A stretch of DNA of 64,000 nt. Origin: Psammoneis japonica (lineage: Eukaryota). The translations under genes were made by a program, and so were the position numbers. The stretch is from the NCBI GenBank assembly GCA_008632985.1, contig QPGO01000260.1:1-64000 (forward strand). The letters are read 5' to 3'. This document shows positions 1 through 64,000 of this stretch, piece after piece; positions within the stretch are counted from its first letter, which is position 1, and every line of letters begins with the position of its first letter. The notes under the pieces were generated by a model. That model ran no database searches, was not told where the DNA came from, and was given only the letters and a program-made list of their open reading frames with translations.

Positions 1-468
1 ATAAAAAATTTAAAAACCAATTTGAACATATCAATTTATGATTGTAAGACATGAATATCTGAATAAAAGGTGACCTTCCAAACATACCGTGACTCATCTC
101 GTGAATGAAATAACGGTCATCAAACGGTATTGGCTGCAAATATGTAAAATAGACATATCCATAAATTTAGAAATTGAAATTGAGCCAAATTTTCAAATTC
201 AACGCTTCCACTCGCCGTTGAGTTGCTCACAAAATTTGATCTGGCAAAGTCCGCAATAGGAAAACGAAAGCACCTCGAGAGGACACCAATCGTGCCAAGT
301 CTGCACTCTTGCGTCCCTGTTCGACCAAGACGTCTTTTGATCGTCTTCTCATTTCTTTGCTAGGTGGTTCAATCGAAACCTAAACCCTACTTTAGCCACG
401 AAGCTGTCATAGCAACGAGTACGGCCCAGGGAAGGCAGTCTCGTCCAACCAGAGAAAGAGCCGCACAA

Positions 469-1336
469 ATGAATGATGACTTAGGAACTAAAAGAAAGGA
501 GGATGATCCTGGAACTGAAAGAAATGTCTTCAGATCACCGGATTACTGCTTCCCGGATGTCAACGGATACTTTGGAACAGTTGGCGACGGAACAAATCGG
601 TGGTGCGATATGGGGTGGGCGTCGAAACCAAACCCGGATCTGCGTCTGACGTGGATATCATACTAAAGGGCGTGAAGAAAAGCGTCGAACACTTCCTCAT
701 CACCAACACCTTTCCATCTGTGTGCGGCTTAGGCTCAATCAGGAGATCGGTCACTGGTGCTGGAGGTTTCGCCTTTTCCCCATCCTTACAACAGGAGGAT
801 TTGGATAAAACAGACGGTTAGTGAGAATCCTCGTACCATTGCGTATCATCAATTTTGTATGATGGCTGAGCTTACAGCGATTGTCATTGCGTTGTTCTGC
901 AGTGGAATGCGAAGTCCAAGCCGAGGGAAACTATTGTGGAATCTATTCCGGAGAAGTGCTCGTCTATGGATCCAAAGTTTCAGATATCCTCCCCGTAGTT
1001 GAGAAATCGCTCAAGGTCACAAGCCCCAGGGCAAACGAAATTAATGATAAGCTGGTGCGTGTCTTCTATGTCGACTTGAATAAAGGTAATGGAGAAAACA
1101 CCTACGGCGAAAACAACAACGGAAATGGAGGGGGCGGAGGTGGGGGTGGCGGCCTCTCGGGGGCTGCTATTGCTTCCATTGTGCTTTGTGTGCTTGCCAT
1201 TGTGATCGCACTCGCAGGTCTGATTACATATCGTAGGAAGCGTCGCCTCAATGCTATGAGACCAGATGGAACTATGAAGCCGCCAGAATTCATCGATATC
1301 AGCAACGAAGAGGGCAGTGACCTTGCGTCTTTCTAG
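469..1336 (+). CDS. Hypothetical single-pass membrane protein (one intron, one apparent frameshift)
   Basis: ORF pieces 469-~600, 600-816 and 903-1336. A GT..AG intron at 817-902 joins D-G|V-ECEV in frame. The C-terminus has a Gly-rich linker, a hydrophobic segment (LSGAAIASIVLCVLAIVIALAGLI) and a basic stop-transfer (RRKRR). The start and the frameshift near 600 are uncertain. Confidence 0.6.
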
Positions 1337-1467
1337 CGAGTTTTGTACGTTAGCTCTAGCTACATCGGTAAAAGGGTAAATGTTGTATGACACTAGTAAA
1401 ATTGCTATTTCAATTCAAGTCGCTGATACCAGCATATTCACAACAAACGTTTCGAGAGCTCATGAGA

Positions 1468-3025
1468 TTATAGTTGTTGACCTGCAAGTAGCTCAGCACA
1501 TTCCAATGGCACCACCGGATCCCCATGTTTTGAAGGATAATCGCCTTGCGCCACAACATACGGTGTCTCATTCGGCCTACCTTTTATCCAGGGCTCATTC
1601 TGCGCCTCGCGAATTGTCAGTCGATCCTCTGGCTTGGGCATCGTCAATGATTTGATTAACGAAGCTGCGTCGGAGGGGATGTTTGAACTTTCGCGCACAA
1701 TCCTCTTTGGCTCCTGATGTCGCGTCTTCCTCCCACAACAACCTGTTTCAACCACGGATTCCTGCATTGCTAATTGATAAAGGTATTCAGATATGGTTGA
1801 GTTTGGTGGAACACCAGTCAACACAACCCTTAACGTCCATCCCACAGAGTATGCATCAACGATCATTCCATAGTCAGCCACACATGTAGTCAGCGCTTCG
1901 TTTGATCTCTTCACATCAGCTTCTTCCTTCTCACGGAGATCGTGTCTGATTTCCGGCGCGGCAAAAGCCTTCGTTCCCAGGGCACTCATAGACCGTAACT
2001 TTGTTCGGGTAGATGAGCCTCTGCGACGCCCATGAGTTCCTATCAGAAGTCCACTGGGTCGTCTCTTGGTGGATTTCCCGGTAGTCCCTGAATCAACTGG
2101 CATTATCGTTTCAGTTATACCCGAATATCGTTTCCGAGTAGCTTCTACTTGGTCACCGACGAGAATTTGCTCTCCTTCAACGAATTCTTGCGGCAAGCTG
2201 TCCGTTTGGTTGTTAGATTCCGCAACGAAATGTCTTGAACGCCATCTTCTTCATCTTCACCGGATGATTCAACCAGCTCACCCAATTCAGAAACTGCCTT
2301 GGCGGCATCTACCATCGATTGCCCCTCGTTGACAATTGAATTTTTCAAATGATTTGGATTGTTCAGTATCTCTTTCTTCGTCAATGCCCTGGCAAAGCCA
2401 AAATCAATCAGAAGCAGGTTCCACTTTCCGTTCTTTGTGTTCTTCTCCGCACTCTCACCATCGCTCCACAAATCGTCATCCGCCTCCCAGTAGTAATCAT
2501 CACTCGGTGATAGCTGCCTGTTTTCTATCAGGAGATTAGCCGGCTTAATATCCCGATGAAGTACACCCCTCCCATGCAGATAGCTCACGCTGCAATGAGT
2601 TGTCGAGACACAAGACGCACAAGCGGTAATCCAAGTGCACCTCTTTCTGCCACCAAAGCCTGGAGGTCTGGTCCTCGTGCCAACTGCATGGACACGAGCC
2701 GTGTTTGGTTGGTACTGGATGGAGCTTTGTGAATAGGGAATGCTCGAATGAGGCGAATCACATTCGGATGGTGCAGTTCTGTTAGAATAGAAATCTCACG
2801 CTCCGCAAAGATGAGGCCTTTGCGATCCTTAATCTTGATATTTTTTAACGCTACGAATTCATCGTCGTTCTTGTCAACTGGAGGAGCCCTTCGCTTGGCC
2901 ATCCACACCAAACCAAAGCTGCCACGCCCGATAACTCCGATACGATCATACATGTCTTCTGCTTCATCAGGCCAATCATCTTGAGGGTCTCTGAGAATGT
3001 CAAAAGAATCGTAATCCAATCCCAT
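1468..3025 (-). CDS. Ser/Thr protein kinase, split by two frameshifts (~2588, ~2150-2200)
   Basis: Canonical motifs appear in order across three ORFs: IGRGSFGLV, VALK, HRDIKPAN, DFG, GTKAFAAPE, VDAYSVG, PEDRLT. Confidence 0.9.
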
Positions 3026-3437
3026 TGTGGTGAGAGGCGGAAGAAACTAAAACAAAACTGGGTCTGCCAAAAAATGCCGAGCAGGTTGAAGATTGGAGAT
3101 GGAGCGCTGAAGTTGAAAGGAACCAGTACTTCCTCATTGACTGACAGCGGCGGCGGCTGCTTGGATCTTGGAGATTTAAGTGAAAGATGAATGAGACGTA
3201 GATTTCTACGACGAGCTGGTACTGAAACCTGCATGCCGGTTTTTATCGCCCCCCCACTTTTTGCTTTTTGCGACGCAGCAAACCGCAAGACGAGGCGAAG
3301 ATCGGAAACTATCTAACAACGAGGTCAGTGTGGGATGCAACTGACGGCTGAACTTATTGACGATTGATAAAGCAAAGCCTTCTCTCTCAGTGCTGTTCTC
3401 TCGAAAAAATCCTAAATTCTCGTTGAAAAGTGGGAAA

Positions 3438-3990
3438 ATGATACAAGCTTTCGTAACAAGACGGTGCTTTGCTGTGATTTTCATGGCGTCAGCAGCCTTG
3501 TCATTCACACAGCCAGCTTCCACTCTTAACGGTATCAGTGGGACGGGACGTTGTAGACACTGCAGATTTGAATTTCACTCTGCATCTGAAAGCAATGATT
3601 CGTATACTGGCGATGAGAAGAAAGACATGGAGAAGCTAATTGTGTCTTGTCGCTCGAACCTACCGACGAGAGCCGCAGAACTCGTCTACAAACTGTGTTT
3701 ACGGAAGAACTTGCCAAGCCGAACGGCGCCCCGAAGAAATTTACAGACTTGTTCTCAAGCACCTTGACAATTGTAGGGGACCGAATTCAGCTCCGTGCCG
3801 CTGAGACGCTAAACAAGCAACTGAGCGAGGAGGAACAAGGCTTGGACAAGGACGAGGATGAGCCACGACAGGAAATAGAAAAACGAAGGAAGGGAAGCAG
3901 CTGTGGGCATTGATCGATATGATGGTACAGAGTAAAACCATTGTGCAGCGAAGCACGGGCGAGCTAGGGAGTAAAGGAACATTTCAATGA
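3438..3990 (+). CDS. Hypothetical protein with signal peptide and transit-peptide-like N-terminus (probably plastid-targeted); two frameshifts
   Basis: MIQAFVTRRCFAVIFMASAALS-F resembles the diatom ASAFAP-type cleavage site, followed by an S/T/R-rich segment. It continues in other frames (LSLEPTDESRR..., then KQLWALIDMMVQSKTIV...) to TGA at 3988-3990. Confidence 0.6.
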
Positions 3991-4639
3991 ATACGTGAGC
4001 TCGATAAATTACGGGTTGGATTAGCGCCATGGGGATCTACTGCTAACTTCCTTCTATCTGGTTATAAGTGGTTTACTATGGGTCGTTCAAATATGAATCA
4101 CGCCTGAAAGCCCGTAGGATGAGTGCAGCCACCACTGAAACAAAACATGATCTATGTCTGCTCATGAGAAAACATGGCAGAAACAAGCGATGAATACAGT
4201 TTTACCCTGCTCTCTCTAGAGAGAGTATAGAGAGCATACTAAGTTCTTGTTTTTAGGTAGACTCTACTCTAGTAGAGAGCCGCTGGCAAGGATATATCAT
4301 AAATCATATCTACTCTACAGTTAGTAGAGAGATCCCTCGCTCTACAGTAGCCCTATGTTCTCTACTATATGAATAGAGTTCGCCAAGATCGGGTTATCAG
4401 TCCATTCAAATATTTCTCGCATGGCACGCAACCGCGCGAACGAATGATGATGTCCGTTCGTTGTTCGACAACTTCCCGCCAACCACCCAAGCAACAAGCT
4501 GAAAGCGGCGCCGACGATACCACAGCCGACGACCAAAATACATTGCGAAACCTTGTGTCATTCGGTAACGCACAAAGCGATCCATTGCATCGCATGCTCT
4601 TTTCATTGTACATCTCATTTTGAAAGTGCTGGGAACAAT

Positions 4640-6210
4640 ATGGGCGGAAAGGCAAAGCGCGGTAAACATTCTCGTGTGGTCAAAGTGACATCGTCATCCC
4701 CCGCCGATTCGTACGCTGCAGACCATTCAGACGAGCCCTCTGAAGGTGAAGACAACTACTCGGAGAACGAGCCTTCTGTTTCTGAAAATAGCACTCAAGA
4801 ATCAGAAATTGAGAGCGAAGACAATTCTCCGCAAATGACCACCGATCGAACTCCATCCAAAACTCGCAGCAGTTCTTCGTCAGAAGCATGCACCTTTGAC
4901 TTGCGAAACCTCGTCGCCATCAATTCTCACCAGGTCAGCTCTGCCTCTCTTTATCCAAACAAGAGACCGACTTCCCTGACTAACGAAAGTACCATCACCA
5001 TCCCTTCTGAAAATCTCGGTGTTAACGTGAATGAAGATTGTCTCCTCGAGAAGGCACGTGAAGGCTGTACCCAGCTTCTCAGTGCTTTGTGGGATTTGCC
5101 TACTGAGCGTAGTGATGCTGGACCAATGGTCACGTTGCCAGATTATTCTGAGATAAAGATTCCAAGGGCTTTGGTAGGTTCCTCGATATTTCTTCATCAT
5201 GTGGATGACGGCTCGTTCTCACGCCTTTTCTCACTCATGCCCACGTGATGCGCGTCTCGACAGCCCCCGCCACCCCCAAAGAAAGAAACGAAATGGGAAA
5301 AGTTTGCCAAAGAGCGTGGAATCGCAGTCAACAAGGAGAAGAGATCTCGTAAGGTATGGGACGAGGCGACTGGATCGTGGATGTACCGTCATGGATACCA
5401 AAAGGCAAACAACGACGCACAAAATTGGCCAATCATGGAGGTTAAGGGTAACGATGACCCGTATGCTGATCCATGGGAGAAGATGAGAGATGAAAAGCGA
5501 TCTCGGGTGGAGAAAAACATGGAAAGCCGTATGCGTAATCAAGAGAGAGCTGGTCTTTTGACCAAAGGCACCGCCACTAGGGTCGCCAAGAATCGTGAAA
5601 AGATTAGAAACGCTGGAAAGACCGGAGGAAACGCAGATAGGGACGGCAAAGTACCGATTGGCGTACCCGTTGACCTACAGAGCAGGAAAGGATCCGAAAA
5701 AATTACTTCGCTACAAAGAGGGAAGGAGTCGACCAGGCGGCGCTCCTCGCGACACAGCGGTCAACTGCTTCACTTGGAAGGTTTGACAAGATGCGAGAAG
5801 GCGAGCCAGAGCGGAGGAAAGCGTTAGAAGGCCTCAGAAAGAGGAAGTTTGCGACTGCAACCGACAGAAACGTGGCATCAAGTGAAACCGAGAAAGGCAT
5901 GAAACTGTTGAACTCCGTGGTGAATGGTGGCGGTGTTGCGAGAGAGAAAGCCAAGCGCAACGGAAGTCTCGCCACGGGAGAAACGGCTTACGACTACGAC
6001 TTTGACGATGGCCTTGGTGCTGGAAGCTTCAAGAAGAAAAAGGTATGTGCCGTAGTCAATAGCTCTATGGAGTGGATGATGCAGTTGCGCCAACGCCTCG
6101 TACTTTTTTGGGATCTCTCTCATCGTAATTCGTTCATTTACTCATGTTTGTCAAAGGGGCGGGCTGCTGCCGGGAAAATAAAAAAGATTACCAAGAAACG
6201 TAGAAAATGA
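4640..6210 (+). CDS. RRS1: Ribosome biogenesis regulatory protein RRS1 homolog
   Basis: Motifs FDLRNL, IPRAL|PPPPPKKETKWEKFAKERGI, KVWDEATGSW..RHGY and STASLGRFD. GT..AG introns at 5174-5263 and 6043-6156. One frameshift near 5740. Confidence 0.9.
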
Positions 6211-6643
6211 AATAGAAGAGGGAGCGAAAAAGAGATTTTAGAGGATCTCTTGGCATGTCGATGCGTGGTAGCTCTACAGCGCTCGGCAGTCGTGAATATC
6301 TAATACCCCCTCTTCGGTCGCTTTTCGTCGCAACTAGTCCCTACAACTCAACTCAACTCTCACTAGTCACCATACGCATGATTCCAATCCTTGCTGTTCG
6401 TTGTTATGGAGATGCCGATCAATGCTACTCCGTCAACGATCTCGCTCGCCTTAGCGTCCTCGCGTCGTTCTCGTATTGATCGACATCCAACGTTGAATTG
6501 CGTTAACGCTAAGCGAACGCTGATGGTGTATAACGTACAAAAACACTAGTGTGTGTCCTTATCATAATCGACAACAAGCCTCGTCCCATACTGTGCTTTT
6601 AAAATGCCGTCAATATAAAATAGAGCGCTAATCCATTAGTTCT

Positions 6644-7244
6644 ATAACTCTTGGTGCTCAAACGTCGCTTCCACAGTGGTCCTTGGGTTCTCAGAGCAAA
6701 GCGTCGAGATCACAGGCTCAGTCGAGATCGCCCAGTCGGCAATTCAGAGTTCTTCACAAAGCTTCTTCTCGAATGCAGCAACACGATCGAGCAATTCAGA
6801 TTTCTTGTTTTCCAAGGAGTCAAGCTTATTCTCGAGTGCAGCAACACGCAATTCAGAGAAGTCAACACGATCGAGCAATTCAGAGTTCTTTTTTCTCCGA
6901 GGAGTCAAGGAGTTTCTGAAGTGCAATGATTTTCGCATTGCGCTCAGACAACAGCTTGGGGTATTCCATGTCGCCGATGCTTTCTACGTCGGCCTCGCTG
7001 ATATCCGCTTGTAAAAGGGCTTCCTTGAACCCATCCTTTGTGGGCTTGAAGGTCTTCGCCAAGAAGGAGCAAAGCTGGTCAACGGCTTTTTCGGCTTTTT
7101 GCCACCGAGTCGCTGGGCCGTACGGTACCACAGGAGAGGCTTGTGGCAAATTTGTGTCACAGCAACCACCAACTCGTCTTCGAGCATTTCAAATTGATTG
7201 AACAATTGAAGTGAGTAGACAACATCACGGTACTCATTACTCAT
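6644..7244 (-). CDS. Hypothetical coiled-coil protein, frameshifted
   Basis: MSNEYRD... continues through ORFs 6880-7149 and 6744-6938, with repeated (K/N)SELLDRV heptad-like units. Boundaries are approximate. Confidence 0.4.
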
Positions 7245-8199
7245 GCTTGAAGACGAATGACAACAAAAGTGGGTCTGTGTCGTCAGTAGCGAGCTTGGTT
7301 TCGAGAGACAAAACAAGAGGGTCTGTGTCGTCCGTGGCAACCTTGGTGTCGACAACAACAGTGGCGTAGCCAGTGGTGAAAACAAGAAGCCATAAGTCTG
7401 TGACGGAGGAGGTCCGTCTACCAACTCTCATTTATTTTATGTTTGTGTTATGTGTATCAAAGATTGTAAACACATGAAAAGTTGGTGGACGGCACGCCTC
7501 CTGTACGTTTTTGAGAAATATCGATGATTATCATCATCGTCGTGCGTGCTTCGATCGCGGTGCTGATGGTTCTCGTTTTCGTGCGGGGCGATCGGGTGTG
7601 ACTATGAATAATTTTTGTATTCAAAAATTGAAAATAAACACTATAAAAAACCTTATTCAAATGCAACGGTAATTCTAGGATAAACGCGGGGATGACCCCC
7701 CTGAAAAATACACTGGATGTGTGCTCTGAGCTTTTTCGATTGGATCAGCGAGGCCTTACCAATGTACGAGTACATTGGTATCAAGACCACACCAGGACAA
7801 GCTTCTGATCTATGGATAGAGTACAGGAGAACCGAGCGGCAATTCAAGGGTCGACTACTTAGGACGGAGTACGGTACGAATCAAAGAGTAGCAGCAGGCA
7901 ACACAACGAAAGACAAAGGTCCAGTAAAAAATGAAGCTCTACGTTAATATCCCCTACACATCAGTCAGTACAGAAATATTGTAGAGTGTTCTCTCTCTAG
8001 CAACTTTTGCCTATGCAAAGCAGGAACCAGGTAGCGCCGCGGGCTGCATTGGAAACAGAGAGTAAGAGGGCAAGATTGAGAGGATGCGACATTCGAAACA
8101 AAGCATCCACAAGTGTAGTTCCAACTTACGAGACAAGAGAACATGGCTACCCACAACCCCATAAAGGGGCGAAACCTACACCGTTTCTAGGTGGTTACC

Positions 8200-11100
8200 T
8201 CCACCGTCTAGGTGCCTCGGAACAACGAGACTTGACTTTTTTGGGGGCGCTTGGTTGTTCCAACCCCCTCCTCTCCATGAACTTTCTTCACCTCCCACTT
8301 GGAATCTCCCCAACTACGGAGGACCTTGAATACTCCTTCCTCAGAACTCAATTTGACGAGGGAGTCTTTACCAATTGCGTCCTCGCCGCCAGCCAACCCA
8401 GGCTCGGCAGGAGGTGCTGCATCGTCAGGACGTGGTGCAGCGTCAGCAGGAGGCGCTGCATCGTCACGACGTGCTGCAGCGTCAAGAGGTGCTGCATTGG
8501 CGATCGCCGGTAAAAAGACAAATCCGCGATGGTCGATCACCACATCTCCATTTTCATTGCCAGCTGGTTGACCTGCCGGGTCCTGTACAAGAGCAGTTTC
8601 AACCAGCAAAAGAGTTAGAATATTGATACAAGGAGACCAGGTTTCGGTATAGAATCATCCCATGGCCAGCAACATACCTCTTGGAACTGCGGTGCTCCTT
8701 CGCCTTCAGCAGCAATCACATTATCCCCAGCTGCTTGAGGCGCTGGCTCCTGTGCAAGAGCAGTTTCAACCAGCAAAAGAGTTAGAATATTGATACAAAG
8801 GTAGCAGGTTTCGGTACAGAATCATCCCATGACAAGCAACGTACCTCTTGGGCCTGCGGTGCTCCTTCGCCTTCCACAGCAATCGCATTACCCCCAGCTG
8901 CTTGACCAGCCCGGTCCTGTGCAAGAGCAGTTTCAAACAGCAAAAGAGTTAGAGTATTGAAACAAGGAGAGTTCGGTATAGAATCATTCCATGGCAAGCA
9001 ACCTACCTCTTGGACCGGCGGTGCTTCTTCACTTTCGGCAACCAAAGAGTTGTTGCAGGCTCTGCATTTCCCCCTCGCCTCTGCCTTGTCTCCAAACCGC
9101 GCCTTATATTGTTCCTCCGTGTACACCACAGAACAATGGGGGCATTGGTGCGTGAACTCCGAGAAACAATTACCCCAATTGCTGACAACGGGGCGAGCAA
9201 TGGGGGGATGAACGGGGGGAGCCTGCAGTAGCAAGAACCAGAACGATGAGTGGCCTGGATTATACAACGTAAAGATAGTAGCATCACCAATCCAACGACA
9301 GACGTACCTGCTGGGGCTGGAGCTCCGCGGGGGGTTGAAGCTCGGGCGGGGGCCTCAACATGCGTCTGCACCCCAAGATCTCGAACATTTTTCTCTGTGT
9401 AGTGAAAAGGAGAAAGGTGAGGTGGCACGTATTACAAGCAGGGCAGGGCAGGGCAGGGCAGTTACAGCAGTCGCAACAACAAATGACGATACACTCACCT
9501 CCGTTGTAAGGGTCTCCCACCTCCCCCATGGCAGTCGTACCAGCTGGAGCGCCAACTTGCGCTTTTTGGCCTCTTTGACTAGATCGCCCATAACCTTGCA
9601 CCACGCCACGTGATGGTCGATTTCAACCCTAGTCATCTGTGTAGTAAAAAAGAGTAGGGTGAGGTGGCACGTTGTTGTTAAAGGGCAGGGCACAGCAGTT
9701 ACAGCAGCCACAACAACAAATAATGATACTCACTTCCACATTAAGTGTGACCTTCCCCAAGAAGGCCACCCGAGCAAATGTTAGCAAAAGCGACCCTCCC
9801 TCGCTTTGTCCATGAGCTGGAGCAGCAGACCAATGTGCTCCTCAGATTTTACGTTGATATCCTTGAGAGTCAAGGATACGAGCCGACCAATGTCGACGGC
9901 CATACATAGGTTCTCGAGAACTTGCCGAATGTTCTTGGCTTCTATCTTTTCTGCCCGTTCTTCCGAAATTTCACGACCTTCCGGCCGGGGTTTGCTCGGC
10001 CAATTTTGAGCAATAATTAAGGTAAGGGCTGCATCTTCCACCTCTAGGCTCTCGTCACAGAGCAAAATATGACCATTGTCCGGAAGGTGACACCTGGTCA
10101 ACTGCACGGCCGCTCTTGCTTGGGCCAGTAGCGGCTCAAATTCAAAAGAGCCACGAGAACATGGCGACCAATCCTCAAAACCAACCGTCATCTTTGACGA
10201 ATTCAGCAATTGAATGAGAAGGAGCTTGGGAGGGTCATCTTCATTGACCACAAATTGCACCAGATCCAATGGGGACTCCGCTTGCAATAGGGCCGTCAGG
10301 ACCATCGACACAGCACGGAAGACATTGGCGGTGGCACGAACATCATATGTTGCGACACCAAACTGAGCCAATTGAGGCAATTGTCCCTTGTCGGCGTCAT
10401 TCTTACGGCCGAAGTTGAGGTACTGCGTCTTCCGCCCAAATGGTCGAGCTAGGGCATCCAATTGCATCTCACGAGAGTACTTGTCCTCCTCCTGGTCCGT
10501 CCTCCTGGTCCGTATCCTCCTCCTCGTCCGGATCCTCCTCCTCGTCCCACAGTGTAGGTGGCTCCTCCCCCAAATCATTTCCAAGAACAAAAAATGCTGT
10601 TGTCCCGTCCTCCAGGGTTTGCCCACACAGCTCTTGGTCGCTCTGTTCTTTTTCTGGGTGTCTGTCGATTTCGCGTCGGATCTTGCCGATGATGTATTCC
10701 ATGTCCTTCGCAAAATCGACCTTTATCGCAACCGGCAAGTCTGGAAGGTTGGAGCCTCCATCCAGTCGCTTGAGAGTGTTCTTCTGGAGAACGTCCACGA
10801 TTTCGCCATTCTGGAGGGCTTGGCGTACCTGCTCCATAAACTCCTCAAAAAGTTTTCGATAAAAATCTGGATCTTCCCGTGGCTGCGCAAGGAGAGAAGA
10901 AGAAGGAGAGTTAGCAAGACACCTCTAGTAGAATCATCGGCATGCATGCATGCATTCATTCATCCATCAAACTTACATCGTCAAACAACCTCGCTTGTGG
11001 GAGATCTGCCGTTCCGTCCGTAGATGCTTTTGGCCGAGGACGCCGAGCAGGCGTGACAGCCGTCGCGATTTGATTCATTGTTTCGTTTCCCCGTCGAGAT

Positions 11101-12909
11101 TCGGACAGGAGTGTATCATCTCGCTGTCGAGATTCCGCAAACCCCTCCCTAACTGTCGTACCCAACGATTGCAGTTCCTGGCGATTGGATTGCCGGTCCT
11201 GACGAGCCGCTTCCTCTGCCGCTTCCCGATCCTGACGAGCTCGAGCCTCTGCCGCTTCCCGCTCCGCGGCTTGTTGTTGCCGCTCCGCAGCCTGGGCTCT
11301 CTGCGCCTCGGCTCGCTCCTGACGAGCTGCCTCCTCTCGTTGTCGTCGCTCGGCGGCTTCCCCTTGCCGTTCCAGACGAGCCCCGTCCGCTTCGTGCTGT
11401 CCGAGCCGCAGCCGCTCCAATTCTAGCTCGTGATTCCGCTGGGCTTGCTGCGCCTGAAACTCGGCGTGCCGCTGGGCTTGCTGCTCCTGGAACTGAAGTT
11501 GCTGCTGCTGGAACTGGAATTGCTGTGCCCGTAGATATTGCTCGTTCACAAGGTATCCCATTCCACCTCCGCCAAACGGTGGAGCAACCATCCCAGCCAC
11601 AGGTCCAGTCGTGATAATCATGTTGGATGCAGTTGCGGTAGTGTTTCCCTGGCTCTCTACCTCCAGCAGCTCAACATCGTCATCGGGTTCTGGTGGTGTG
11701 AGCGAGAAAGGCGGGAGCAAGAAAGGTGTGAGCAAACTGAAATCAATCAATCAATCAATCAATAAACAAAACAATACAGAAGGTCTTACCTGCCGTCAAG
11801 AACTCCTTCACGGCATCGTCTTCCTACAACTCCGCAATCTCGTCGGCATTCAGAATCTTGCTACTACCAACAGCAACCCAAGCCTTCTCCAATTCTCCAG
11901 CAAATCCATTGCGCATGTATCGATGATCTTTGGCAAAATTCATCAGTCCATGACGGGAGAGGCGCGTTCCAGCACTGTATGTGCTGTACCGGTAAGCCTG
12001 CACGATAGTTTTGGCCTGCTTCCGCTGTTGATCGGTGGGTACTATTTGTGTCATCTCGGACTTGTTTAGGAAATCCCATCATGGACGACATAGCTGCGGA
12101 ACACATCCCTGTGACTAGGAAGCTTCAGGGGTTTCACTTTCGCCAAGTACGCATCACGAGCGGCATCGCTTTTCTCCTTGGCTTCCCCTTGGGCGTTCGG
12201 ATTGTAGTCCCTGAGCAAAGCTGCCATTGCGGCACATTGTTTAGTGTTGTAGTTGCCGCAGCGGCTTGTTGGATTGGCTGGTGGCTCACTATGTTCAGCA
12301 GTGGTAGGACCAGCAGAAGAAGCCGATGGTCAAGAAGCCGATGGTCGAGTAGAACGGCGCCAAGTAAGATCCGGAGCATCACTTGCCGAGGCAGTGGCAG
12401 CCGAGGAGAAGGCATCGCCTTGGGCAGCGGAACCAGGAGTGGCGACATGGTCAACCACATTGGAGAGATCTTGCGAGATGCTTCCTCCAAAGGACGTCGG
12501 AGGTTCTTGGTCCACAGGATTGTTGTGATAGCTCATGGCGGGACGGTCGCGTGGAGGATCGCCTGTCGTCTCCGGAGGTCGTGTCGTCTCCGGAAGTCGA
12601 GTCTGCGGAGGCCCATTCTCCGTCTGCGAAGGTCCAGCCTGCGAAGGTCCAGTCTGGTGGGGAGGCTGATGGTTTGTCACCATCTTCTGAGGATGTTGAT
12701 TGGGTCGGCCTTGCTGCGAAGGTCCAGTCTGCTGTGGATGTTGATGTTTTGTCTCCGTCTCCGGAGGAGGTCCATCCCCCATCTGCCGAGGCGGAGCTCC
12801 ATCATGAGTCTTCATGCTGAAGGCTTTCAGATAGATCAGGTAGGTTGATAGTGTTTCACTGTGCTTGCTGCAATGTCTTCACTGTCGCTTCATGCGATTG
12901 TGAGCTCAT
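8200..12909 (-). CDS. Large intron-rich hypothetical gene or genes: low-complexity, Q/E/R coiled coil, CxxC..CxxC zinc ribbon
   Basis: Chain of minus-strand ORFs linked by GT..AG introns at about 11690-11789, 10887-10976, 9637-9733, 9395-9498, 9223-9307, 8917-9006, 8750-8844 and 8583-8677. CPHC...CRAC motif near 9060-9150. The 3' end is unresolved and there are several frameshifts. Confidence 0.45.
8583..9030 (-). repeat. Three tandem ~167-bp intron+exon units
   Basis: cctgt(a/g)caagagcagtttcaa(c/a)cagcaaaagagttag recurs at 8582, 8749 and 8916. Introns are 90-95 nt and exons 72 nt. Confidence 0.85.
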
Positions 12910-13624
12910 GGCTGTTTCGAAGCTTACAGAAGCTGACAGAAGCGCCTTCCGACCCCGTAGATTTCTACGTCAAGTACCAGAGACAGCTATATAAATATCC
13001 AAAATGGATATGTCATTGGTTGATGACGTAGCCCCGACTTGAAATAGGCGTCTGTTCTCTTTCTCATATCTTTTGGGCCGCGCGCCGCGCCGCCCGGCGA
13101 CGCGAGCGAGCGCTAGTAAGTAAGTAGCGATTAGCGATGCGAGCAACGGACGCGATGATCACAAAAAGATGAGGCATGAGGCAGCAACCAACATCCAGCA
13201 ACATAAAACGCAGCAACAAGAAATTGCAGCGATCTCTTTTGGATCGACGATGTGAAGCTTCCTCCCTTGAGACGTTATAGACTCAAATTCCTGTCGGTAT
13301 AGAAGGCCACAATCACAAATGGGTCAAGCTTCACAAGCATGACGCAGTTGTGGTTCATTCGAGGACGAAGAGAGGAAGCTTGGCTCACATCACGTGGGTG
13401 CGAGTACTTCTCCCCACAAAGGCGTTCATGACAAGGAAGGTGTCACCCCTTCCGCATCCAAAGCTTTTATTGGACCCTTTTTCAGCAGTGCAATTGACCG
13501 CATGGGAAGTAACCAATGTCAACCACCCTTGTGCAAATGATCATACCAGTAAAGAATGCTGCGCGTTGGAGAGAAAGAGAGCGCGAATAACAAATGGAGT
13601 GAACAAAGACGATTGTTTATAAGT

Positions 13625-13940
13625 GAGTGAGAGTATCTATTGTCTTGAATTGTTTCTTTTCTATTGAAGTAATGTTATCTTACACTCACAAATCTTTTCT
13701 GTTGCGACCATTTAATTCCGATTCCCGGTATCGCCATACACACACCATGAGGTACCCCGCCGCGTTAAATGGGAGAAGACGATTCTCTTACAGGTGAGTG
13801 AGAGCATCTATTGTCAGGAATTGTTTCTCTTCTATTGAAGTTATAATATCTTACACTCACAATTGTTTCTATTGCGACCATTTACTCCCAAGTATAGCCA
13901 TAGGTCGCCTTGACACGCGCTTCGAGGTACCCCGCCTCGT
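13625..13940. repeat. ~150-bp imperfect direct duplication of the transposase 3' end and downstream region
   Basis: gagtgagag.atctattgtc...ctattgaagt...tcttacactcacaa...ttgcgaccattta...gaggtaccccgcc occurs at ~13625 and ~13796. Confidence 0.8.
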
Positions 13941-16565
13941 GATCACGTGCATTGCGGTGGGTCTTGAAGACCTTCTTCACCATTCTCTCAAGCATATCAT
14001 AGTTCAATTCAGGTGAGTCTGGGTTATTATCAAAGGTGTGGTAGAGGACCATGTACTTCCGAGCGTGGGCGGAAAACTTTCGAGTCATTTCTGGTGTAGT
14101 TGCCTTGATACACTGGTTCACTTCTGATATGAAATCCTTGAATGTTCGTTTTCTGCCATAGGAATCTTTCGATAAATTTTCTTCTGGTAACCCCAACCAA
14201 ACTTAATCCCGTGCCCTCCAAACTCACAGTGATACTTGGGCGTGAAAATGATGGTTACTGTGCAAGTATCGTCGGAGATGCTCTCGGCTAGGTACTCAAA
14301 GGCGGACTTCTCCTCCACAAAATCAGAGCAACGAGAAAGGATTCTTTCCAGATGCACGGCTCACACTCCTCTTTCAGGTTGCCGTCTTCATCAAAATCTC
14401 GTTTTGTTCCCTTCGCTGAGTAACGCGATATCGGGACGTTTGGATCAATGAAGCCGCGCTCCCAGCATATCTGCAGCAATCCCTTGGGCTTCCCTTCCCA
14501 TCCCTCTTCAATGTCTTCAACTTGGACAGTAAGTGGTATTCCGTACTGATTTGCCAGTGCTATCAGTTGTTTCTTCCTATACGTCTTTCTCTGCAATATC
14601 ACTCCTGCACGAGTTAATTCGTCAACCAGTTGGGCGTTGGTCTTATCTTTGGTCTTGTACGTCCCTAACCCTCTGTCTTTTCTCCTTCTTTCACGCTCCT
14701 CTGGTGACATATCAAATGGTCCAACTGCGTCAGGTCCAACTGCGTCAGGTCCAGTGCCGAAGTTGTGACTAAAGGATTCCCCCACCTTTGCCGTCTCCTT
14801 TGCCGTCTTGGGGTGCGGTCCTACACCTCGTTCGTCCAGCTCTTCAACCTGTCGCATTCGGGGTTGCTGGCCGCCCCATCCCTTGTTCATAGATTTTGTT
14901 GATAACCCGTCTTTCCTCTTTACACAGTGACCAGAGCTCTGATCAAAGGGCATGACATAATCATGGTCAGGGAAGATCACTTTGAGGCAGTCCACGATGT
15001 CTTCAATTTGGAGCTTCATTCTGGCACCGGTCCAGTATCCATCGTGGTTCGCCCCGTACCGTAGCATCTTGACAAATGGTGAGCGAAGCATGTCGTCTTC
15101 AAACATTTCTTTGGTCAATAGAAATTTCTCTGACTTGCCATACTCTGAAATTGCTTCCTCGACAGATGCGTAGTGCTCCCCAAGTCGGCGCTCGTTCACT
15201 TCTTCAAGCTGTTGATCCGTCAAGGTACACGCCATGCCTAGCTCTCTTGAAGTGAAGCCGCTAATCATTACTCCCTCACCATGCGTTTTTGAAAGAAGAA
15301 GTTGTTCACCCTTTGGTCCTTTCCAGCCCTTCGAGGAGAAGAGATACTGGTGGAAAATACAATCATCTTGCCCGAGGATCACTACCGGTCTCTTGTCTGC
15401 AGGCTTTCGAACCGATAAGTCCCCTCCCCACTTCTTGTTTTCTTCGCTGATGTACTTCTGTTGCGCTGGATGTGTGTCAACGTGATACTCACGCATTGCC
15501 GTTCCGTCTTCAGGTGTATAGGCGTGGAAGGCGCTTTGCATTGGGTCGTCTTCGTCGTCCTCCAACATCATTGCTTCGACTTCTTCTAGTTGCACCCAAC
15601 GACGAGCGCGTAGCTCATACTGAAAGTACATCTTGATCATGCTTTTTCGGTGTTTCACGTTCTCTGGTATTCCTCCGCGTGCACCATTTGAAACCAAGAA
15701 GGATCATCCATCGCCAAACCGTTGTGGGATCAACGGTCTTCAGATTCAGGAATTTCAAGAAGCCTTCTTCGTCGACGGAGTCCCATTCTTCGATTTCACG
15801 AATATCGTCATTGACTTCCTTGTGCAGCTCGGGCACCAGATCTTCCACAATGTAGTCTCGCATTCTGTCAGTGCTCAAGTTGGTGAGATTCTTCCGACCG
15901 TAGTCACAAATCTTTAACTTGGCGTGAGGGAAGCATTGGAAGAGCAACGGTTCCCGAGCTACCTTGGATCCTCTCGGGTTCGGGGAGGTTTCAAGTACAT
16001 GAAATTCTTGGTTCCAGTCCCGAACGCTTCGTTCTCGTGTGATACTCGTCACCCCGATATCTGCTAGTCGGTCAATCGCCTCCTGTGCCACCTGCTTCCA
16101 TGACATCCTCCTTGTGGGAGCAATTGAAGATCGCTGACAAGGGCAACAAACAGGTGCTGACACTTGCGACAGATCATATCAATGTTGAAGTTGGAGAGCA
16201 GCTTGTCGTCATCACCACCTTCGATCACCTCGAAGTACTTGTTCCTGTCATTGACTACTCGTTTGAGCTTCTCCATTCGTCGATGAATTGCATCTTCCGC
16301 TGTTTCGCCCGGTCTTGGTGGGAACAGTGATCGGGCATTGCCGCGTTCCCAGTAGCTTGAGGCCGAAGGTGGCGGCTCGACACGGCGACGCTTGCTTGCT
16401 TGTAGGGAGAGGCAAGGATTTACCGGTACAAGTCTATGCATCAGGATAAACAAGCTACTTGGAAGTGCGTAGAACGTGTCGTGTGTTGCCATGCTCGGCG
16501 ACGAGTCTCTAAGTAATCTTGACGGGGCGAACTCCGACGTTATCTGGAAAAATGGCGTCTGTCAT
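13882..16565 (-). mobile_element. IS630/Tc1/mariner-superfamily DDE transposase with a long insertion, frameshifted
   Basis: Motifs TVWRWM..LGF, ILGQDD.IF, GVMISGF, GYW, FDQSSGH, KGLLQICWERG, SDF.EE and FTPKYHCE..G.GI..GWG are typical of this eukaryotic DDE group. No terminal inverted repeats were identified. Confidence 0.75.
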
Positions 16566-18529
16566 TCTTCCGCCAGAACTTTGCGAACATTTCTGGAAAT
16601 GAAAGTTGCCAACAATTTAACAATTTTTAATGTTAAGTTCATCCCGTCAGAAGCCCGACGTAGGCCTCCATAAGATCCAGTGCAAAGTTTAACGGTGTTC
16701 GCACCACGCGTGGCAACAGGCTCTCGAGTGGATTTGTGCTGGAGCTTGTGCACCCTGATGGACTTGTGAATCCTTGTCAGAGGGGCAGTGTGCGCGTGTG
16801 AGGAGTTCATGTGCAACGTCACCTGGTGGCACGGGGGGGACAGACGCCGGGCAAGGGTGGAACTTGCTGAGTCATGCAAACAACAGGAATCATTCGAAAA
16901 TGTCGCAAGAGTCGTGGTTGGCATTTTGCATTGTGAGGAAAAACACCAAATCGCGTGAAATGTGCACAATGTCATGCGAGAGGGTGATTGGAGCCAGTGG
17001 CTTTTCGGGAAATCAACTGAAATGTCATCTGACCAAAGGCATTTTGAGAAGTTGACATTCGAGTGCGGATGGGTGGACAGACTGAAAACAATTGTTTCTG
17101 GCAATCTTCTGCACAATTTCTGCGCAATGACTCTGAGAGCCGAGTGATTCCCATTGGGTGGAAAAAAGGATGGATTTCGAGTTGGGGTTGCATGGTTGAG
17201 ATTGCAGTTTGGCGGAGTGGCAGGTTGGTTGGTCAGCGAGCGATTTGGTGATCGCAAGGCTCAGGCGCTTTAAAGACCCCCCATTGTGATGGGGTTGAGG
17301 AGTGGCGGGTCAGGCCAAAGCATTTTGCGGATGTGGTTTGCCAGGTGGTGGTGGCGGCAGGAGGGAGGATGGCGGGTGGGGATTGTTGGGTGCAGGTGTG
17401 TGCGGCATGGGCAGCTGGGTGTTGAAAGGAGGATTCAGCAGTCCAGGGTGGGGCAGGGATGGGGTGGTCTTGGTTGGCACCAAAGAGAAGGCGGTGAGCA
17501 AAGCAGCCTGGGGCTCCCAGATGGTTGACGGCAAAGGGAGTGAGGCAGATTCCGGCATTGTCAAGGGTGGATGTGAGGGTTGCTTCATTTTGGGCCTTGC
17601 TGCAGTGCTGCCATGGGTGGGAACACCGCAGAAATCACACAGGTGCCATTTTTTTAGCAGTGGTCAACCTCTCTGCCCAAATGGACCATGGCGGTCGTTG
17701 ACGTCCTGACAAAAAACCCACTTGTCTTTCTTTGTGGGTGTGGGTGTGTGCCGTTGCATGCTGCATTGTCTGCACGCACACCACAGATTGTGGTGGCAGA
17801 GCGGCATGGCCACCGCACGGTGGTGACACGGACAACCATCACATTTGATTTCTCGTGCCATTTTTGGGGCTGTGGCGAGGTGCACAGACACTCTTTTTTT
17901 TTTTCAATTTGTCGCCACAACAGCGCATTGCACAAACTCACTTGTTGTTTGATGTGTTTTCCCCACGTGTCTGTTTCGTGTGGAATTCACAATTGATCAT
18001 CTTCACAAATGACTGGATGCATTTTTTAGCATGCCACACCGGCAATCCCAATTTTACAGCACTTTCGAGCTCTCCTGAAAAACAGTTCCACATGCCCATT
18101 GCAGGGAATTTGTCAATTTTTTAGGATGTCCCCACGACCTCTAATGTCCTCAATGATCATCCCATGAATCCGCACAACTCATTTGCACTGAACAACCCAT
18201 GCCACTCCAAAATCTAAGGGACACACTTTCAAATTTGGACGGACCACCCGACTCGTCTGGTGGGGCAACAATCCGAGATGCGAGCCAGCATGGCAAAATT
18301 TCCGTCACTGTGGAAAGTTGGATTTGTCCTGCGTTGTTAATTGCCTGATGCTAACTCTGCACGCCGGCGTGCAGACAACTGATGTTGTGCGTTAAACCAA
18401 GCTATGATCTTGCACGTCAATGCCTGAGTTGATTCATGCAACCCAATCTTGTCACCTGCCACGTGGTTTTTTTACCACGTGGTTTGTCCCACCCATTTTC
18501 ATGTCATTCGTTTTTGCAACATGAACAAT

Positions 18530-21500
18530 GGCGGCCCCCTTCGCTGTCGGAAATGATTGTCCCGTGTGCGGCAAACGTTTTCTCCCAACTGGTCTTCAAC
18601 ACCACCTAAGAACTTATCTTCCCTGCAAACTGTCCTTTTCTCAAAGCCTTCACGATTTCTTCCCGTCAATCCGACCCCGCTCATGGCAAACACCCCCAAA
18701 CTGGAGAGTTGCATGAACAAGTGGATGTTGCTGCCTCTTCTACCCCCGGCTCTCCTCCATTTTAATTTGTTGCCGCACGCCCCGATGCCAACGCAGTTCC
18801 AACTCCACAAGGTTGCACCCGACACAATCCCCGGCCGTTGCGCTCCAATCGTGCACCTTCACATGTCCCAGAGCTGCGGGGTTCCCACAACAACTCCATT
18901 CTTCCCCACATTCTTGATGATGCATCAGACTGCCAGTTTCCAGACCCCGAAGAATTTGTTTCCGACACCGAGGGTTCCACTGCCAATGTTGCAGAATCTG
19001 GCCCTTTTCCACACTCGATCAAGTTGGACGCCTCTCCGCGGACGAGGACCTCGTGGTGCCCAAAGCACACAACTGGGAAACGACATCCATGGTCTGCACA
19101 TTTAATTTGTGCCGCTCCAAGGGTGTCCCAATCAGCGCAACAGATGAATTGCTGAGAACTGTGCAGCAGGAATTCTCTGGTGGTGGGTTGTCCAGTCACT
19201 GGACAAATCCCCTCTTCTCGAACTTTCCTGGTCCAAGCTCAAGTTGATGTTGCCAGCATTGTGCCCCCGGTGCTGCAGCGCATTCCTCTCAAGTCTGTCT
19301 CTGTCGTCAACCAATTCAAGAACAACCCGCCTCAGGAGCTCTCTCCCGGCATCCCTGTGTGCGACTTTTCCCTCCAACTGCAGGATCTGTTCGACGATCC
19401 CCCATTTGCCGATCTTTCAAATCTTGATGTTCCTCCCGATTCACGTTGGTCTCAGGTGCTCTCCAGTGAACCCATGTTGGACGAGAATGGTGATTGGAAA
19501 CTTTGTGACGACGCCAAAATGAAGGACGGTGAAACTTGCAGCAACTGTTGTTGTGGCTGCATTTTTCCCGCCGTCCCCGGTTCCTTTCATGTGTTCGTTT
19601 TGCATCACACCGACAAAACTGGGAAAGGACAGGTCACACCTCATTTGATGGAGCCATTTGTTTTCTCTGCAACTCTCATCAAGTCATGTGCCCGCCGTTG
19701 TTTTGAAGCATGGCGTCCTCTCGGTTTCGTTCCGAAGCACACAGGTTGCAAAACAAAGAATCCCATTTTCGGGATGAACGTCAGAAATTACCACCGAATT
19801 TCATCTGTCCTTCTGGCATCTGTGGTTCAAGCGCAAGAATCACCTCCCATCTGCCAAGTCCAACTGGGCGATCAGCATTGTTGCAAGCTCATTGTTGTCC
19901 ACAGCGCAACATTGTTGGGCGATGCTGTTAATGCCACACAAGCAACCGGCCGTGTTTCTGGTCGCGAAAACTCCCGCCGCATCAGTCATGCCTGTCATGC
20001 TTCCTGGACCAACAGCAATGAACCTTTACATTGCTGCAGGTGCTTTTCCCAAGAACTGATGGAGCGTTTGACTGTTGCAGCACTTGGACCACCACCTGGT
20101 TCCACCGACAGTCCATGGCATCTTCATGTCGAATCACAAATCAACACAGTGATGTCTAAGATGAAAGCCGATTCAATCCGTTCCAAGGCACGCAGTGCAG
20201 TTGTCCGGCACATGAACATTTGTTCCACCATGCTTCACAAGGTGTTTGGCCAACACACGGTTGACAATTCATTCTTTCGTCTTTGGATGGGAGACAATCG
20301 TCAGGGTGTGTTTGGGTTTGCGTCCCCTGATCCAATGCACACATTCCAAGGCGGCATGGTCCCTCAGATGCTCTCTGTCATTCTTGACGATTTGCCCGAT
20401 TCCTCCCAATCCCGACTGAATGATTTGGCAAACCACACATTTGGATCTCAGTGGTGCAGACCAGGTCAGAGATCTAACTTTCCACCTGGCAAATGGATTT
20501 TGCACCTTGTCTGGTTTGACCTGCAACCAAATGATGGGAGAGCTGTTTGCGTTGGCACTGATGGGTCAGGGACGGAGCACACTCTGTCTTCGTTGCCATC
20601 CTGATTTTGACAAGACAAAGAAAAAACGTGCTTCTAATTTCGATGATCAGCCTTCAGAATGTGAGTGCGAAGAAGAATGTGATGCAAAGAAGAAGACAAT
20701 GATGGTTGTGCACACGAAGAAGGTGAATCCGTTTCCGACAACCACAACGATTCGCTTGATGACAACGATGAGTCCGCACATGATTCAGACAAACAGCAAC
20801 CAAATTCGCAAGATGACGAGGAAGAGAGTGACGAGGAGGAAGTTTCCCCTGGGGATCAACCACTGCAGGCCTCCACATCCTTGGTTGACAAGCCTTGCGC
20901 TGACGAAGAATGCAGCCACGACAACCCTGCCCACAACGAACATCTGGAGGATCAACGTCGCCGTCACGGGCTCATGCACATGTGTCCTTACACGACGCAG
21001 CTGACAACGGCTCAAGCTCACATTTGTCACAACATTGTGTGGATGCAAACAAGAAATGTCAACCTGGATCGTCAATTCTGCATCCCAAACCATGCCGATT
21101 CCTCCGTTTCTGAGATTTTTAGATGCTGTGTGGATCAACGCCAGTCCCTTCACACAAAGGCAAATTCTCATGACCCACCATTCATTCATTCAGAAATTGA
21201 AAAGGAGTTGCCTCTTGCATTCCGCCAAAGGCTGAACAGCCTGTGCGACGACCTGGAGCCGGCTTGTTGTTCAGTGGACTGTGATGATGTGGAACACTTG
21301 TTGCTGTTGCTCAACAAATTGTTGTTGCTCCACTCCTTCTACAGCTGCAGTTCTTCCCTGTGCTCACACACCAACCAAGCCGACATTGAATGTCGCCCAG
21401 TGCTTCTGATGTTCGAGCTGCGCAGCATGATCAATCGTGGCAAAGGCACACATGGATGGAAAACATCCAAGTTCCACGACCTGCTGCACTTGATCGCCGC

Positions 21501-22500
21501 TCTTTGTTGGTTGGGTGTGTTTTCTGGATGGGATGCCGCCGCCGGCGAGTCTGGTCTAAAGAAATGGGCAAAGCTTCCAAGTTGGACCTGCCAAGCATTG
21601 CAAGGTGAAGAAGAGTTCACACGTCAACTTGCAAGCCGACTGTGCAAGCAGAGTCTTTTGGAGAGAGCCAACGATTTGATTGTCCGTCCACATGCAACTC
21701 AGGATTCGTCAGTGGCAGCATCATTGCACCACGACCTGGGTCATGCCATGTTCACAGTCGACCGAGTCGAAAAAACATGCTGCGAGTGCACCGGCACCTT
21801 GGAAATGAAAAGGGAACAAAGCGCTCATCTAGAGCTGGATGTTGTTGATTTTTTGTGCCGTCGCAACCAGTGGGGAATCCGGCGCAGGCATGTTGTTGTG
21901 TGTTCCGAGTCAAATCTACAGGCCAAACACGAGTTGCGCTTTCAGGCGCACCCGAATTGCCGCAAGGGTGGGCGATGGCATGACTTTGCACGTGCCAAAT
22001 GCAGAAATGACGATGGAACCAACAGCTTGTTTCCAATGCAACTGCATGGTTTTGTTCTGAGTGACGACAAAAAAGAAGTTGTTGCTTTTGGGAGAACTTG
22101 TCTGAAGCAAAGCGCCATGGAAACGAAAATGAGCAAGAACGGTTTGTTTCAGCATTGGCGAATGGAGAGCACGTCACCCAAATGCACCTTCAGGTGTTGT
22201 CAGAAGAACATGCTCATTGGCGGCAGAATGGGTGTTGCATTGCCCAAGATGGCTCTTGTTGACCGGGGCAAATGACGAAAGAAAGGCCGGAAACGAAAAA
22301 AAGCTGTTGAAAACAATTTAGAGGAAAGCATCAATGTGACCAATTTGTCCCTGTCCGGCTCCATGTCTGATCGAGAGACGTCTGACGACAAGATTTTGTT
22401 TGTCCTTGACATGAAGAATGAGTGGCCGGAGCTTTTTCTAATGGCGGCTTGCACTCGGGAGGCAGGGGTGCATGTGAAGTTTGACAATGCATTGCAACAA
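18530..22500 (+). pseudogene. Decayed Plavaka-like DNA transposase
   Basis: N-terminal C2H2-like CPVCGKRF...HH, then F...LQDLF.D, TDKT, EPFVFS, WRPLGFVP, RNYHR, LLGDA, DPMHT..GG, KFH.LLH, GESGLK.WAK.P and F.AHPNCR.G..WHDFA (expected AHPNYR..WYD). Frameshifted. Family assignment is from recalled motifs. Confidence 0.7.
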
Positions 22501-22511
22501 AGTGAGTCTCC

Positions 22512-25105
22512 TCACATGATTTTCCGGAATTCTGTCAACGTTTTCTGGCACAATTCCACAAGGTTTGAACATGACCACACACTCTCCGGGTCGGTTGTGT
22601 GATCGCATTTTGCAACAAAATCCTCTGGTTTGCACCATTTGTCGACCAAGAAAAATTCGATCCGATGTTTGAATCCGTGTGTCTTGGCAGCAGCAGTGCA
22701 CAATTCTTTGCATCTCATCGGCAAAAAGACTGTGCCATCGTCGTGGAGGAAAACAAAGTCCTCTTTCAAACCATGTTTCCTTGGACAGTGCAGGTGACAT
22801 GACAGCTGGTCCATGCACGCCATGGTCACTGACATTTTGTTGTTGCGCATCAGCTGCCATGCTGCCTCACATGTCTTCCGTGCCTCATCTAATTCAATTC
22901 CACCGGAATGTTCAACGGGAGAACTCTCTGCCACCGTGTCAACCAGGTGCCGATAGAATCCGTTTTTATCATCATCACTCAAAGCAGCAAATGTGGCATT
23001 CTCAGCTGGACAATCACCAAGGTGGGCACCAGATTGGATGTGCAAATTTCCTCTTGTGCTTCCAAGCTGCACTGCTTTCCTTGTTTTTTCCGGTGCGCCC
23101 ATTTTCTTGCTTTTTTTCCCGTCCATTGTTAACTGACGAGCCGTTTCCTTTGCTTCTTCCATCAAGTTCAGATTGCACAGCACCCTGTCTTGTTCTTCCA
23201 AAAAACTGATGAACAGATGTGGACAATCTTCTGTTTCGGGTGTCCCATCATGCAGGCTCTTGCTGACGTTCTGACACCTGGGATGGGAGGAACAGTGCAC
23301 CTTGCTGAGGTCACCACCACATTTTGCTTCTTTCACCAATTGTGTGATGCACTTGAACATCTTGCCCCTCAGTTTGGTCAAAGACTCGAGTGTTCTCTCC
23401 CAAGCTGGCAAGGAGATTGCGGTTGACACAGACCGAACTGGCAGAGGTGTTCCATTGCATTCCCTGCAAACCAACCCCTTGTGCTCTGTGATGTGTCGGA
23501 GGCAAACAGCTCTGTCGTGGCACTCACAAAACAGAATCCACAGCCACGCGATGCACCCGAGCATTGTCGTTTGAGTCTTGCCCTCCTTCATCTTGACGCA
23601 CCTTCCTTTGCTGCAGTCGGATGTGACGTTTGTTTCCGCCAAAGACAGAATCTTTTCCGCAGCCTTGGCTGTTTCTTCCTGGTTGCTGAGTGTGTGCAGG
23701 TCAATGGTGTTGGAATGTTCCTTTGGTGCTGCAATCAAGGACTCCGCACAAGGACAACTGACGTTTAACTCAAGCTTCTTCAATTGGCTGTCAACGATCG
23801 ACCTTGTGCATGACAAGTGAGTGAAGCAGCTGTTTCTTGCAGGCACACAATTCTCCAATGGCTTGTCAACATTTTTTGGGACAGAAACACGGACCAGTCC
23901 TCAACCAAGTGCGAGGCAAGTGCAATGTGATCGTGGTCAATGTCCTTCCCATTGCTTGCATCTGAATGCCAAGTCGCTGCTCCAATTGAGGAGGTGTGTG
24001 CGTGGAACTCTCTTAGAATGGCCCACAGATCATCTGGGCAGTTCAGCCATCTTTGACACTTTGAGGCGACCCTTCGTCGGAGGGAGCTTGTCACACCCTG
24101 TTGCGATCGTTGCGTTCCATCCAGCATCCCACAGCAAATGCCATGCACCACCATTGCAGAGAGCTGGAGCATCCACCTGCACAACCTTGGAAATGTGCAG
24201 TCGGTTGCTCCCAGTGGGCATCCTGGCATTGCCACTCCCACACCACAGCTTCTGCTCCATTTCCCACCAGCTGCATTGATCCCACCGTCCATGGAGCAAA
24301 ACTTTCTGCATTTGTCTGCTTTTGAAAGGGTGTCATGCTCATCGCCGAGTCCAGTGCGCAATCCATCCTCGACGACACTTGCAGTTTGAGACAAAAGGTC
24401 CTCATTTGCAATCTCCAGTTGCAATTGAAGCATTTGAAAAAGGGTTTGCCATCTGCAGGAGTGTCAATTCCAGCGACATTGTGTTCGTTGACGACAATTG
24501 GATCCCTTGGGTGCAACGAGGAATGAGGATGATTGCACGAATTTGGCATCACACGAACGTCACCGCCGAGATTTGATGCCAGTTTCTTCGCAGACTCCAA
24601 TCCAGTCACCACGTGCCAGTTCACGTGCAAACGGAAATGCACTTGAATCTGGCATCCACGCTTTTTCTCGACAAACAACAGCTGTCTTTTCCACGAAGTT
24701 TTGATCTTTTGCAGATTGGCAAGATCGAAATCGGGGAACAACTGGGCTTGTGACTTCTTCTCATCTGTTGGGAAGAACGAGGTCGTTCCCCAACACTTGT
24801 CATCTTGCCCATTCGGGGTGTGGTTGGTGCCATTTAACCCAACAACTGAAATTTTTTTCCTTCAGAAGGTTGGCCTTGCTGATTTCCCCAGTCTTGCACT
24901 TGCTCCTTCTGCCCATGCGACCGCAGTTTGCATCAATGGCATCTAAAGCTGCGTCTAGCTTGTGGCCCCGGTCTACGAGAGACTTGGCATTCCAAGTCTT
25001 TTGCAGCGGCATCTGACAGCACATGGGACACATTGCACAGCTTTCTAGATGTTCAAAGGAACATCTTGCGCGAACCTTTCCGTCAACACCATCGACTGCC
25101 TGCAA
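22512..25105 (-). pseudogene. Decayed hypothetical gene(s), probably transposon cargo
   Basis: Long minus-strand ORFs 22512-23858, 23780-24433, 24091-24741 and 24800-25105 have protein-like composition apart from Tyr loss. They converge on the transposase. Confidence 0.4.
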
Positions 25106-25178
25106 CGAGTTTGCAACCTCACAAGCGGCAGTGACGCGGTTGCTTCTTCGTGGAGTGAGAGCGATGCAGTTGATTTTT

Positions 25179-26530
25179 TCAACGCCATGTGGGTGTGAAA
25201 CAACTGGTTCGTGTGTTTTGTCTGAGACAAAGTCCTTGATCTAGAGATCGACAAAATCCAAGAAGTGAGCGACAACCAAAACGAGAAGCCAGCACAAAAA
25301 ATCTAAACGAAACATGCACCTCCGACAATGTCACTCCACAATCTTTGCAACAAGGACAAATGCCCACCTGCTTTCCGCGGTGTGGGTGTGCAACTGCAGA
25401 TGGATGGAAAAGAGGCATTTCCTCCAACTGATCATTTCGCAGGCACCTGACAATCCACACTTTGCCAACCACAGCCCAGTTCTCACAAAGGCAATGGGCC
25501 ACCGTCGCATCGACAGGCAGAAACACATTGCCAACGTCAGACAGCTTTTGACGGAAGTGAGTTGACGATTGATTGAAAAACGAATCTGTCAAGATTCTGT
25601 TGTTGAAATGAGATTTGAACCCAATGTCCATCGACATTGAGTCATGGACACATTCCTGGGAAGCCCAATTTTCGCAACAATTAAGAGCAAGTACATCGAC
25701 GACCATGTGATTCGGATTTGAAGCAACTGTTTGACGGCAGTCAACAGTGTGGACATTGAATCCGTTTTTGACTGGTGCCTTGCATGCTGCGGTGTCTCTG
25801 CACTCCTGGGAGGATGCGCCAGTCGTCCCGTCACCGAAGACAAGGCCCACAACCAATGTGTTGTTGTTGACAACGTCATTCCCGGTGGTGCAGACATTGG
25901 GCAAGTTGGATGATTCGTTGTGACATCCAAAGCAATGGTTGTCCAACACCACTTGATCAGCAAACAGTGGCTCATCGCCTCCAAAGCGGCCCAAGCAAAG
26001 TCGAAAGTCTGCTGACATGTCCTTTGTTGATTTGATCAAAAGTCCCTCCACACAGGAACCAACAGAATTGCCACAAACCTCGTCAGCAGGTGTGCTCATT
26101 TCCAGTGAGTCATCGTCTTGCACGCGCTTCCTTTTCCCAGCAAGAGATTTTCTCCTTGCATCAGCCTGTCTTTGTCGGGTTGTCTGCGATGACAATTCCT
26201 CTGCAACCTCCCTCAATGCAGATGACAGATGTTTGTTGTTGCACACCATTGAACAGTCATGCAGCGCTCTTGGCCAGATGACCAAAGCTTGTCCCGTTGG
26301 AAGTGTGTCGAGAAATCCATCAGCATCGAGAGTGCGGAATAAATGATTGATGCCAGCGGGAGACAGTCCAACAGAAGCCACCTTCTTGTGTGTCAAGGTC
26401 CTCTTGCTGACACACTGACTGGGTTGGAAACACACACATTGCCGAGAATGTTTGTTGTTTTGGTGATCAAGTCCTGTTAGAATGGGTGGCAGACGATGAA
26501 TGTGGTGATGGTTGGAACATGACAACGACA
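25179..26530 (-). pseudogene. Decayed gene with a possible Rossmann/methyltransferase-like domain
   Basis: LVVGLVFG...RD...GFNVHTVD...H...(Y>H)DSMSMD...LSDVGNVFLP follows the alternating strand/helix order of a SAM-dependent fold. Weak, motif-level evidence only. Confidence 0.3.
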
Positions 26531-29500
26531 TGGTGGGAGAAAATGGATGTTTGTTGCAGAGTGGGTTGCAACCAAGCAGAAGAAAACAGCAACACAGATG
26601 CGAACAGGTTGTGTGACATTGTGAACACGTGGGCATGTTCCCAAGGAGCATCACCTGGGACTGCAAAAAAACACAAAAGAATTGTCCTCAGCAATGAAAA
26701 TTGAGTTGTACAGAATCACTCTCTCACTTGGGTGACAGCGCGGAAAATTTGACAAAAAATCAATTCTTTTTTGATGACAGTGTGTCGATTTGTGTCCCAA
26801 TTGTGTGCAATCGAATCAACAAGTTGAAAGACAAACATTAAAATTTCGTTCTCACTTTCAGCGATGCATGACAAACAAATGGTGCGATCAGAATCCCCGG
26901 GTGCAGCCATGCACAAAATTTTGATGCAGTGACCCTGCAGAATCGAAGTGGCGCCGCAGCTGCCACACATCACAATCCATCAACAGAGAATCGGCGCTTC
27001 AATCAAACATGTTGTGTTCCAGCTGCAAATTTTGCAGCATGAAGGTCCGCCCTGTGCTCAGTCATCAATCAGAGATTTGAGATTTTTGCACTTTTAAAAA
27101 TGGAAACAAGGCTTGCCAGAGACAGGGTCACTGAGGTCCTCGCCGGCAATGATCTGATGCACAAACTCAGCCATTGCCTGCATGTTGCAGCGCAGGTCAC
27201 GGTGGTGCTCCTCCTCTTTTTTTGTCTCTCCTGGAAGGGCAGTGAAATGAAGAGCATCCTCCAAATTGTGGTGGCAGAGAACACACTCACCTTTGTTCTG
27301 GCAGGACTTCTTCGTTGACCAACTGCAAGTCATTGTGCAGGACCACACATTGGGACAGTTTTCCCAACAACGTTGTTTGTGCAGATGACTTCAGCAACAC
27401 ATGGAGTGCAACAAAGCTTCAGCTTGTGGCAAAGAAAGGGAAGCGTGAGGAACTCTGGGGTGGGTGGCCAATTTGTTCTCTCCACAAACTGCTTTTTGGA
27501 CGCATGTGTTGCAATCATGCTCCTGAGCTTGGGCCCAAACAGCTTCATCATGAAACCATGGGTGAAATGTTCTGTGTTGTCAAAATTGACATCATCAGGA
27601 AAACAAGGAGGGGTCAGGGTCGGCCTCCTCAACTGACAGGGCAAAGTCATTTTGACCGCAATGGCCAGCTGTCTGTTGGCAGAACATGCAGAAAGTGTGC
27701 AAATCACAGCAGCGCACACTCTGGTCAAATTGATTTTGGGGAGAGGGTGTGCTGTTGTGAAACATGCAGGAAATGGCTTGCACAGAAAAAAACACTGAGA
27801 ACACAGCAGAGAAACCAACACAGAGTTCTGGAAACAAGTGCGATGCAACAAGGAAATGTGCACACACCTGGAGGTGACTGGGCAGACATGGACAGCAGCA
27901 CGTGCTGTGACACACAAGGAGGGGGCGAAAACAAAAAAGCACGAGCCAATTTGAAAGCCAAACCTCCAAAGGCATGGAGCATGGGTTGTCACAAAACAAA
28001 ACCCAAATTACATGTTTGAGGTGCTGCCACACTTCCACCCTGCAACTCCGGCAACAAGCTGGCCCACACCCCCAGCGCACCCTTGGTGCATGATTGCCAG
28101 CCAACACTGGCACCACCGCCAGAAAAAACATTTGCAAATGTGAGTTGCTTGAGCTTGAATCATCAACGCAAACGGAAAAAAATTGTCGCAAAAAGGTCAA
28201 ACACTTCGCATTGTGAAAACAACATTCAAGTGTTGGCATCACAGTCAAAAGAGCGACACAAACAAAATGCAATGGCGTGGCAAAAACCAATGCAAGTGAT
28301 TGCCGCCACATTGCGGGCTCTGATGTGCTTGGCTCTTGGGCAGCTTCTCTGCAAAAAGCACACCAGGCAATCTCTGGACCACCACCTCAAAGGTCAAATG
28401 GCTTCAAACAAAGCTTTGACAAAGAAACTTGGCAGCTGCTGTTGATTTTGCAGCACCAGTGCTCAATTTTTTCTTTTTTGGGTTCAAACTTTCAATTTTG
28501 ACCAACTTGGGTTTTAAATTTGAGCTTTGAACCCAGCTGGGTCCAAAATTGCAGTTTTTGACCTGACGCAAAGCTTTGGTCACAAAACATTTGCAAATGC
28601 AAGTTGCTTGAGCATGAATCATCAATGCAAATGGGCAAAAAAAATCCTCATGAAAAGGTCAATCACCTTGCATTGTGAAAACAACATTCAAGTGTTGGCG
28701 TCGCAGCCAAAAGAGCAACAGAAACAAAATGCAATGGCGGGCAAAAACCAATGAAAGTGATTGCTGCCACATTGCGGGCTCTGATGTGCTTGGCTCTTGG
28801 GCAGTTTCTGTGCAAACATCACACCAGGCAATCTCTGGACCACCACCTCAAAGGTCAAATGGCTCCAAACAAAGCTTTGACAAAAAACCTTTGCAGTTGT
28901 TGTCGATTTCACAGCACAGTGCTTGGGTTCAAATTTTTCCTTTTTTGGGCTCAAACATTCAATTTCAACCAACTTGGGTTTTAAACTTGAATTTTGAGCC
29001 CAGCTGGGTCCAAAATTGCAGCTTTTGACCCACCCCAAAAGGGAGGCGTGCACTTCTCACGAGGTGGCGGGTGCCCTGCACACATCACCTGTCAGCTTCA
29101 ACTGCACTTGAGCAGGCATGCCACAGTTTTCAGCCTGCTCTTTTTCTGCGTGGCCTGGCACAACCCAAACCCATGCAGATTTGGCACATTTTGCCTTGCA
29201 GAACAGTTTTTGGGAGTGTTTTCTGTGTTGCGATGCAAAACAACATGAAAAGTGACACGGACAATGGCATTTTGTCAATTTCAAAAATGCGGTTGTTTCT
29301 GAGGTGCTTTGCAGTGTGCTCTCAATGGATTGTCACATGCCGCTGCACAAGGTGTGTGACAAGCTCAAGAGCACACAGGTTTGCATGGGCAGCTGATGGC
29401 ACAAAATCCTGTTGAAGGTTCGCGCTGACAATGTTGCCTCTGTTTTGTCATGACTGACCTCATGCACCGCCATTCATGCTGTGTGTTTTGTCGAGGCTTC

Positions 29501-29619
29501 ATGTGTTTGTGACCATTTGACTTGCACGTGCTTTCCTTTTGCATGTCGTGCTTTTGTTCTGCAGGCTTTGCATCATTGCGGGGCATCCCAGAGACACTTT
29601 CGCTTGTCAAGAATGTTGT

Positions 29620-32600
29620 TTCTGGGCCAAGTCACAGATGTGCCATCAGGAAGAGTTCACAATTAACATGGCAACTTGGCGCTGTGATGTCTCAAGCTGA
29701 GCAAGCTCTCAAGAGCCCAAAAACATCATTCCACAGTTGTGACAACAATTCTCCACACCTCCACATGGCGATGCAGAGTTTGGTTTGGCAGACCAGTGCA
29801 TCATGGTGGCTCCAATGGCACAGATTGCTTCTCTCAGCTGTGCAGCAGCTCATGACCTGAGAATGTGTGGCTTGTTTGCCCCGTTTGTTGGCAAGCCAAT
29901 GCAACAAATTTAGAGGGTGAAGGGCAAGACAGATGCACAGTTGTGTCAAGTCTCAGAAGCAGCTCAAGAGAGCAAGCAAACAAGAGCTGTCAGCTTTGTG
30001 ATTCAGCAAATGAGCGCCAAGCACAATTTGTGGGAGCATCACATCTCCATTGTTGCTCTGGAGCAAGCAGCAAATGGCGCTGATTTGGCTGATGCAGCCA
30101 ATGTGCGTGCACACCTTGACAATCTGTTGTGCTGCATTCTGAGATTGTGGAATGAAAAGAAGTGCCTGCGCTTGCATCACTCTTTCATGACAGAAATGTG
30201 TCAGCTTGCCCTGGCCCTTTTGGAGCAATCGGGCAAGTGAAAGAGAGCAAGTGAAAGAGAAGCTGTCAAAAAATGAGGACAATGCCATTTTGATGCATTG
30301 TCATCTGGCAGTGCCAACATCATTCATGACGAAGTTCCGTGCTTTCTGGCTTTGCACTGCATCTGTGTGGGAATGTGTGTGCTTGGCTCTTGGATGGTCT
30401 CCACACAAAAAGTGCACCAGGTGATCTCTAGACTGCCCCCTTGAAGGTCAAATGGCTCCAAACAAAGCTTTGACAAAGAAACTTGGCAGTTGTTGTCAAT
30501 TTTGCCGTGATGCAAAACAACAAACAAAATGACATGGACAATGGATTTTTGCCAATTTCAAAAACTTGGTTGTTTCTGAGGTGCTTTGCAGTGCACTCTC
30601 AATGGAACATCACACGTCATGGCACAGGGCATGTGACAATCTCAAGAGCACACAGGCCCACATGGGCAGCTGATGATGAAAAAGCATGCTGAAGGTTCGC
30701 ATTGACAATGCTGCTTTTGCTGCATTGCAACCAACCTCATGCACTGCCATTCATGCTGTGTTTTGTTGAGGCTTTGTGTGTTTGCAGCCACTCAACTTGC
30801 GTGTCCTTTTGACGCATTCCAGCTCCAGGTGGGACCTTGCACTGCTGAACTCTGACATCAATGATTTTTTGGATTGTGTTGCATGTCGTGCACACACATT
30901 TCCACTTGCGAAATTCTATGAAATTGTCTCATGCTCCCTGTTTTGCAAAGCCAAATGCTTTCCATTTTCAACATTTGTGAGAATGAAAATGCACCAGGTG
31001 TGTTCTTTGATGTGCACAGAACATGCCCCGGCAAACTGTCAATGATGTGCTCTGAGTGTGAAGGAGGAGACACATTCGCAAAATTGCCTCTTTTTCTGTT
31101 GGTGATCATTTGCATTTTCATTGCTTGACAAATTTGCTGCAGAGCTTGCACGCAGAATTCTGCAGGCGAAATGTCACATGGAGTCCCGCCCAGGGCTGGA
31201 ACCCATCTTTCCCTTTCCACATTGTTCTTTTGTTCTGCAGGCTCTGCATTGTTGCGAGGTGTCCCAAAGACTCTTTTTCTCATCAAGAATGTCATTTTGC
31301 CATGCAATGGCCATGACAATTCAAAAACAAGGCCAAGTCACAGACACAGCATCAGGAAGAGTTCACAACAAATGTGGCAACTTGGCGCTGTGATGTGTTG
31401 AGCTGAGCAAGCTCTCAAGAGCTCAAACACATCATTGCGCAGTTTTGACAACAGCTCTCCCCACCTCCACATGGCAATGCAGAGTTTGACACTGCAGACC
31501 AGCACATCATGGCGGCTCCAATGGTGTGGATCACTTTGTTTGGCTGCACAGCAGCTTGCAACCCAGAAACATGTGCTTGTTTGCCCCACTTGTCAGCAGA
31601 CCAATGCAACAAATTTAGAGGGTGAAGGACAAGACAGTGCACAGTCGTTGTGTCAAGTCTCAGAAGCAGCTCAAGAGAGCAAGCAAACAAGAGCTGTCAG
31701 CTTCATGATTCAGCAAGTGAGCATTGAGCACAACTTGTGGGGGCATCACATGTCCATCATTGCCTTGGTTAAACAGCAAATGGCACTGATTTGGCTGATG
31801 CAGTCAGTGTGCGTGCACACCTTGACAATCTGTTGTGCTGCATTCTGAGATTGTGGAATGAAAAGAAGTGCTTGTGCTTGCATCGTTCCATCATGACAGA
31901 AATGTGTCAGCTCTCCCTGGCCCTTTTGGAGCAATCGGGCAAGTGAAAGAGAGCAAGTGAAAGAGGAGCTGTCTAAAGATGTGGGCAATGCCATTTTGAT
32001 GCATTGTCATCTGGCGGTGTCAACATCATTCATGACGAAGTTCCGCGCTTTCTGGCTTTGCACTGCATCTGTGTGGGAATGTGTGTGCTTGGCTCTTGGA
32101 TGGTCTCCACACAAAAAGTGCACCAGGTGATCTCTGGACTGCCCCCTTAAAAGTCAAATGGCTCCAAACAAAGCTTTGACAAAGAAACTTGGCAGTTGTT
32201 GTCAATTTTGCCGTGATGCAAAACAACACACAAAATGACACGGACAATGGATTTTTGCCAATTTCAAAAACTTGGTTGTTTCTGAGGTGCTTTGCAGTGC
32301 ACTCTCAATGGAACATCACACGTCATGGCACAGGGCATGTGACAAGCTCAAGAGAACACAGGCCCACATGGGCAGCTGATGATGAAAAAGCGTGCTGAAG
32401 GTTCACATTGACAACATCGCTTTTGCTGTGTTGCAGCCAACCTCATGCACTGTCATTCATGCTGTGTTTTGTTGAGGCTTTGTGTGTTTGCAGCCACTCA
32501 ACTTGCGCGCACTTTTGATGCATTCCAGCTCCAGGTGGGACCCTGCACTGCTGAACTGTGATGTGATGATTTTTTGGATTGCATCGCATGTGGTGCACGT

Positions 32601-33600
32601 GCATTTCCACTTGTGAAATTCCACAAAATTGTTTCATGCTCCCTGTTTTGCGAAGCCAAATGCTCTCCATTTTCAACATTTGTGAGAATGAAAATGCACC
32701 AGGTGTGTTCTTCAATGTGTGCAGAACATGCCCTGGCAAACTGTCAATGATGTGCTCCAAGTGTGAAGGAGGAGACACATTCGCAAAATTGCCTCTTTTT
32801 CTGTTGGCAATCATTTGCATTTTAATTGCTTGACAAATTTGCTGCAGAGCTCGCACGCAGAATTCTGCAGGCGAAATGTCACACGAGTCCCACCCAGGGC
32901 TGGAACCCATCTTTCCCTTTCCACATTGTTCCTTTGTTCTGCAGGCTCTGCATTGTTGCGAGGTGTCCCAAAGTCTCTTTTTCTTGTCAAGAATGTCGTT
33001 TCTGCAGTGCGATGGCCACGACAATTCAAAAACAAGGCCAAGTCACAGACACGGCATCAGGAAGAGTTCACAACAAATGCGGCAACTTGGCGCTGTGTTG
33101 TGTCAAGCTGAGCAAGCTCTCAAGAGCTCAAACACATCATTGCACAGTTTTGACAACAGCTCTCCCCACCTCCACATGGCAATGCAGAGTTTGATTCAGC
33201 AGACCAGCGCATCATGGCGGCTCCAATGGTGTCCTTTGTTTGGATGCACAGCAGCTTGCAACCCAGAAACATGTGACTTGTTTGCCCCACTTGTCAGCGA
33301 GCCAGTGCAACAAATTTAGAGGGTGAAGGACAAGACAGATGATGTGCAGTTGTGCCAAGTCTCAGAAGTGGCTCAAGAGTGCAAGCCAACAAGAGCTGCT
33401 GGCTTCACAATTTGGCAAGCAAGCACTGAGTGCAATTTGTGGGTGCTGTTTTGGAGCAAACAGCAAATGGCACTGATTTGGCTGATGCGGCCAATGTGGC
33501 ACGCACCTTGACAATCTGTTGTGCTGCATTCTGAGATTTTAAAATGAAAAGAAGTGCTTGCATTGACTGGCCCTTTTGGAGCAATCAGGTGAGTGAAGAG
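29620..33600 (+). repeat. ~1.7-kb tandem higher-order repeat (about 2.3 copies)
   Basis: Near-identical ORFs at 30483 and 32189 (offset 1706). ggccaagtcacaga recurs at ~29625, ~31331 and ~33036. Confidence 0.85.
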
Positions 33601-34059
33601 GAGCTGTTGAACACATCACCCACCATGAAGGCCGCCGACCTCTGGAGAAGCTCCAGGACATGAATGCCACCTCTCCAAAAGCAGCAAAAATTCATCATTG
33701 AAGATGGAGAAGAAATCAAAGAAGAGTCTCAAGATGTTCTTGACTGTGCTTTTGAAACAAAGAAGGCAGAAATGGCGAAGAGAGCCTCAAGCTGACTGAG
33801 CTTTTCAAGTGTGTGACAAACATGGGGCAGGGAAAATCACGTGTGCATGCTGTGGAACTCTGGAGCTTGCTTGTCTGGGATGTGAGCTGGAGTGGAGGTT
33901 GTTTGTCTGCAGCGCGGCAGTCACATGACTTTCAACATCAATTGAGGAACACATGTTTTGTCACCCAGGGCCTGACAGTTGAAATGAGTCTGTGCTTTGG
34001 CTGGGGGGGGGGGGGGGTGACACCTGTTTGATTGCTGCAGCAGAGGCTGCAGTGGTCCA

Positions 34060-34990
34060 AGCCATTTAGAGAATGACTTCATTCCAAACATTTGTTCTGT
34101 TCTGAATCTGTTGGCACCCACACTTCTCAAAAAGAGCATGGAAGCCATGCAGACATGGAGCAATGTTGAGAACATTTTGAATCAAATCCAGCTCATTGTG
34201 GGCAATGGACAAGCACAAGTGGATCTTGCAGGCCAGCATGTTGTTGAAGGCCCACTCAGTGGGCCCATCATGAGGCCTCCTGTGTGGGGCCCTGGGGAGA
34301 ACCCTGTGACCTGCATGGTGGACTTGGCAGACAACCGCTTCCTCCTTGTGTGCTGTTGGATTGTCGTGCATGACAGTTCATTGTGGCTCATTGGGATGGA
34401 AGTTCCCGACAACATCAAACTCAAGAAAGTCTCCACAGATTTCAGCTGCAGATCCACGTCACTTGACACTCCACACCATCTCCCAGGATGCTGAGCAGAA
34501 CCTTGGACATGTGGCGGTGGGTTTGGGTGGCTCAAGATCTTTCAAAGCCACGCTGATCTCAGGCTCTGAAAATGTGTGGCCATCATCAGAATTCATTGTG
34601 ACGCAGACAATGCACACATTTGTCAATGCTTCTGGGCAGGCGAGTTTGAAAAGTGCCAAAATTGGTCCATGGTGACTGTTCAAATTTTGGTTTTTGTGTG
34701 CCTCTGTTGCCAGTCATCTAGAGCACCACAACCTGCTCTCATCATTCCACTGCCTGACACTTCAAATCATGTGTGCTGGGACGGGCAAGTCATTTTGTTG
34801 CAGTGATCCACCAGCATTTGCCGCTTGCTCAGCGGATGTCCTCGAGATCTGCCACAGCTCAGATGTGAAGGCATTGGCTCGTGTCCCTGGGAACCTGCTC
34901 TGTGCATCAGACTCCATGTTGATGCCTCCATTCTGCAACATTGTCTTCACAAAAGTTCATTGTGAAGTGGGTTGAGCAATGTGAGTGGCG
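34060..34990 (-). pseudogene. Relic IS630/Tc1-like transposase inserted in the array
   Basis: HAGHRVLPRAPHRRPHDGPTEWAFN resembles the GH...RAPY.P.DGPIE..FN catalytic-E region. The sequence is unique within the array. Confidence 0.55.
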
Positions 34991-37900
34991 GGATGCATCC
35001 CGCAACTGCCATTGCAGCTGTTGGATTTGTGAGAATTGAATTGAAAGGTGACATGCTGCAACCCCTGCATGAGTTTGCACCAGTGACATGTGGAGCTGTG
35101 CATGATTTTGCCGACAGCTCTTGTTGGGCATCAGACAGCTCTTGTCAAGTGGGCATGTGGCCTGGCACAAACCTGTGCAGGCTCAGCACATTTTGCCTTG
35201 CAGAACAGTTTTTGGGAGTGTTCTCTGGGTCACAACACAAAACAACACACAAACTGACACATGCAATGGCATTTTGCCAACTTCAAAAACACGGTTGTTT
35301 CTGAGGCACTTCAATGGAACATCACACATCACAGCACAAGGCATGTGACAAGCTCAAGAGCACACAGGTTCACATGGGTGGCTGATGGTGAAAAATCATG
35401 TTGAAGGTTCGCATTGACAACATCGCTCCTGTTGTGTCAAAACCAACCTCATGCGTTGCCATTCATGCTGTGTGCTTTGTTGAGGCTTCACATGTTTGCA
35501 GCTGTTCGACTCACATGTGCTTTCCGTCTCTGCACTGCTCTTTTGTTCTGCAGGCTCTGCATTGTTGTGAGGCATCCCAGAGACACTTTTTCTTGTCAAG
35601 AGTGTCATTTCTGCAGTTCATTGGCCACGACAATTCAACAACAAGGCCCAGTCACAGATGCAGCAGCATCAGGAATGGCTCACAACAAACATGGTGACTT
35701 GGCGCCATGATGTCTTGAGCTGAACAAGCTCTCAAGAGCTCAAACACATCATCGCACAGCTTTGACAACAGCTCTCCTCACCTCCGCAAGGTGACGCAGA
35801 GTTTGATTTGACAGACCAGCGCATCATGGCGGCTCTGATGGTGCAGATTGCTTCTTTTGGCTGTGCAGCGGTTCACAACCTGGAAATGTGTGACTCATTT
35901 GTCTCATTTGTCAGCAAGCCAATGCAACAAATTTAGAGGGTGAAGGATGAGACAGATTGCAGCTGTGTCAAGTCTCTCAGCACCAGAAGCAGCTCAAGAG
36001 TGCAAGCCAACAAGAGCTGTCAGCTTTGCAATTGAGCAAGTGAGCATTGAGCACAATTTGTGGGGGCATCTTGTCTCCATTGTTGCTCTGGAGCAAACAG
36101 CAAATGGTGTTGATTTGGCTGACACAGCTGACATGCAAGTGCACCTTGACAATCTGTTGCGCTGCATTCTGAGATTGTGAAATGAAAAGAAGTGCTTTCA
36201 CTTGCATTGCTCTGTCATGACAGAGAAATGTGCTGGCTTTCCCTGGCCCTTTTGGGGCAGTCAAGCAAGTGAAAGAGGAGCTGTTGAAAGATGTGGGTGA
36301 CACCATTTTGATGCATTGTCATCTGGGCTGGTGGCATCATTGTCATTTGTGACAAAGCGCCATGCTTTCTGGTTTCATGCTGTGTTTGTGCAGGAATGCA
36401 CATGCATCAGAGCATGCATCACAGTGATTGAACCCCCCTCTTTGATGGCAATTTTTGTTCCTTTTGCAGACAAAACATTTGTGGCTTCAAAATTCATCAG
36501 CTGTGCAGCTGGCAATGAGTGGTTGCCTGTGAAAGACAAATGATTTCCACCAGGAAGTCCAACTCTCAACTGTGAATGACCACCTGTGACATCAAACATC
36601 CTCCTCTGCATCCTGTCAATGCATGAGCCCTCTTTCACTGCAGAAGCTGACAACTGCAACATTTTAGATTTTGCACCACATGCTGAAATTCGAGTTAACA
36701 TGCATTCTGTGCATTGACTTTTATTCTGCGTTCCTCAATGAACTGCGAACATCACTTTTGCTTGTGCACATGGTGCATCAATGAGTGCTGAATCAATGCT
36801 TTGCTGTCTGGCATTTTTTAAGTTGCAACAGGCCTGCACTGCAATCAGCTCACATTCTTTGTTGTTGTTGTCTTCTTCACTGTCTTCATCTTCTTTCTCA
36901 TTGCCTCTGTTGCTTGGTTCATCCATTTTCTCTTCATCATCCTCATTTTTGCTAGAAAGCTCTGTTGTTGCTTGTGTTCTCATCTCTGTCCCCACCAGCT
37001 TTTCAGTGGTTTGGCCCTTTTTCCCTTTTCCTTCACTCTCCTTTTTCTTTGCCCTGGAGTGCCATGTGTCAAGCTGCACATCCTGCTCACTTGCCCAGGC
37101 TCACACAGGTGGCTGATGGTGAAAAATCATGTTGAAGGTTTGCATTGACAACGTTGCTTCTGTTGCGTTTCGACTGACCTCATGCACTGACATTCAGGGC
37201 TGTGTGTTTCAAAACTGTCTGGCTTGCATGTGCTTTCTCTTTCTATGTTGTGCTTTTGTTCTGCAGGCTCTGCATCATTGTGGGGCATCCCAAAGACATT
37301 GTTCATGGCCAGCGCATCATGGCAGCTCCAATGGCACAGACCACTTTTTTTGGCTGTGCAGCAGTCTGTGACCCAAAAAATTTGACTTGTTTGCCCCACT
37401 TGTTGGCAAGCCAATGCAACAAATTTAGAGGGTGAAGGACAAGACAGATGCACAGTTGTGTCAAGTCTCAAAAACAGCTCAAGAGTGCAAGCCACCCAAG
37501 AGCTGCCAGTTTTGCAATTTGGCAAGCGAGCATTGAGTGCGGCTCATGGGCGCATTGTGTCTCCATCGTTGTCCTGAAACAAGCAGCAAATGGCGTTGGT
37601 TTGGCTGATGCAGCCAGTGGATGCACGTGCCTTGACAGAAATGCACGAGCTTTCCCTGGTCCTTTTGAGGCAATCAGGCAAGTGAAACAGGAGCCATCAA
37701 ACGATGCAGATGATGCCGTTTTGGTGTGTTGTTGTCTGGTGGTGTCATCATCATTCATGATGAAGAGCAGCCCTTTCTTGCTTTGTGCTGTGTCTGTGTG
37801 GGAATGTGCATGCTTGGCTCTTGGGAGTGGTTTCTGCACAAAAAGTGTGCCGGGCAATCTCTGAACCACCCTCTCAAAGGCCAAATGGCTCCAAACAAAG

Positions 37901-40900
37901 CTTTGACAAAGAAACTCAGCAGTTGTTGTTGGTTTCGCAACGCCAGTGTTCGGGCTCAATTTTTTCCCTTTTTTGGGTTCAAACTTTCAATTTCAACCAA
38001 CTTGGGTTTTAAATTTGGATTTTGAACCATCTGGGTCTAAAATTGCAATTTTTGACCAGCCCAAAAAAAGGGAGGCACACGCTTCTCAAAAGGTGAGCTT
38101 TCCACGTCCTTTTCAGAGCAGTGAGGTGAGCAAAAGAGGAGCTGTCAAAAGATGCAGACAATGCCATTTTGGCGCATTGTCGTCTGGTGGTGTCATCATC
38201 ATTCGTGATGATGAAGTGCCGTTCTTTCTGGCTTCATGCTGTGTCCTTGCAGAAATGCACGTGCTTGGCTCTTGGACAGCTTCTGTGCAAAAAGCACACC
38301 AGGCAATCTCTGGACCACCCTCTGGAAGGTCAAACAGCTCCAAACAAAGCTTTGACAAAGAAACTTGGCAGTTGTTGTCAACTTTGCCGTGCTGGTGTTT
38401 GGGTTCAAAATTTTTCCATTTTTGGGCTCAAACTTTTAACTTTGACCAACTCGGGTTTTAAGTTTGGATTTTGGCCCCAGTTGGGTCCAAAATTGCAACT
38501 TTTGACCCACCCCAAAGAAAGGAAGCATGCACTTCTCACGAGGCAGCAGGCAACCTGAACACATTTCCCGTCAGCTTGAGCTGCACTTGAGTGGGCGTGC
38601 CACAGTTCTTGGCCCATTTGTTTTTTTGTGGTTGCTTCCTGCACATTTTGTCCTGTGGAACAGTTTTTGGGAGTGCTTTCTGGGTTGCAATGCAAAACAA
38701 CTTGCAAAATGACATGGACAATGGCATTTCACCAGCTTCAAAAATGCAGTTGTTTCTGAGGCACTTTGTGGTGTGCTCACAACAGAACATCACACATTGC
38801 GGCACAAGGTGTGTCACAAGCTTGAGAGTGCACAGGTTTGCATGGGCCGCTGATGGTGAAAAATTGTGTGTTGAAGGTTTGCACTGACAATGTTGCTTTT
38901 GTTTTGTCATGACCAACCTCTCACGAGGCATCCCAGAGACACTTTCTCTCATCAAGAATGTCATCTCTGCAGTGCAATGGCCACGACAATTCAAGAACAA
39001 GGCCAACTCACAAACACAGCATCAGGAAGAGTTCACAACAAACATGGTGACTTGTCGCCATGATGTCTTGAGCTGAACAAGCTCTCAAGAGCTCAAGCAC
39101 ATCATCGCACAGTTTTGACAATTGTGACAGCTCCAATGGCGCAGACTGCTTCTTTTGGCTGTGCGGCAACTCACAACCCAGGAATGCCAAATGGCCCCAT
39201 TTGTCAGCAAGCCAATGCAACAAATTTGGAGAGTGAGAGGCAAGACAGATGCACAGTTGTGTCAAGTCTCACAAGCAGCTCAAGAGTGCAAGCCAACAAG
39301 AGTTGTCAGCTTTGCAACTCAGCAAGTGAGTGCTGAGTGAAACTTGTGGGGGCATCACGCCTCCATTGTTGCTCCAGAGCAAACAGCAAATGGCATTGAT
39401 TTGGCTGACACAGCCAATGTGCACGTGTGCCTTGACAGTCTGTTGTGCTGCATTCTGAGATTGTGGAACAAAAGGAGGCACTTGCACTTGCATCACTCCA
39501 TCACAAAAGAAATGCACAAGCTTTCCCTGGCCCTTGTTTCAGCAGTTGGGCAAGCAAAAGAGGAGCTGTTGAAAGATGTGGAAGACGCCGTTTTAATGCA
39601 TTGCTGTCTGGTGGTGTCATCATTCATGATGAAGTGCTGTGCTTTCTGGCTTCATGTTGCATCTGTGCCGGAATGCACAGTGTTGGCTCTTGGGCAGCTT
39701 CTGTGCAAAAAGTGCACAAGGGGCAATCTCTGGACCACCCTCTCAGGGGTCACATGGCTCTGAACACAGCTTTGACAAAGAAACTTGGCAGTTGTTGTCA
39801 ACTTTGCAGTGTCGGTGCTCAGGTTTGAATTTTTTCCTTTTTTGGGTTCAAACTTTCAATTTTAACCAACTTGGGTTTTGAGTTTGGATTTTGAACCCAA
39901 CTGGGTCCAAAATTTCAGTGCGCGTGCACCTTGACAATCTGTTGTGCTGCATTCTGAGATTGTGGAATGAAAAGAAGTGCTTGCGCTTGCATTGCTCCAT
40001 CATGACAGAAATGTGTCAGCTCTCCCTGGCACTTTTGGAGCAATCGGGCAAGTGAAAGAGGGCAAGTGCAAGAGGAGCTGTCAAAAGACATGGGCAACAT
40101 CATTTTGATGCATTGTCATCTGGCGGTGTTGAAATCATTTATGATGAAGTTCCATGCTTTCTGGCTTTGCACTGCATCTGTGCGGGAATGTGCGTGCTTG
40201 GCTTTTGGATGTTCTCCACACAAAAAGTGCACCAGGTCATCTCTTGACTGCTTTCTTGAAGGTCAAACAGCCCCAAACAAAGCTTTGACAAAGCAACTTG
40301 TCTGGTGTTGTCAGTTTTGCAGTGTCGGTGTTTGGGTTTGAAATTTTTCCTTTTTTGGGTTCAACCTGTCAATTTTAACCAACTTGGGTTTAAAGCCTGA
40401 ATTTTGAACCCAGTTGGGTCCAAAATTGCAACTTTTGACCCCCCCAAAAAAGGGAGGCACACACTTCTCACAAGGTGGCAGGCGACCTGTGCAAATTTCC
40501 TGTCAGATTGAGCTGTGCTTGAGTGTGTGTGCCACATCTCTCGGTGCACTCATTTTCTTTGTGGCCTGGTGCAGTCCATTTCTGTGTGAACTCAGCACAT
40601 TTTGCCCTTCTGAGCAGTTTTTGAGAGTGTTTTCTGGGCCGTGATGCAAAACAACACACAAAATGACATGGACAGCGGTGTTTTGCCAACTTCCAAAATG
40701 CAGTTGTTTCTGAGGCACTTTGTGGTGTGCTCTCAATGGAGCACAACATGCTGCGGCATTGGGTGTGTGACAAGCTTGAGAGCACACAGGTTTGCATGGG
40801 CAGCCGATGGTGAAAAATCATGTCAAAGGTTTGCGCTGACAATGTCGCTTCTGTTTTGTCACAACCAACCTCTCGCGAGGCATCCCAGAGACACTCTCTC

Positions 40901-42886
40901 TCATCAAGAATGTCCTTTTTTCAGCGCAGCATCCATGACAATTCAAGAACAAGGCCAAGTCACAGACGCGGCATTGCAAAGAGTTCACAACAAACATGGC
41001 AACTTGGCGCCATTGTGATGTCTTGAGCTGGGCAAGCTCTCAAGAGCTCAAGCACATCATTGCACAGTTTTGACAACAGCTCTCCCCACCCACACATGGC
41101 AATGCAGAGTTTGACACAGCAGACCAGCACACCATGGCAGCTCCAGTGGCGCAGATTGCTTCTTTTGGCTGTGCAGCAACTGACAACCCAGAAACCAGAA
41201 ATGTGTGGCTCATTTGCCCCATTTGTCAGCAAGCCAATGCAACAAATTTGGAGAGCAAAGGACAAGAAAGATGCGCAGTTGTGTCAAGTCTCACAAGCAG
41301 CTCAAAGGGGCAAGTGAACAAGAGTTGTCAGCTTTGCAACTCAGCAAGTGAGTGTTGAGCACAACTTGTGGGGGCATCACATCTCCATTGTTGCCCCAGA
41401 GCAAACAGCAAATGGCGCTGATTTGGCTGATGCAGCCAGCGTGCATGCGGGCCTTGACAATCTGTTGTGCTGCATTCTGAGATTGTGGAATGAAAAGAAG
41501 TGCTTGTGCTTGCATTGCTCCATCATGAAAGAAATGTGTCAGCTTTCTCTGGCCCTTTTGGAGCAATCGGGTGAGCAAAAGAGGGCAAGTGAAAGAGGAG
41601 CTTTCGAAAGATGTGGGCAACATCATTTTGATGCATTGTCGTCTGGTGGTGTCGACGTCATTCATGATGAAGTTCCGCGCTTTCTGGCTTTGCACTGCAT
41701 CTGTGTGGGAATGTGCGTGCTTGGCTCTTGGATGGTCTCCACACAAAAAGTGCACCAGGTGATCTCTGGGCTGCTTTCTTGAAGGTCAAACAGCTCCAAA
41801 CAAAGCTTTGACAAAGTGCCCTGTGCATGCACCAGGTGCTGCAAAAGAAGATGTGTTGCGACTTTGTCGTTGTGAAAATTGTGAGCTGGTTTAGAGCAGA
41901 GAAAGTGGGATCGTGTGAACAGGGAATCTTGCCAAATCCCTGTTTGTTTGCATTTGGATCGTGTCAAATCGATTGTGCGTTCGCATTGTGGATCGTGCGA
42001 ATCAAGCCATCACGTGCTGTGCACGAGTGATGTCATCGTGTGGAATCACGCTGCCATCGTGGGCCAGACGATGGGCCAGTGTGCTTCACACAGATGCTCT
42101 CTTAGCATCCTTCTGGAATTGCCTGAGACCTGGAGCCACACAATGCTGCGTTGCCATGCACAAGAGGCTTGTGCACGGTCTTGCCGTGCTGTCCAGTGGA
42201 GAGGCACACTGCAAAAGAAACTTGGCTGTTGTTGTCAATTTTGCAGCGTCAGTGTTCGGGTTTGAATCATTTCCTTTTTTGGGCTCAACCTGTCAATTTC
42301 AACCAACTTGGGTTTAAAGCTTGGATTTTGAACCCAGTTGGGTTGAAAATTGCAATTTTTGACCCACCCCAAAAAAGGGAGGCACACACTTCTCACAAGG
42401 TGGCAGGCGACCTGCGCACATTTCCTGTCAGATTGAACTGTGCTTGAGTGGGTGCGCCACAGCTCTTGGTCCGCTCATTTTCTGCGCAGCCTGGCACAGC
42501 CCAAATCTGTGTGAACTCAGCACATTTTGCCCTGCAGAGTGGTTTTTGTGAGTGCTTTCTGAGCTGTGATGCAAAACAACACGCAAAATGACATGGACAA
42601 TGGTGTTTTGCCAATTTCAAAAATGCGGTTGTTTCTGAGGTGCTCTGCAGTGCACTTTCAATGGAACATCGCATGTCATGGCACAAGGCATGTGACAAGC
42701 TTGAGAGCACACAGGTTCACATGGGTGGCTGATGGTGAAAAAGCACGCTGAAGGTTCACATTGACAACATCACTTTTGCTGTGTTGCAGCCAACCTCGTG
42801 CAGATGCGCTCCAGCCCTGGGTGGGACTCCATGTGATGTTGGGCCATGGAACTCTGTGTGCGAGCTCTGCAGTGTGAGAATTTAAT

Positions 42887-45800
42887 TGATGGATGCGCTT
42901 GTCTTCAACATCAAACAAATGGCCAAGTTTGTGGCACAATTGCACCTTTTGCCACTTGACATTTTTGCAAATGTGCCTGTCCTGTGCAGTTCCCAAGACA
43001 TTGCAGAATGTCAAAAGTTGTCAGACAGATCACTCAACAAGTGCACTGTAAAATGACACAACATGTCGCCAAAATCATGTAAAAATCCACGTGCCTGACA
43101 TGCAACATGATTCAAAAACTGTCGTTGTCACAGTTCAGCAGCACGAGGTCCCATTTTGCAGTGCACTTGTTGAGCAATCCTTCCAACAACTCTTGACATT
43201 TTTTGTTTCAGCACAATTCTGCAATGTCTTGAGAGTCGTGCAGGGCAGGTGCACTTGCAAAAACGTCGAGTGGCAAGAGGCACAATTTCACCACAAACTT
43301 GGCCGTTTGTTTGATGTTGAAGACAGGTGCATCCATTGACCAACTTCTAGAACACGGAGCCCCACCTGGGGCTGGAATGCATCCATGGTGCATCAATGAG
43401 TGCCAAATTGATGCTCTGTTGTCTGGCATTTTTTAAGTTGCAACAGGCCTGCACTGCAGTCTGCGCATGTTCTTTGTCATTGTTGTCTTCTTTGCTGTCT
43501 TCATCTTCTTCCTTGTTGCCTCTGTTGCTTGGTTCATCCGTTTTCTCTTCATGGTCCTCATTGTCACCAGAAAGCTCTGTTGTTGCTTGCATTCTCATCT
43601 CCACCCCCACTGGCTTTTCAGTGGTTTGGCTCTTTTTTCATTTCCCTCACTCTCCTTTTTCTTTCCATCAGCGTGCCATGTGTCGAGCTGCACACCCGGC
43701 TCACTTGCCCTGTCATCCTTCAACTCCTCAAGCAGGGCAGTGAATCGCTTCATTCCACCATCCTTCCAAGAGTTGCGCTGATGCAGTGGGTCTGTGTGCA
43801 AGGGCGCCAGTTTTGTTTCCTTCTCCTCCTCTTCACTCTCTTCTTCCTTTCCCTCCAGCTTGGATTTGTGCTCCCAAACCTTCCAGCAATTTTCCAATGC
43901 CAACAGTGCCAGTGCCTTGTTGCTTGCCATGGCCAGCTCCATGACCTTTGTGTTGCCCGACTCCACCACCCTTCTCCACATGGGACGCACGGCTGTTTTG
44001 ACAACAAATTTTGTAGCGCGAAGGTCCTGTGCTCAGTCGTCAATCAGAGATTTGAGATTTTTGCACTTTAAAAAATGGAAACAAGGCTTGCCGGAGACAG
44101 GGTCATTGAGGTCCTCACCGGCAATGATCTGATGCACAAACTCAACCATTGAAGCCATTGGCGAAATGTTCTGTGTCGTCAAAATTGACATCATCAGGAA
44201 AGACAAAGGAGGGGTTGGGGTCGGCCTCCTCCGCTGATGGGGCAAAGTTGTCATTGACCACTGTGGCCAGCCATCTGATTGCGCGGAACATGCAGAAAGT
44301 GAGTGAATCACAACATCGCACACTCTGGTCAAATTGATTTTGGGGAGAGGGTGTGCTGTTGAGAAATGTGCAGGAAATGGTGCATGCAGAAAAAAGACTG
44401 AGAACACAGCAGAGAAACTGTCACAGAGTTCTGGAAAAAGGTGTGAAGCAACAAGGAAATGCGTGCACACACAGAGGTGACTGGGCAGATGTGGACAGCA
44501 TTGTGTGCTGTGACACATGAGGGGGGTAAAAACAAAAAAGCACAAACCAACACAAAAGCCAAATTGTCAAAGGCATGGAGCATGGGTTGTCACCACCCAA
44601 AGCTTTGGTCACAAAACATTTGCAAATGTGAGTTGCTTGAGCATGAGCAATCAGCACAAATGGGCAAAATAAAATCCTCATGAAAAGGTCAAACACCTTG
44701 CATTGTGAAAACAACATTCAAGCACTGGCACCACAATCAAAAGAATGACACCAACAAAATGCAACTGCGTGGCAAAAACCAATGAAAGTGATGGCCGCCA
44801 CATTGTGGGCTCTGATGTGCTTGGCTTTTGGCAGCTTCTGCACAAAAAGCATGCCAGGCAATCTCTGGACTGCCACCTCAAATGTCAAATGGCTCCAAAC
44901 AAAGCTTTGACAAAGAATCTTGGCAGTTGTTGTTGATTTCGCAGCACAAGTGCTCAGGTTCAAATTTTTCCTTTTTTGGGCTCAAACTTTCAATTTTGAC
45001 CAACACGGGTTTCAAGTTTGACTTTTGAACCCAGTTGGGTCCAAAATTGCAGTTTTTGACCTGCCCCGAAAAAAGGGGGGCCTGCACTTCTCAAGAGGTG
45101 GCAGGTGACCTGCTCACACATCCAGCCAGCTTCAACTGCACTTGAGCAGCGTCACTTCTGTTGCTTTGCGACTGACCTCATGCACTGCCATTCATGCTGT
45201 GTGTTTTGTTGAGGCTTTGTGTGTTTGCAGCAACCCAGCTTGCACGTGCTTTCCCTTTTCACATTGCTCTTTTGTTCTGCAGGCTCTGCGTTGTCACGCG
45301 GTGTCCCAGAGACTCTTTTTCTTGTCAAGAATGTCATTTCTGCTGTGCAATGGCCACGACAATTCAAAAACAAATGCGGCGGCTTGGCACTGTGATGTCT
45401 CAAACTGAGCAAGCTCTCAAGAGCTCAAACACATCATTGCACAGTTTTGACAACAGCTCTTCCCACCTCCACATGGCAATGCAGAGTTTGACTCAGCAGA
45501 CCAGCACATCATGGTGGCTTCAATGGTGTGGATCACTTTGTTTGGCTGCACAGAAGCTTGCATTCCAGAAACATGTGACTTGTTTGCCCCACTTGTCAGC
45601 AAGCCAGCACAACAAATTTAGAGGGTGAAGGACAAGACAAATGATGTGCAGTTGTGTCAAGTCTCAGAAGTGGCTCAAGAGTGCAAGCCAACAAGAATCG
45701 CTGGCTTCTTTGCAAATGGCAAGCAAGTGCTGAGTGCAATTTTTGGGGGCACCACGTCTCCATTGTTCTTCTGGAGCAAACAGCAAATGGTGTTGATTTG

Positions 45801-48033
45801 GCTGATGCAGCCAACGTGCACGTGCACCTTGACAATCTGTCGTGCTGCATTCTGACATTTTGGCAAAGAAAAGGAAGCTCGAGGAACTCTGGAGTGGGTG
45901 ACCAAGACACACCCCAGCTCCAGGTGGGACCTTGTTCCGCTGAACTGTGACATCAATGGTTTTTTGGATTACACAGCATGTCGTGCACGCAGAATTGCGC
46001 AAGACTTTTGTGAAATTTTGTGTCATTTTGTGGTGCACTTGTTGAGCGATCCATCCAACAACTTTTGACATTTTTGTCATGCAGCGCGATTCTGCAATGT
46101 CTTGAGAATCACACGGGGCAGGCGCATCTGCAAAAACGTTGAGTGGCAAGAGGGTCAATTGTGCCACAAACTTGGCTGTTCATTTGATGTTGAAGATGAA
46201 TGTGTCTGTTGATTAAATTCTTACACTGCGGAGCTCGCATGCAGAACTCTGCAGGCCCGATGTCACACGGAGTCCCGCCCGTGCACCCCAATTTGTTCTC
46301 TCCACAAACTGCTTTTTGGATGCACACAGTGCAATCATGCTCCTAAGCTTGGGCCCAAATGGCTCCACTCTGAAGCCATTGGTGAGATGTTCTGTGTTGT
46401 TGAAATTGACATCATCAGGAAAGACAAAGGAGGGGTCAGGGTCGACCTCCTCCACTTGTGGGGCAAAGTCATTGACCGGCCACCATGGCCAGTTGTCTGT
46501 TGGCAGAACATGCAGAAAGTGCATGAATCACAACAGCCCACACTCTGGTCAAATTGATTTTGGGGAGACGGCGTGCTTTTGTGAAATGTGCAGGAAATGG
46601 CACGTGCAGAAAAAACACTGAGAACACAGAAAACGCACCAACAGAGAGCTCCGGAAACAAGTGTGGCGCAACAAGGAAATGTGCGCACACATGGAGGTGA
46701 CTGGGCAGACATGGGCAGCAGCATGTGGTGTGACACACAAGGGGGTGAAAACAAAAAAGCACAAACCAGCTTGAAAGCCAAATTGTCAAAGGCGTGGAGC
46801 ATGGGTTGTCACGACCCAAAGCTTTTTTGACCACATGACACTTGCAAATGTGAGTTGCTTGAGCATGAACAACCAACACAAATGGACAAAAAAAATCTGC
46901 GCGAAAAGGTCAAACACCTTGCGCCATGAAAAGCTTCTTTGACCACATTGCATTTGCAAATGTGAGTTGCTCGAGCATGAACAACCAACGCAAATGGGCA
47001 AAAAAAATCTGTGCAAAAAGGTCAAACACCTTGTGCCATGAAAAGAACGTTCAAGTGTTGGCATCACAGTCAAAAGAATGACACAAACAAAATGCAATGG
47101 CGCAGCAAAAATCAATGAAAGTGATTGCCGCCACATTGCAGGCTCTCATGTGCTTGGCTTTTGGGCAGCTTCTGTGCAAAAAGCATGCCGGGCAATCTCT
47201 GGACCACCGCCTCAAAGGTCAAATGGCTTCGAACAAAGCTTTGACAAAGAAACTTGGCAGCTGCTGTTGGTTTTGCAGCGTCAGTGCTCAGGTTCAAATT
47301 TTTCCTTTTTTGGGTTCAAACTTTCAATTTCAACCAACTTGGGTTTCAAGTTTGAATTTTGAACCCAGTTGGGTCCAAAATTGCAGTTTTTGACCCGCCC
47401 CGAAAAAGGAAGGCACACACTTCTCACAAGGCAGCAGGCGACCTGTGCACATTTCCTGTCAGTTTCAGCTGCACTTGAGCAGACACACCAGACAATCTTT
47501 GGACCACCACCTCAAAGGTCACATGGCTCCAAACAAAGCTTTGACAAAGAAACTTGGCAGTTGTTGTTGATTTCGCAGCATCAGTGCTCGGGTTCAATTT
47601 TTTCCCTTTTTGGGCTCAAACTTTCAATTTCAACCAACTTGGGTTTTAAGTTTGAATTTTGAACCCAGCTGGGTCCAAAACAGCAGTTTTCAACCCAACC
47701 CAAAGCTTGAAAAGGTCAAACACCTTGCACTGTGAAAACAATGTTCAAGTGCTGGCATCACAGTCAAATGAATGACACAAACAAAATGCAGCGGCATGGC
47801 AAAAACCAACAAAAGTGATTGCTGCCACATTGCAAGCTCTGATGTGCGTGGCTTTTGGGCAGTTTCTGTGCAAAAAGCATGCCAGGCAATCTCTGGACCA
47901 CCACCACCTCAAAGGGCAAATGGCTCAAAACAAAGCTTTGACAAAGAAGCTTGGCAGTTGCTGTTGGTTTTGCAGCATCAGAGCTCAGGTTCAAATTTTT
48001 CCTTTTTTGGGTTCAAACTTTCAATTTCAACCC
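42887..48033 (+). repeat. Segmental duplication copy 1 (~5.1 kb)
   Basis: Collinear with 54806-59950, for example ORF pairs 43595/55521, 45664/57583 and 47369/59288. Differences are mostly CG versus TG/CA. Confidence 0.95.
43390..44150 (-). pseudogene. Captured fragment of a transposon-associated gene (second copy ~55310-56080; partial copies ~36770-37100 and ~27050-27170)
   Basis: ALALLALENCW..W...PLHTD...SWKDGGMKRF..L......DR followed by an acidic tail. ENCW and PLHT are consistent with mutated ENYW and PLYT. Confidence 0.5.
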
Positions 48034-48272
48034 AAGCAAATCCAGCTGCCGAATGGCTCAGCTGCTCACAGCACTGGTGTGACAACAATCTGATGATCCA
48101 AAGATGCTCTCAGGCCTGTTGCAACTGCTCGTAACAAGTGAGCGCCATTGGAGGGAAAACCAACGCTTCCCTCCGATGACACGTCACAACGGTTGGCTCA
48201 GCACCAGCCGTTGCCAACAGCACTCTAACAACAGCACTCTAACTAAATCCGATGCATCGGATTTCTTTCGGT
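48034..48272 (-). repeat. 3' LTR, truncated at its distal end
   Basis: Aligns with 54430-54640. Preceded on the minus strand by a purine-rich caaggggac (PPT-like) at ~48272-48281. Confidence 0.8.
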
Positions 48273-48438
48273 CCCCTTGAAATGTTTCTAACAAGCCAAG
48301 GGCGTGCTTGACAGGCACAATTCAACCAATGCAATCAACCACATTGACACTCCGTGCTGGCCATGGTGTAAACCCTCACTGGGGAAGAAAATCACCACCG
48401 ACCCGATTCCCAAAATCCAAACCCCATTTGCCGCCAAT

Positions 48439-51400
48439 TCAACAAGTGAACTTGTCCAACAGGAAATTGCGACGAATCGAAGTCATGACCTTCGTGAACA
48501 AATCCGCGAGGTTAGTTTCCGCATCCTCCTTTGCCAGGCGAACAGTCCCCGCAGCAACAGCTTCCCCATTGCGATGGCATGCAATGGAGTGATGCTTCTT
48601 CTTGAGAGTAGACTCCGGGATGGAGCAATTCTTGTACACTGCTTCATTGTCACAGAACACGTTCGTAGAACCTTCAACAGGAACTCCAAACATTCGAAGC
48701 TTGCACCTCAGACCTTCAACAAGTTCCACCGCGACCTTGAGTGCCACGATCTTGGCGCCAAAAGTGCCAGTCTCCACGGTGTTCTGTCTCTTCGAATGCC
48801 AGATGGGAATGTCAGAATGCCTGCATGACTGCGGCGAGTTGATGCGTCACCAGCATGGTTGGCATCCACGAAACAATGAGTGGACACAACGTTGCCTCGA
48901 GGTGGTGGCATGTTGGGGGGAATCGCCTCTTGCGCGTCTCGGCAGAAGTCGAACCAATCGCACTCCTTGAACCTAGACTCGTCGATGACCGGATGCGTGG
49001 GATCGAACGCCACCCGGCGCTTTGGGACCTGTTTGAGGTGTGCAAAGATGTGCAACACCTGTTCCAAGTGACCAATGCGCGGCAAGGCAAGGTGAGCCGA
49101 CACATTTGACACTTCCAAAATGACATCGACCCTGCCCAATTCCACGGCCCAAATCAAAACGCCAATCAGCTCTTGGCAGCAGTTGAGGCCTTCTGCATCC
49201 AGCTCGCCCGAAGCATCCAACTCCGGCTTGCATCCGCTGCTCAAAGGTGTGCATGCTTTACTCGGCAGCCGTTTTCCTTCCTTGGCCAATTTGTCCTCAA
49301 CATTCCGGACCGCCGCCTTGCAGCAATCTTCTGCTGACATCGTCCAGCAGGTGGCACCGTCAGCAAGGTCCATCTTCGACAATTTGGCGCCCAAGTGGGA
49401 TTCGGGTTCCGCTGCTTTATTGTCTTTGAGCTTGAACTTCGACTTGATGCCATCCACAGTCTTCATCGGCTCATGACCAATCGACAGCAAGTCGTCGACG
49501 TACACCAAGATGTGCTCGTAGCACTCGAATCCGTCTGGCTTCACTGCTGGCCTCATCCAAACGTCGGGATCAGCCTTGCCAGGCTTGCATCCTAGATCAT
49601 AAAGCGTCTCCGCCAGGAAGGCCCTGAATGCCGCACCGGAGCTCTTCAATCCATAGAGTGCCCTGACTACAATCACAATCTCACCGCGTTCCGCGCCAAA
49701 CTCTTCACCGGCACGAGTCCAAATTTTCTCTCGGCATGGCGCTGTCAAGCAGGCATTCTGGATGTCGCAGGCAAAGACTTGCAAGTCATCAAGCGTGGCA
49801 AGTGTAAGGGCAATCCTTGACGAATCCCTGGAAACAACTGAGGAGCAGGCAATGGCAGTTGGGGTGTCGGTCATGTGACCACCCGCAACCATCCTGCTCT
49901 TGTGCCGAAAGTTCTCTCCCAACTTGATGTCAAAAATCATGTGACAATCGATTTGTTGGCACCCAGGAGGCAGTTCCGTTTCGTCCCCCTCGAGCTTGTC
50001 GAACGCAACTCGAACATTCTTCATTTCCAAGCAAATGGCGTCATGCCACAAGGTGTTGCCGTTCGCATGATCGAGCTCCAGTGCCTCCTTCACAGTCTTG
50101 GGAATTTGTGTGCCAAACCCACGGGTTCTCAACCAATGCTTCGACTTGGCCTTCGCAACAGAACGCTTGCGGGTCCTCATTGCGTGCGGAACCCACCAAG
50201 CAAACGCCGGCTCCTTCGAGATCTTGCGTTGGATGGCGAACTCGGCGACCTGGACAGGGAATCCTTCCTTCGCGTCCTTCAGGTCAACCCAAGCAGTGCT
50301 GCCATCCTTCCATTGGAATGAGAGTTCCCATCCTTTCGTGGTCCTGCGCCGCCTCTTGTTGCCTTGCTCAGTTTCAAAGAAATCGGATTCCGGGACGTCC
50401 CCATTCGTGCGGAAGTCCACAATCTCGTCGAACAGAACATGCCGATTTCCGTCCTCGTCAATCTGTGCGAACATGTTCATGGCAACAGAGTTAGCTGAAA
50501 GTGCTGCAGTGTGACCATCGGGGTGCTCCACCTGATGCATTCGAGTGTCCAGGATTGGGTTGTCGTTGGCTGTCCCAATGGGAATGCCACTCGCATCCCT
50601 CAACCTCTTCGTTGCACGCGCGAACTCGGGACCATCATCATCTCTCGGCAAAGCCAATTCCACATTGAGATGACCCCAATCCGCCGCTTCCGGGGAGGCT
50701 TCCTCATCTTTCTTGTCGTCGTCCTTGTTTGACACATCTTCAGAACCAATGACGCGATCGCACTCGTCGAGGAATTCGTCGTCGTACCCAAGACAGTCCT
50801 TCCAGTCTTCGGGGCTGATCCTGCGCTCTTCGTCTTCGGGAAACTCTTGGTCACGAAGTCTGCGCTGGATCTCCTCGTCAAAAGCCTTGAACCGATCTTG
50901 ATTCTCTTGAGTGCCAGCTTCCAAGTTGGTGACTCGCTGAACAGATGTTCGCGATGTGACACGACCGGTTTGCGTCAACACGTAATGTGACATTAGACTG
51001 CCAATCCGGTGGGACACTCCGAGCCACCTGCCAAGCTTCTGGTCACCAAGACCAGCATTCTCCCTGCACCAAACCCAATCGTAGAATCCGAAGTCAAGGC
51101 ACTCTGAGATGTCAACAGTTTCGCCAAGCATTTCTTCCAGAGGAACGCCAGCGTCCAAATGGNNNNNNNNNNNNNNNNNNNNNNNNNNNNNNNNNNNNNN
51201 NNNNNNNNNNNNNNNNNNNNNNNNNNNNNNNNNNNNNNNNNNNNNNNNNNNNNNNNNNNNNNNNNNNNNNNNNNNNNNNNNNNNNNNNNNNNNNNNNNNN
51301 NNNNNNNNNNNNNNNNNNNNNNNNNNNNNNNNNNNNNNNNNNNNNNNNNNNNNNNNNNNNNNNNNNNNNNNNNNNNNNNNNNNNNNNNNNNNNNNNNNNN

Positions 51401-52690
51401 NNNNNNNNNNNNNNNNNNNNNNNNNNNNNNNNNNNNNNNNNNNNNNNNNNNNNNNNNNNNNNNNNNNNNNNNNNNNNNNNNNNNNNNNNNNNNNNNNNNN
51501 NNNNNNNNNNNNNNNNNNNNNNNNNNNNNNNNNNNNNNNNNNNNNNNNNNNNNNNNNNNNNNNNNNNNNNNNNNNNNNNNNNNNNNNNNNNNNNNNNNNN
51601 NNNNNNNNNNNNNNNNNNNNNNNNNNNNNNNNNNNNNNNNNNNNNNNNNNNNNNNNNNNNNGCTTCTGGGTGGTCTTCTTCAATGTTGATGCCGCTTGTT
51701 TCAATCCAATGCCCCAGCGCTCGCTCAAGTCAACAGCAGTGACAGAACTGCGCCGTTCCTTGGACATGAAAGTCTTCGGGGATGGTGCGTCTTCAAGTTC
51801 CAAGCCGATCGTCTCAGTGGCCGCGATCTGAACATCCGCTTCCACCTGGACTGACGCTGTCAATCTTGATTGAAGTTGGTCCACACCACAGACAAGTCTC
51901 CTGTCACAACAGTCCCCGGTCTGAGGGTTGCCACAATCAGGATCCTGACCAAACGCGTGGCTGGGGCTTGACCGAACACTTGCGACCGACCGAATCAACT
52001 CCATTTCCTCCTCCACAGAACGTCAAGGTCTGGACTGCTTAAACTTGACGTGTGTGGATCCCAAGCTTGTTGGGAGGTCAACTGGATGTGTGGGCACTCT
52101 TGGAGCTCCCTGTCAGTGGGGGTCCGAGCAGCCGCAACGACACCAGTTCCCATCAACTCAAGAGGGCAGCACAAATCCCTTGTCCTCCACAAGGACATCC
52201 AACGGCGACTCGGAACAGGGGTCATCCTGAACCGTGATGCCGAAATGCCTCATCTGATTCGGGTTGAGGAGAGAATTCTCCATGGAATCTGCCATCCAAA
52301 GCCCCTCATGGAAGCCAGGACACCGTTGCTCCCGTCGCCGGTGAGGTCCACGCAGTGGCCGCCGATGCGATTGGGACACTCTTGATGGCTTCGCATCCCT
52401 CGTCACAAGGATGCGTGCATTCTCTTCCAGTGTAACCCAAGAGGGTAAAGTTCGAACTAAAAACAGCAGTGTCAGCATGTGAGTCCAATTCTAGTCGTCC
52501 ATGCTTTACCTGATCGTCTGTTCGGACGTGAGTGGCACGCGTGTCAGTCCGTGCCGCAGAGACTCGTCGTGTAGAAGCTGCAATTTCACAAATGCAACGA
52601 CAGCCCCCATGAACCAACGTTTCTTTCAAACGACACGGCTGGCCCCCGCCCCAATGAAGCAGCCACAATGCAACTGGATGAGGCTGCAAA
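48439..52690 (-). pseudogene. Copia pol (protease-integrase-RT-RNase H) with frameshifts and Tyr>Cys/His substitutions
   Basis: ORFs 52306-52689, 52158-52478, 48708-52016 and 48439-48777 carry the motifs listed for the element. Confidence 0.9.
51163..51661. other. Assembly gap (N run)
   Basis: Run of N characters. Confidence 1.
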
Positions 52691-52709
52691 GCAGGGTCCA
52701 GCTCAGGAG

Positions 52710-54133
52710 TCAGCTGCGTCGCTGACGCTCCTGGCGTCCCCCAAATGCGTCTCCGGCATTGTTGCCGCCTTGACCGCCAGTTCCTGTGCCAACGTTTCCG
52801 GAATCGGTGCCGGCAGTGGTCTCCAAGGAAGAAATGGTGTGGCTTGCTTGCTCAAGCTGGGACGTCAGCTTCCGATTCTTCTTTTCAAGCAATCTGACGG
52901 ATGCAGCGCGGCGCTTTGGGTCACCCGGCCTCTTCTTGAGTCCCAAACACACACGCTCATCCATGACCTTCTTCTTGTCTTCCTTGCTCAATTGATGCCA
53001 ATTTTTATGAAATCCGGTGTCAATGGACCCATCTTCTTTGCAAATGGAATCACCTTCCTTGCTGACGCCGGACGCAACAGAGGAAATCGCACGACGGTGC
53101 GCAACTGTTTCCGGGAGAGTGGCGACTTTAGCGGCAAGATGGTTGCACGCTGCAGCAAAACTGATCCCTCCTCCAAACTCATTCTGCGCCTTCAGGGTCT
53201 CTGCTGCGTTCTGCAACTGCTGGTGTTGCACCTTGTCGAACAGCAATCGCAGCTTCTGAGCCTCCGTCTTGGGTTCATCATTCTCTTCGAAAATGTTGGG
53301 CATCTCCTGAAGCTTGTTCACGAACGTTTCGAACGTCATGGAGCGTTCACTCCTGCAGTGCAGAGTGTTTTCCAAACGCTCAGCTTCCGAGATGCGACGG
53401 GCAGCATTGCCCTCGCCCTGATGGTGGTTCTCCAAAGATTCGCAGCAGAGACGACCGTTCTGGCTGTTGTGGTGCTCTTTGATCCACTGCTCGCTTGGGG
53501 CACCTTTCGTGAACAAAACGATTGGCTGGCTGGCGGCACGAGAATCAGCTTCAAAAAGCTGGACCCTCGAGTGGAGCGCATGCAACTGACTTCTGCATGA
53601 AAGTCTCATGCCCTTCAGGCTCGGGCTCCTCGTTCTCGCGTGTGACACAAATCAATGGAACGCCGTCGACTCCCAGCATCGTGCCAAGCATGTTCTTGAA
53701 AGCGGTGCTCCATTTTGCCCAGACCTTTTCACTCTCCAAGAGTCCAGGGGATGCCTCACGAGCAACAGACTTTGGATTGATCCCTCATCTGGCTGCGAAC
53801 ATCGGCCCTCGACAACGCAGCAGATAGTGCATCGAGAAAACGCGCCTGATCCAAACCGTCGATGGCAGGATTTTCACCAACGCGTTGGAAGTCATGCACC
53901 CAATGAACAAGGGACTTGAGGCGACGGGTGCGAGCCAATGCAAAGTGGAAACGCCCCTCAGCAGCAGTCCTCCTCGAGCAAGACTGCGCGAGCGTGTCGA
54001 TGTCCGATTCCTTCACATCGACGACATCATCAAACGCAGCGATGTCAGTCATGATCGCGTCACGCTGAGCAGGCAACTGGAAACCGATCCAAGCAAGGGC
54101 CGTTTCCATCGGGTTCGGGGGGTTTGCCGCCAT
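52710..54133 (-). pseudogene. Copia gag, disrupted
   Basis: MAANPPNPMETAL.WIGF..., L.SLVHWV.DF.R, G..GVPL.CV.R (expected YV.R), LHCRSERSM.FE.F (expected Y). Confidence 0.8.
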
Positions 54134-54214
54134 GGCGAAACTTGAGTCATCACAGCATCATGAGACAAAGCAGTTGTGTCAGAAGAAGCACATCAAAACT
54201 TTGACGTTCACAAA

Positions 54215-54640
54215 ATCGCATTGACGACACGCGCAGGCCTCAAGAGTGCGGAGATGTGGCCTTGTCTCCCACTGCATTGCGCATGCACTGATGCGAAGGC
54301 ATCACTCAACGGCGAACACCCTCAGGTTGGTCGGCATTCGTTGTCAAAACCGTGCCATCGTGACACAACCGTCACAATCACGTTGTTCATCACCAAACCG
54401 CGGAGTGCGGACTGTGGCTCTGACAAAGCAAGCAAATCCAGCTGCCGAGTGGCTCAGCCACTCACAGCACTGGTGTGATGACAATCCAACAATCCAAAGA
54501 CACTCTTGGGTCTGTTGCAACTGCTCGCAACAAGTGAGCGCCATTGGAGGGAAAAACAATGCTTCCCTCCGATGACATGTCACAACGGTTGACTCAGCAC
54601 CAGCCGTTGCCAACAGCACTCTAACTAAATCCGACACATC
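54215..54640 (-). repeat. 5' LTR, lacking about 15 terminal bases; inner boundary approximate
   Basis: Shares agcaaatccagctgccga...cagcactctaactaaatccga with 48034-48255. Confidence 0.75.
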
Positions 54641-54808
54641 CATTTGCCCTTTTGAGGTGGTGGTGGTCCAGAGATTGCCTGGCATGCTTTTTGCACAGAA
54701 ACTGCCCCAAAAGCCATGCACATCAGAGCTTGCAATGTGGCAGCAATCACTTTCGTTGGTTTTTGCCATGCCGCTGCATTTTGTTTGTGTCATTCATTTG
54801 ACTGTGAT
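54641..54808 (-). repeat. ~165-bp inverted copy of 47757-47922 (and of ~59675-59842)
   Basis: ccatttgcccttttgaggtggtggtggtccagag...catttgactgtgatg is the reverse complement of catcacagtcaaatg...ccacctcaaagggcaaatgg. Confidence 0.9.
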
Positions 54809-57800
54809 GGATGCGCTTGTCTTCAACATCAAACAAATGGCCAAGTTTGTGGCACAATTGCACCTTTTGCCACTTGACGTTTTTGCAAATGTGCCTGTCC
54901 TGTGCAGTTCTCAAGACATTGCAGAATGTCAAAAGTTGTCAGACAGATCACTCAACAAGTGCACTGTAAAATGACACAACATGTCGCCAAAATCATGTGG
55001 AAATCCACGTGCCTGACATGCAACATGATTCAAAAACTGTCGTTGTCACAGTTCAGCAGCGCAAGGTCCCATTTTGCAGTGCACTTGCTGAGCAATCCTT
55101 CCAACAACTCTTGACATTTTTTGTTTCAGCGCAATTCTGCAATGTCTTGAGAGTCGTGCAGGGCAGGTGCACTTGCAAAAATGTCGAGTGGCAAGAGGCA
55201 CAATTTCACCACAAACTTGGCCATTTGTTTGATGTTGAAGACGGGTGCATCCATTGACCAACTTCTAGCACTGCAGAACACAGAGCCCCGCCTGGGGCTG
55301 GAATGCATCCATGGTGCATCAATGAGTGCCAAATTGATGCTCTGTTGTCTGGCGTTTTTTAAGTTGCAACAGGCCTGCACTGCAGTCTGCACATGTTCTT
55401 TGTCATTGTTGTCTTCTTTGCTGTCTTCATCTTCTTCCTTGTTGCCTCTGTTGCTTGGTTCATCCGTTTTCTCTTCATGGTCCTCATTGTCACCAGAAAG
55501 CTCTGTTGTTGCTTGCATTCTCATCTCCACCCCCGCTGGCTTTTCAGTGGTTTGGCTCTTTTTTCATTTCCCTCACTCTCCTTTTTCTTTCCATCAGCGT
55601 GCCATGTGTTGAGCTGCACACCCGGCTCACTTGCCCTGTCATCCTTCAACTCCTCAAGCAGGGCAGTGAATCGCTTCATTCCACCATCCTTCCAAGAGTC
55701 GCGCTGATGCAGTGGGTCTGTGTGCAAGGGCGCCAGTTTTGTTTCCTTCTCCTCCTCTTCACTCTCTTCTTCCTTTCCCTCCAGCTTGGATTTGTGCTCC
55801 CAAACCTTCCAGCAATTTTCCAATGCCAACAGCGCCAGTGCCTTGTTGCTTGCCATGGCCAGCTCCATGACCTTTGTGTTGCCCGACTCCACCACCCTTC
55901 TCCACATGGGATGCACGGCTGTTTTGACAACAAATTTTGTAGCGCGAAGGTCCTGTGCTCAGTCGTCAATCAGAGATTTGAGATTTTTGCACTCAAAAAA
56001 ATGGAAACAAGGCTTGCCGGAGACAGGGTCATTGAGGTCCTCACTGGCAATGATCTGATGCACAAACTCAACCATTGAAGCCATTGGCGAAATGTTCTGT
56101 GTCATCAAAATTGACATCATCAGGAAAGACAAAGGAGGGGTTGGGGTTGGCCTCCTCCGCTGATGGGGCACGTTGATCACTGTGGCCAGCCATCTGTTTG
56201 CGCGGAACATGCAGAAAGTGAGCAAATCACAACATCGCACACTCTGGTCAAGTTGATTTTGGGGAGAGGGTGTGCTGTTGAGAAATGTGCAGGAAATGGT
56301 GTGTGCAGAAAAAAGACTGAGAACACAGCAGAGAAACTGTCACAGAGTTCTGGAAAAAGGTGCGAAGCAACAAGGAAATGCGTGCACACACAGAGGTGAC
56401 TGGGCAGATGTGGACAGCATTGTGTGCTGTGACACATGAGGGGGGCAAAAACAAAAAAGCACAAACCAACACAAAAGCCAAATTGTCAAAGGCATGGAGC
56501 ATGGGTTGTCACCACCCAAAGCTTTGGTCACAAAACATTTGCAAATGTGAGTTGCTTGAGCATGAGCAATCAGCACAAATGGGCAAAATAAAATCCTCAT
56601 GAAAAGGTCAAACACCTTGCATTGTGAAAACAACATTCAAGCACTGGCGCCACAATCAAAAGAATGACACCAACAAAATGCAGCTGCGCGGCAAAAGCCA
56701 ATGAAAGTGATGGCCGCCACATTGTGGGCTCTGATGTGCTTGGCTTTTGGGCAGCTTCTGCGCAAAAAGCGTGCCAGGCAATCTCTGGACTGCCACCTCA
56801 AATGTCAAATGGCTCCAAACAAAGCTTTGACAAAGAATCTTGGCAGTTGTTGTTGATTTCACAGCACAAGTGCTCAGGTTCAAATTTTTCCTTTTTTGGG
56901 CTCAAACTTTCAATTTTGACCAACACGGGTTTGAGTTTGACTTTTGAACCCAATTGGGTCCAAAATTGCAGTTTTTGACCTGCCCCCAAAAAAGGGGGGC
57001 CTGCACTTCTCATGAGGTGGCAGGTGACCTGCTCACACATTGAGTCAGCTTCAACTGCACTTGAGCAACATCACTTCTGTTGCTTTGTGACTGACCTCAT
57101 GCACTGCCATTCATGCTGTGTATTTTGTTGAGGCTTTGTGTGTTTGCAGCAACTCAGCTTGCACGTGCTTTCCCTTTTCACATTGCTCTTTTGTTCTGCA
57201 GGCTCTGTGTTGTCGCGCGGTGTCCCAGAGACTCTTTTTCTTGTCAAGAATGTCATTTCTGCTGTGCAATGGCCATGACAATTCAAAAACAAATGCGGCG
57301 GCTTGGTGCTGTGATGTCTCAAACTGAGCAAGCTCTCAAGAGCTCAAACACATCATTGCACAGTTTTGACAACAGCTCTTCCCACCTCCACATGGCAATG
57401 CAGAGTTTGACTCAGCAGACCAGTGCATCATGGTGGCTTCAATGGTGTGGATCATTCTGTTTGGCTGCACAGCAGCTTGCAACCCAGAAACATGTGACTT
57501 GTTTGCCCCACTTGTCAGCAAGCCAGCACAACAAATTTAGAGGGTGAAGGACAAGACAAATGATGTGCAGTTGTGTCAAGTCTCAGAAGTGGCTCAAGAG
57601 TGCAAGCCAACAAGAATCGCTGGCTTCTTTGCAAATGGCAAGCAAGTGCTGAGTGCAATTTTTGGGGGCACCACGTCTCCATTGTTCTTCTGGAGCAAAC
57701 AGCAAATGGTGTTGATTTGGCTGATGCAGCCAACTTGCACGTGCACCTTGACAATCTGTCGTGCTGCATTCTGACATTTTGGCAAAGAAAAGGAAGCTCG

Positions 57801-59950
57801 AGGAACTCTGGGGTGGGTGACCAAGACACACCCCAGCTCCAGGTGGGACCTTGTTCCACTGAACTGTGACATCAATGGTTTTTTGGATCACACAGCATGT
57901 CGTGCACGCAGAATTGCACAAGACTTTTGTGAAATTTTGTGTCATTTTGTGGTGCACTTGTTGAGCAATCCATCCAACAACTTTTGACATTTTTGTCATG
58001 CAGCGCGATTCTGCAATGTCTTGAGAATCACACGGGGCAGGCGCATCTGCAAAAACATTGAGTGGCAAGAGGGTCAATTGTGCCACAAACTTGGCTGTTC
58101 ATTTGATGTTGAAGATGAATGTGTCTGTTGATTAAATTCTTACACTGCGGAGCTCGCACGCAGAACTCTGCAGGCCCGATGTCACACGGAGTCCCGCCGG
58201 TGCACCCCAATTTGTTCTCTCCACAAACTGCTTTTTGGATGCACACAGTGCAATCATGCTCCTGAACTTGGGCCCAAATGGCTCCACTCTGAAGCCATTG
58301 GTGAGATGTTCTGTGTTGTTGAAATTGACATCATCAGGAAAGACAAAGGAGGGGTCAGGGTCAACCTCCTCCACTTGTGGGGCAAAGTCATTGACCGGCC
58401 ACCATGGCCAGTTGTCTGTTGGCGGAACATGCAGAAAGTGCATGAATCACAACAGCCCACACTCTGGTCAAATTGATTTTGGGGAGACGGCGTGCTTTTG
58501 TGAAATGTGCAGGAAATGGCATGTGCAGAAAAAACACTGAGAACACAGAAAACGCACCAACAGAGAGCTCCAGAAACAAGTGTGGCGCGACAAGGAAATG
58601 TGCGCACACATGGAGGTGACTGGGCAGACATGGGCAGCAGCATGTGGTGTGACACACAAGGGGGTGAAAACAAAAAAGCACAAACCAGCTTGAAAGCCAA
58701 ATTGTCAAAGGCATGGAGCATGGGTTGTCACGACCCAAAGCTTCTTTGACCACATGACACTTGCAAATGTGAGTTGCTTGAGCATGAACAACCAACACAA
58801 ATGGACAAAAAAAATCTGTGCCAAAAGGTCAAACACCTTGCGCCATGAAAAGCTTCTTTGACCACATTGCATTTGCAAATGTGAGTTGCTTGAGCATGAA
58901 CAACCAACGCAAATGGGCAAAAAAAATCTGTGCGAAAAGGTCAAACACCTTGTGCCATGAAAAGAACGTTCAAGTGTTGGCATCACAGTCAAAAGAATGA
59001 CACAAACAAAATGCAATGGCACAGCAAAAATCAATGAAAGTGATTGCCGCCAAATTGCAGGCTCTCATGTGCTTGGCTTTTGGGCAGCTTCTGTGCAAAA
59101 AGCATGCCGGGCAATCTCTGGACCACCGCCTCAAAGGTCAAATGGCTTCAAACAAAGCTTTGACAAAGAAACTTGGCAGCTGCTGTTGGTTTTGCAGCGT
59201 CAGTGCTCGGATTCAAATTTTTCCTTTTTTGGGTTCAAACTTTCAATTTCAACCAACTTGGGTTTCAAGCTTGAATTTTGAACCCAGTTGGGTCCAAAAT
59301 TGCAGTTTTTGACCCGCCCCGAAAAAGGAAGGCACACACTTCTCACGAGGCAGCAGGCGACCTGTGCACATTTCCTGTCAGTTTCAGCTGCACTTGAGCA
59401 GACACACCAGACAATCTTTGGACCACCGCCTCAAAGGTCACATGGCTCCAAACAAAGCTTTGACAAAGAAACTTGGCAGTTGTTGTTCATTTCGCAGCGT
59501 CAGTGCTCGGGTTCAATTTCTTCCCTTTTTGGGCTCAAACTTTCAATTTCAACCAACTTGGGTTTTAAGTTTGAATTTTGAACCCAGCTGGGTCCAAAAC
59601 AGCAGCTTTCAACCCAACCCAAAGCTTGAAAAGGTCAAACACCTTGCACTGTGAAAACAATGTTCAAGTGCTGGCATCACAGTCAAATGAATGACACAAA
59701 CAAAATGCAGCGGCATGGCAAAAACCAATGAAAGTGATTGCTGCCACATTGCAAGCTCTGATGTGCGTGGCTTTTGGGCAGTTTCTGTGCAAAAAGCATG
59801 CCAGGCAATCTCTGGACCACCACCACCTCAAAGGGCAAATGGCTCAAAACAAAGCTTTGACAAAGAAACTTGGCAGTTGCTGTTGGTTTTGCAGCATCAG
59901 AGCTCAGGTTCAAATTTTTTCTTTTTTGGGTTCAAACTTTCAATTTCAAC
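54806..59950 (+). repeat. Segmental duplication copy 2
   Basis: Collinear with 42887-48033. Confidence 0.95.
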
Positions 59951-62900
59951 CAACTTGGGTTTTAAATTTGAATTTTGAACCCAGCTGGGCCCGCAACTGC
60001 AGTTTTCAACCCGCCCCAAAAAAGGAAGGCACTTGCTTCTCATGAGGCGGCAGGTGACCTGCGCACATTTCCTGCCAGCTTCAGCTGCACTTGAGCAGAC
60101 ACGCCGCAGTTCTTGGCCCACTCATTTTCTGCGTGGCCTGGCACAACCCAAATCCATGCCGGCTTGGCACATTTTGCCCTGCAGAAGAGTTTTTGGGAGT
60201 GTTTTCTGGCTTGCGACACCAGACAACATGCAAAGTGACAAGGACAACAAGGTCTTGCCAGTTTCAAAAATGTGGTTGTTTCTGAGTTGCTTTGCAATGT
60301 GCTCTTGATGAAGCGCTGCACATTGTGGCACAAGGCATGTGATGAGCTCAAGAGCGCACAGGCTCACATGAGTGGCTGAGGGCAAAAAATGGTGTTGAAG
60401 GTTTGCATTGACAACATTTCCTCTGTTGTGTTGTGACTGACCTCATGCACTGCCACTCATGCTGTGTGTTTCTCTGAGGCTTTGTGTGCTCACATCCGAC
60501 TGACTTGTGCGCACTTTCTTTTTCTGTGCTGCGCTTTTGTTCTGCAGGCTCTGCACTGTTGTGAGGTGTCCCAGAGACACTTTTTTCTCTGCCAGCTCAT
60601 CATGGTGGGTGATGGCGTTTCACTGATTTCAAAAATGCAGTTGTTTCTGAGGTGCTTTGCAGTGCACTCTCAATGGAGCATCACATGTCATGGCACAAGG
60701 CATGTGACAAGCTTGAGAGCTCACAGGCCCGCATCAGCAGCTGACAATGAAAAAGCACACTGAAGGCTTGAATTGACAACATTGCTTTTGTTGTGTTGCA
60801 ACCAACCTCATGCACTGCCACACATGCTGTGTGCTTTGTTGGGGCTTTGTCTGTTTGCACCCATCAACTTGCATGTGCTCCCCCTTTCCAGGCTGCTCTT
60901 TTGCTCTGCAGGCTCTGTGTTGTGAACAGTGATTTCTCTTTCCACATGGACACTTTTTCTCATCAAGAATGCTGTTTCTGCAGCACATCCCAGAGACACT
61001 TTCTCTCATCAAGAATGTCATTTCTGCAGTGCAACATCCACGACAATTCAAGAACAAGGCCAAGTCACAGACACAGCATCAGGAAGAGTTCACAACAAAC
61101 ATGGCAACTTGGAGCTGTGATGTCTTAAGCTGAGCAAGCTCTCAAGAGCTCAAACACATCATCGCACAGTTTTGACAACAGCTCTCTCCTCCCCACCTCC
61201 ACACGGCAAAAAAAATCTGTGCCAAAAGGTCAAACACCTTGCGCCATGAAAAGCTTCTTTGACCACATTGCATTTGCAAATGTGAGTTGCTTGAGCATGA
61301 ACAACCAATGCAAATGGGCAAAAAAAATCTGTGCGAAAAGGTCAAACACCTTGTGCCATGAAAAGAACGTTCAAGTGTTGGCATCACAGTCAAAAGAATG
61401 ACACAAACAAAATGCAATGGCGGAACAAAAACCAACGAAAGTGATTGCCGCCACATTGTGGGCTCTGATGTGCTTGGCTCTTGGGCAGTTTCTGCAGAAA
61501 AAGTGTGCCAGGCAATCTCTGGACCGCCGCCTCTGAGGTCAAATGGCTCCAAAAAAAGCTTTGACAAAGGAACTTGGCAGCTGTTGTTGACTTCTCAGCA
61601 TCAGTGCTTGGGTTCAAATTTTTCCTTTTTTGGGCTCAAACGTTCAACTTCAACCAACTTGGGTTTCAAACTTGAACTTTGAACCCAGCTGGGGCCAAAA
61701 ATGCAGCTTTTGACCTGCAGCCTCAGTGGCGGGGTTCAATTTTTTCTTTTTTGGGTTCAAACTTTCAACTTTGACCAGCTTGGGTTGCAAACTTGAGCTT
61801 TGAACCCAGCTGGGTCCAAAATTGCAGTTTTCGACCCGACCCAAAGCTTTGGTCACAAAACACTTGCAAGTGCGAGTTGCTTGAGCATGAATGATCAGGG
61901 CAAATGAAAAAGAAAATCCTCGTGAAAAGGTCAGACACCTTGCACCATGAAAAGAATGTCCAAGTGTTGGGGTCACAGTCAAAAGAGCAACAAAAACAAA
62001 TCATCCATTGCATTGCGGGTCTTTCAACGCAATGAAAAACACAGACAGCACAATGACAATGACATCGCAACACTCACACAAGTCTTGTTGGTGTTGCAAA
62101 ACATTTGCATTTGGACAAATCTGTGCTTTTGGTGGTGAAAGATTGACCGCAATTCAGGGGCCGTGCAAAAATTGTGCAAATGTCATTTTTGTGCACGATT
62201 TGGCTCACATGCGGCTGGAACACGTCTGAACCCGATTGGGTCCAAAACTGCAATTTTTGACCAGCCTCAAATGAGGGAGGCATGTGTTTCTCACAAGGCA
62301 AGCTTTCCCTGGCCTGATGATGAAGTGCTGCTCTTTCTGTCTTTGTGCTGCACCCTTGCAGGCATGTGCATGCTTGGCTCTTGGACAGTTTCTTCACAAA
62401 AAGCACACCAGGCAATCACTGGACCACCCTTGTGAAGGTCAAACAGCTCCAAATGGGGCTTTGACAAAGAAACTTGGCAATTGTTGTCAACTTTGCAGTG
62501 TTGGTGTTTGGGTTCAAATCATTTCCTTTTTTGGGTTCAAACCTTCAACTTCAACCAACTTGGGTTTTAAACTTGGATTTTGGCCCCAATTGGGTCCAAA
62601 ATTGCAGTTTTTGACCTGCCCAGAAAGAGGGAGGCACACGCTTCTCACGAGGCAGCAGGCAATCTGTGCACATTTCCCGCCAGCTTGAGCTGCACTTGAG
62701 TGGGCGTGCCACAGTTCTCAGCCCGCTCATTTTCTGCGTGGCCTGGCACAACCCAAATCTGTGCAGGTTCAGCACATTTTGCCCTGTGGAACAGTTTTTG
62801 GGAGTGTTTTCTGGGTTGCAACGGACAACAGCATTTTGCCAACTTCAACAGTGCAGTTGTTTCTGAGGCACTTTGTGGTGTGCTCTCAATGGAACATCGC

Positions 62901-64000
62901 ACGCCACAGCACAAGGTGTGTGACAAGCTCAAGAGTGCACAGGTTCACATGGGCAGCTGATGGCAAAAAATCATGTTGAAGGTTCGTGCTGACAATGTCG
63001 CTTCTGTTGTGTCACAACCAACCTCATGCACTGCCATTCATGCTGTGTGTTTTGTTGAGTTTTTGAATGTTTGGAGCCATTTGACTTGCGTGTGCTTCCC
63101 CTTTCTGCACCGCCCTTTTGTTCTGCAGGCTCTGCATTGTCGTGAGACATCCCAGAGACAGTTTCTCTCATCAAGAATGTCATTTCTGCAGCGCAATGGC
63201 CACGGCAATTCAAGGACAAGGCCAAGTCACAGACACAGCATCAAGAAGAGTTCACAACAAATGCAGCAACTTGGCGCCATGATGTCTTGATCTGAGCAAG
63301 CTCTCAAGAGCTCAAACACATCATCGCACAGTTTTGACAACAGCTCTCCCCGCCTCCACATGGCGATGCAGCTCCAATGGCGCAGACTGCTTCTTTTGGC
63401 TGTGCAGGAACTCTCACCCAGAAATGTGCGACTCATTTGCCCCATTGGTTCACAAGCCAATGCAACAAAATTGGAGAGTGAAGGACGAGACAGATGCGCA
63501 GTTGTGTCAAGTCTTGCAAGCATGTCAAAAGTGCAAGCCAACAAGATTTGTCAGCTTTGCAACTCAGCAAGTGAGTGTTGAGTGCAACCTGTGGGGGCAC
63601 CACGTCTCCATTGTTCTTCCAGAGCAAACAGCAAATGGCATTGATTTGGCTGACACAGCCAACATGCGTGCGTGCCTTGACAGTCTGTGGCGCTGGATTC
63701 TGAGATTGTGGAACAAAAAGAGGCACTTGCACTTGCCTCACTCCATCACATCAGAAATGCACAAGCTTTCCATGGCCCTTTTGGAGCAGCCAGGCAAGCA
63801 AAAGAGGAGCTGTGGAAAGATGCGGAAGACTCCATTTTGATGCATTGTCATCTGGCGGTGTCATCATTTGTGATGAAGTGCCGTGCTTTGTGGCTTTATG
63901 CTGCATCTGTGCAGGAATGCATGTTGTTGGCTCTTGGGCAGCTTCTGTGCAAAAAGTGCACCAGGCGATCTCTGGACTGCCCTCTTGAAGGTCAAATGGC
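59951..64000 (+). repeat. Continuation of the mosaic repeat array
   Basis: Same modules and orientation as 26980-48033. Confidence 0.9.

Follow-up and report, generated by a model that had tools for sequence, protein, structure and literature searches.

Sequence comparison in the window (the whole stretch of 64,000 nucleotides analyzed here) confirmed that almost all TA dinucleotides in about 47 kb of repeated DNA have been turned into TG or CA, evidently after the repeats had inserted. The affected domain lies beside a unique region of ordinary TpA content, which serves as an internal control.

A TpA-poor domain beside a unique, expressed flank

The two parts of the window and the genes of the flank are as follows.

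1-16690, no strand assigned: unique gene-bearing flank with ordinary TpA, holding kinase exons, an RRS1 gene, and a spliced transcript
1471-3046, minus strand: Pkinase match (Pfam)
4451-5824, plus strand: RRS1 match (Pfam)
13702-16649, plus strand: spliced transcript (run X2), a 2405-base contig with four skips with GT..AG ends
16691-64000, no strand assigned: TpA-depleted, CA/TG-enriched domain with 155 TA in 47.3 kb, reaching the window end
18000-18800, no strand assigned: island of partial depletion, 17.5 TA per kb

Dinucleotide counts gave 609 TA in positions 1-16670, an observed-to-expected ratio (o/e) of 0.57, versus 155 TA and an o/e of 0.05 in positions 16671-64000. TA occurs 36.5 times per kb in the unique part but 1.5-5.5 times per kb in the depleted segments, and all 1-kb bins from 17001 onward have a TA o/e of at most 0.22. 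Both CA (o/e 1.75) and TG (1.68) are in excess in 16671-64000, where CG is at 0.48; AT (0.81) and AA/TT (about 1.3) are free of depletion, and the G+C content is nearly equal in the two parts (0.49 versus 0.48). These counts bear out the initial annotation, which had described TpA as frequent over 1-16.67 kb and nearly absent from the next 47 kb, with AA, TT, and AT remaining abundant. The single boundary within the window is sharp: normally spaced TAs end at 16661, 16671, and 16690, and the following TA is found only at 17271.

The 3' limit of the X2 transcript falls about 40 bases short of the domain start. An extra skip (13622-13728), with GT..CG ends, comes from a separate 264-base contig. 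The transcript region contains no open reading frame (ORF) longer than 97 aa on the plus strand; on the minus strand there is a 471-aa ORF (14291-15703) whose Tyr content is normal. The assembly is not error-free in this part, since single-base insertions relative to the reads of both X1 (a public DNA run) and X2 are seen at 14350 and 14778. Among the 120 matches listed for the RRS1 exon, the named ones belong to oomycetes and one dinoflagellate (about 40%) and none to fungi; the best match listed is 77% identical, with no identical one among them.

Copy number was assessed by X1 word depth over positions 13000-32999. The word-based contigs of X1 have a depth of about 55 and reach 315 kb, and this run may be the read set of the assembly itself. 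Word depth is 51-77 in the unique flank, taken as single-copy, versus at least 328 in every bin of 16335-32999. Within this scope, a multi-copy domain adjoins an unaffected single-copy expressed region, as expected from the earlier claim that the change is restricted to repetitive DNA. In 17-27 kb, depth peaks at 4686 in the bin 17669-18335, which overlaps the island of partial depletion. All 14 TA left in the island have a 5' pyrimidine (9 YTAR, 5 YTAY, and 0 RTA).

Direction and timing of the change

The following repeated components were distinguished in the depleted domain.

19156-26687, no strand assigned: multi-copy coding element(s) of an unclassified family, X1 word depth 330-1500, with four ORFs at 19156-20601 (plus), 20683-22272 (plus), 22515-23900 (minus), and 25182-26687 (minus)
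27246-48032, resuming at 54805-64000, no strand assigned: old tandem and dispersed repeat array (self-BLAST), with TpA loss and strong CpG decay
42887-48032, plus strand: first copy of a 5.1-kb duplicate, partner at 54805-59951; the pair flanks the Copia element
48033-54625, minus strand: Copia-type LTR retrotransposon, RVT_2 in pol (E 3.9e-13)
48033-48229 and 54429-54625, minus strand: LTR pair of the Copia element
48708-51161, minus strand: Copia pol ORF with RVT_2 (Pfam)
51163-51661: assembly gap of 499 N inside the Copia span

Among the ORFs of the depleted part that were scanned against Pfam, the RVT_2 domain is the sole match. The four ORFs of 19156-26687 have no Pfam match, which leaves the earlier labels 'Plavaka-like' and 'Tc1-like' without Pfam support.

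The direction of the change can be read from proteins. Copia pol has at least 120 homologues that are 55-64% identical, and the best named relative among the matches listed is from a diatom. At the 23 columns where at least 80% of 60 homologues have Tyr, the window has Cys at 10, His at 6, Tyr at 4, Phe at 2, and Val at 1; the other 19 residue types are retained at 65-94%. The Tyr content of this ORF is 0.86%, versus 2.7-4.5% in all 120 homologues listed. The ORFs of the unclassified elements are similarly composed (Tyr 0-0.4%, Cys 4.6-7.6%, His 4.2-5.9%), and for one of them, a second ORF unrelated to Copia pol, 10 Tyr of its nearest relative P0241 are replaced by His (3), Cys (3), Phe (2), Lys (1), and Leu (1), with no Tyr kept.

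The same mark was found in other public DNA. Among 80 related Copia loci from metagenomes, one (L058) has a TA o/e of 0.27 in an open frame of 1404 aa, and Cys (13), His (11), or Tyr (4) at its 29 Tyr columns; the remaining 79 are not depleted (median of all 80, 0.65). Five of 150 representative proteins contain 0-0.7% Tyr, with Cys or His at 4/4, 12/13, 3/3, 11/14, and 3/4 of their conserved Tyr columns. Replacement of Tyr by Cys or His, in 16/23 columns of Copia pol, 6/10 of the second, unrelated ORF, and 24/29 of L058, is what A:T>G:C transitions give, in support of the direction TA>TG/CA proposed earlier; all eleven peptide strings then quoted were located at Copia or ORF coordinates.

The LTR pair dates the change relative to insertion. 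Its 19 differing positions comprise six TG/CA doubles, one TA/CA, two CG/TG, and four others; the TA/CA difference, cgTAa (48132) versus cgCAa (54528), is the one that had been quoted. Of the 16 visible copies of TA sites, 13 have changed, versus 2 of 16 CpG copies, and because so few CpG copies have changed, the TG/CA doubles are not CpG-derived. Since LTRs start identical, six different TG/CA outcomes place the changes after integration, as the initial annotation had held. From this one LTR pair, the TpA change would be roughly 10 times as fast as CpG decay and roughly 100 times as fast as other changes. In the internal part of Copia, 33 TA are present versus 301 expected (0.11), the surplus of TG and CA balances the deficit of TA, and CpG is nearly intact (o/e 0.88). 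Thus, the two processes can be told apart, TpA loss being the quicker.

Site preference and the separate decay of CpG

The change follows a flank rule. No ATAT or ATAC survives in the depleted domain, and YTAR sites make up 98 of the 155 surviving TA (42 TTAA, 44 TTAG plus CTAA, and 12 CTAG), with TTAA at 58% of its density in the unique region. Relative to unmutated ORF DNA of Copia elements (184 kb), survival is 0.05-0.07 for RTAY and 0.20-0.58 for YTAR. Among the products, RCA and TGY are increased 1.7-2.1 fold, and YCA and TGR 1.2-1.3 fold. The preferred target is the A of 5'-T-A-Y-3' or, equivalently, since the base pair is the same, the T of 5'-R-T-A-3'; TTAA and other YTAR sites are the most refractory. 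The TG/CA skew ranges only from -0.14 to +0.15; thus, both strands are affected, in line with the earlier proposal of action on double-stranded DNA. A codon check showed that no sense codon becomes a stop through TA>TG/CA. The elements would be disabled through missense changes that mostly replace Tyr with Cys or His, with long open frames retained.

In the array, self-BLAST gave 222 pairs with identities of 71-92%; TA o/e is 0.01-0.07 and CpG o/e 0.10-0.50. Where array sites are polymorphic for TG/CA, CG persists in some copy at 20 of them and TA at 2. The copies of the 5.1-kb duplicate are 97.65% identical over 5155 columns; of the 104 positions at which they mismatch, 51 have CG in one copy and CA/TG in the other, and the mismatches include five TG/CA doubles and five differences of TA versus TG/CA. 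Eight TA sites are shared and 6 polymorphic in this pair, as are 69 and 56 CpG sites, respectively. Part, and probably much, of the CA/TG excess of the old array thus comes from ordinary CpG decay, and for this reason the direct evidence of polarity is that of Copia, the one further ORF, L058, and the five proteins. Deamination of 5-methylcytosine in methylated transposons acts in the same domain as a second, separate layer and also gives CA and TG, but it is unable to remove TpA. CpG decay does not account for the TpA loss.

Candidate mechanism and comparison with known systems

The explanation to which we give somewhat better than an even chance is a host process that converts T:A to C:G at TpA in silenced repeats after insertion, likely by means of an adenine deaminase. 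In this scheme, (i) the process would act on chromosomal DNA once repeats have inserted, (ii) the T:A pair of TpA would become C:G, leaving TG or CA according to the strand affected, (iii) the change would be restricted to repeated, presumably silenced DNA, with a sharp stop at the neighboring expressed unique gene, (iv) the enzyme may be a nucleic-acid deaminase of ADAT/TadA type that works on adenine in DNA, converting A to inosine that is read as G, and (v) the targeting may rely on a silencing mark common to CpG methylation, as the same domain shows CpG decay of the 5-methylcytosine type. In the natural tRNA substrate of ADAT/TadA, U precedes the edited A (U33-A34), and the requirement for a 5' T together with the TAY preference may be said to resemble this site.

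Oxidation of the TpA thymine in silenced repeats by a TET/JBP-type dioxygenase, with the resulting 5hmU or 5fU mispairing with G or being misrepaired so that T becomes C, is a less probable but serious competitor. It fits the altered base pair with its neighboring bases equally well, R-T-A being the same site as T-A-Y, and the two chemistries are indistinguishable by sequence because the same base pair is altered. 5hmU pairs well with A, which counts against this route. A TET/JBP homologue of Amphidinium carterae is described as making 5hmU that is enriched on repeats and helps transposon silencing, and the same account mentions older work on Crypthecodinium with a 5hmU preference for TA and TC (PMC11572971); 5fU is reported to be read as C or paired with G (PMC6100112, PMC2673420). 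Base-resolution mapping in Breviolum, however, is reported as giving no sequence preference of 5hmU (PMC11071213). The window itself has no TC>CC signal (TC o/e 1.24 in the unique versus 1.02 in the depleted part; CC 0.92 versus 0.83), and a dinoflagellate host is not supported, the main RNA contig having GT..AG at each of its four skips. We therefore favor adenine deamination, with thymine oxidation in second place, as the tentative ranking.

Passive causes are improbable, whether gene conversion biased toward GC, selection against TpA/UpA, or a mutation bias general to late-replicating heterochromatin. Heterochromatin often has a mutation spectrum of its own, and TpA is mildly low everywhere (0.57 in the unique part, median 0.65 in the 80 related Copia loci), but G+C does not rise, AT, AA, and TT are spared, and the loss of about 95% concerns one dinucleotide only and obeys a flank rule. 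Moreover, 79 of the 80 related loci are not depleted, and selection on dead non-coding repeats should be unable to reach such a degree.

Even less credible is an artefact of base calling or assembly, by which real TA with a modified base in heterochromatin would be misread as TG or CA. The 499-N gap and the insertions at 14350 and 14778 show that errors occur, but the X1 contigs reproduce the TA-poor sequence: 999 of them are at least 99% alike to positions 13000-32999, and over these 20 kb they differ by G>A at 150 places and by C>T at 149, versus about one thousand expected were TA present. Such contigs should not be obtainable from noisy long reads. Nor would an artefact turn a single ancestral site into TG in one LTR but CA in its partner, or recur in an unrelated metagenome contig and five other public proteins. 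The reproduction by the X1 contigs argues against a base-calling artefact, and the TA-poor bases are taken as real.

The least probable explanation, ADAR-like A-to-I hyperediting of element dsRNA fixed by reverse transcription, would suit the clearest case here, a retrotransposon, and the U that ADARs favor before the edited A according to the authors of a study on Bigelowiella natans (bioRxiv 10.64898/2026.01.13.699255), but it would deliver copies already mutated, whereas the LTRs of one insertion differ at six sites, the two strands are hit to about the same extent, depletion is just as strong in non-coding array repeats and unclassified elements, and the domain stops at a fixed genomic boundary.

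Adenine deamination of inserted DNA, the preferred reading, shares features with several known systems. As in fungal RIP, dinucleotide-specific transitions that arise after the copies riddle repeats, inactivate transposons, and contrast sharply with neighboring genes. In ascomycete fungi, RIP changes C:G to T:A, chiefly at CpA, so that new TpA and stop codons arise; it is triggered by duplication sensing before meiosis, with RID and DIM-2 as its enzymes. Here, the direction is reversed: TpA is removed, G+C is unchanged at 0.48-0.49, and no stop codon can arise. A fungal frame does not hold either, in view of the named matches listed for the RRS1 exon and the diatom relative of Copia.

Animal ADAR/APOBEC editing of retroelements is likewise a hypermutation of selfish elements driven by a deaminase, which in our case is a putative one. 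APOBEC enzymes produce C>T or G>A, and ADAR footprints are strand-specific, pre-integration, and limited to retro-copies. The change in the window differs in being post-integration (six LTR TG/CA differences), in affecting both strands (the near-zero skew), and in including non-retro repeats. Dinoflagellate 5hmU is comparable as a modification of the T:A pair on transposons that is tied to silencing, with the older TA/TC preference, but in that account it is an epigenetic mark for which no mutational footprint is reported (PMC11572971).

The process had been proposed as an undescribed system; this cannot be maintained, as a 2026 preprint measured the same signature in B. natans and proposed it as a defence (bioRxiv 10.64898/2026.01.13.699255). 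Overall, the initial annotation stands with respect to direction, post-insertion timing, action at the DNA level on both strands, and restriction to multi-copy DNA, but not with respect to novelty or the element labels. According to the text of the preprint, integrated NCLDV and virophage DNA of B. natans undergoes TpA-only A:T>G:C hypermutation; in mutation-accumulation lines, two viral inserts together collected 231 mutations, of which 230 were A>G or T>C; every one of these GC-biased changes fell on TpA, and the de novo rate was about 6e-7 per site per generation. Its authors propose genome defence via adenine deamination and find reverse-transcriptase and DDE domains enriched among TpA-poor coding sequences. 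The main target there is a virus insert present in a single copy, and this makes repetition a less likely trigger.

The systems differ in the host (the RRS1 exon has no identical match among those listed), in the targets (Copia, unclassified multi-copy elements, and a repeat array here; viral inserts there), in the degree of depletion (o/e 0.05 versus 0.45 for the NCLDV region), in the flank rule (TAY much preferred to TAR here; none stated in the main text of the preprint), and in the evidence (end states here; events measured de novo there). In both, TpA alone is affected and gives TpG or CpA, the change is confined to delimited foreign or silent regions, here with a sharp edge at about 16690, and the long-term footprint is a loss of TpA with a gain of CpA and TpG. 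On the sequence evidence, the signature of the window matches the one measured de novo in B. natans, in what would be a second organism and at near-saturation.

Composition and contents of the TpA-depleted domain

The depletion of TpA in the window is far outside chance: the observed/expected ratio (o/e) is 0.57 in positions 1-16670 (609 TA) versus 0.05 in positions 16671-64000 (155 TA), at equal G+C content (0.49 and 0.48, respectively). The near-absence of TpA over ~47 kb reported in the initial annotation is thus borne out. In the depleted part, the o/e is 1.75 for CA, 1.68 for TG, and 0.48 for CpG, and AT, AA, and TT remain abundant. The TA o/e does not exceed 0.22 in any 1-kb bin from 17001 on, and TA density falls from 36.5 per kb in the unique part to 1.5-5.5 per kb in the depleted segments. 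Normal TA spacing ends with the sites at 16661, 16671, and 16690, the following TA being found only at 17271. The window contains the following features:

1471-3046, minus strand: protein-kinase exons, an ordinary gene of the left flank
4451-5824, plus strand: RRS1 gene, an ordinary gene of the left flank
13702-16649, plus strand: spliced transcript with GT..AG skips (contig of X2, a run that behaves as RNA)
19-27 kb: multi-copy coding elements not assignable to a family, with Pfam-negative ORFs
27-48 kb and 54.8-64 kb: complex repeat array
42887-48032 and 54805-59951: 5.1-kb duplicate pair bracketing the Copia element, 97.65% identical
48033-54625: Copia retrotransposon (LTRs of 197 bp; RVT_2 domain)

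No protein identical to that of the RRS1 exon was found; the best matches are environmental sequences (77% identity at most), and those that are named come from oomycetes and a dinoflagellate (~40% identity). Given these matches, both a fungal source and the Bigelowiella natans reference were rejected, and the organism is probably a SAR-type protist. The gene is split between Pfam positions 72 and 73 by an in-frame stretch of ~90 bases containing a stop (5171-5261), most simply a short intron. The plus strand of the 13702-16649 transcript contains no ORF over 97 aa, and a 471-aa ORF with normal tyrosine content (3.2%) and no Pfam match lies opposite to it (14291-15703, minus strand). One possible reading is a non-coding or antisense RNA spanning a single-copy gene, perhaps of transposase origin, directly beside the hypermutated domain. 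Within 13000-32999, X2 coverage is absent past 16649, which is not a basis for inferring silence. Compared with both X2 and the public DNA run X1, the window lacks one base after each of 14350 and 14778; together with a gap of 499 N inside the Copia element (51163-51661), this suggests small errors of assembly or differences between alleles.

Among the matches listed for the Copia element, the top named relative is from the diatom Fragilaria crotonensis (57%). The "Plavaka-like" and "Tc1-like" labels given previously to other ORFs could not be confirmed, as these ORFs have no Pfam match; a Pfam search of P0241 and P0242, two protein relatives of these ORFs, gave no match either. An island at 18000-18800 retains 14 TA, every one with a 5' pyrimidine, and the X1 bin with the top word depth in 17-27 kb (17669-18335, depth 4686) falls on it. 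The island may be a younger high-copy insertion in which the process is part-way through.

Direction of change in the window and in related elements

To determine the direction of change, the Copia pol ORF was aligned with 60 of the 120 listed homologues (55-64% identical; tyrosine content 2.7-4.5%). Of the 23 columns that are tyrosine in 80% or more of the homologues, 10 read Cys in the window, 6 His, 4 Tyr, 2 Phe, and 1 Val; each of the 19 other residue types is retained at 65-94%. Conversion of TAY to TGY or CAY (Y, pyrimidine) is exactly a replacement of Tyr by Cys or His. Counts from added N-terminal Copia fragments were left out of this tally, their placement in the alignment being unreliable. 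In the ORF 20683-22272, which belongs to an unrelated element, three of the 10 tyrosines present in the nearest relative, P0241, are matched by His, three by Cys, two by Phe, one by Lys, and one by Leu, and none is kept. Tyr makes up 0-0.4% and Cys 4.6-7.6% of the four long ORFs in the 19-27 kb segment. The proposed direction, TA to TG/CA, is supported by these replacements in both elements, and all peptide strings and the LTR difference cited for it were located in the window sequence.

Enumeration of all contexts revealed that TA>TG/CA changes never make a stop from a sense codon and remove TAA and TAG. Because of this loss, the depleted 47 kb contain 205 stop-free stretches of at least 95 aa. 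Gene callers would list many spurious or dead ORFs in such DNA, and hypermutated elements with long open frames are easily spotted by a tyrosine content of under 1%.

Among 80 related metagenome Copia loci (TA o/e 0.27-0.94, median 0.65), TpA depletion was observed in just one, L058 (L058:1-6075). Inside the element, the TA o/e ranges from 0.04 to 0.5; the initial 500 bases are at a normal 0.56, so the contig seems to span an element border. The locus encodes an intact 1404-aa frame with 0.43% Tyr, and at 29 tyrosine columns it has Cys (13), His (11), and Tyr (4). With ~65-72% DNA identity to the window's Copia in four short matches only, L058 represents a different family. Of the 150 representative proteins most closely related to L058, five have a tyrosine content of 0-0.7% and contain Cys or His at 4/4, 12/13, 3/3, 11/14, and 3/4 of their conserved tyrosine columns; four control proteins retain most tyrosines.

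Site preference, timing, and the contribution of CpG decay

The motif YTAR (R, purine) accounts for 98 of the 155 surviving TAs: TTAA (42), TTAG and CTAA (44 together), and CTAG (12). TTAA persists at 58% of its unique-flank density, and ATAT and ATAC have no survivors. The enrichment of products is 1.7-2.1 fold for RCA and TGY and 1.2-1.3 fold for YCA and TGR. With 184 kb of unmutated Copia coding DNA as the baseline, the surviving fraction in both hypermutated Copias is smallest for RTAY (0.05-0.07) and largest for YTAR (0.20-0.58). On these counts, the preferred target is the base pair whose A lies in T-A-Y and whose T, on the opposite strand, lies in R-T-A. Both strands are affected and the TG/CA skew along the domain is small (-0.14 to +0.15), in agreement with the earlier suggestion that the process acts on double-stranded DNA. 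Surviving TAs favour a 3' purine in the Copia element and a 5' pyrimidine in older DNA; a strand bias is not claimed, since the survivor and product patterns disagree against the proper baseline.

The two LTRs of an insertion are identical at the start, and thus their differences arose later. The Copia LTRs differ at 19 of 197 positions, comprising six adjacent doubles with TG in one copy and CA in the other, one TA versus CA, two CG versus TG, and four others. Only two of the eight LTR CpG sites are changed, each in one copy only; the six doubles are therefore not CpG-derived and represent independent hits on ancestral TA. In terms of changed copies, this amounts to 13/16 for visible TA and 2/16 for CpG, with four differences at the ~165 remaining positions, so that TpA loss is about 10 times faster than CpG decay and about 100 times faster than background, as estimated from the small numbers of this LTR pair. 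In the Copia interior, 33 TA are observed versus 301 expected, at a CpG o/e of 0.88. Taken together, the LTR pair and the interior place the changes in chromosomal DNA post-integration rather than in RNA pre-integration; the post-insertion timing proposed initially holds, given the differing outcomes at six sites.

A second layer of change involves CpG. CpG depletion is strong in the old array (o/e 0.10-0.50) and slight in the Copia element. In the young duplicate pair, 51 of the 104 mismatched positions are CG versus CA/TG, and the polymorphic fractions of the few TA sites left (6/14) and of CpG sites (56/125) are about alike. Among array-family sites polymorphic for TG and CA, some copy keeps CG at 20, TA at 2, and neither at 40-42. 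The retained CG indicates that ordinary 5mC-type decay accounts for some of the surplus CA/TG of old repeats, a nuance absent from the initial annotation. The CpG differences of the duplicate pair are lopsided (35 CG/CA versus 16 CG/TG), which may reflect strand-asymmetric CpG decay without a counterpart in the TpA process. Of the 662 rows of variants in other genomic copies, 40 were considered, 34 of them in the depleted part, yielding 28 events; these are mostly CpG polymorphisms (11), with three TG/CA doubles and two TA polymorphisms, a sample too small to be given weight. A related Copia locus, L074:1-4250, has a CpG o/e of 0.01, a TA o/e of 0.47, and a TG/CA o/e of 1.51, and is an extreme case of ordinary, methylation-type CpG decay, in contrast to the TpA signature.

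Candidate mechanisms and known systems

The window very probably records a post-insertion, DNA-level, two-strand process that converts T:A to C:G with a preference for TAY and affects only repeated DNA. Such a process would be enzymatic and tied to silencing, with an ADAT/TadA-like enzyme acting on DNA and converting adenine to inosine. In the tRNA substrate of the ADAT/TadA family, U precedes the edited A. Because of this substrate, and because an ADAT2-like adenine deaminase is proposed by the authors of the B. natans preprint in its accessible part (bioRxiv 10.64898/2026.01.13.699255), we tentatively favour an ADAT/TadA-like class, at somewhat less than even chances.

Thymine oxidation by an enzyme of the TET/JBP kind is the leading alternative: accessible parts of published reports describe 5hmU as marking and silencing repeats in a dinoflagellate (PMC11572971) and 5fU as pairing with G (PMC6100112, PMC2673420). 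Sequence alone does not discriminate between adenine deamination and thymine oxidation.

A base-calling artefact, with TA misread as TG or CA, is very unlikely. The run X1, from the one public sample that contains the stretch, has the properties of accurate-read DNA (unique flank at word depth 51-77; longest contig 315 kb), and its depth is at least 328 in all bins of 16335-32999, so the TA-poor DNA examined is all multi-copy. Laid on 13000-32999, 999 X1 contigs at least 99% alike show G>A at 150 places and C>T at 149, many from other copies, whereas ~1000 such places would be expected if the TG and CA sites of the window were in truth TA; the platform of X1 is not on record and X1 is possibly the assembly's own data, which makes it a not fully independent check. 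Two further observations contradict an artefact, namely the LTR differences and the presence of the signature in unrelated records. RNA editing prior to integration is contradicted by the differences between LTRs of one insertion, which post-date integration. Passive biases are likewise contradicted.

It is conceivable, though on balance we lean against it, that TpA-directed chromosomal editing is a widespread enzyme-driven genome defence of protists, which would operate along with cytosine methylation on silenced repeats, employ a DNA-active relative of tRNA adenine deaminases, as implied by the T-A-Y rule, and disable transposons by missense changes only; the window, L058, and the five low-tyrosine Copia proteins in public data would be its fossil record. 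If so, TpA editing is not peculiar to Bigelowiella and is present in lineages nobody has examined, where transposons lose tyrosine yet retain long open frames. The TAY flank preference could steer a biochemical search for the enzyme, and a natural DNA adenine editor would be of interest to base-editing technology.

For a long time, RIP was, to our knowledge, the only well-understood mutation of repeats undertaken deliberately by the cell itself. RIP is fungal and changes C to T, whereas the process in the window is opposite in direction. A second, opposite-direction system has been known just since 2026, in one alga and without an enzyme, and our literature search for TA>TG/CA hypermutation of repeats found no paper besides that B. 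natans preprint; the description of the signature as "undescribed" is accordingly out of date. As given in the accessible part of the preprint (bioRxiv 10.64898/2026.01.13.699255), (i) 231 of 302 nuclear mutations in mutation-accumulation lines fell in two integrated viral regions, (ii) 230 of these 231 were A>G or T>C, all these GC-biased changes being on TpA, at a rate of ~6e-7 per site per generation, and (iii) the genome contains 124 clusters poor in TpA and rich in CpA+TpG, with reverse-transcriptase and DDE domains enriched in TpA-poor coding sequences. The targets in the window are transposons and satellite-like arrays, in contrast to the viral inserts of the preprint. Thus, the feature of the window is real, striking, and provides another organism and other targets for a kind of hypermutation dating from 2026. 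The same signature is found elsewhere and near-saturation is possible; the window further adds a site rule, a rate ranking relative to CpG decay, and evidence of wider occurrence.

Follow-up and report, generated by a model that had tools for sequence, protein, structure and literature searches.

Which process has turned TA dinucleotides into TG and CA in a diatom retrotransposon, on what molecule did it act, and which neighbouring bases guided it? These questions are raised by a Copia pol stretch (48,439 to 51,160) in contig QPGO01000260.1 of Psammoneis japonica, for which the earlier note proposed the target 5´-T[A>G]Y-3´, with YTAR protected and a preference resembling that of TadA-family adenine deaminases. 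The computational follow-up covers the window, i.e. the whole 64,000-nucleotide stretch that was analysed, and partly supports this interpretation.

The pol stretch lies in a TpA-depleted domain, the observation of which is confirmed. TpA O/E is 0.38–0.76 in the 1-kb windows of 1–17,000 and 0.00–0.08 across most 1-kb windows of 17,001–64,000; the windows above the depleted range are 18,001–19,000 (0.22), 48,001–50,000 (0.17–0.19) and 52,001–53,000 (0.14). By region, TA O/E is 0.03–0.11 in sequences of three kinds within the domain, compared with 0.57 outside. The edge of the domain is sharp. Mapped per 100 bp, TAs occur at normal density up to 16,690 and then not again until 17,271. Normal genes and intergenic DNA are located to the left of this border, and the domain contains a Copia element, a DNA-transposon relic and repeats. 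The features outside the Copia element are as follows.

1..16690, no strand: flanking ordinary gene region; TA O/E 0.57, CG 0.92; TpA and CpG content normal
1471-3046, minus strand: protein kinase gene (Pfam Pkinase); further ORFs also lie in the flank
4451-6207, plus strand: RRS1 gene (Pfam RRS1)
16691..17270, no strand: border of the TA-depleted domain, from TA positions and sequence inspection
16696..64000, no strand: domain depleted in TpA and enriched in CpA/TpG; length at least 47.3 kb, continuing past the right window end
19156..22272, plus strand: probable Plavaka/CACTA-type DNA-transposon relic with two long ORFs (19156-20601 and 20683-22272)
27001..48032, no strand: diverged dispersed or nested repeat array with units about 1.7–2.3 kb apart; the most depleted part (TA O/E 0.03, CpG O/E 0.31)
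54641..64000, no strand: repeat array, continued; 54805-59951 is a 97% copy of 42887-48032

The flanking genes (1..16690) serve as one of the baselines, and all RRS1 relatives that bear a name are from diatoms. For the DNA-transposon relic, 280 relatives reach E ≤ 1e-3 (best E = 1e-79), and one full-length relative, P0368, bears PF18759 (Plavaka) slightly over the cut-off. On the basis of this single relative near the cut-off and an Atlas lead of 0.83, the relic is probably of the Plavaka/CACTA type; no Pfam families were found in 18 long ORFs of 14,291–28,386. Tandem Repeats Finder detects three short arrays only, and the repeat array is composed of dispersed or nested units with long periods. 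CpG decay is also present in the domain, as seen in the repeat array (CpG O/E 0.31). The HSPs of the array (80–88% identity) contain 470 adjacent CA/TG doublets, which are not assignable to ancestral TA versus CG because CpG decays there too.

Among the dinucleotides compared inside and outside the domain, CA/TG alone go up, and their O/E of 1.25–1.98 in the 1-kb windows of the domain is in excess. AA, AT, AC, AG, GA and CC are nearly constant; AA O/E is 1.21–1.35 inside versus 1.14 outside, and AG is 0.83–0.97 versus 1.03. None of AA, AT, GA and AC is depleted inside the domain to anything like the level of TA, and the GC content is the same or slightly higher. An inequality of A>G between AA and TA, on which the earlier note had staked its reading, is thus found: AA is not depleted and TA is nearly gone.

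Direction and timing of the TA changes

The Copia element occupies the following positions.

48033..48258, minus strand: LTR, the 3´ LTR in Copia orientation, from self-BLAST and alignment; carries a 14-bp tandem duplication
48442..51161, minus strand: Copia pol, the stretch under study; RVT_2 in ORF 48711-51161, with the C-terminal part read in a different frame at 48442-48846
51163..51661, no strand: assembly gap inside Copia (499 N)
51662..54428, minus strand: upstream part of Copia (gag, protease and integrase side) with ORF pieces 51662-52022, 52309-52851 and 52713-53651
54429..54640, minus strand: second Copia LTR, from self-BLAST and alignment with the first LTR

Judged by RVT_2, direct LTRs and Copia-type relatives, the element is a Ty1/Copia LTR retrotransposon of the diatom CoDi-like type. 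Its pol matches Pfam PF07727 (RVT_2; E = 4e-13) and has 1595 relatives; the homologues are 55–64% identical, and one named homologue is from Fragilaria crotonensis. Piece 52309-52851 aligns to the homologue consensus at 63%, and the gag pieces align poorly. TA O/E is 0.46–0.86 (median 0.70) in 80 related Copia loci versus 0.11 in the present element, in which CpG O/E is 0.85.

Conserved tyrosines reveal the direction of the change. In one test, a column was taken as conserved when Tyr occurred in at least 70% of 60 homologues; the window residue at the resulting 24 columns is Tyr in 4, Cys in 11, His in 6, Phe in 2 and Trp in 1. Of the columns conserved for other residues, 428 of 513 are unchanged, a proportion that differs strongly from that of Tyr (p = 7e-12, Fisher). 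Across 30 conserved Tyr columns of Copia, Cys now stands in 16, His in 7 and Phe in 2, with Tyr kept in 5. The gag-side pieces 52713-53651 (27% to consensus) and 53759-54157 (37%) were left out of the Tyr count; the 11 'conserved Tyr' columns dropped with them hold K, H, F, F, G, L, R, S, S, F and Q. Tyr is kept at 81–100% of 32 conserved columns by 120 homologues and at 4/22 by the window, and the replacement of Tyr by Cys or His is absent as a pattern in all 120 homologues compared. Cys or His thus occupies 23/30 of the Copia columns. The codon lists of the earlier note were reproduced: Cys codons follow any base, and the codons ahead of His are GAG, GCA, AAG, ATG and TCA, which end in a purine, and the exceptions TCC and GGT. 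A purine before 5 of 7 His codons is not significant alone. In the DNA-transposon relic, 7 conserved Tyr columns hold Cys (4), His (2) and Tyr (1), and its Tyr content is 0.38% compared with 3.7% in homologues. The direction of change at TpA is A:T>G:C, and both strands are affected.

The two LTRs differ at 7 adjacent TG/CA doublets, 1 TA/CA, 2 CG/TG and 4 other single changes. LTRs are identical at insertion, so that these doublets show the changes to postdate integration and to have occurred at the DNA level. Other Copia family copies, taken from a DNA run of this organism, differ from the window copy at 178 places, of which 158 are transitions (in another sequencing run, X2, no contig matched Copia); among the 40 of these 178 places that were listed, 7 are TG<->CA doublets and 4 are sites where other copies keep TA. 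Doublets between LTRs or between copies give no preferred direction because they are visible only if the copies went opposite ways.

Surviving TA sites and the 3´-base gradient

Counts of all 16 NTAN tetramers inside (17,000–64,000) and outside (1–16,500) the domain reveal which TAs survive. The 153 survivors inside comprise 97 YTAR, 26 YTAY, 24 RTAR and 6 RTAY, compared with 94, 144, 179 and 185, respectively, among 602 TAs outside. With Copia removed from the domain, the YTAR excess (p = 8e-31) and the RTAY deficit (p = 1e-12, both Fisher) over the outside are evident. When homologous repeat positions are merged, 128 groups result (YTAR 76, one-target classes 46, RTAY 6), with p = 3e-22 for YTAR and 2e-11 for RTAY. 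The YTAR enrichment among survivors and the rarity of RTAY, both described in the earlier note, are therefore true of the domain. In 48,439–51,160 the context bias is weak (n = 19; YTAR 5, RTAR 8, RTAY 3, YTAY 3), and YTAR makes up 14/36 of the surviving TAs of the entire Copia. The YTAR bias is a domain-wide feature that is only incipient in the younger Copia element.

A four-parameter multiplicative model, in which TA survival is set by the +1 base of the A on each strand, fits all 16 NTAN counts (chi2 9.5 versus 372 under uniform survival). Sorted by the +1 base, the fitted cumulative hazards amount to T 2.9, C 2.4, G 1.0 and A 0.2 for the old domain part; for Copia they are T 2.3–2.6, C 1.0–1.1, and about 0.4–0.6 for G and A. 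All of these values assume an ancestral composition, taken from the flanking genes or from related elements, and leave back-mutation and saturation out of account. The order T > C > G > A repeats in two separately fitted sub-regions and under two baselines, and Copia shows T > C > G, A. The base 3´ of the A grades the rate as TAT > TAC > TAG ≥ TAA, forming a gradient with no strict TAY rule. CTAG is far less protected than TTAA (p = 8e-4), and YTAR sites change too, giving TG as well as CA. From the proposed target, A:T>G:C at TpA on both strands, the role of the 3´ base, the faster loss of TAY than of TAR by the fitted hazards and the slowness of YTAR all stand; its strict form gives way to a gradient in which YTAR also mutates.

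The products point the same way. Their excess falls in TGY irrespective of the 5´ base (YTGY +14.7/kb and RTGY +15.2/kb versus RTGR +3.8/kb). In Copia, compared with the 80 related loci, YTGY is at +5.4/kb and RTGR at -0.8/kb, in agreement with the context; TGT is at -0.3/kb although TAT loss is largest, and the total TG gain is half of the TA loss. The Copia product test is blurred, and TGT gain is missing, because the related elements are more AT-rich. In repeat paralogues, the copies of which are non-independent, RTAR sites correspond to CA 3 times and to TG 0 times in other copies, as predicted, and YTAY sites correspond to CA 8 times and to TG 4 times, opposite to prediction. Tyr codons survive at 5/17 of YTAY and 1/18 of RTAY sites (p = 0.09, not significant alone).

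The survivor pattern could also be read as an effect of a purine two positions upstream of the mutated A. This reading is rejected: Tyr codons that follow a pyrimidine have become Cys in 9 cases and His in 3 (p = 4e-4 against such a model). The strand asymmetry of the survivors (YTAY versus RTAR) tracks the coding strand of each element, and YTAY amounts to 29.6% versus 17.6% RTAR on the coding strand of related Copia loci. Codon structure thus accounts for the asymmetry, which therefore provides no evidence for a transcription-coupled process.

Candidate processes

These observations of signature, direction, post-integration timing, context dependence and locality probably reflect a locally targeted DNA hypermutation in a diatom genome, in which TpA is changed to TpG/CpA in transposable elements and repeats after integration. 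Such hypermutation would work by element or by domain, with a sharp edge against adjoining genes, and the TpA process would be much faster than CpG decay. Because the rate is graded by the 3´ base (T > C > G ≥ A), RTAY is lost first and TTAA last. The process makes no stop codon and erases TAA and TAG; elements are therefore crippled by missense (Tyr to Cys or His) while their frames stay open. The process would be enzymatic, with a presumed role in genome defence. Its most likely chemistry would be that a CDA-fold (TadA/ADAT2-type) enzyme deaminates adenine in DNA to hypoxanthine; this deaminase may be brought to silenced DNA, a scheme already put forward for Bigelowiella natans. No matches to deaminase families were found among the ORFs scanned within the window. 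The signature is strand-symmetric, and in the sequence alone an attack on A is indistinguishable from an attack on the paired T.

The same targeted process could accordingly have run via thymine, although we consider this route unlikely. The T in 5´-R-T-A-3´ would be modified or excised and then read as T>C, for example after a TET/JBP-type enzyme has oxidised it to 5-hydroxymethyluracil, or through aberrant glycosylase action and repair. The symmetric signature can be rewritten equally well as R[T>C]A with a -1 base order of A > G > C > T. We know of no enzyme with such a context and outcome. Adenine deamination, put forward in the B. natans preprint, is the sole published proposal for this signature (bioRxiv 10.64898/2026.01.13.699255).

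ADAR-like A-to-I RNA editing of retrotransposon transcripts, fixed later via reverse transcription, is highly improbable. It would resemble the present signature in its A>G changes, in the targeting of repeats and in the 5´ U that ADARs are described as typically preferring (bioRxiv 10.64898/2026.01.13.699255), and the element under study is a retrotransposon. However, the preferred 3´ neighbour of ADARs is given as G, with 5´-UAG as a hot spot of wild-type ADAR2 (PMC10661471), whereas TAG is slow here. The substrate of ADARs is RNA, and the LTR-LTR divergence, which is TA-derived and post integration, shows action on integrated DNA and therefore rules out RNA editing. The DNA-transposon relic and the non-coding repeats are affected like Copia, changes occur on both strands, and a single sharp domain edge spans many elements, which differs from an ADAR system.

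A Y-family polymerase of the polymerase eta type, making WA>WG errors in heterochromatin repair, would be expected to produce A>G after T, and a TA-biased translesion polymerase was one of the mutators suggested in the earlier note. This mechanism is contradicted by AA, which is not depleted, and by AG, which is not enriched; the process is limited to TA, and we give such a polymerase very little credence.

A sequencing or assembly artefact, in which modified TA in heterochromatin is miscalled as TG per strand and the consensus becomes TG or CA, is also very improbable. Modified motifs give systematic miscalls in some long-read assemblies, and TG in one copy with CA in another could come from miscalls. 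However, contigs assembled with 31-letter words from the DNA run of the same organism show both TG and CA states, 147/640 aligned contigs being at least 99% alike; the run may be the window's own source, and this support is hence not independent. Its longest contig is 315 kb, a length that requires accurate reads, and the N gap within a repeat suggests a short-read scaffold. The absence of any mutator, with elements TA-poor from the outset or under selection against TA, has a negligible probability: TA is scarce in many genomes, and its O/E is 0.57 in the genes that flank the domain here, but this explanation is contradicted by the 80 related Copia loci and the 120 Tyr-keeping homologues, the loss of 25/30 conserved Tyr is no selected state for a polymerase, and the LTR divergence occurred in place.

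Known systems and consequences

Targeted hypermutation of TpA, the preferred reading, has a precedent in B. natans, for which TpA to TpG/CpA hypermutation of integrated viral DNA was reported in 2026 (Mettrop et al., bioRxiv 10.64898/2026.01.13.699255). According to this report, which lists 231 de novo hypermutations, integrated viral DNA acquires TpA>TpG/CpA changes de novo at a rate of about 6e-7 per site and generation, and TpA-depleted clusters are enriched in transposon domains (bioRxiv 10.64898/2026.01.13.699255). As described there, nearly all changes are A>G / T>C at TpA, giving TpG or CpA, and are limited to foreign-derived regions beside normally mutating DNA. The same features are found here: A:T>G:C transitions nearly exclusively, at TpA only and local to mobile DNA. 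The two cases differ in host, B. natans being a chlorarachniophyte (Rhizaria) and the present host a diatom (Stramenopiles), and in evidence, which consists of de novo mutations in accumulation lines for B. natans and of a fossil trace only here. The depletion is also far deeper here, with a TA O/E of 0.03 across tens of kb versus a Rho of 0.45 given for the B. natans viral region. The main text of the preprint gives no mutation context past TpA, and the 3´-base gradient comes from the present data. New here are thus the diatom host and the extended motif, the TpA process itself being known from B. natans. To judge from that account, a TpA-targeted DNA-mutating defence has so far been reported only in this one unrelated alga, and no relevant report of TpA depletion in diatoms was found within the limited literature searched.

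Like RIP of ascomycete fungi, the process hypermutates transposons and repeats in place at the DNA level, through transitions with a dinucleotide preference and with sharp edges versus unique DNA. In RIP, the change is C>T, chiefly at CpA; TpA is generated, GC content falls and stop codons appear. The outcome here is opposite and distinct from RIP: TpA is lost, CpA/TpG is gained, no stops arise and frames stay open. APOBEC3 and the CpG decay of 5-methylcytosine likewise produce deamination-driven transitions concentrated in mobile elements; both are C>T, and in Copia the TA process is far ahead (TA 0.11 versus CpG 0.85).

TadA and ADAT2/3 convert A to I (read as G) with U/T directly 5´ (U33-A34), and their natural substrate is the tRNA loop; the TadA context is UACG (tRNA-Arg), with C as the +1 base. 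A T (U) directly 5´ of the edited A, common to these enzymes and to TadA-derived adenine base editors, is found here. The difference lies in the +1 order of T ≥ C > G ≥ A and in the double-stranded chromosomal DNA affected over tens of kb. A +1 pyrimidine is favoured here, but T is at least as good as C (Copia hazards of 2.3–2.6 versus 1.0–1.1), and the likeness to UAC of TadA is therefore only partial.

In TpA-depleted DNA, TGA is the sole remaining stop, which results in long open frames in all six phases, and the encoded proteins are rich in Cys and His and poor in Tyr. These frames and this skewed composition lead to false gene calls and weaker homology searches, and LTR-based ages of affected elements are heavily inflated. 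The +1 gradient (T > C > G ≥ A) provides a fingerprint to compare with B. natans de novo mutations and with candidate enzymes. Should the enzyme turn out to be a double-stranded-DNA deaminase, it would also attract interest as a tool for base editing.

It is conceivable, though doubtful, that diatoms and chlorarachniophytes share a natural adenine-editing system for chromosomal double-stranded DNA, by SAR descent or convergence, which would be recruited per element to integrated transposons and viruses and would have an intrinsic T-A-Y (ATA/TAT-centred) specificity. Such a system would be a natural DNA adenine editor and a 'reverse RIP', disabling invading elements through the erasure of Tyr codons and of TATA-like and AATAAA-like signals without making stops. 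A second, distant algal lineage with TpA-specific A:T>G:C hypermutation would make the process no longer a single-species curiosity and would suggest a candidate widespread eukaryotic genome defence, which would mirror fungal RIP.

The TpA-depleted domain and its contents

The domain depleted in TpA and enriched in CpA/TpG begins at an abrupt border: TA density is normal as far as 16,690, after which no TA occurs until 17,271. Most 1-kb windows of the domain contain 0–5 TA per kb, compared with 21–54 to the left of the border, and the observed/expected ratio (O/E) of CA/TG within it is 1.25–1.98 per 1-kb window. The flanking genes (1–16,690) are of ordinary composition, with symmetrised O/E values of 0.57 for TA, 0.92 for CG and 1.12 for CA/TG. 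The named relatives of the RRS1 gene are all diatoms, among which the raphid pennates score best (Epithemia clementina, 69% identity; Cylindrotheca, Nitzschia and Bacillariaceae, 63–66%) and centric diatoms lower, which identifies the host as a diatom and not Bigelowiella natans. Three consecutive ORFs of 471, 187 and 165 aa (14,291–16,561, minus strand), which gave no Pfam match, adjoin the border on the normal-TA side; they may belong to a host gene or to a mobile element that was spared mutation. Three kinds of sequence make up the domain: long ORFs, a diverged repeat array and a Copia element.

Features of the window
1–16,690: ordinary genes (protein kinase, ribosome-biogenesis gene RRS1, others)
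16.7–27 kb: long Cys/His-rich ORFs, without a match in Pfam
19156–22272, plus strand: two long ORFs of a putative transposon relic (280 relatives at E<=1e-3, best E = 1e-79)
27–48 kb and 54.6–64 kb: diverged repeat array (TA O/E 0.03, CpG O/E 0.31)
48,033–54,640, minus strand: Copia-type LTR retrotransposon with RVT_2 (LTRs 48033–48258 and 54429–54640; internal 499-N gap)

Because one full-length relative of the 19156–22272 ORFs carries a Plavaka transposase domain, this segment is probably a hypermutated DNA-transposon relic of the Plavaka/CACTA kind. Two Cys/His-rich ORFs of 462 and 502 aa (22,515–23,900 and 25,182–26,687, both minus strand) have no Pfam match; they probably represent further hypermutated element genes, since their length exceeds chance at the given TGA density. 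The one named relative of the Copia element is from Fragilaria crotonensis. Its pol changes frame at 48,708–48,846, where the ORFs 48711–51161 and 48442–48846 overlap, a single frameshift in an otherwise open element. A 5.15-kb direct duplication (42,887–48,032 and 54,805–59,951; ~97% identical, offset 11,919 bp) has exactly the Copia element plus ~165 bp between its copies, and 54,640–54,809 is an inverted 97.6% match to 47,756–47,923. This arrangement may reflect a higher-order repeat, or else the element may mark a rearrangement or an assembly join.

Direction, timing and substrate of the change

Tyr is always encoded by TAY, and conserved Tyr residues therefore reveal the ancestral state. 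At columns with Tyr in at least 70% of 60 homologues, the Copia element carries Tyr 4 times, Cys 11, His 6, Phe 2 and Trp 1, whereas it retains the conserved residue at 428 of the 513 conserved columns for other amino acids (p = 7e-12). With two more well-aligned pieces and a threshold of at least 60%, the 30 Tyr columns read Cys 16, His 7, Tyr 5 and Phe 2; this count omits 11 columns of two gag pieces that aligned poorly. Each of 120 control homologues kept Tyr at 81–100% of 32 conserved-Tyr columns and showed no more than 1 Cys or 2 His there, compared with Tyr at 4 of 22 columns for the Copia element of the window. The TA O/E of 80 related Copia loci from metagenomes is 0.46–0.86 (median 0.70). 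The ORF 20683–22272 of the transposon relic provides an independent replicate (Cys 4, His 2 and Tyr 1 at 7 conserved Tyr columns) and contains 0.38% Tyr, 5.7% Cys and 5.9% His, compared with 3.7%, 1.9% and 3.9% in its relatives. The Tyr>Cys and Tyr>His codons listed in the earlier note were reproduced exactly.

The two LTRs of one element are identical at integration. Those of the Copia element differ at 21 columns, comprising seven adjacent TG-versus-CA doublets, one TA/CA, two CG/TG and four other single changes; a 14-bp tandem duplication (48,215–48,228) is present in one LTR only. A TG/CA doublet is the trace expected where an ancestral TA was hit twice independently, once per strand. An ancestral CG is unlikely at these doublets because CpG has barely decayed in the element (O/E 0.85, compared with 0.11 for TA). 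The Copia family is highly repeated, with 640 matching contigs in one public DNA run from this organism, and copies in these contigs differ from the window copy at 178 places (158 transitions); among the 40 places listed, there are 7 TG<->CA doublets and another 4 places at which TA is still present in other copies. Combined with the hits on the DNA-transposon relic and on non-coding repeats, the LTR and copy differences show that the process acts in chromosomal DNA, after integration and on both strands, and they exclude RNA editing before reverse transcription.

CpG decay also acts in the domain, presumably from 5mC, and much more slowly: it is present in the older repeats and lags far behind the TA process in the Copia element. 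The duplicate pair flanking this element (5.2 kb, 97% identical) has already run out of TA, and most of its single differences (51 of 86) are CpG changes.

Sequence context of the mutated adenine

Between 17,000 and 64,000, 153 TAs survive (YTAR 97, YTAY 26, RTAR 24, RTAY 6), compared with 602 outside at 1–16,500 (94, 144, 179 and 185, respectively). For the domain without Copia, Fisher tests against the outside give p = 8e-31 for YTAR and p = 1e-12 for RTAY. Since repeats could inflate these counts, survivors at homologous positions were collapsed into 128 groups (YTAR 76, one-target classes 46, RTAY 6), and the bias persists (p = 3e-22 for YTAR, 2e-11 for RTAY). The YTAR enrichment described in the earlier note is thus found in the domain; it is moderate in the whole Copia element (YTAR 14/36, p = 0.002; RTAY 3/36, p = 0.004) and weak in the pol part at 48439–51160 (YTAR 5/19). 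All 14 TAs surviving at 18,000–18,800 are YTAN and none is RTAN, a local strand asymmetry; elsewhere, survivor asymmetry tracks the coding strand, and codon structure accounts for it.

Survivor classes alone do not separate a T-A-Y target from an R-T-A target in which the A is mutated, as in either case RTAY should disappear first and YTAR last, but the products differ: Tyr codons in YTAY should become Cys under the former and His under the latter. Across both elements, Tyr after a pyrimidine gave 9 Cys and 3 His with 5 kept, which rejects the R-T-A target (p = 4e-4); a 50:50 Cys/His split at these codons was not rejected (p = 0.07). Tyr after a purine gave 11 Cys and 6 His with 1 kept. The bias of Tyr>His towards a preceding purine is not significant alone; the same holds for survival differences between Tyr-codon contexts. 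Relative to the flanking genes, the domain gained 14.7 YTGY, 15.2 RTGY, 5.5 YTGR and 3.8 RTGR per kb, which by our own arithmetic approximates the expectation from T[A>G]Y loss of TA plus context-free CpG decay. Paralogues at YTAY sites ran opposite to the prediction (CA 8, TG 4; 6 sites with non-independent copies), and comparison of Copia with related elements, which are more AT-rich, revealed no TGT gain despite TAT showing the largest loss.

A multiplicative model, in which NTAN survival is the product of one term per strand's A according to its 3´ neighbour (+1 base), fits all 16 tetramers (chi2 9.5, ~12 degrees of freedom, compared with 372 for uniform survival). Fitted survival is 0.80, 0.36, 0.09 and 0.05 for +1 A, G, C and T, corresponding to cumulative hazards of 0.23, 1.0, 2.4 and 2.9. 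Separate fits of 16.7–27 kb and of the repeat array give the same order, T > C > G > A, as does the use of the 80 related Copia loci as baseline instead of the flanking genes; hazards in the younger Copia element are 2.3–2.6 for T, 1.0–1.1 for C and 0.4–0.6 for G and A. The T[A>G]Y motif of the earlier note therefore stands as a gradient and not as a strict rule, with +1 T at least equal to C. YTAR is slow but not immune: it was hit in both LTR copies at two sites, and where one copy of a repeat has YTAR, other copies show CA in 79 instances and TG in 66. TTAA is better protected than CTAG (p = 8e-4).

Mechanism, precedent and consequences

These observations define a local, post-integration, strand-symmetric A:T>G:C process. 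It affects TpA only, its rate is graded by the +1 base and far exceeds that of 5mC decay, and it is sharply delimited against host genes. We regard local post-integration TpA hypermutation of mobile and repeat DNA as a well-favoured explanation at the process level. A base-modification artefact behind the TG and CA states is unlikely, as both states are present in contigs (longest 315 kb) that were assembled with 31-letter words from a DNA run, although this run is possibly the window's own source. A WA-type mutator such as polymerase eta, an option raised earlier, is excluded by its absent signature (AA not depleted, AG not enriched). An ADAR-like context does not fit, since the ADAR2 hot spot is 5´-UAG (PMC10661471) yet TAG is a slow context in the domain. 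Repeat-induced point mutation of ascomycete fungi runs in the opposite direction.

The TpA>TpG/CpA signature itself is already known from B. natans. A 2026 preprint reports that, where a giant virus and a virophage have integrated in this species, A>G/T>C mutations arise de novo at ~6e-7 per site per generation, every one of them at TpA, and it proposes an ADAT2 homologue as the candidate enzyme; its main text gives no context beyond TpA (bioRxiv 10.64898/2026.01.13.699255). A limited literature search found no account of TpA depletion in diatoms. The present case therefore belongs with this known kind of TpA hypermutation as a second lineage, a diatom, in which it is far more advanced and falls on transposons and repeats. 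What is new is the extended sequence context, together with the demonstration from the LTRs that the process acts after integration. It may be a genome defence in which an enzyme is directed to mobile or silenced DNA; there it would deaminate adenine to hypoxanthine, a base that pairs with C. Given the sharp edge, targeting might proceed by element or homology and not by spreading chromatin.

Changes of TA to TG or CA remove TAA and TAG and cannot create a stop codon, and dead elements therefore retain long open frames; inactivation is by missense change. The Copia frame 48708–52022 is open over 1104 codons, including 166 made up of Ns in the gap, and overlapping long ORFs occur on both strands in the domain. 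Only TGA stops remain at 16,696–64,000, with ORFs of 100–500 aa in several frames on both strands; for example, 52,575–53,600 (plus) overlaps 52,710–53,651 (minus). Gene finders are expected to produce false gene calls in such a TAA/TAG-free domain.
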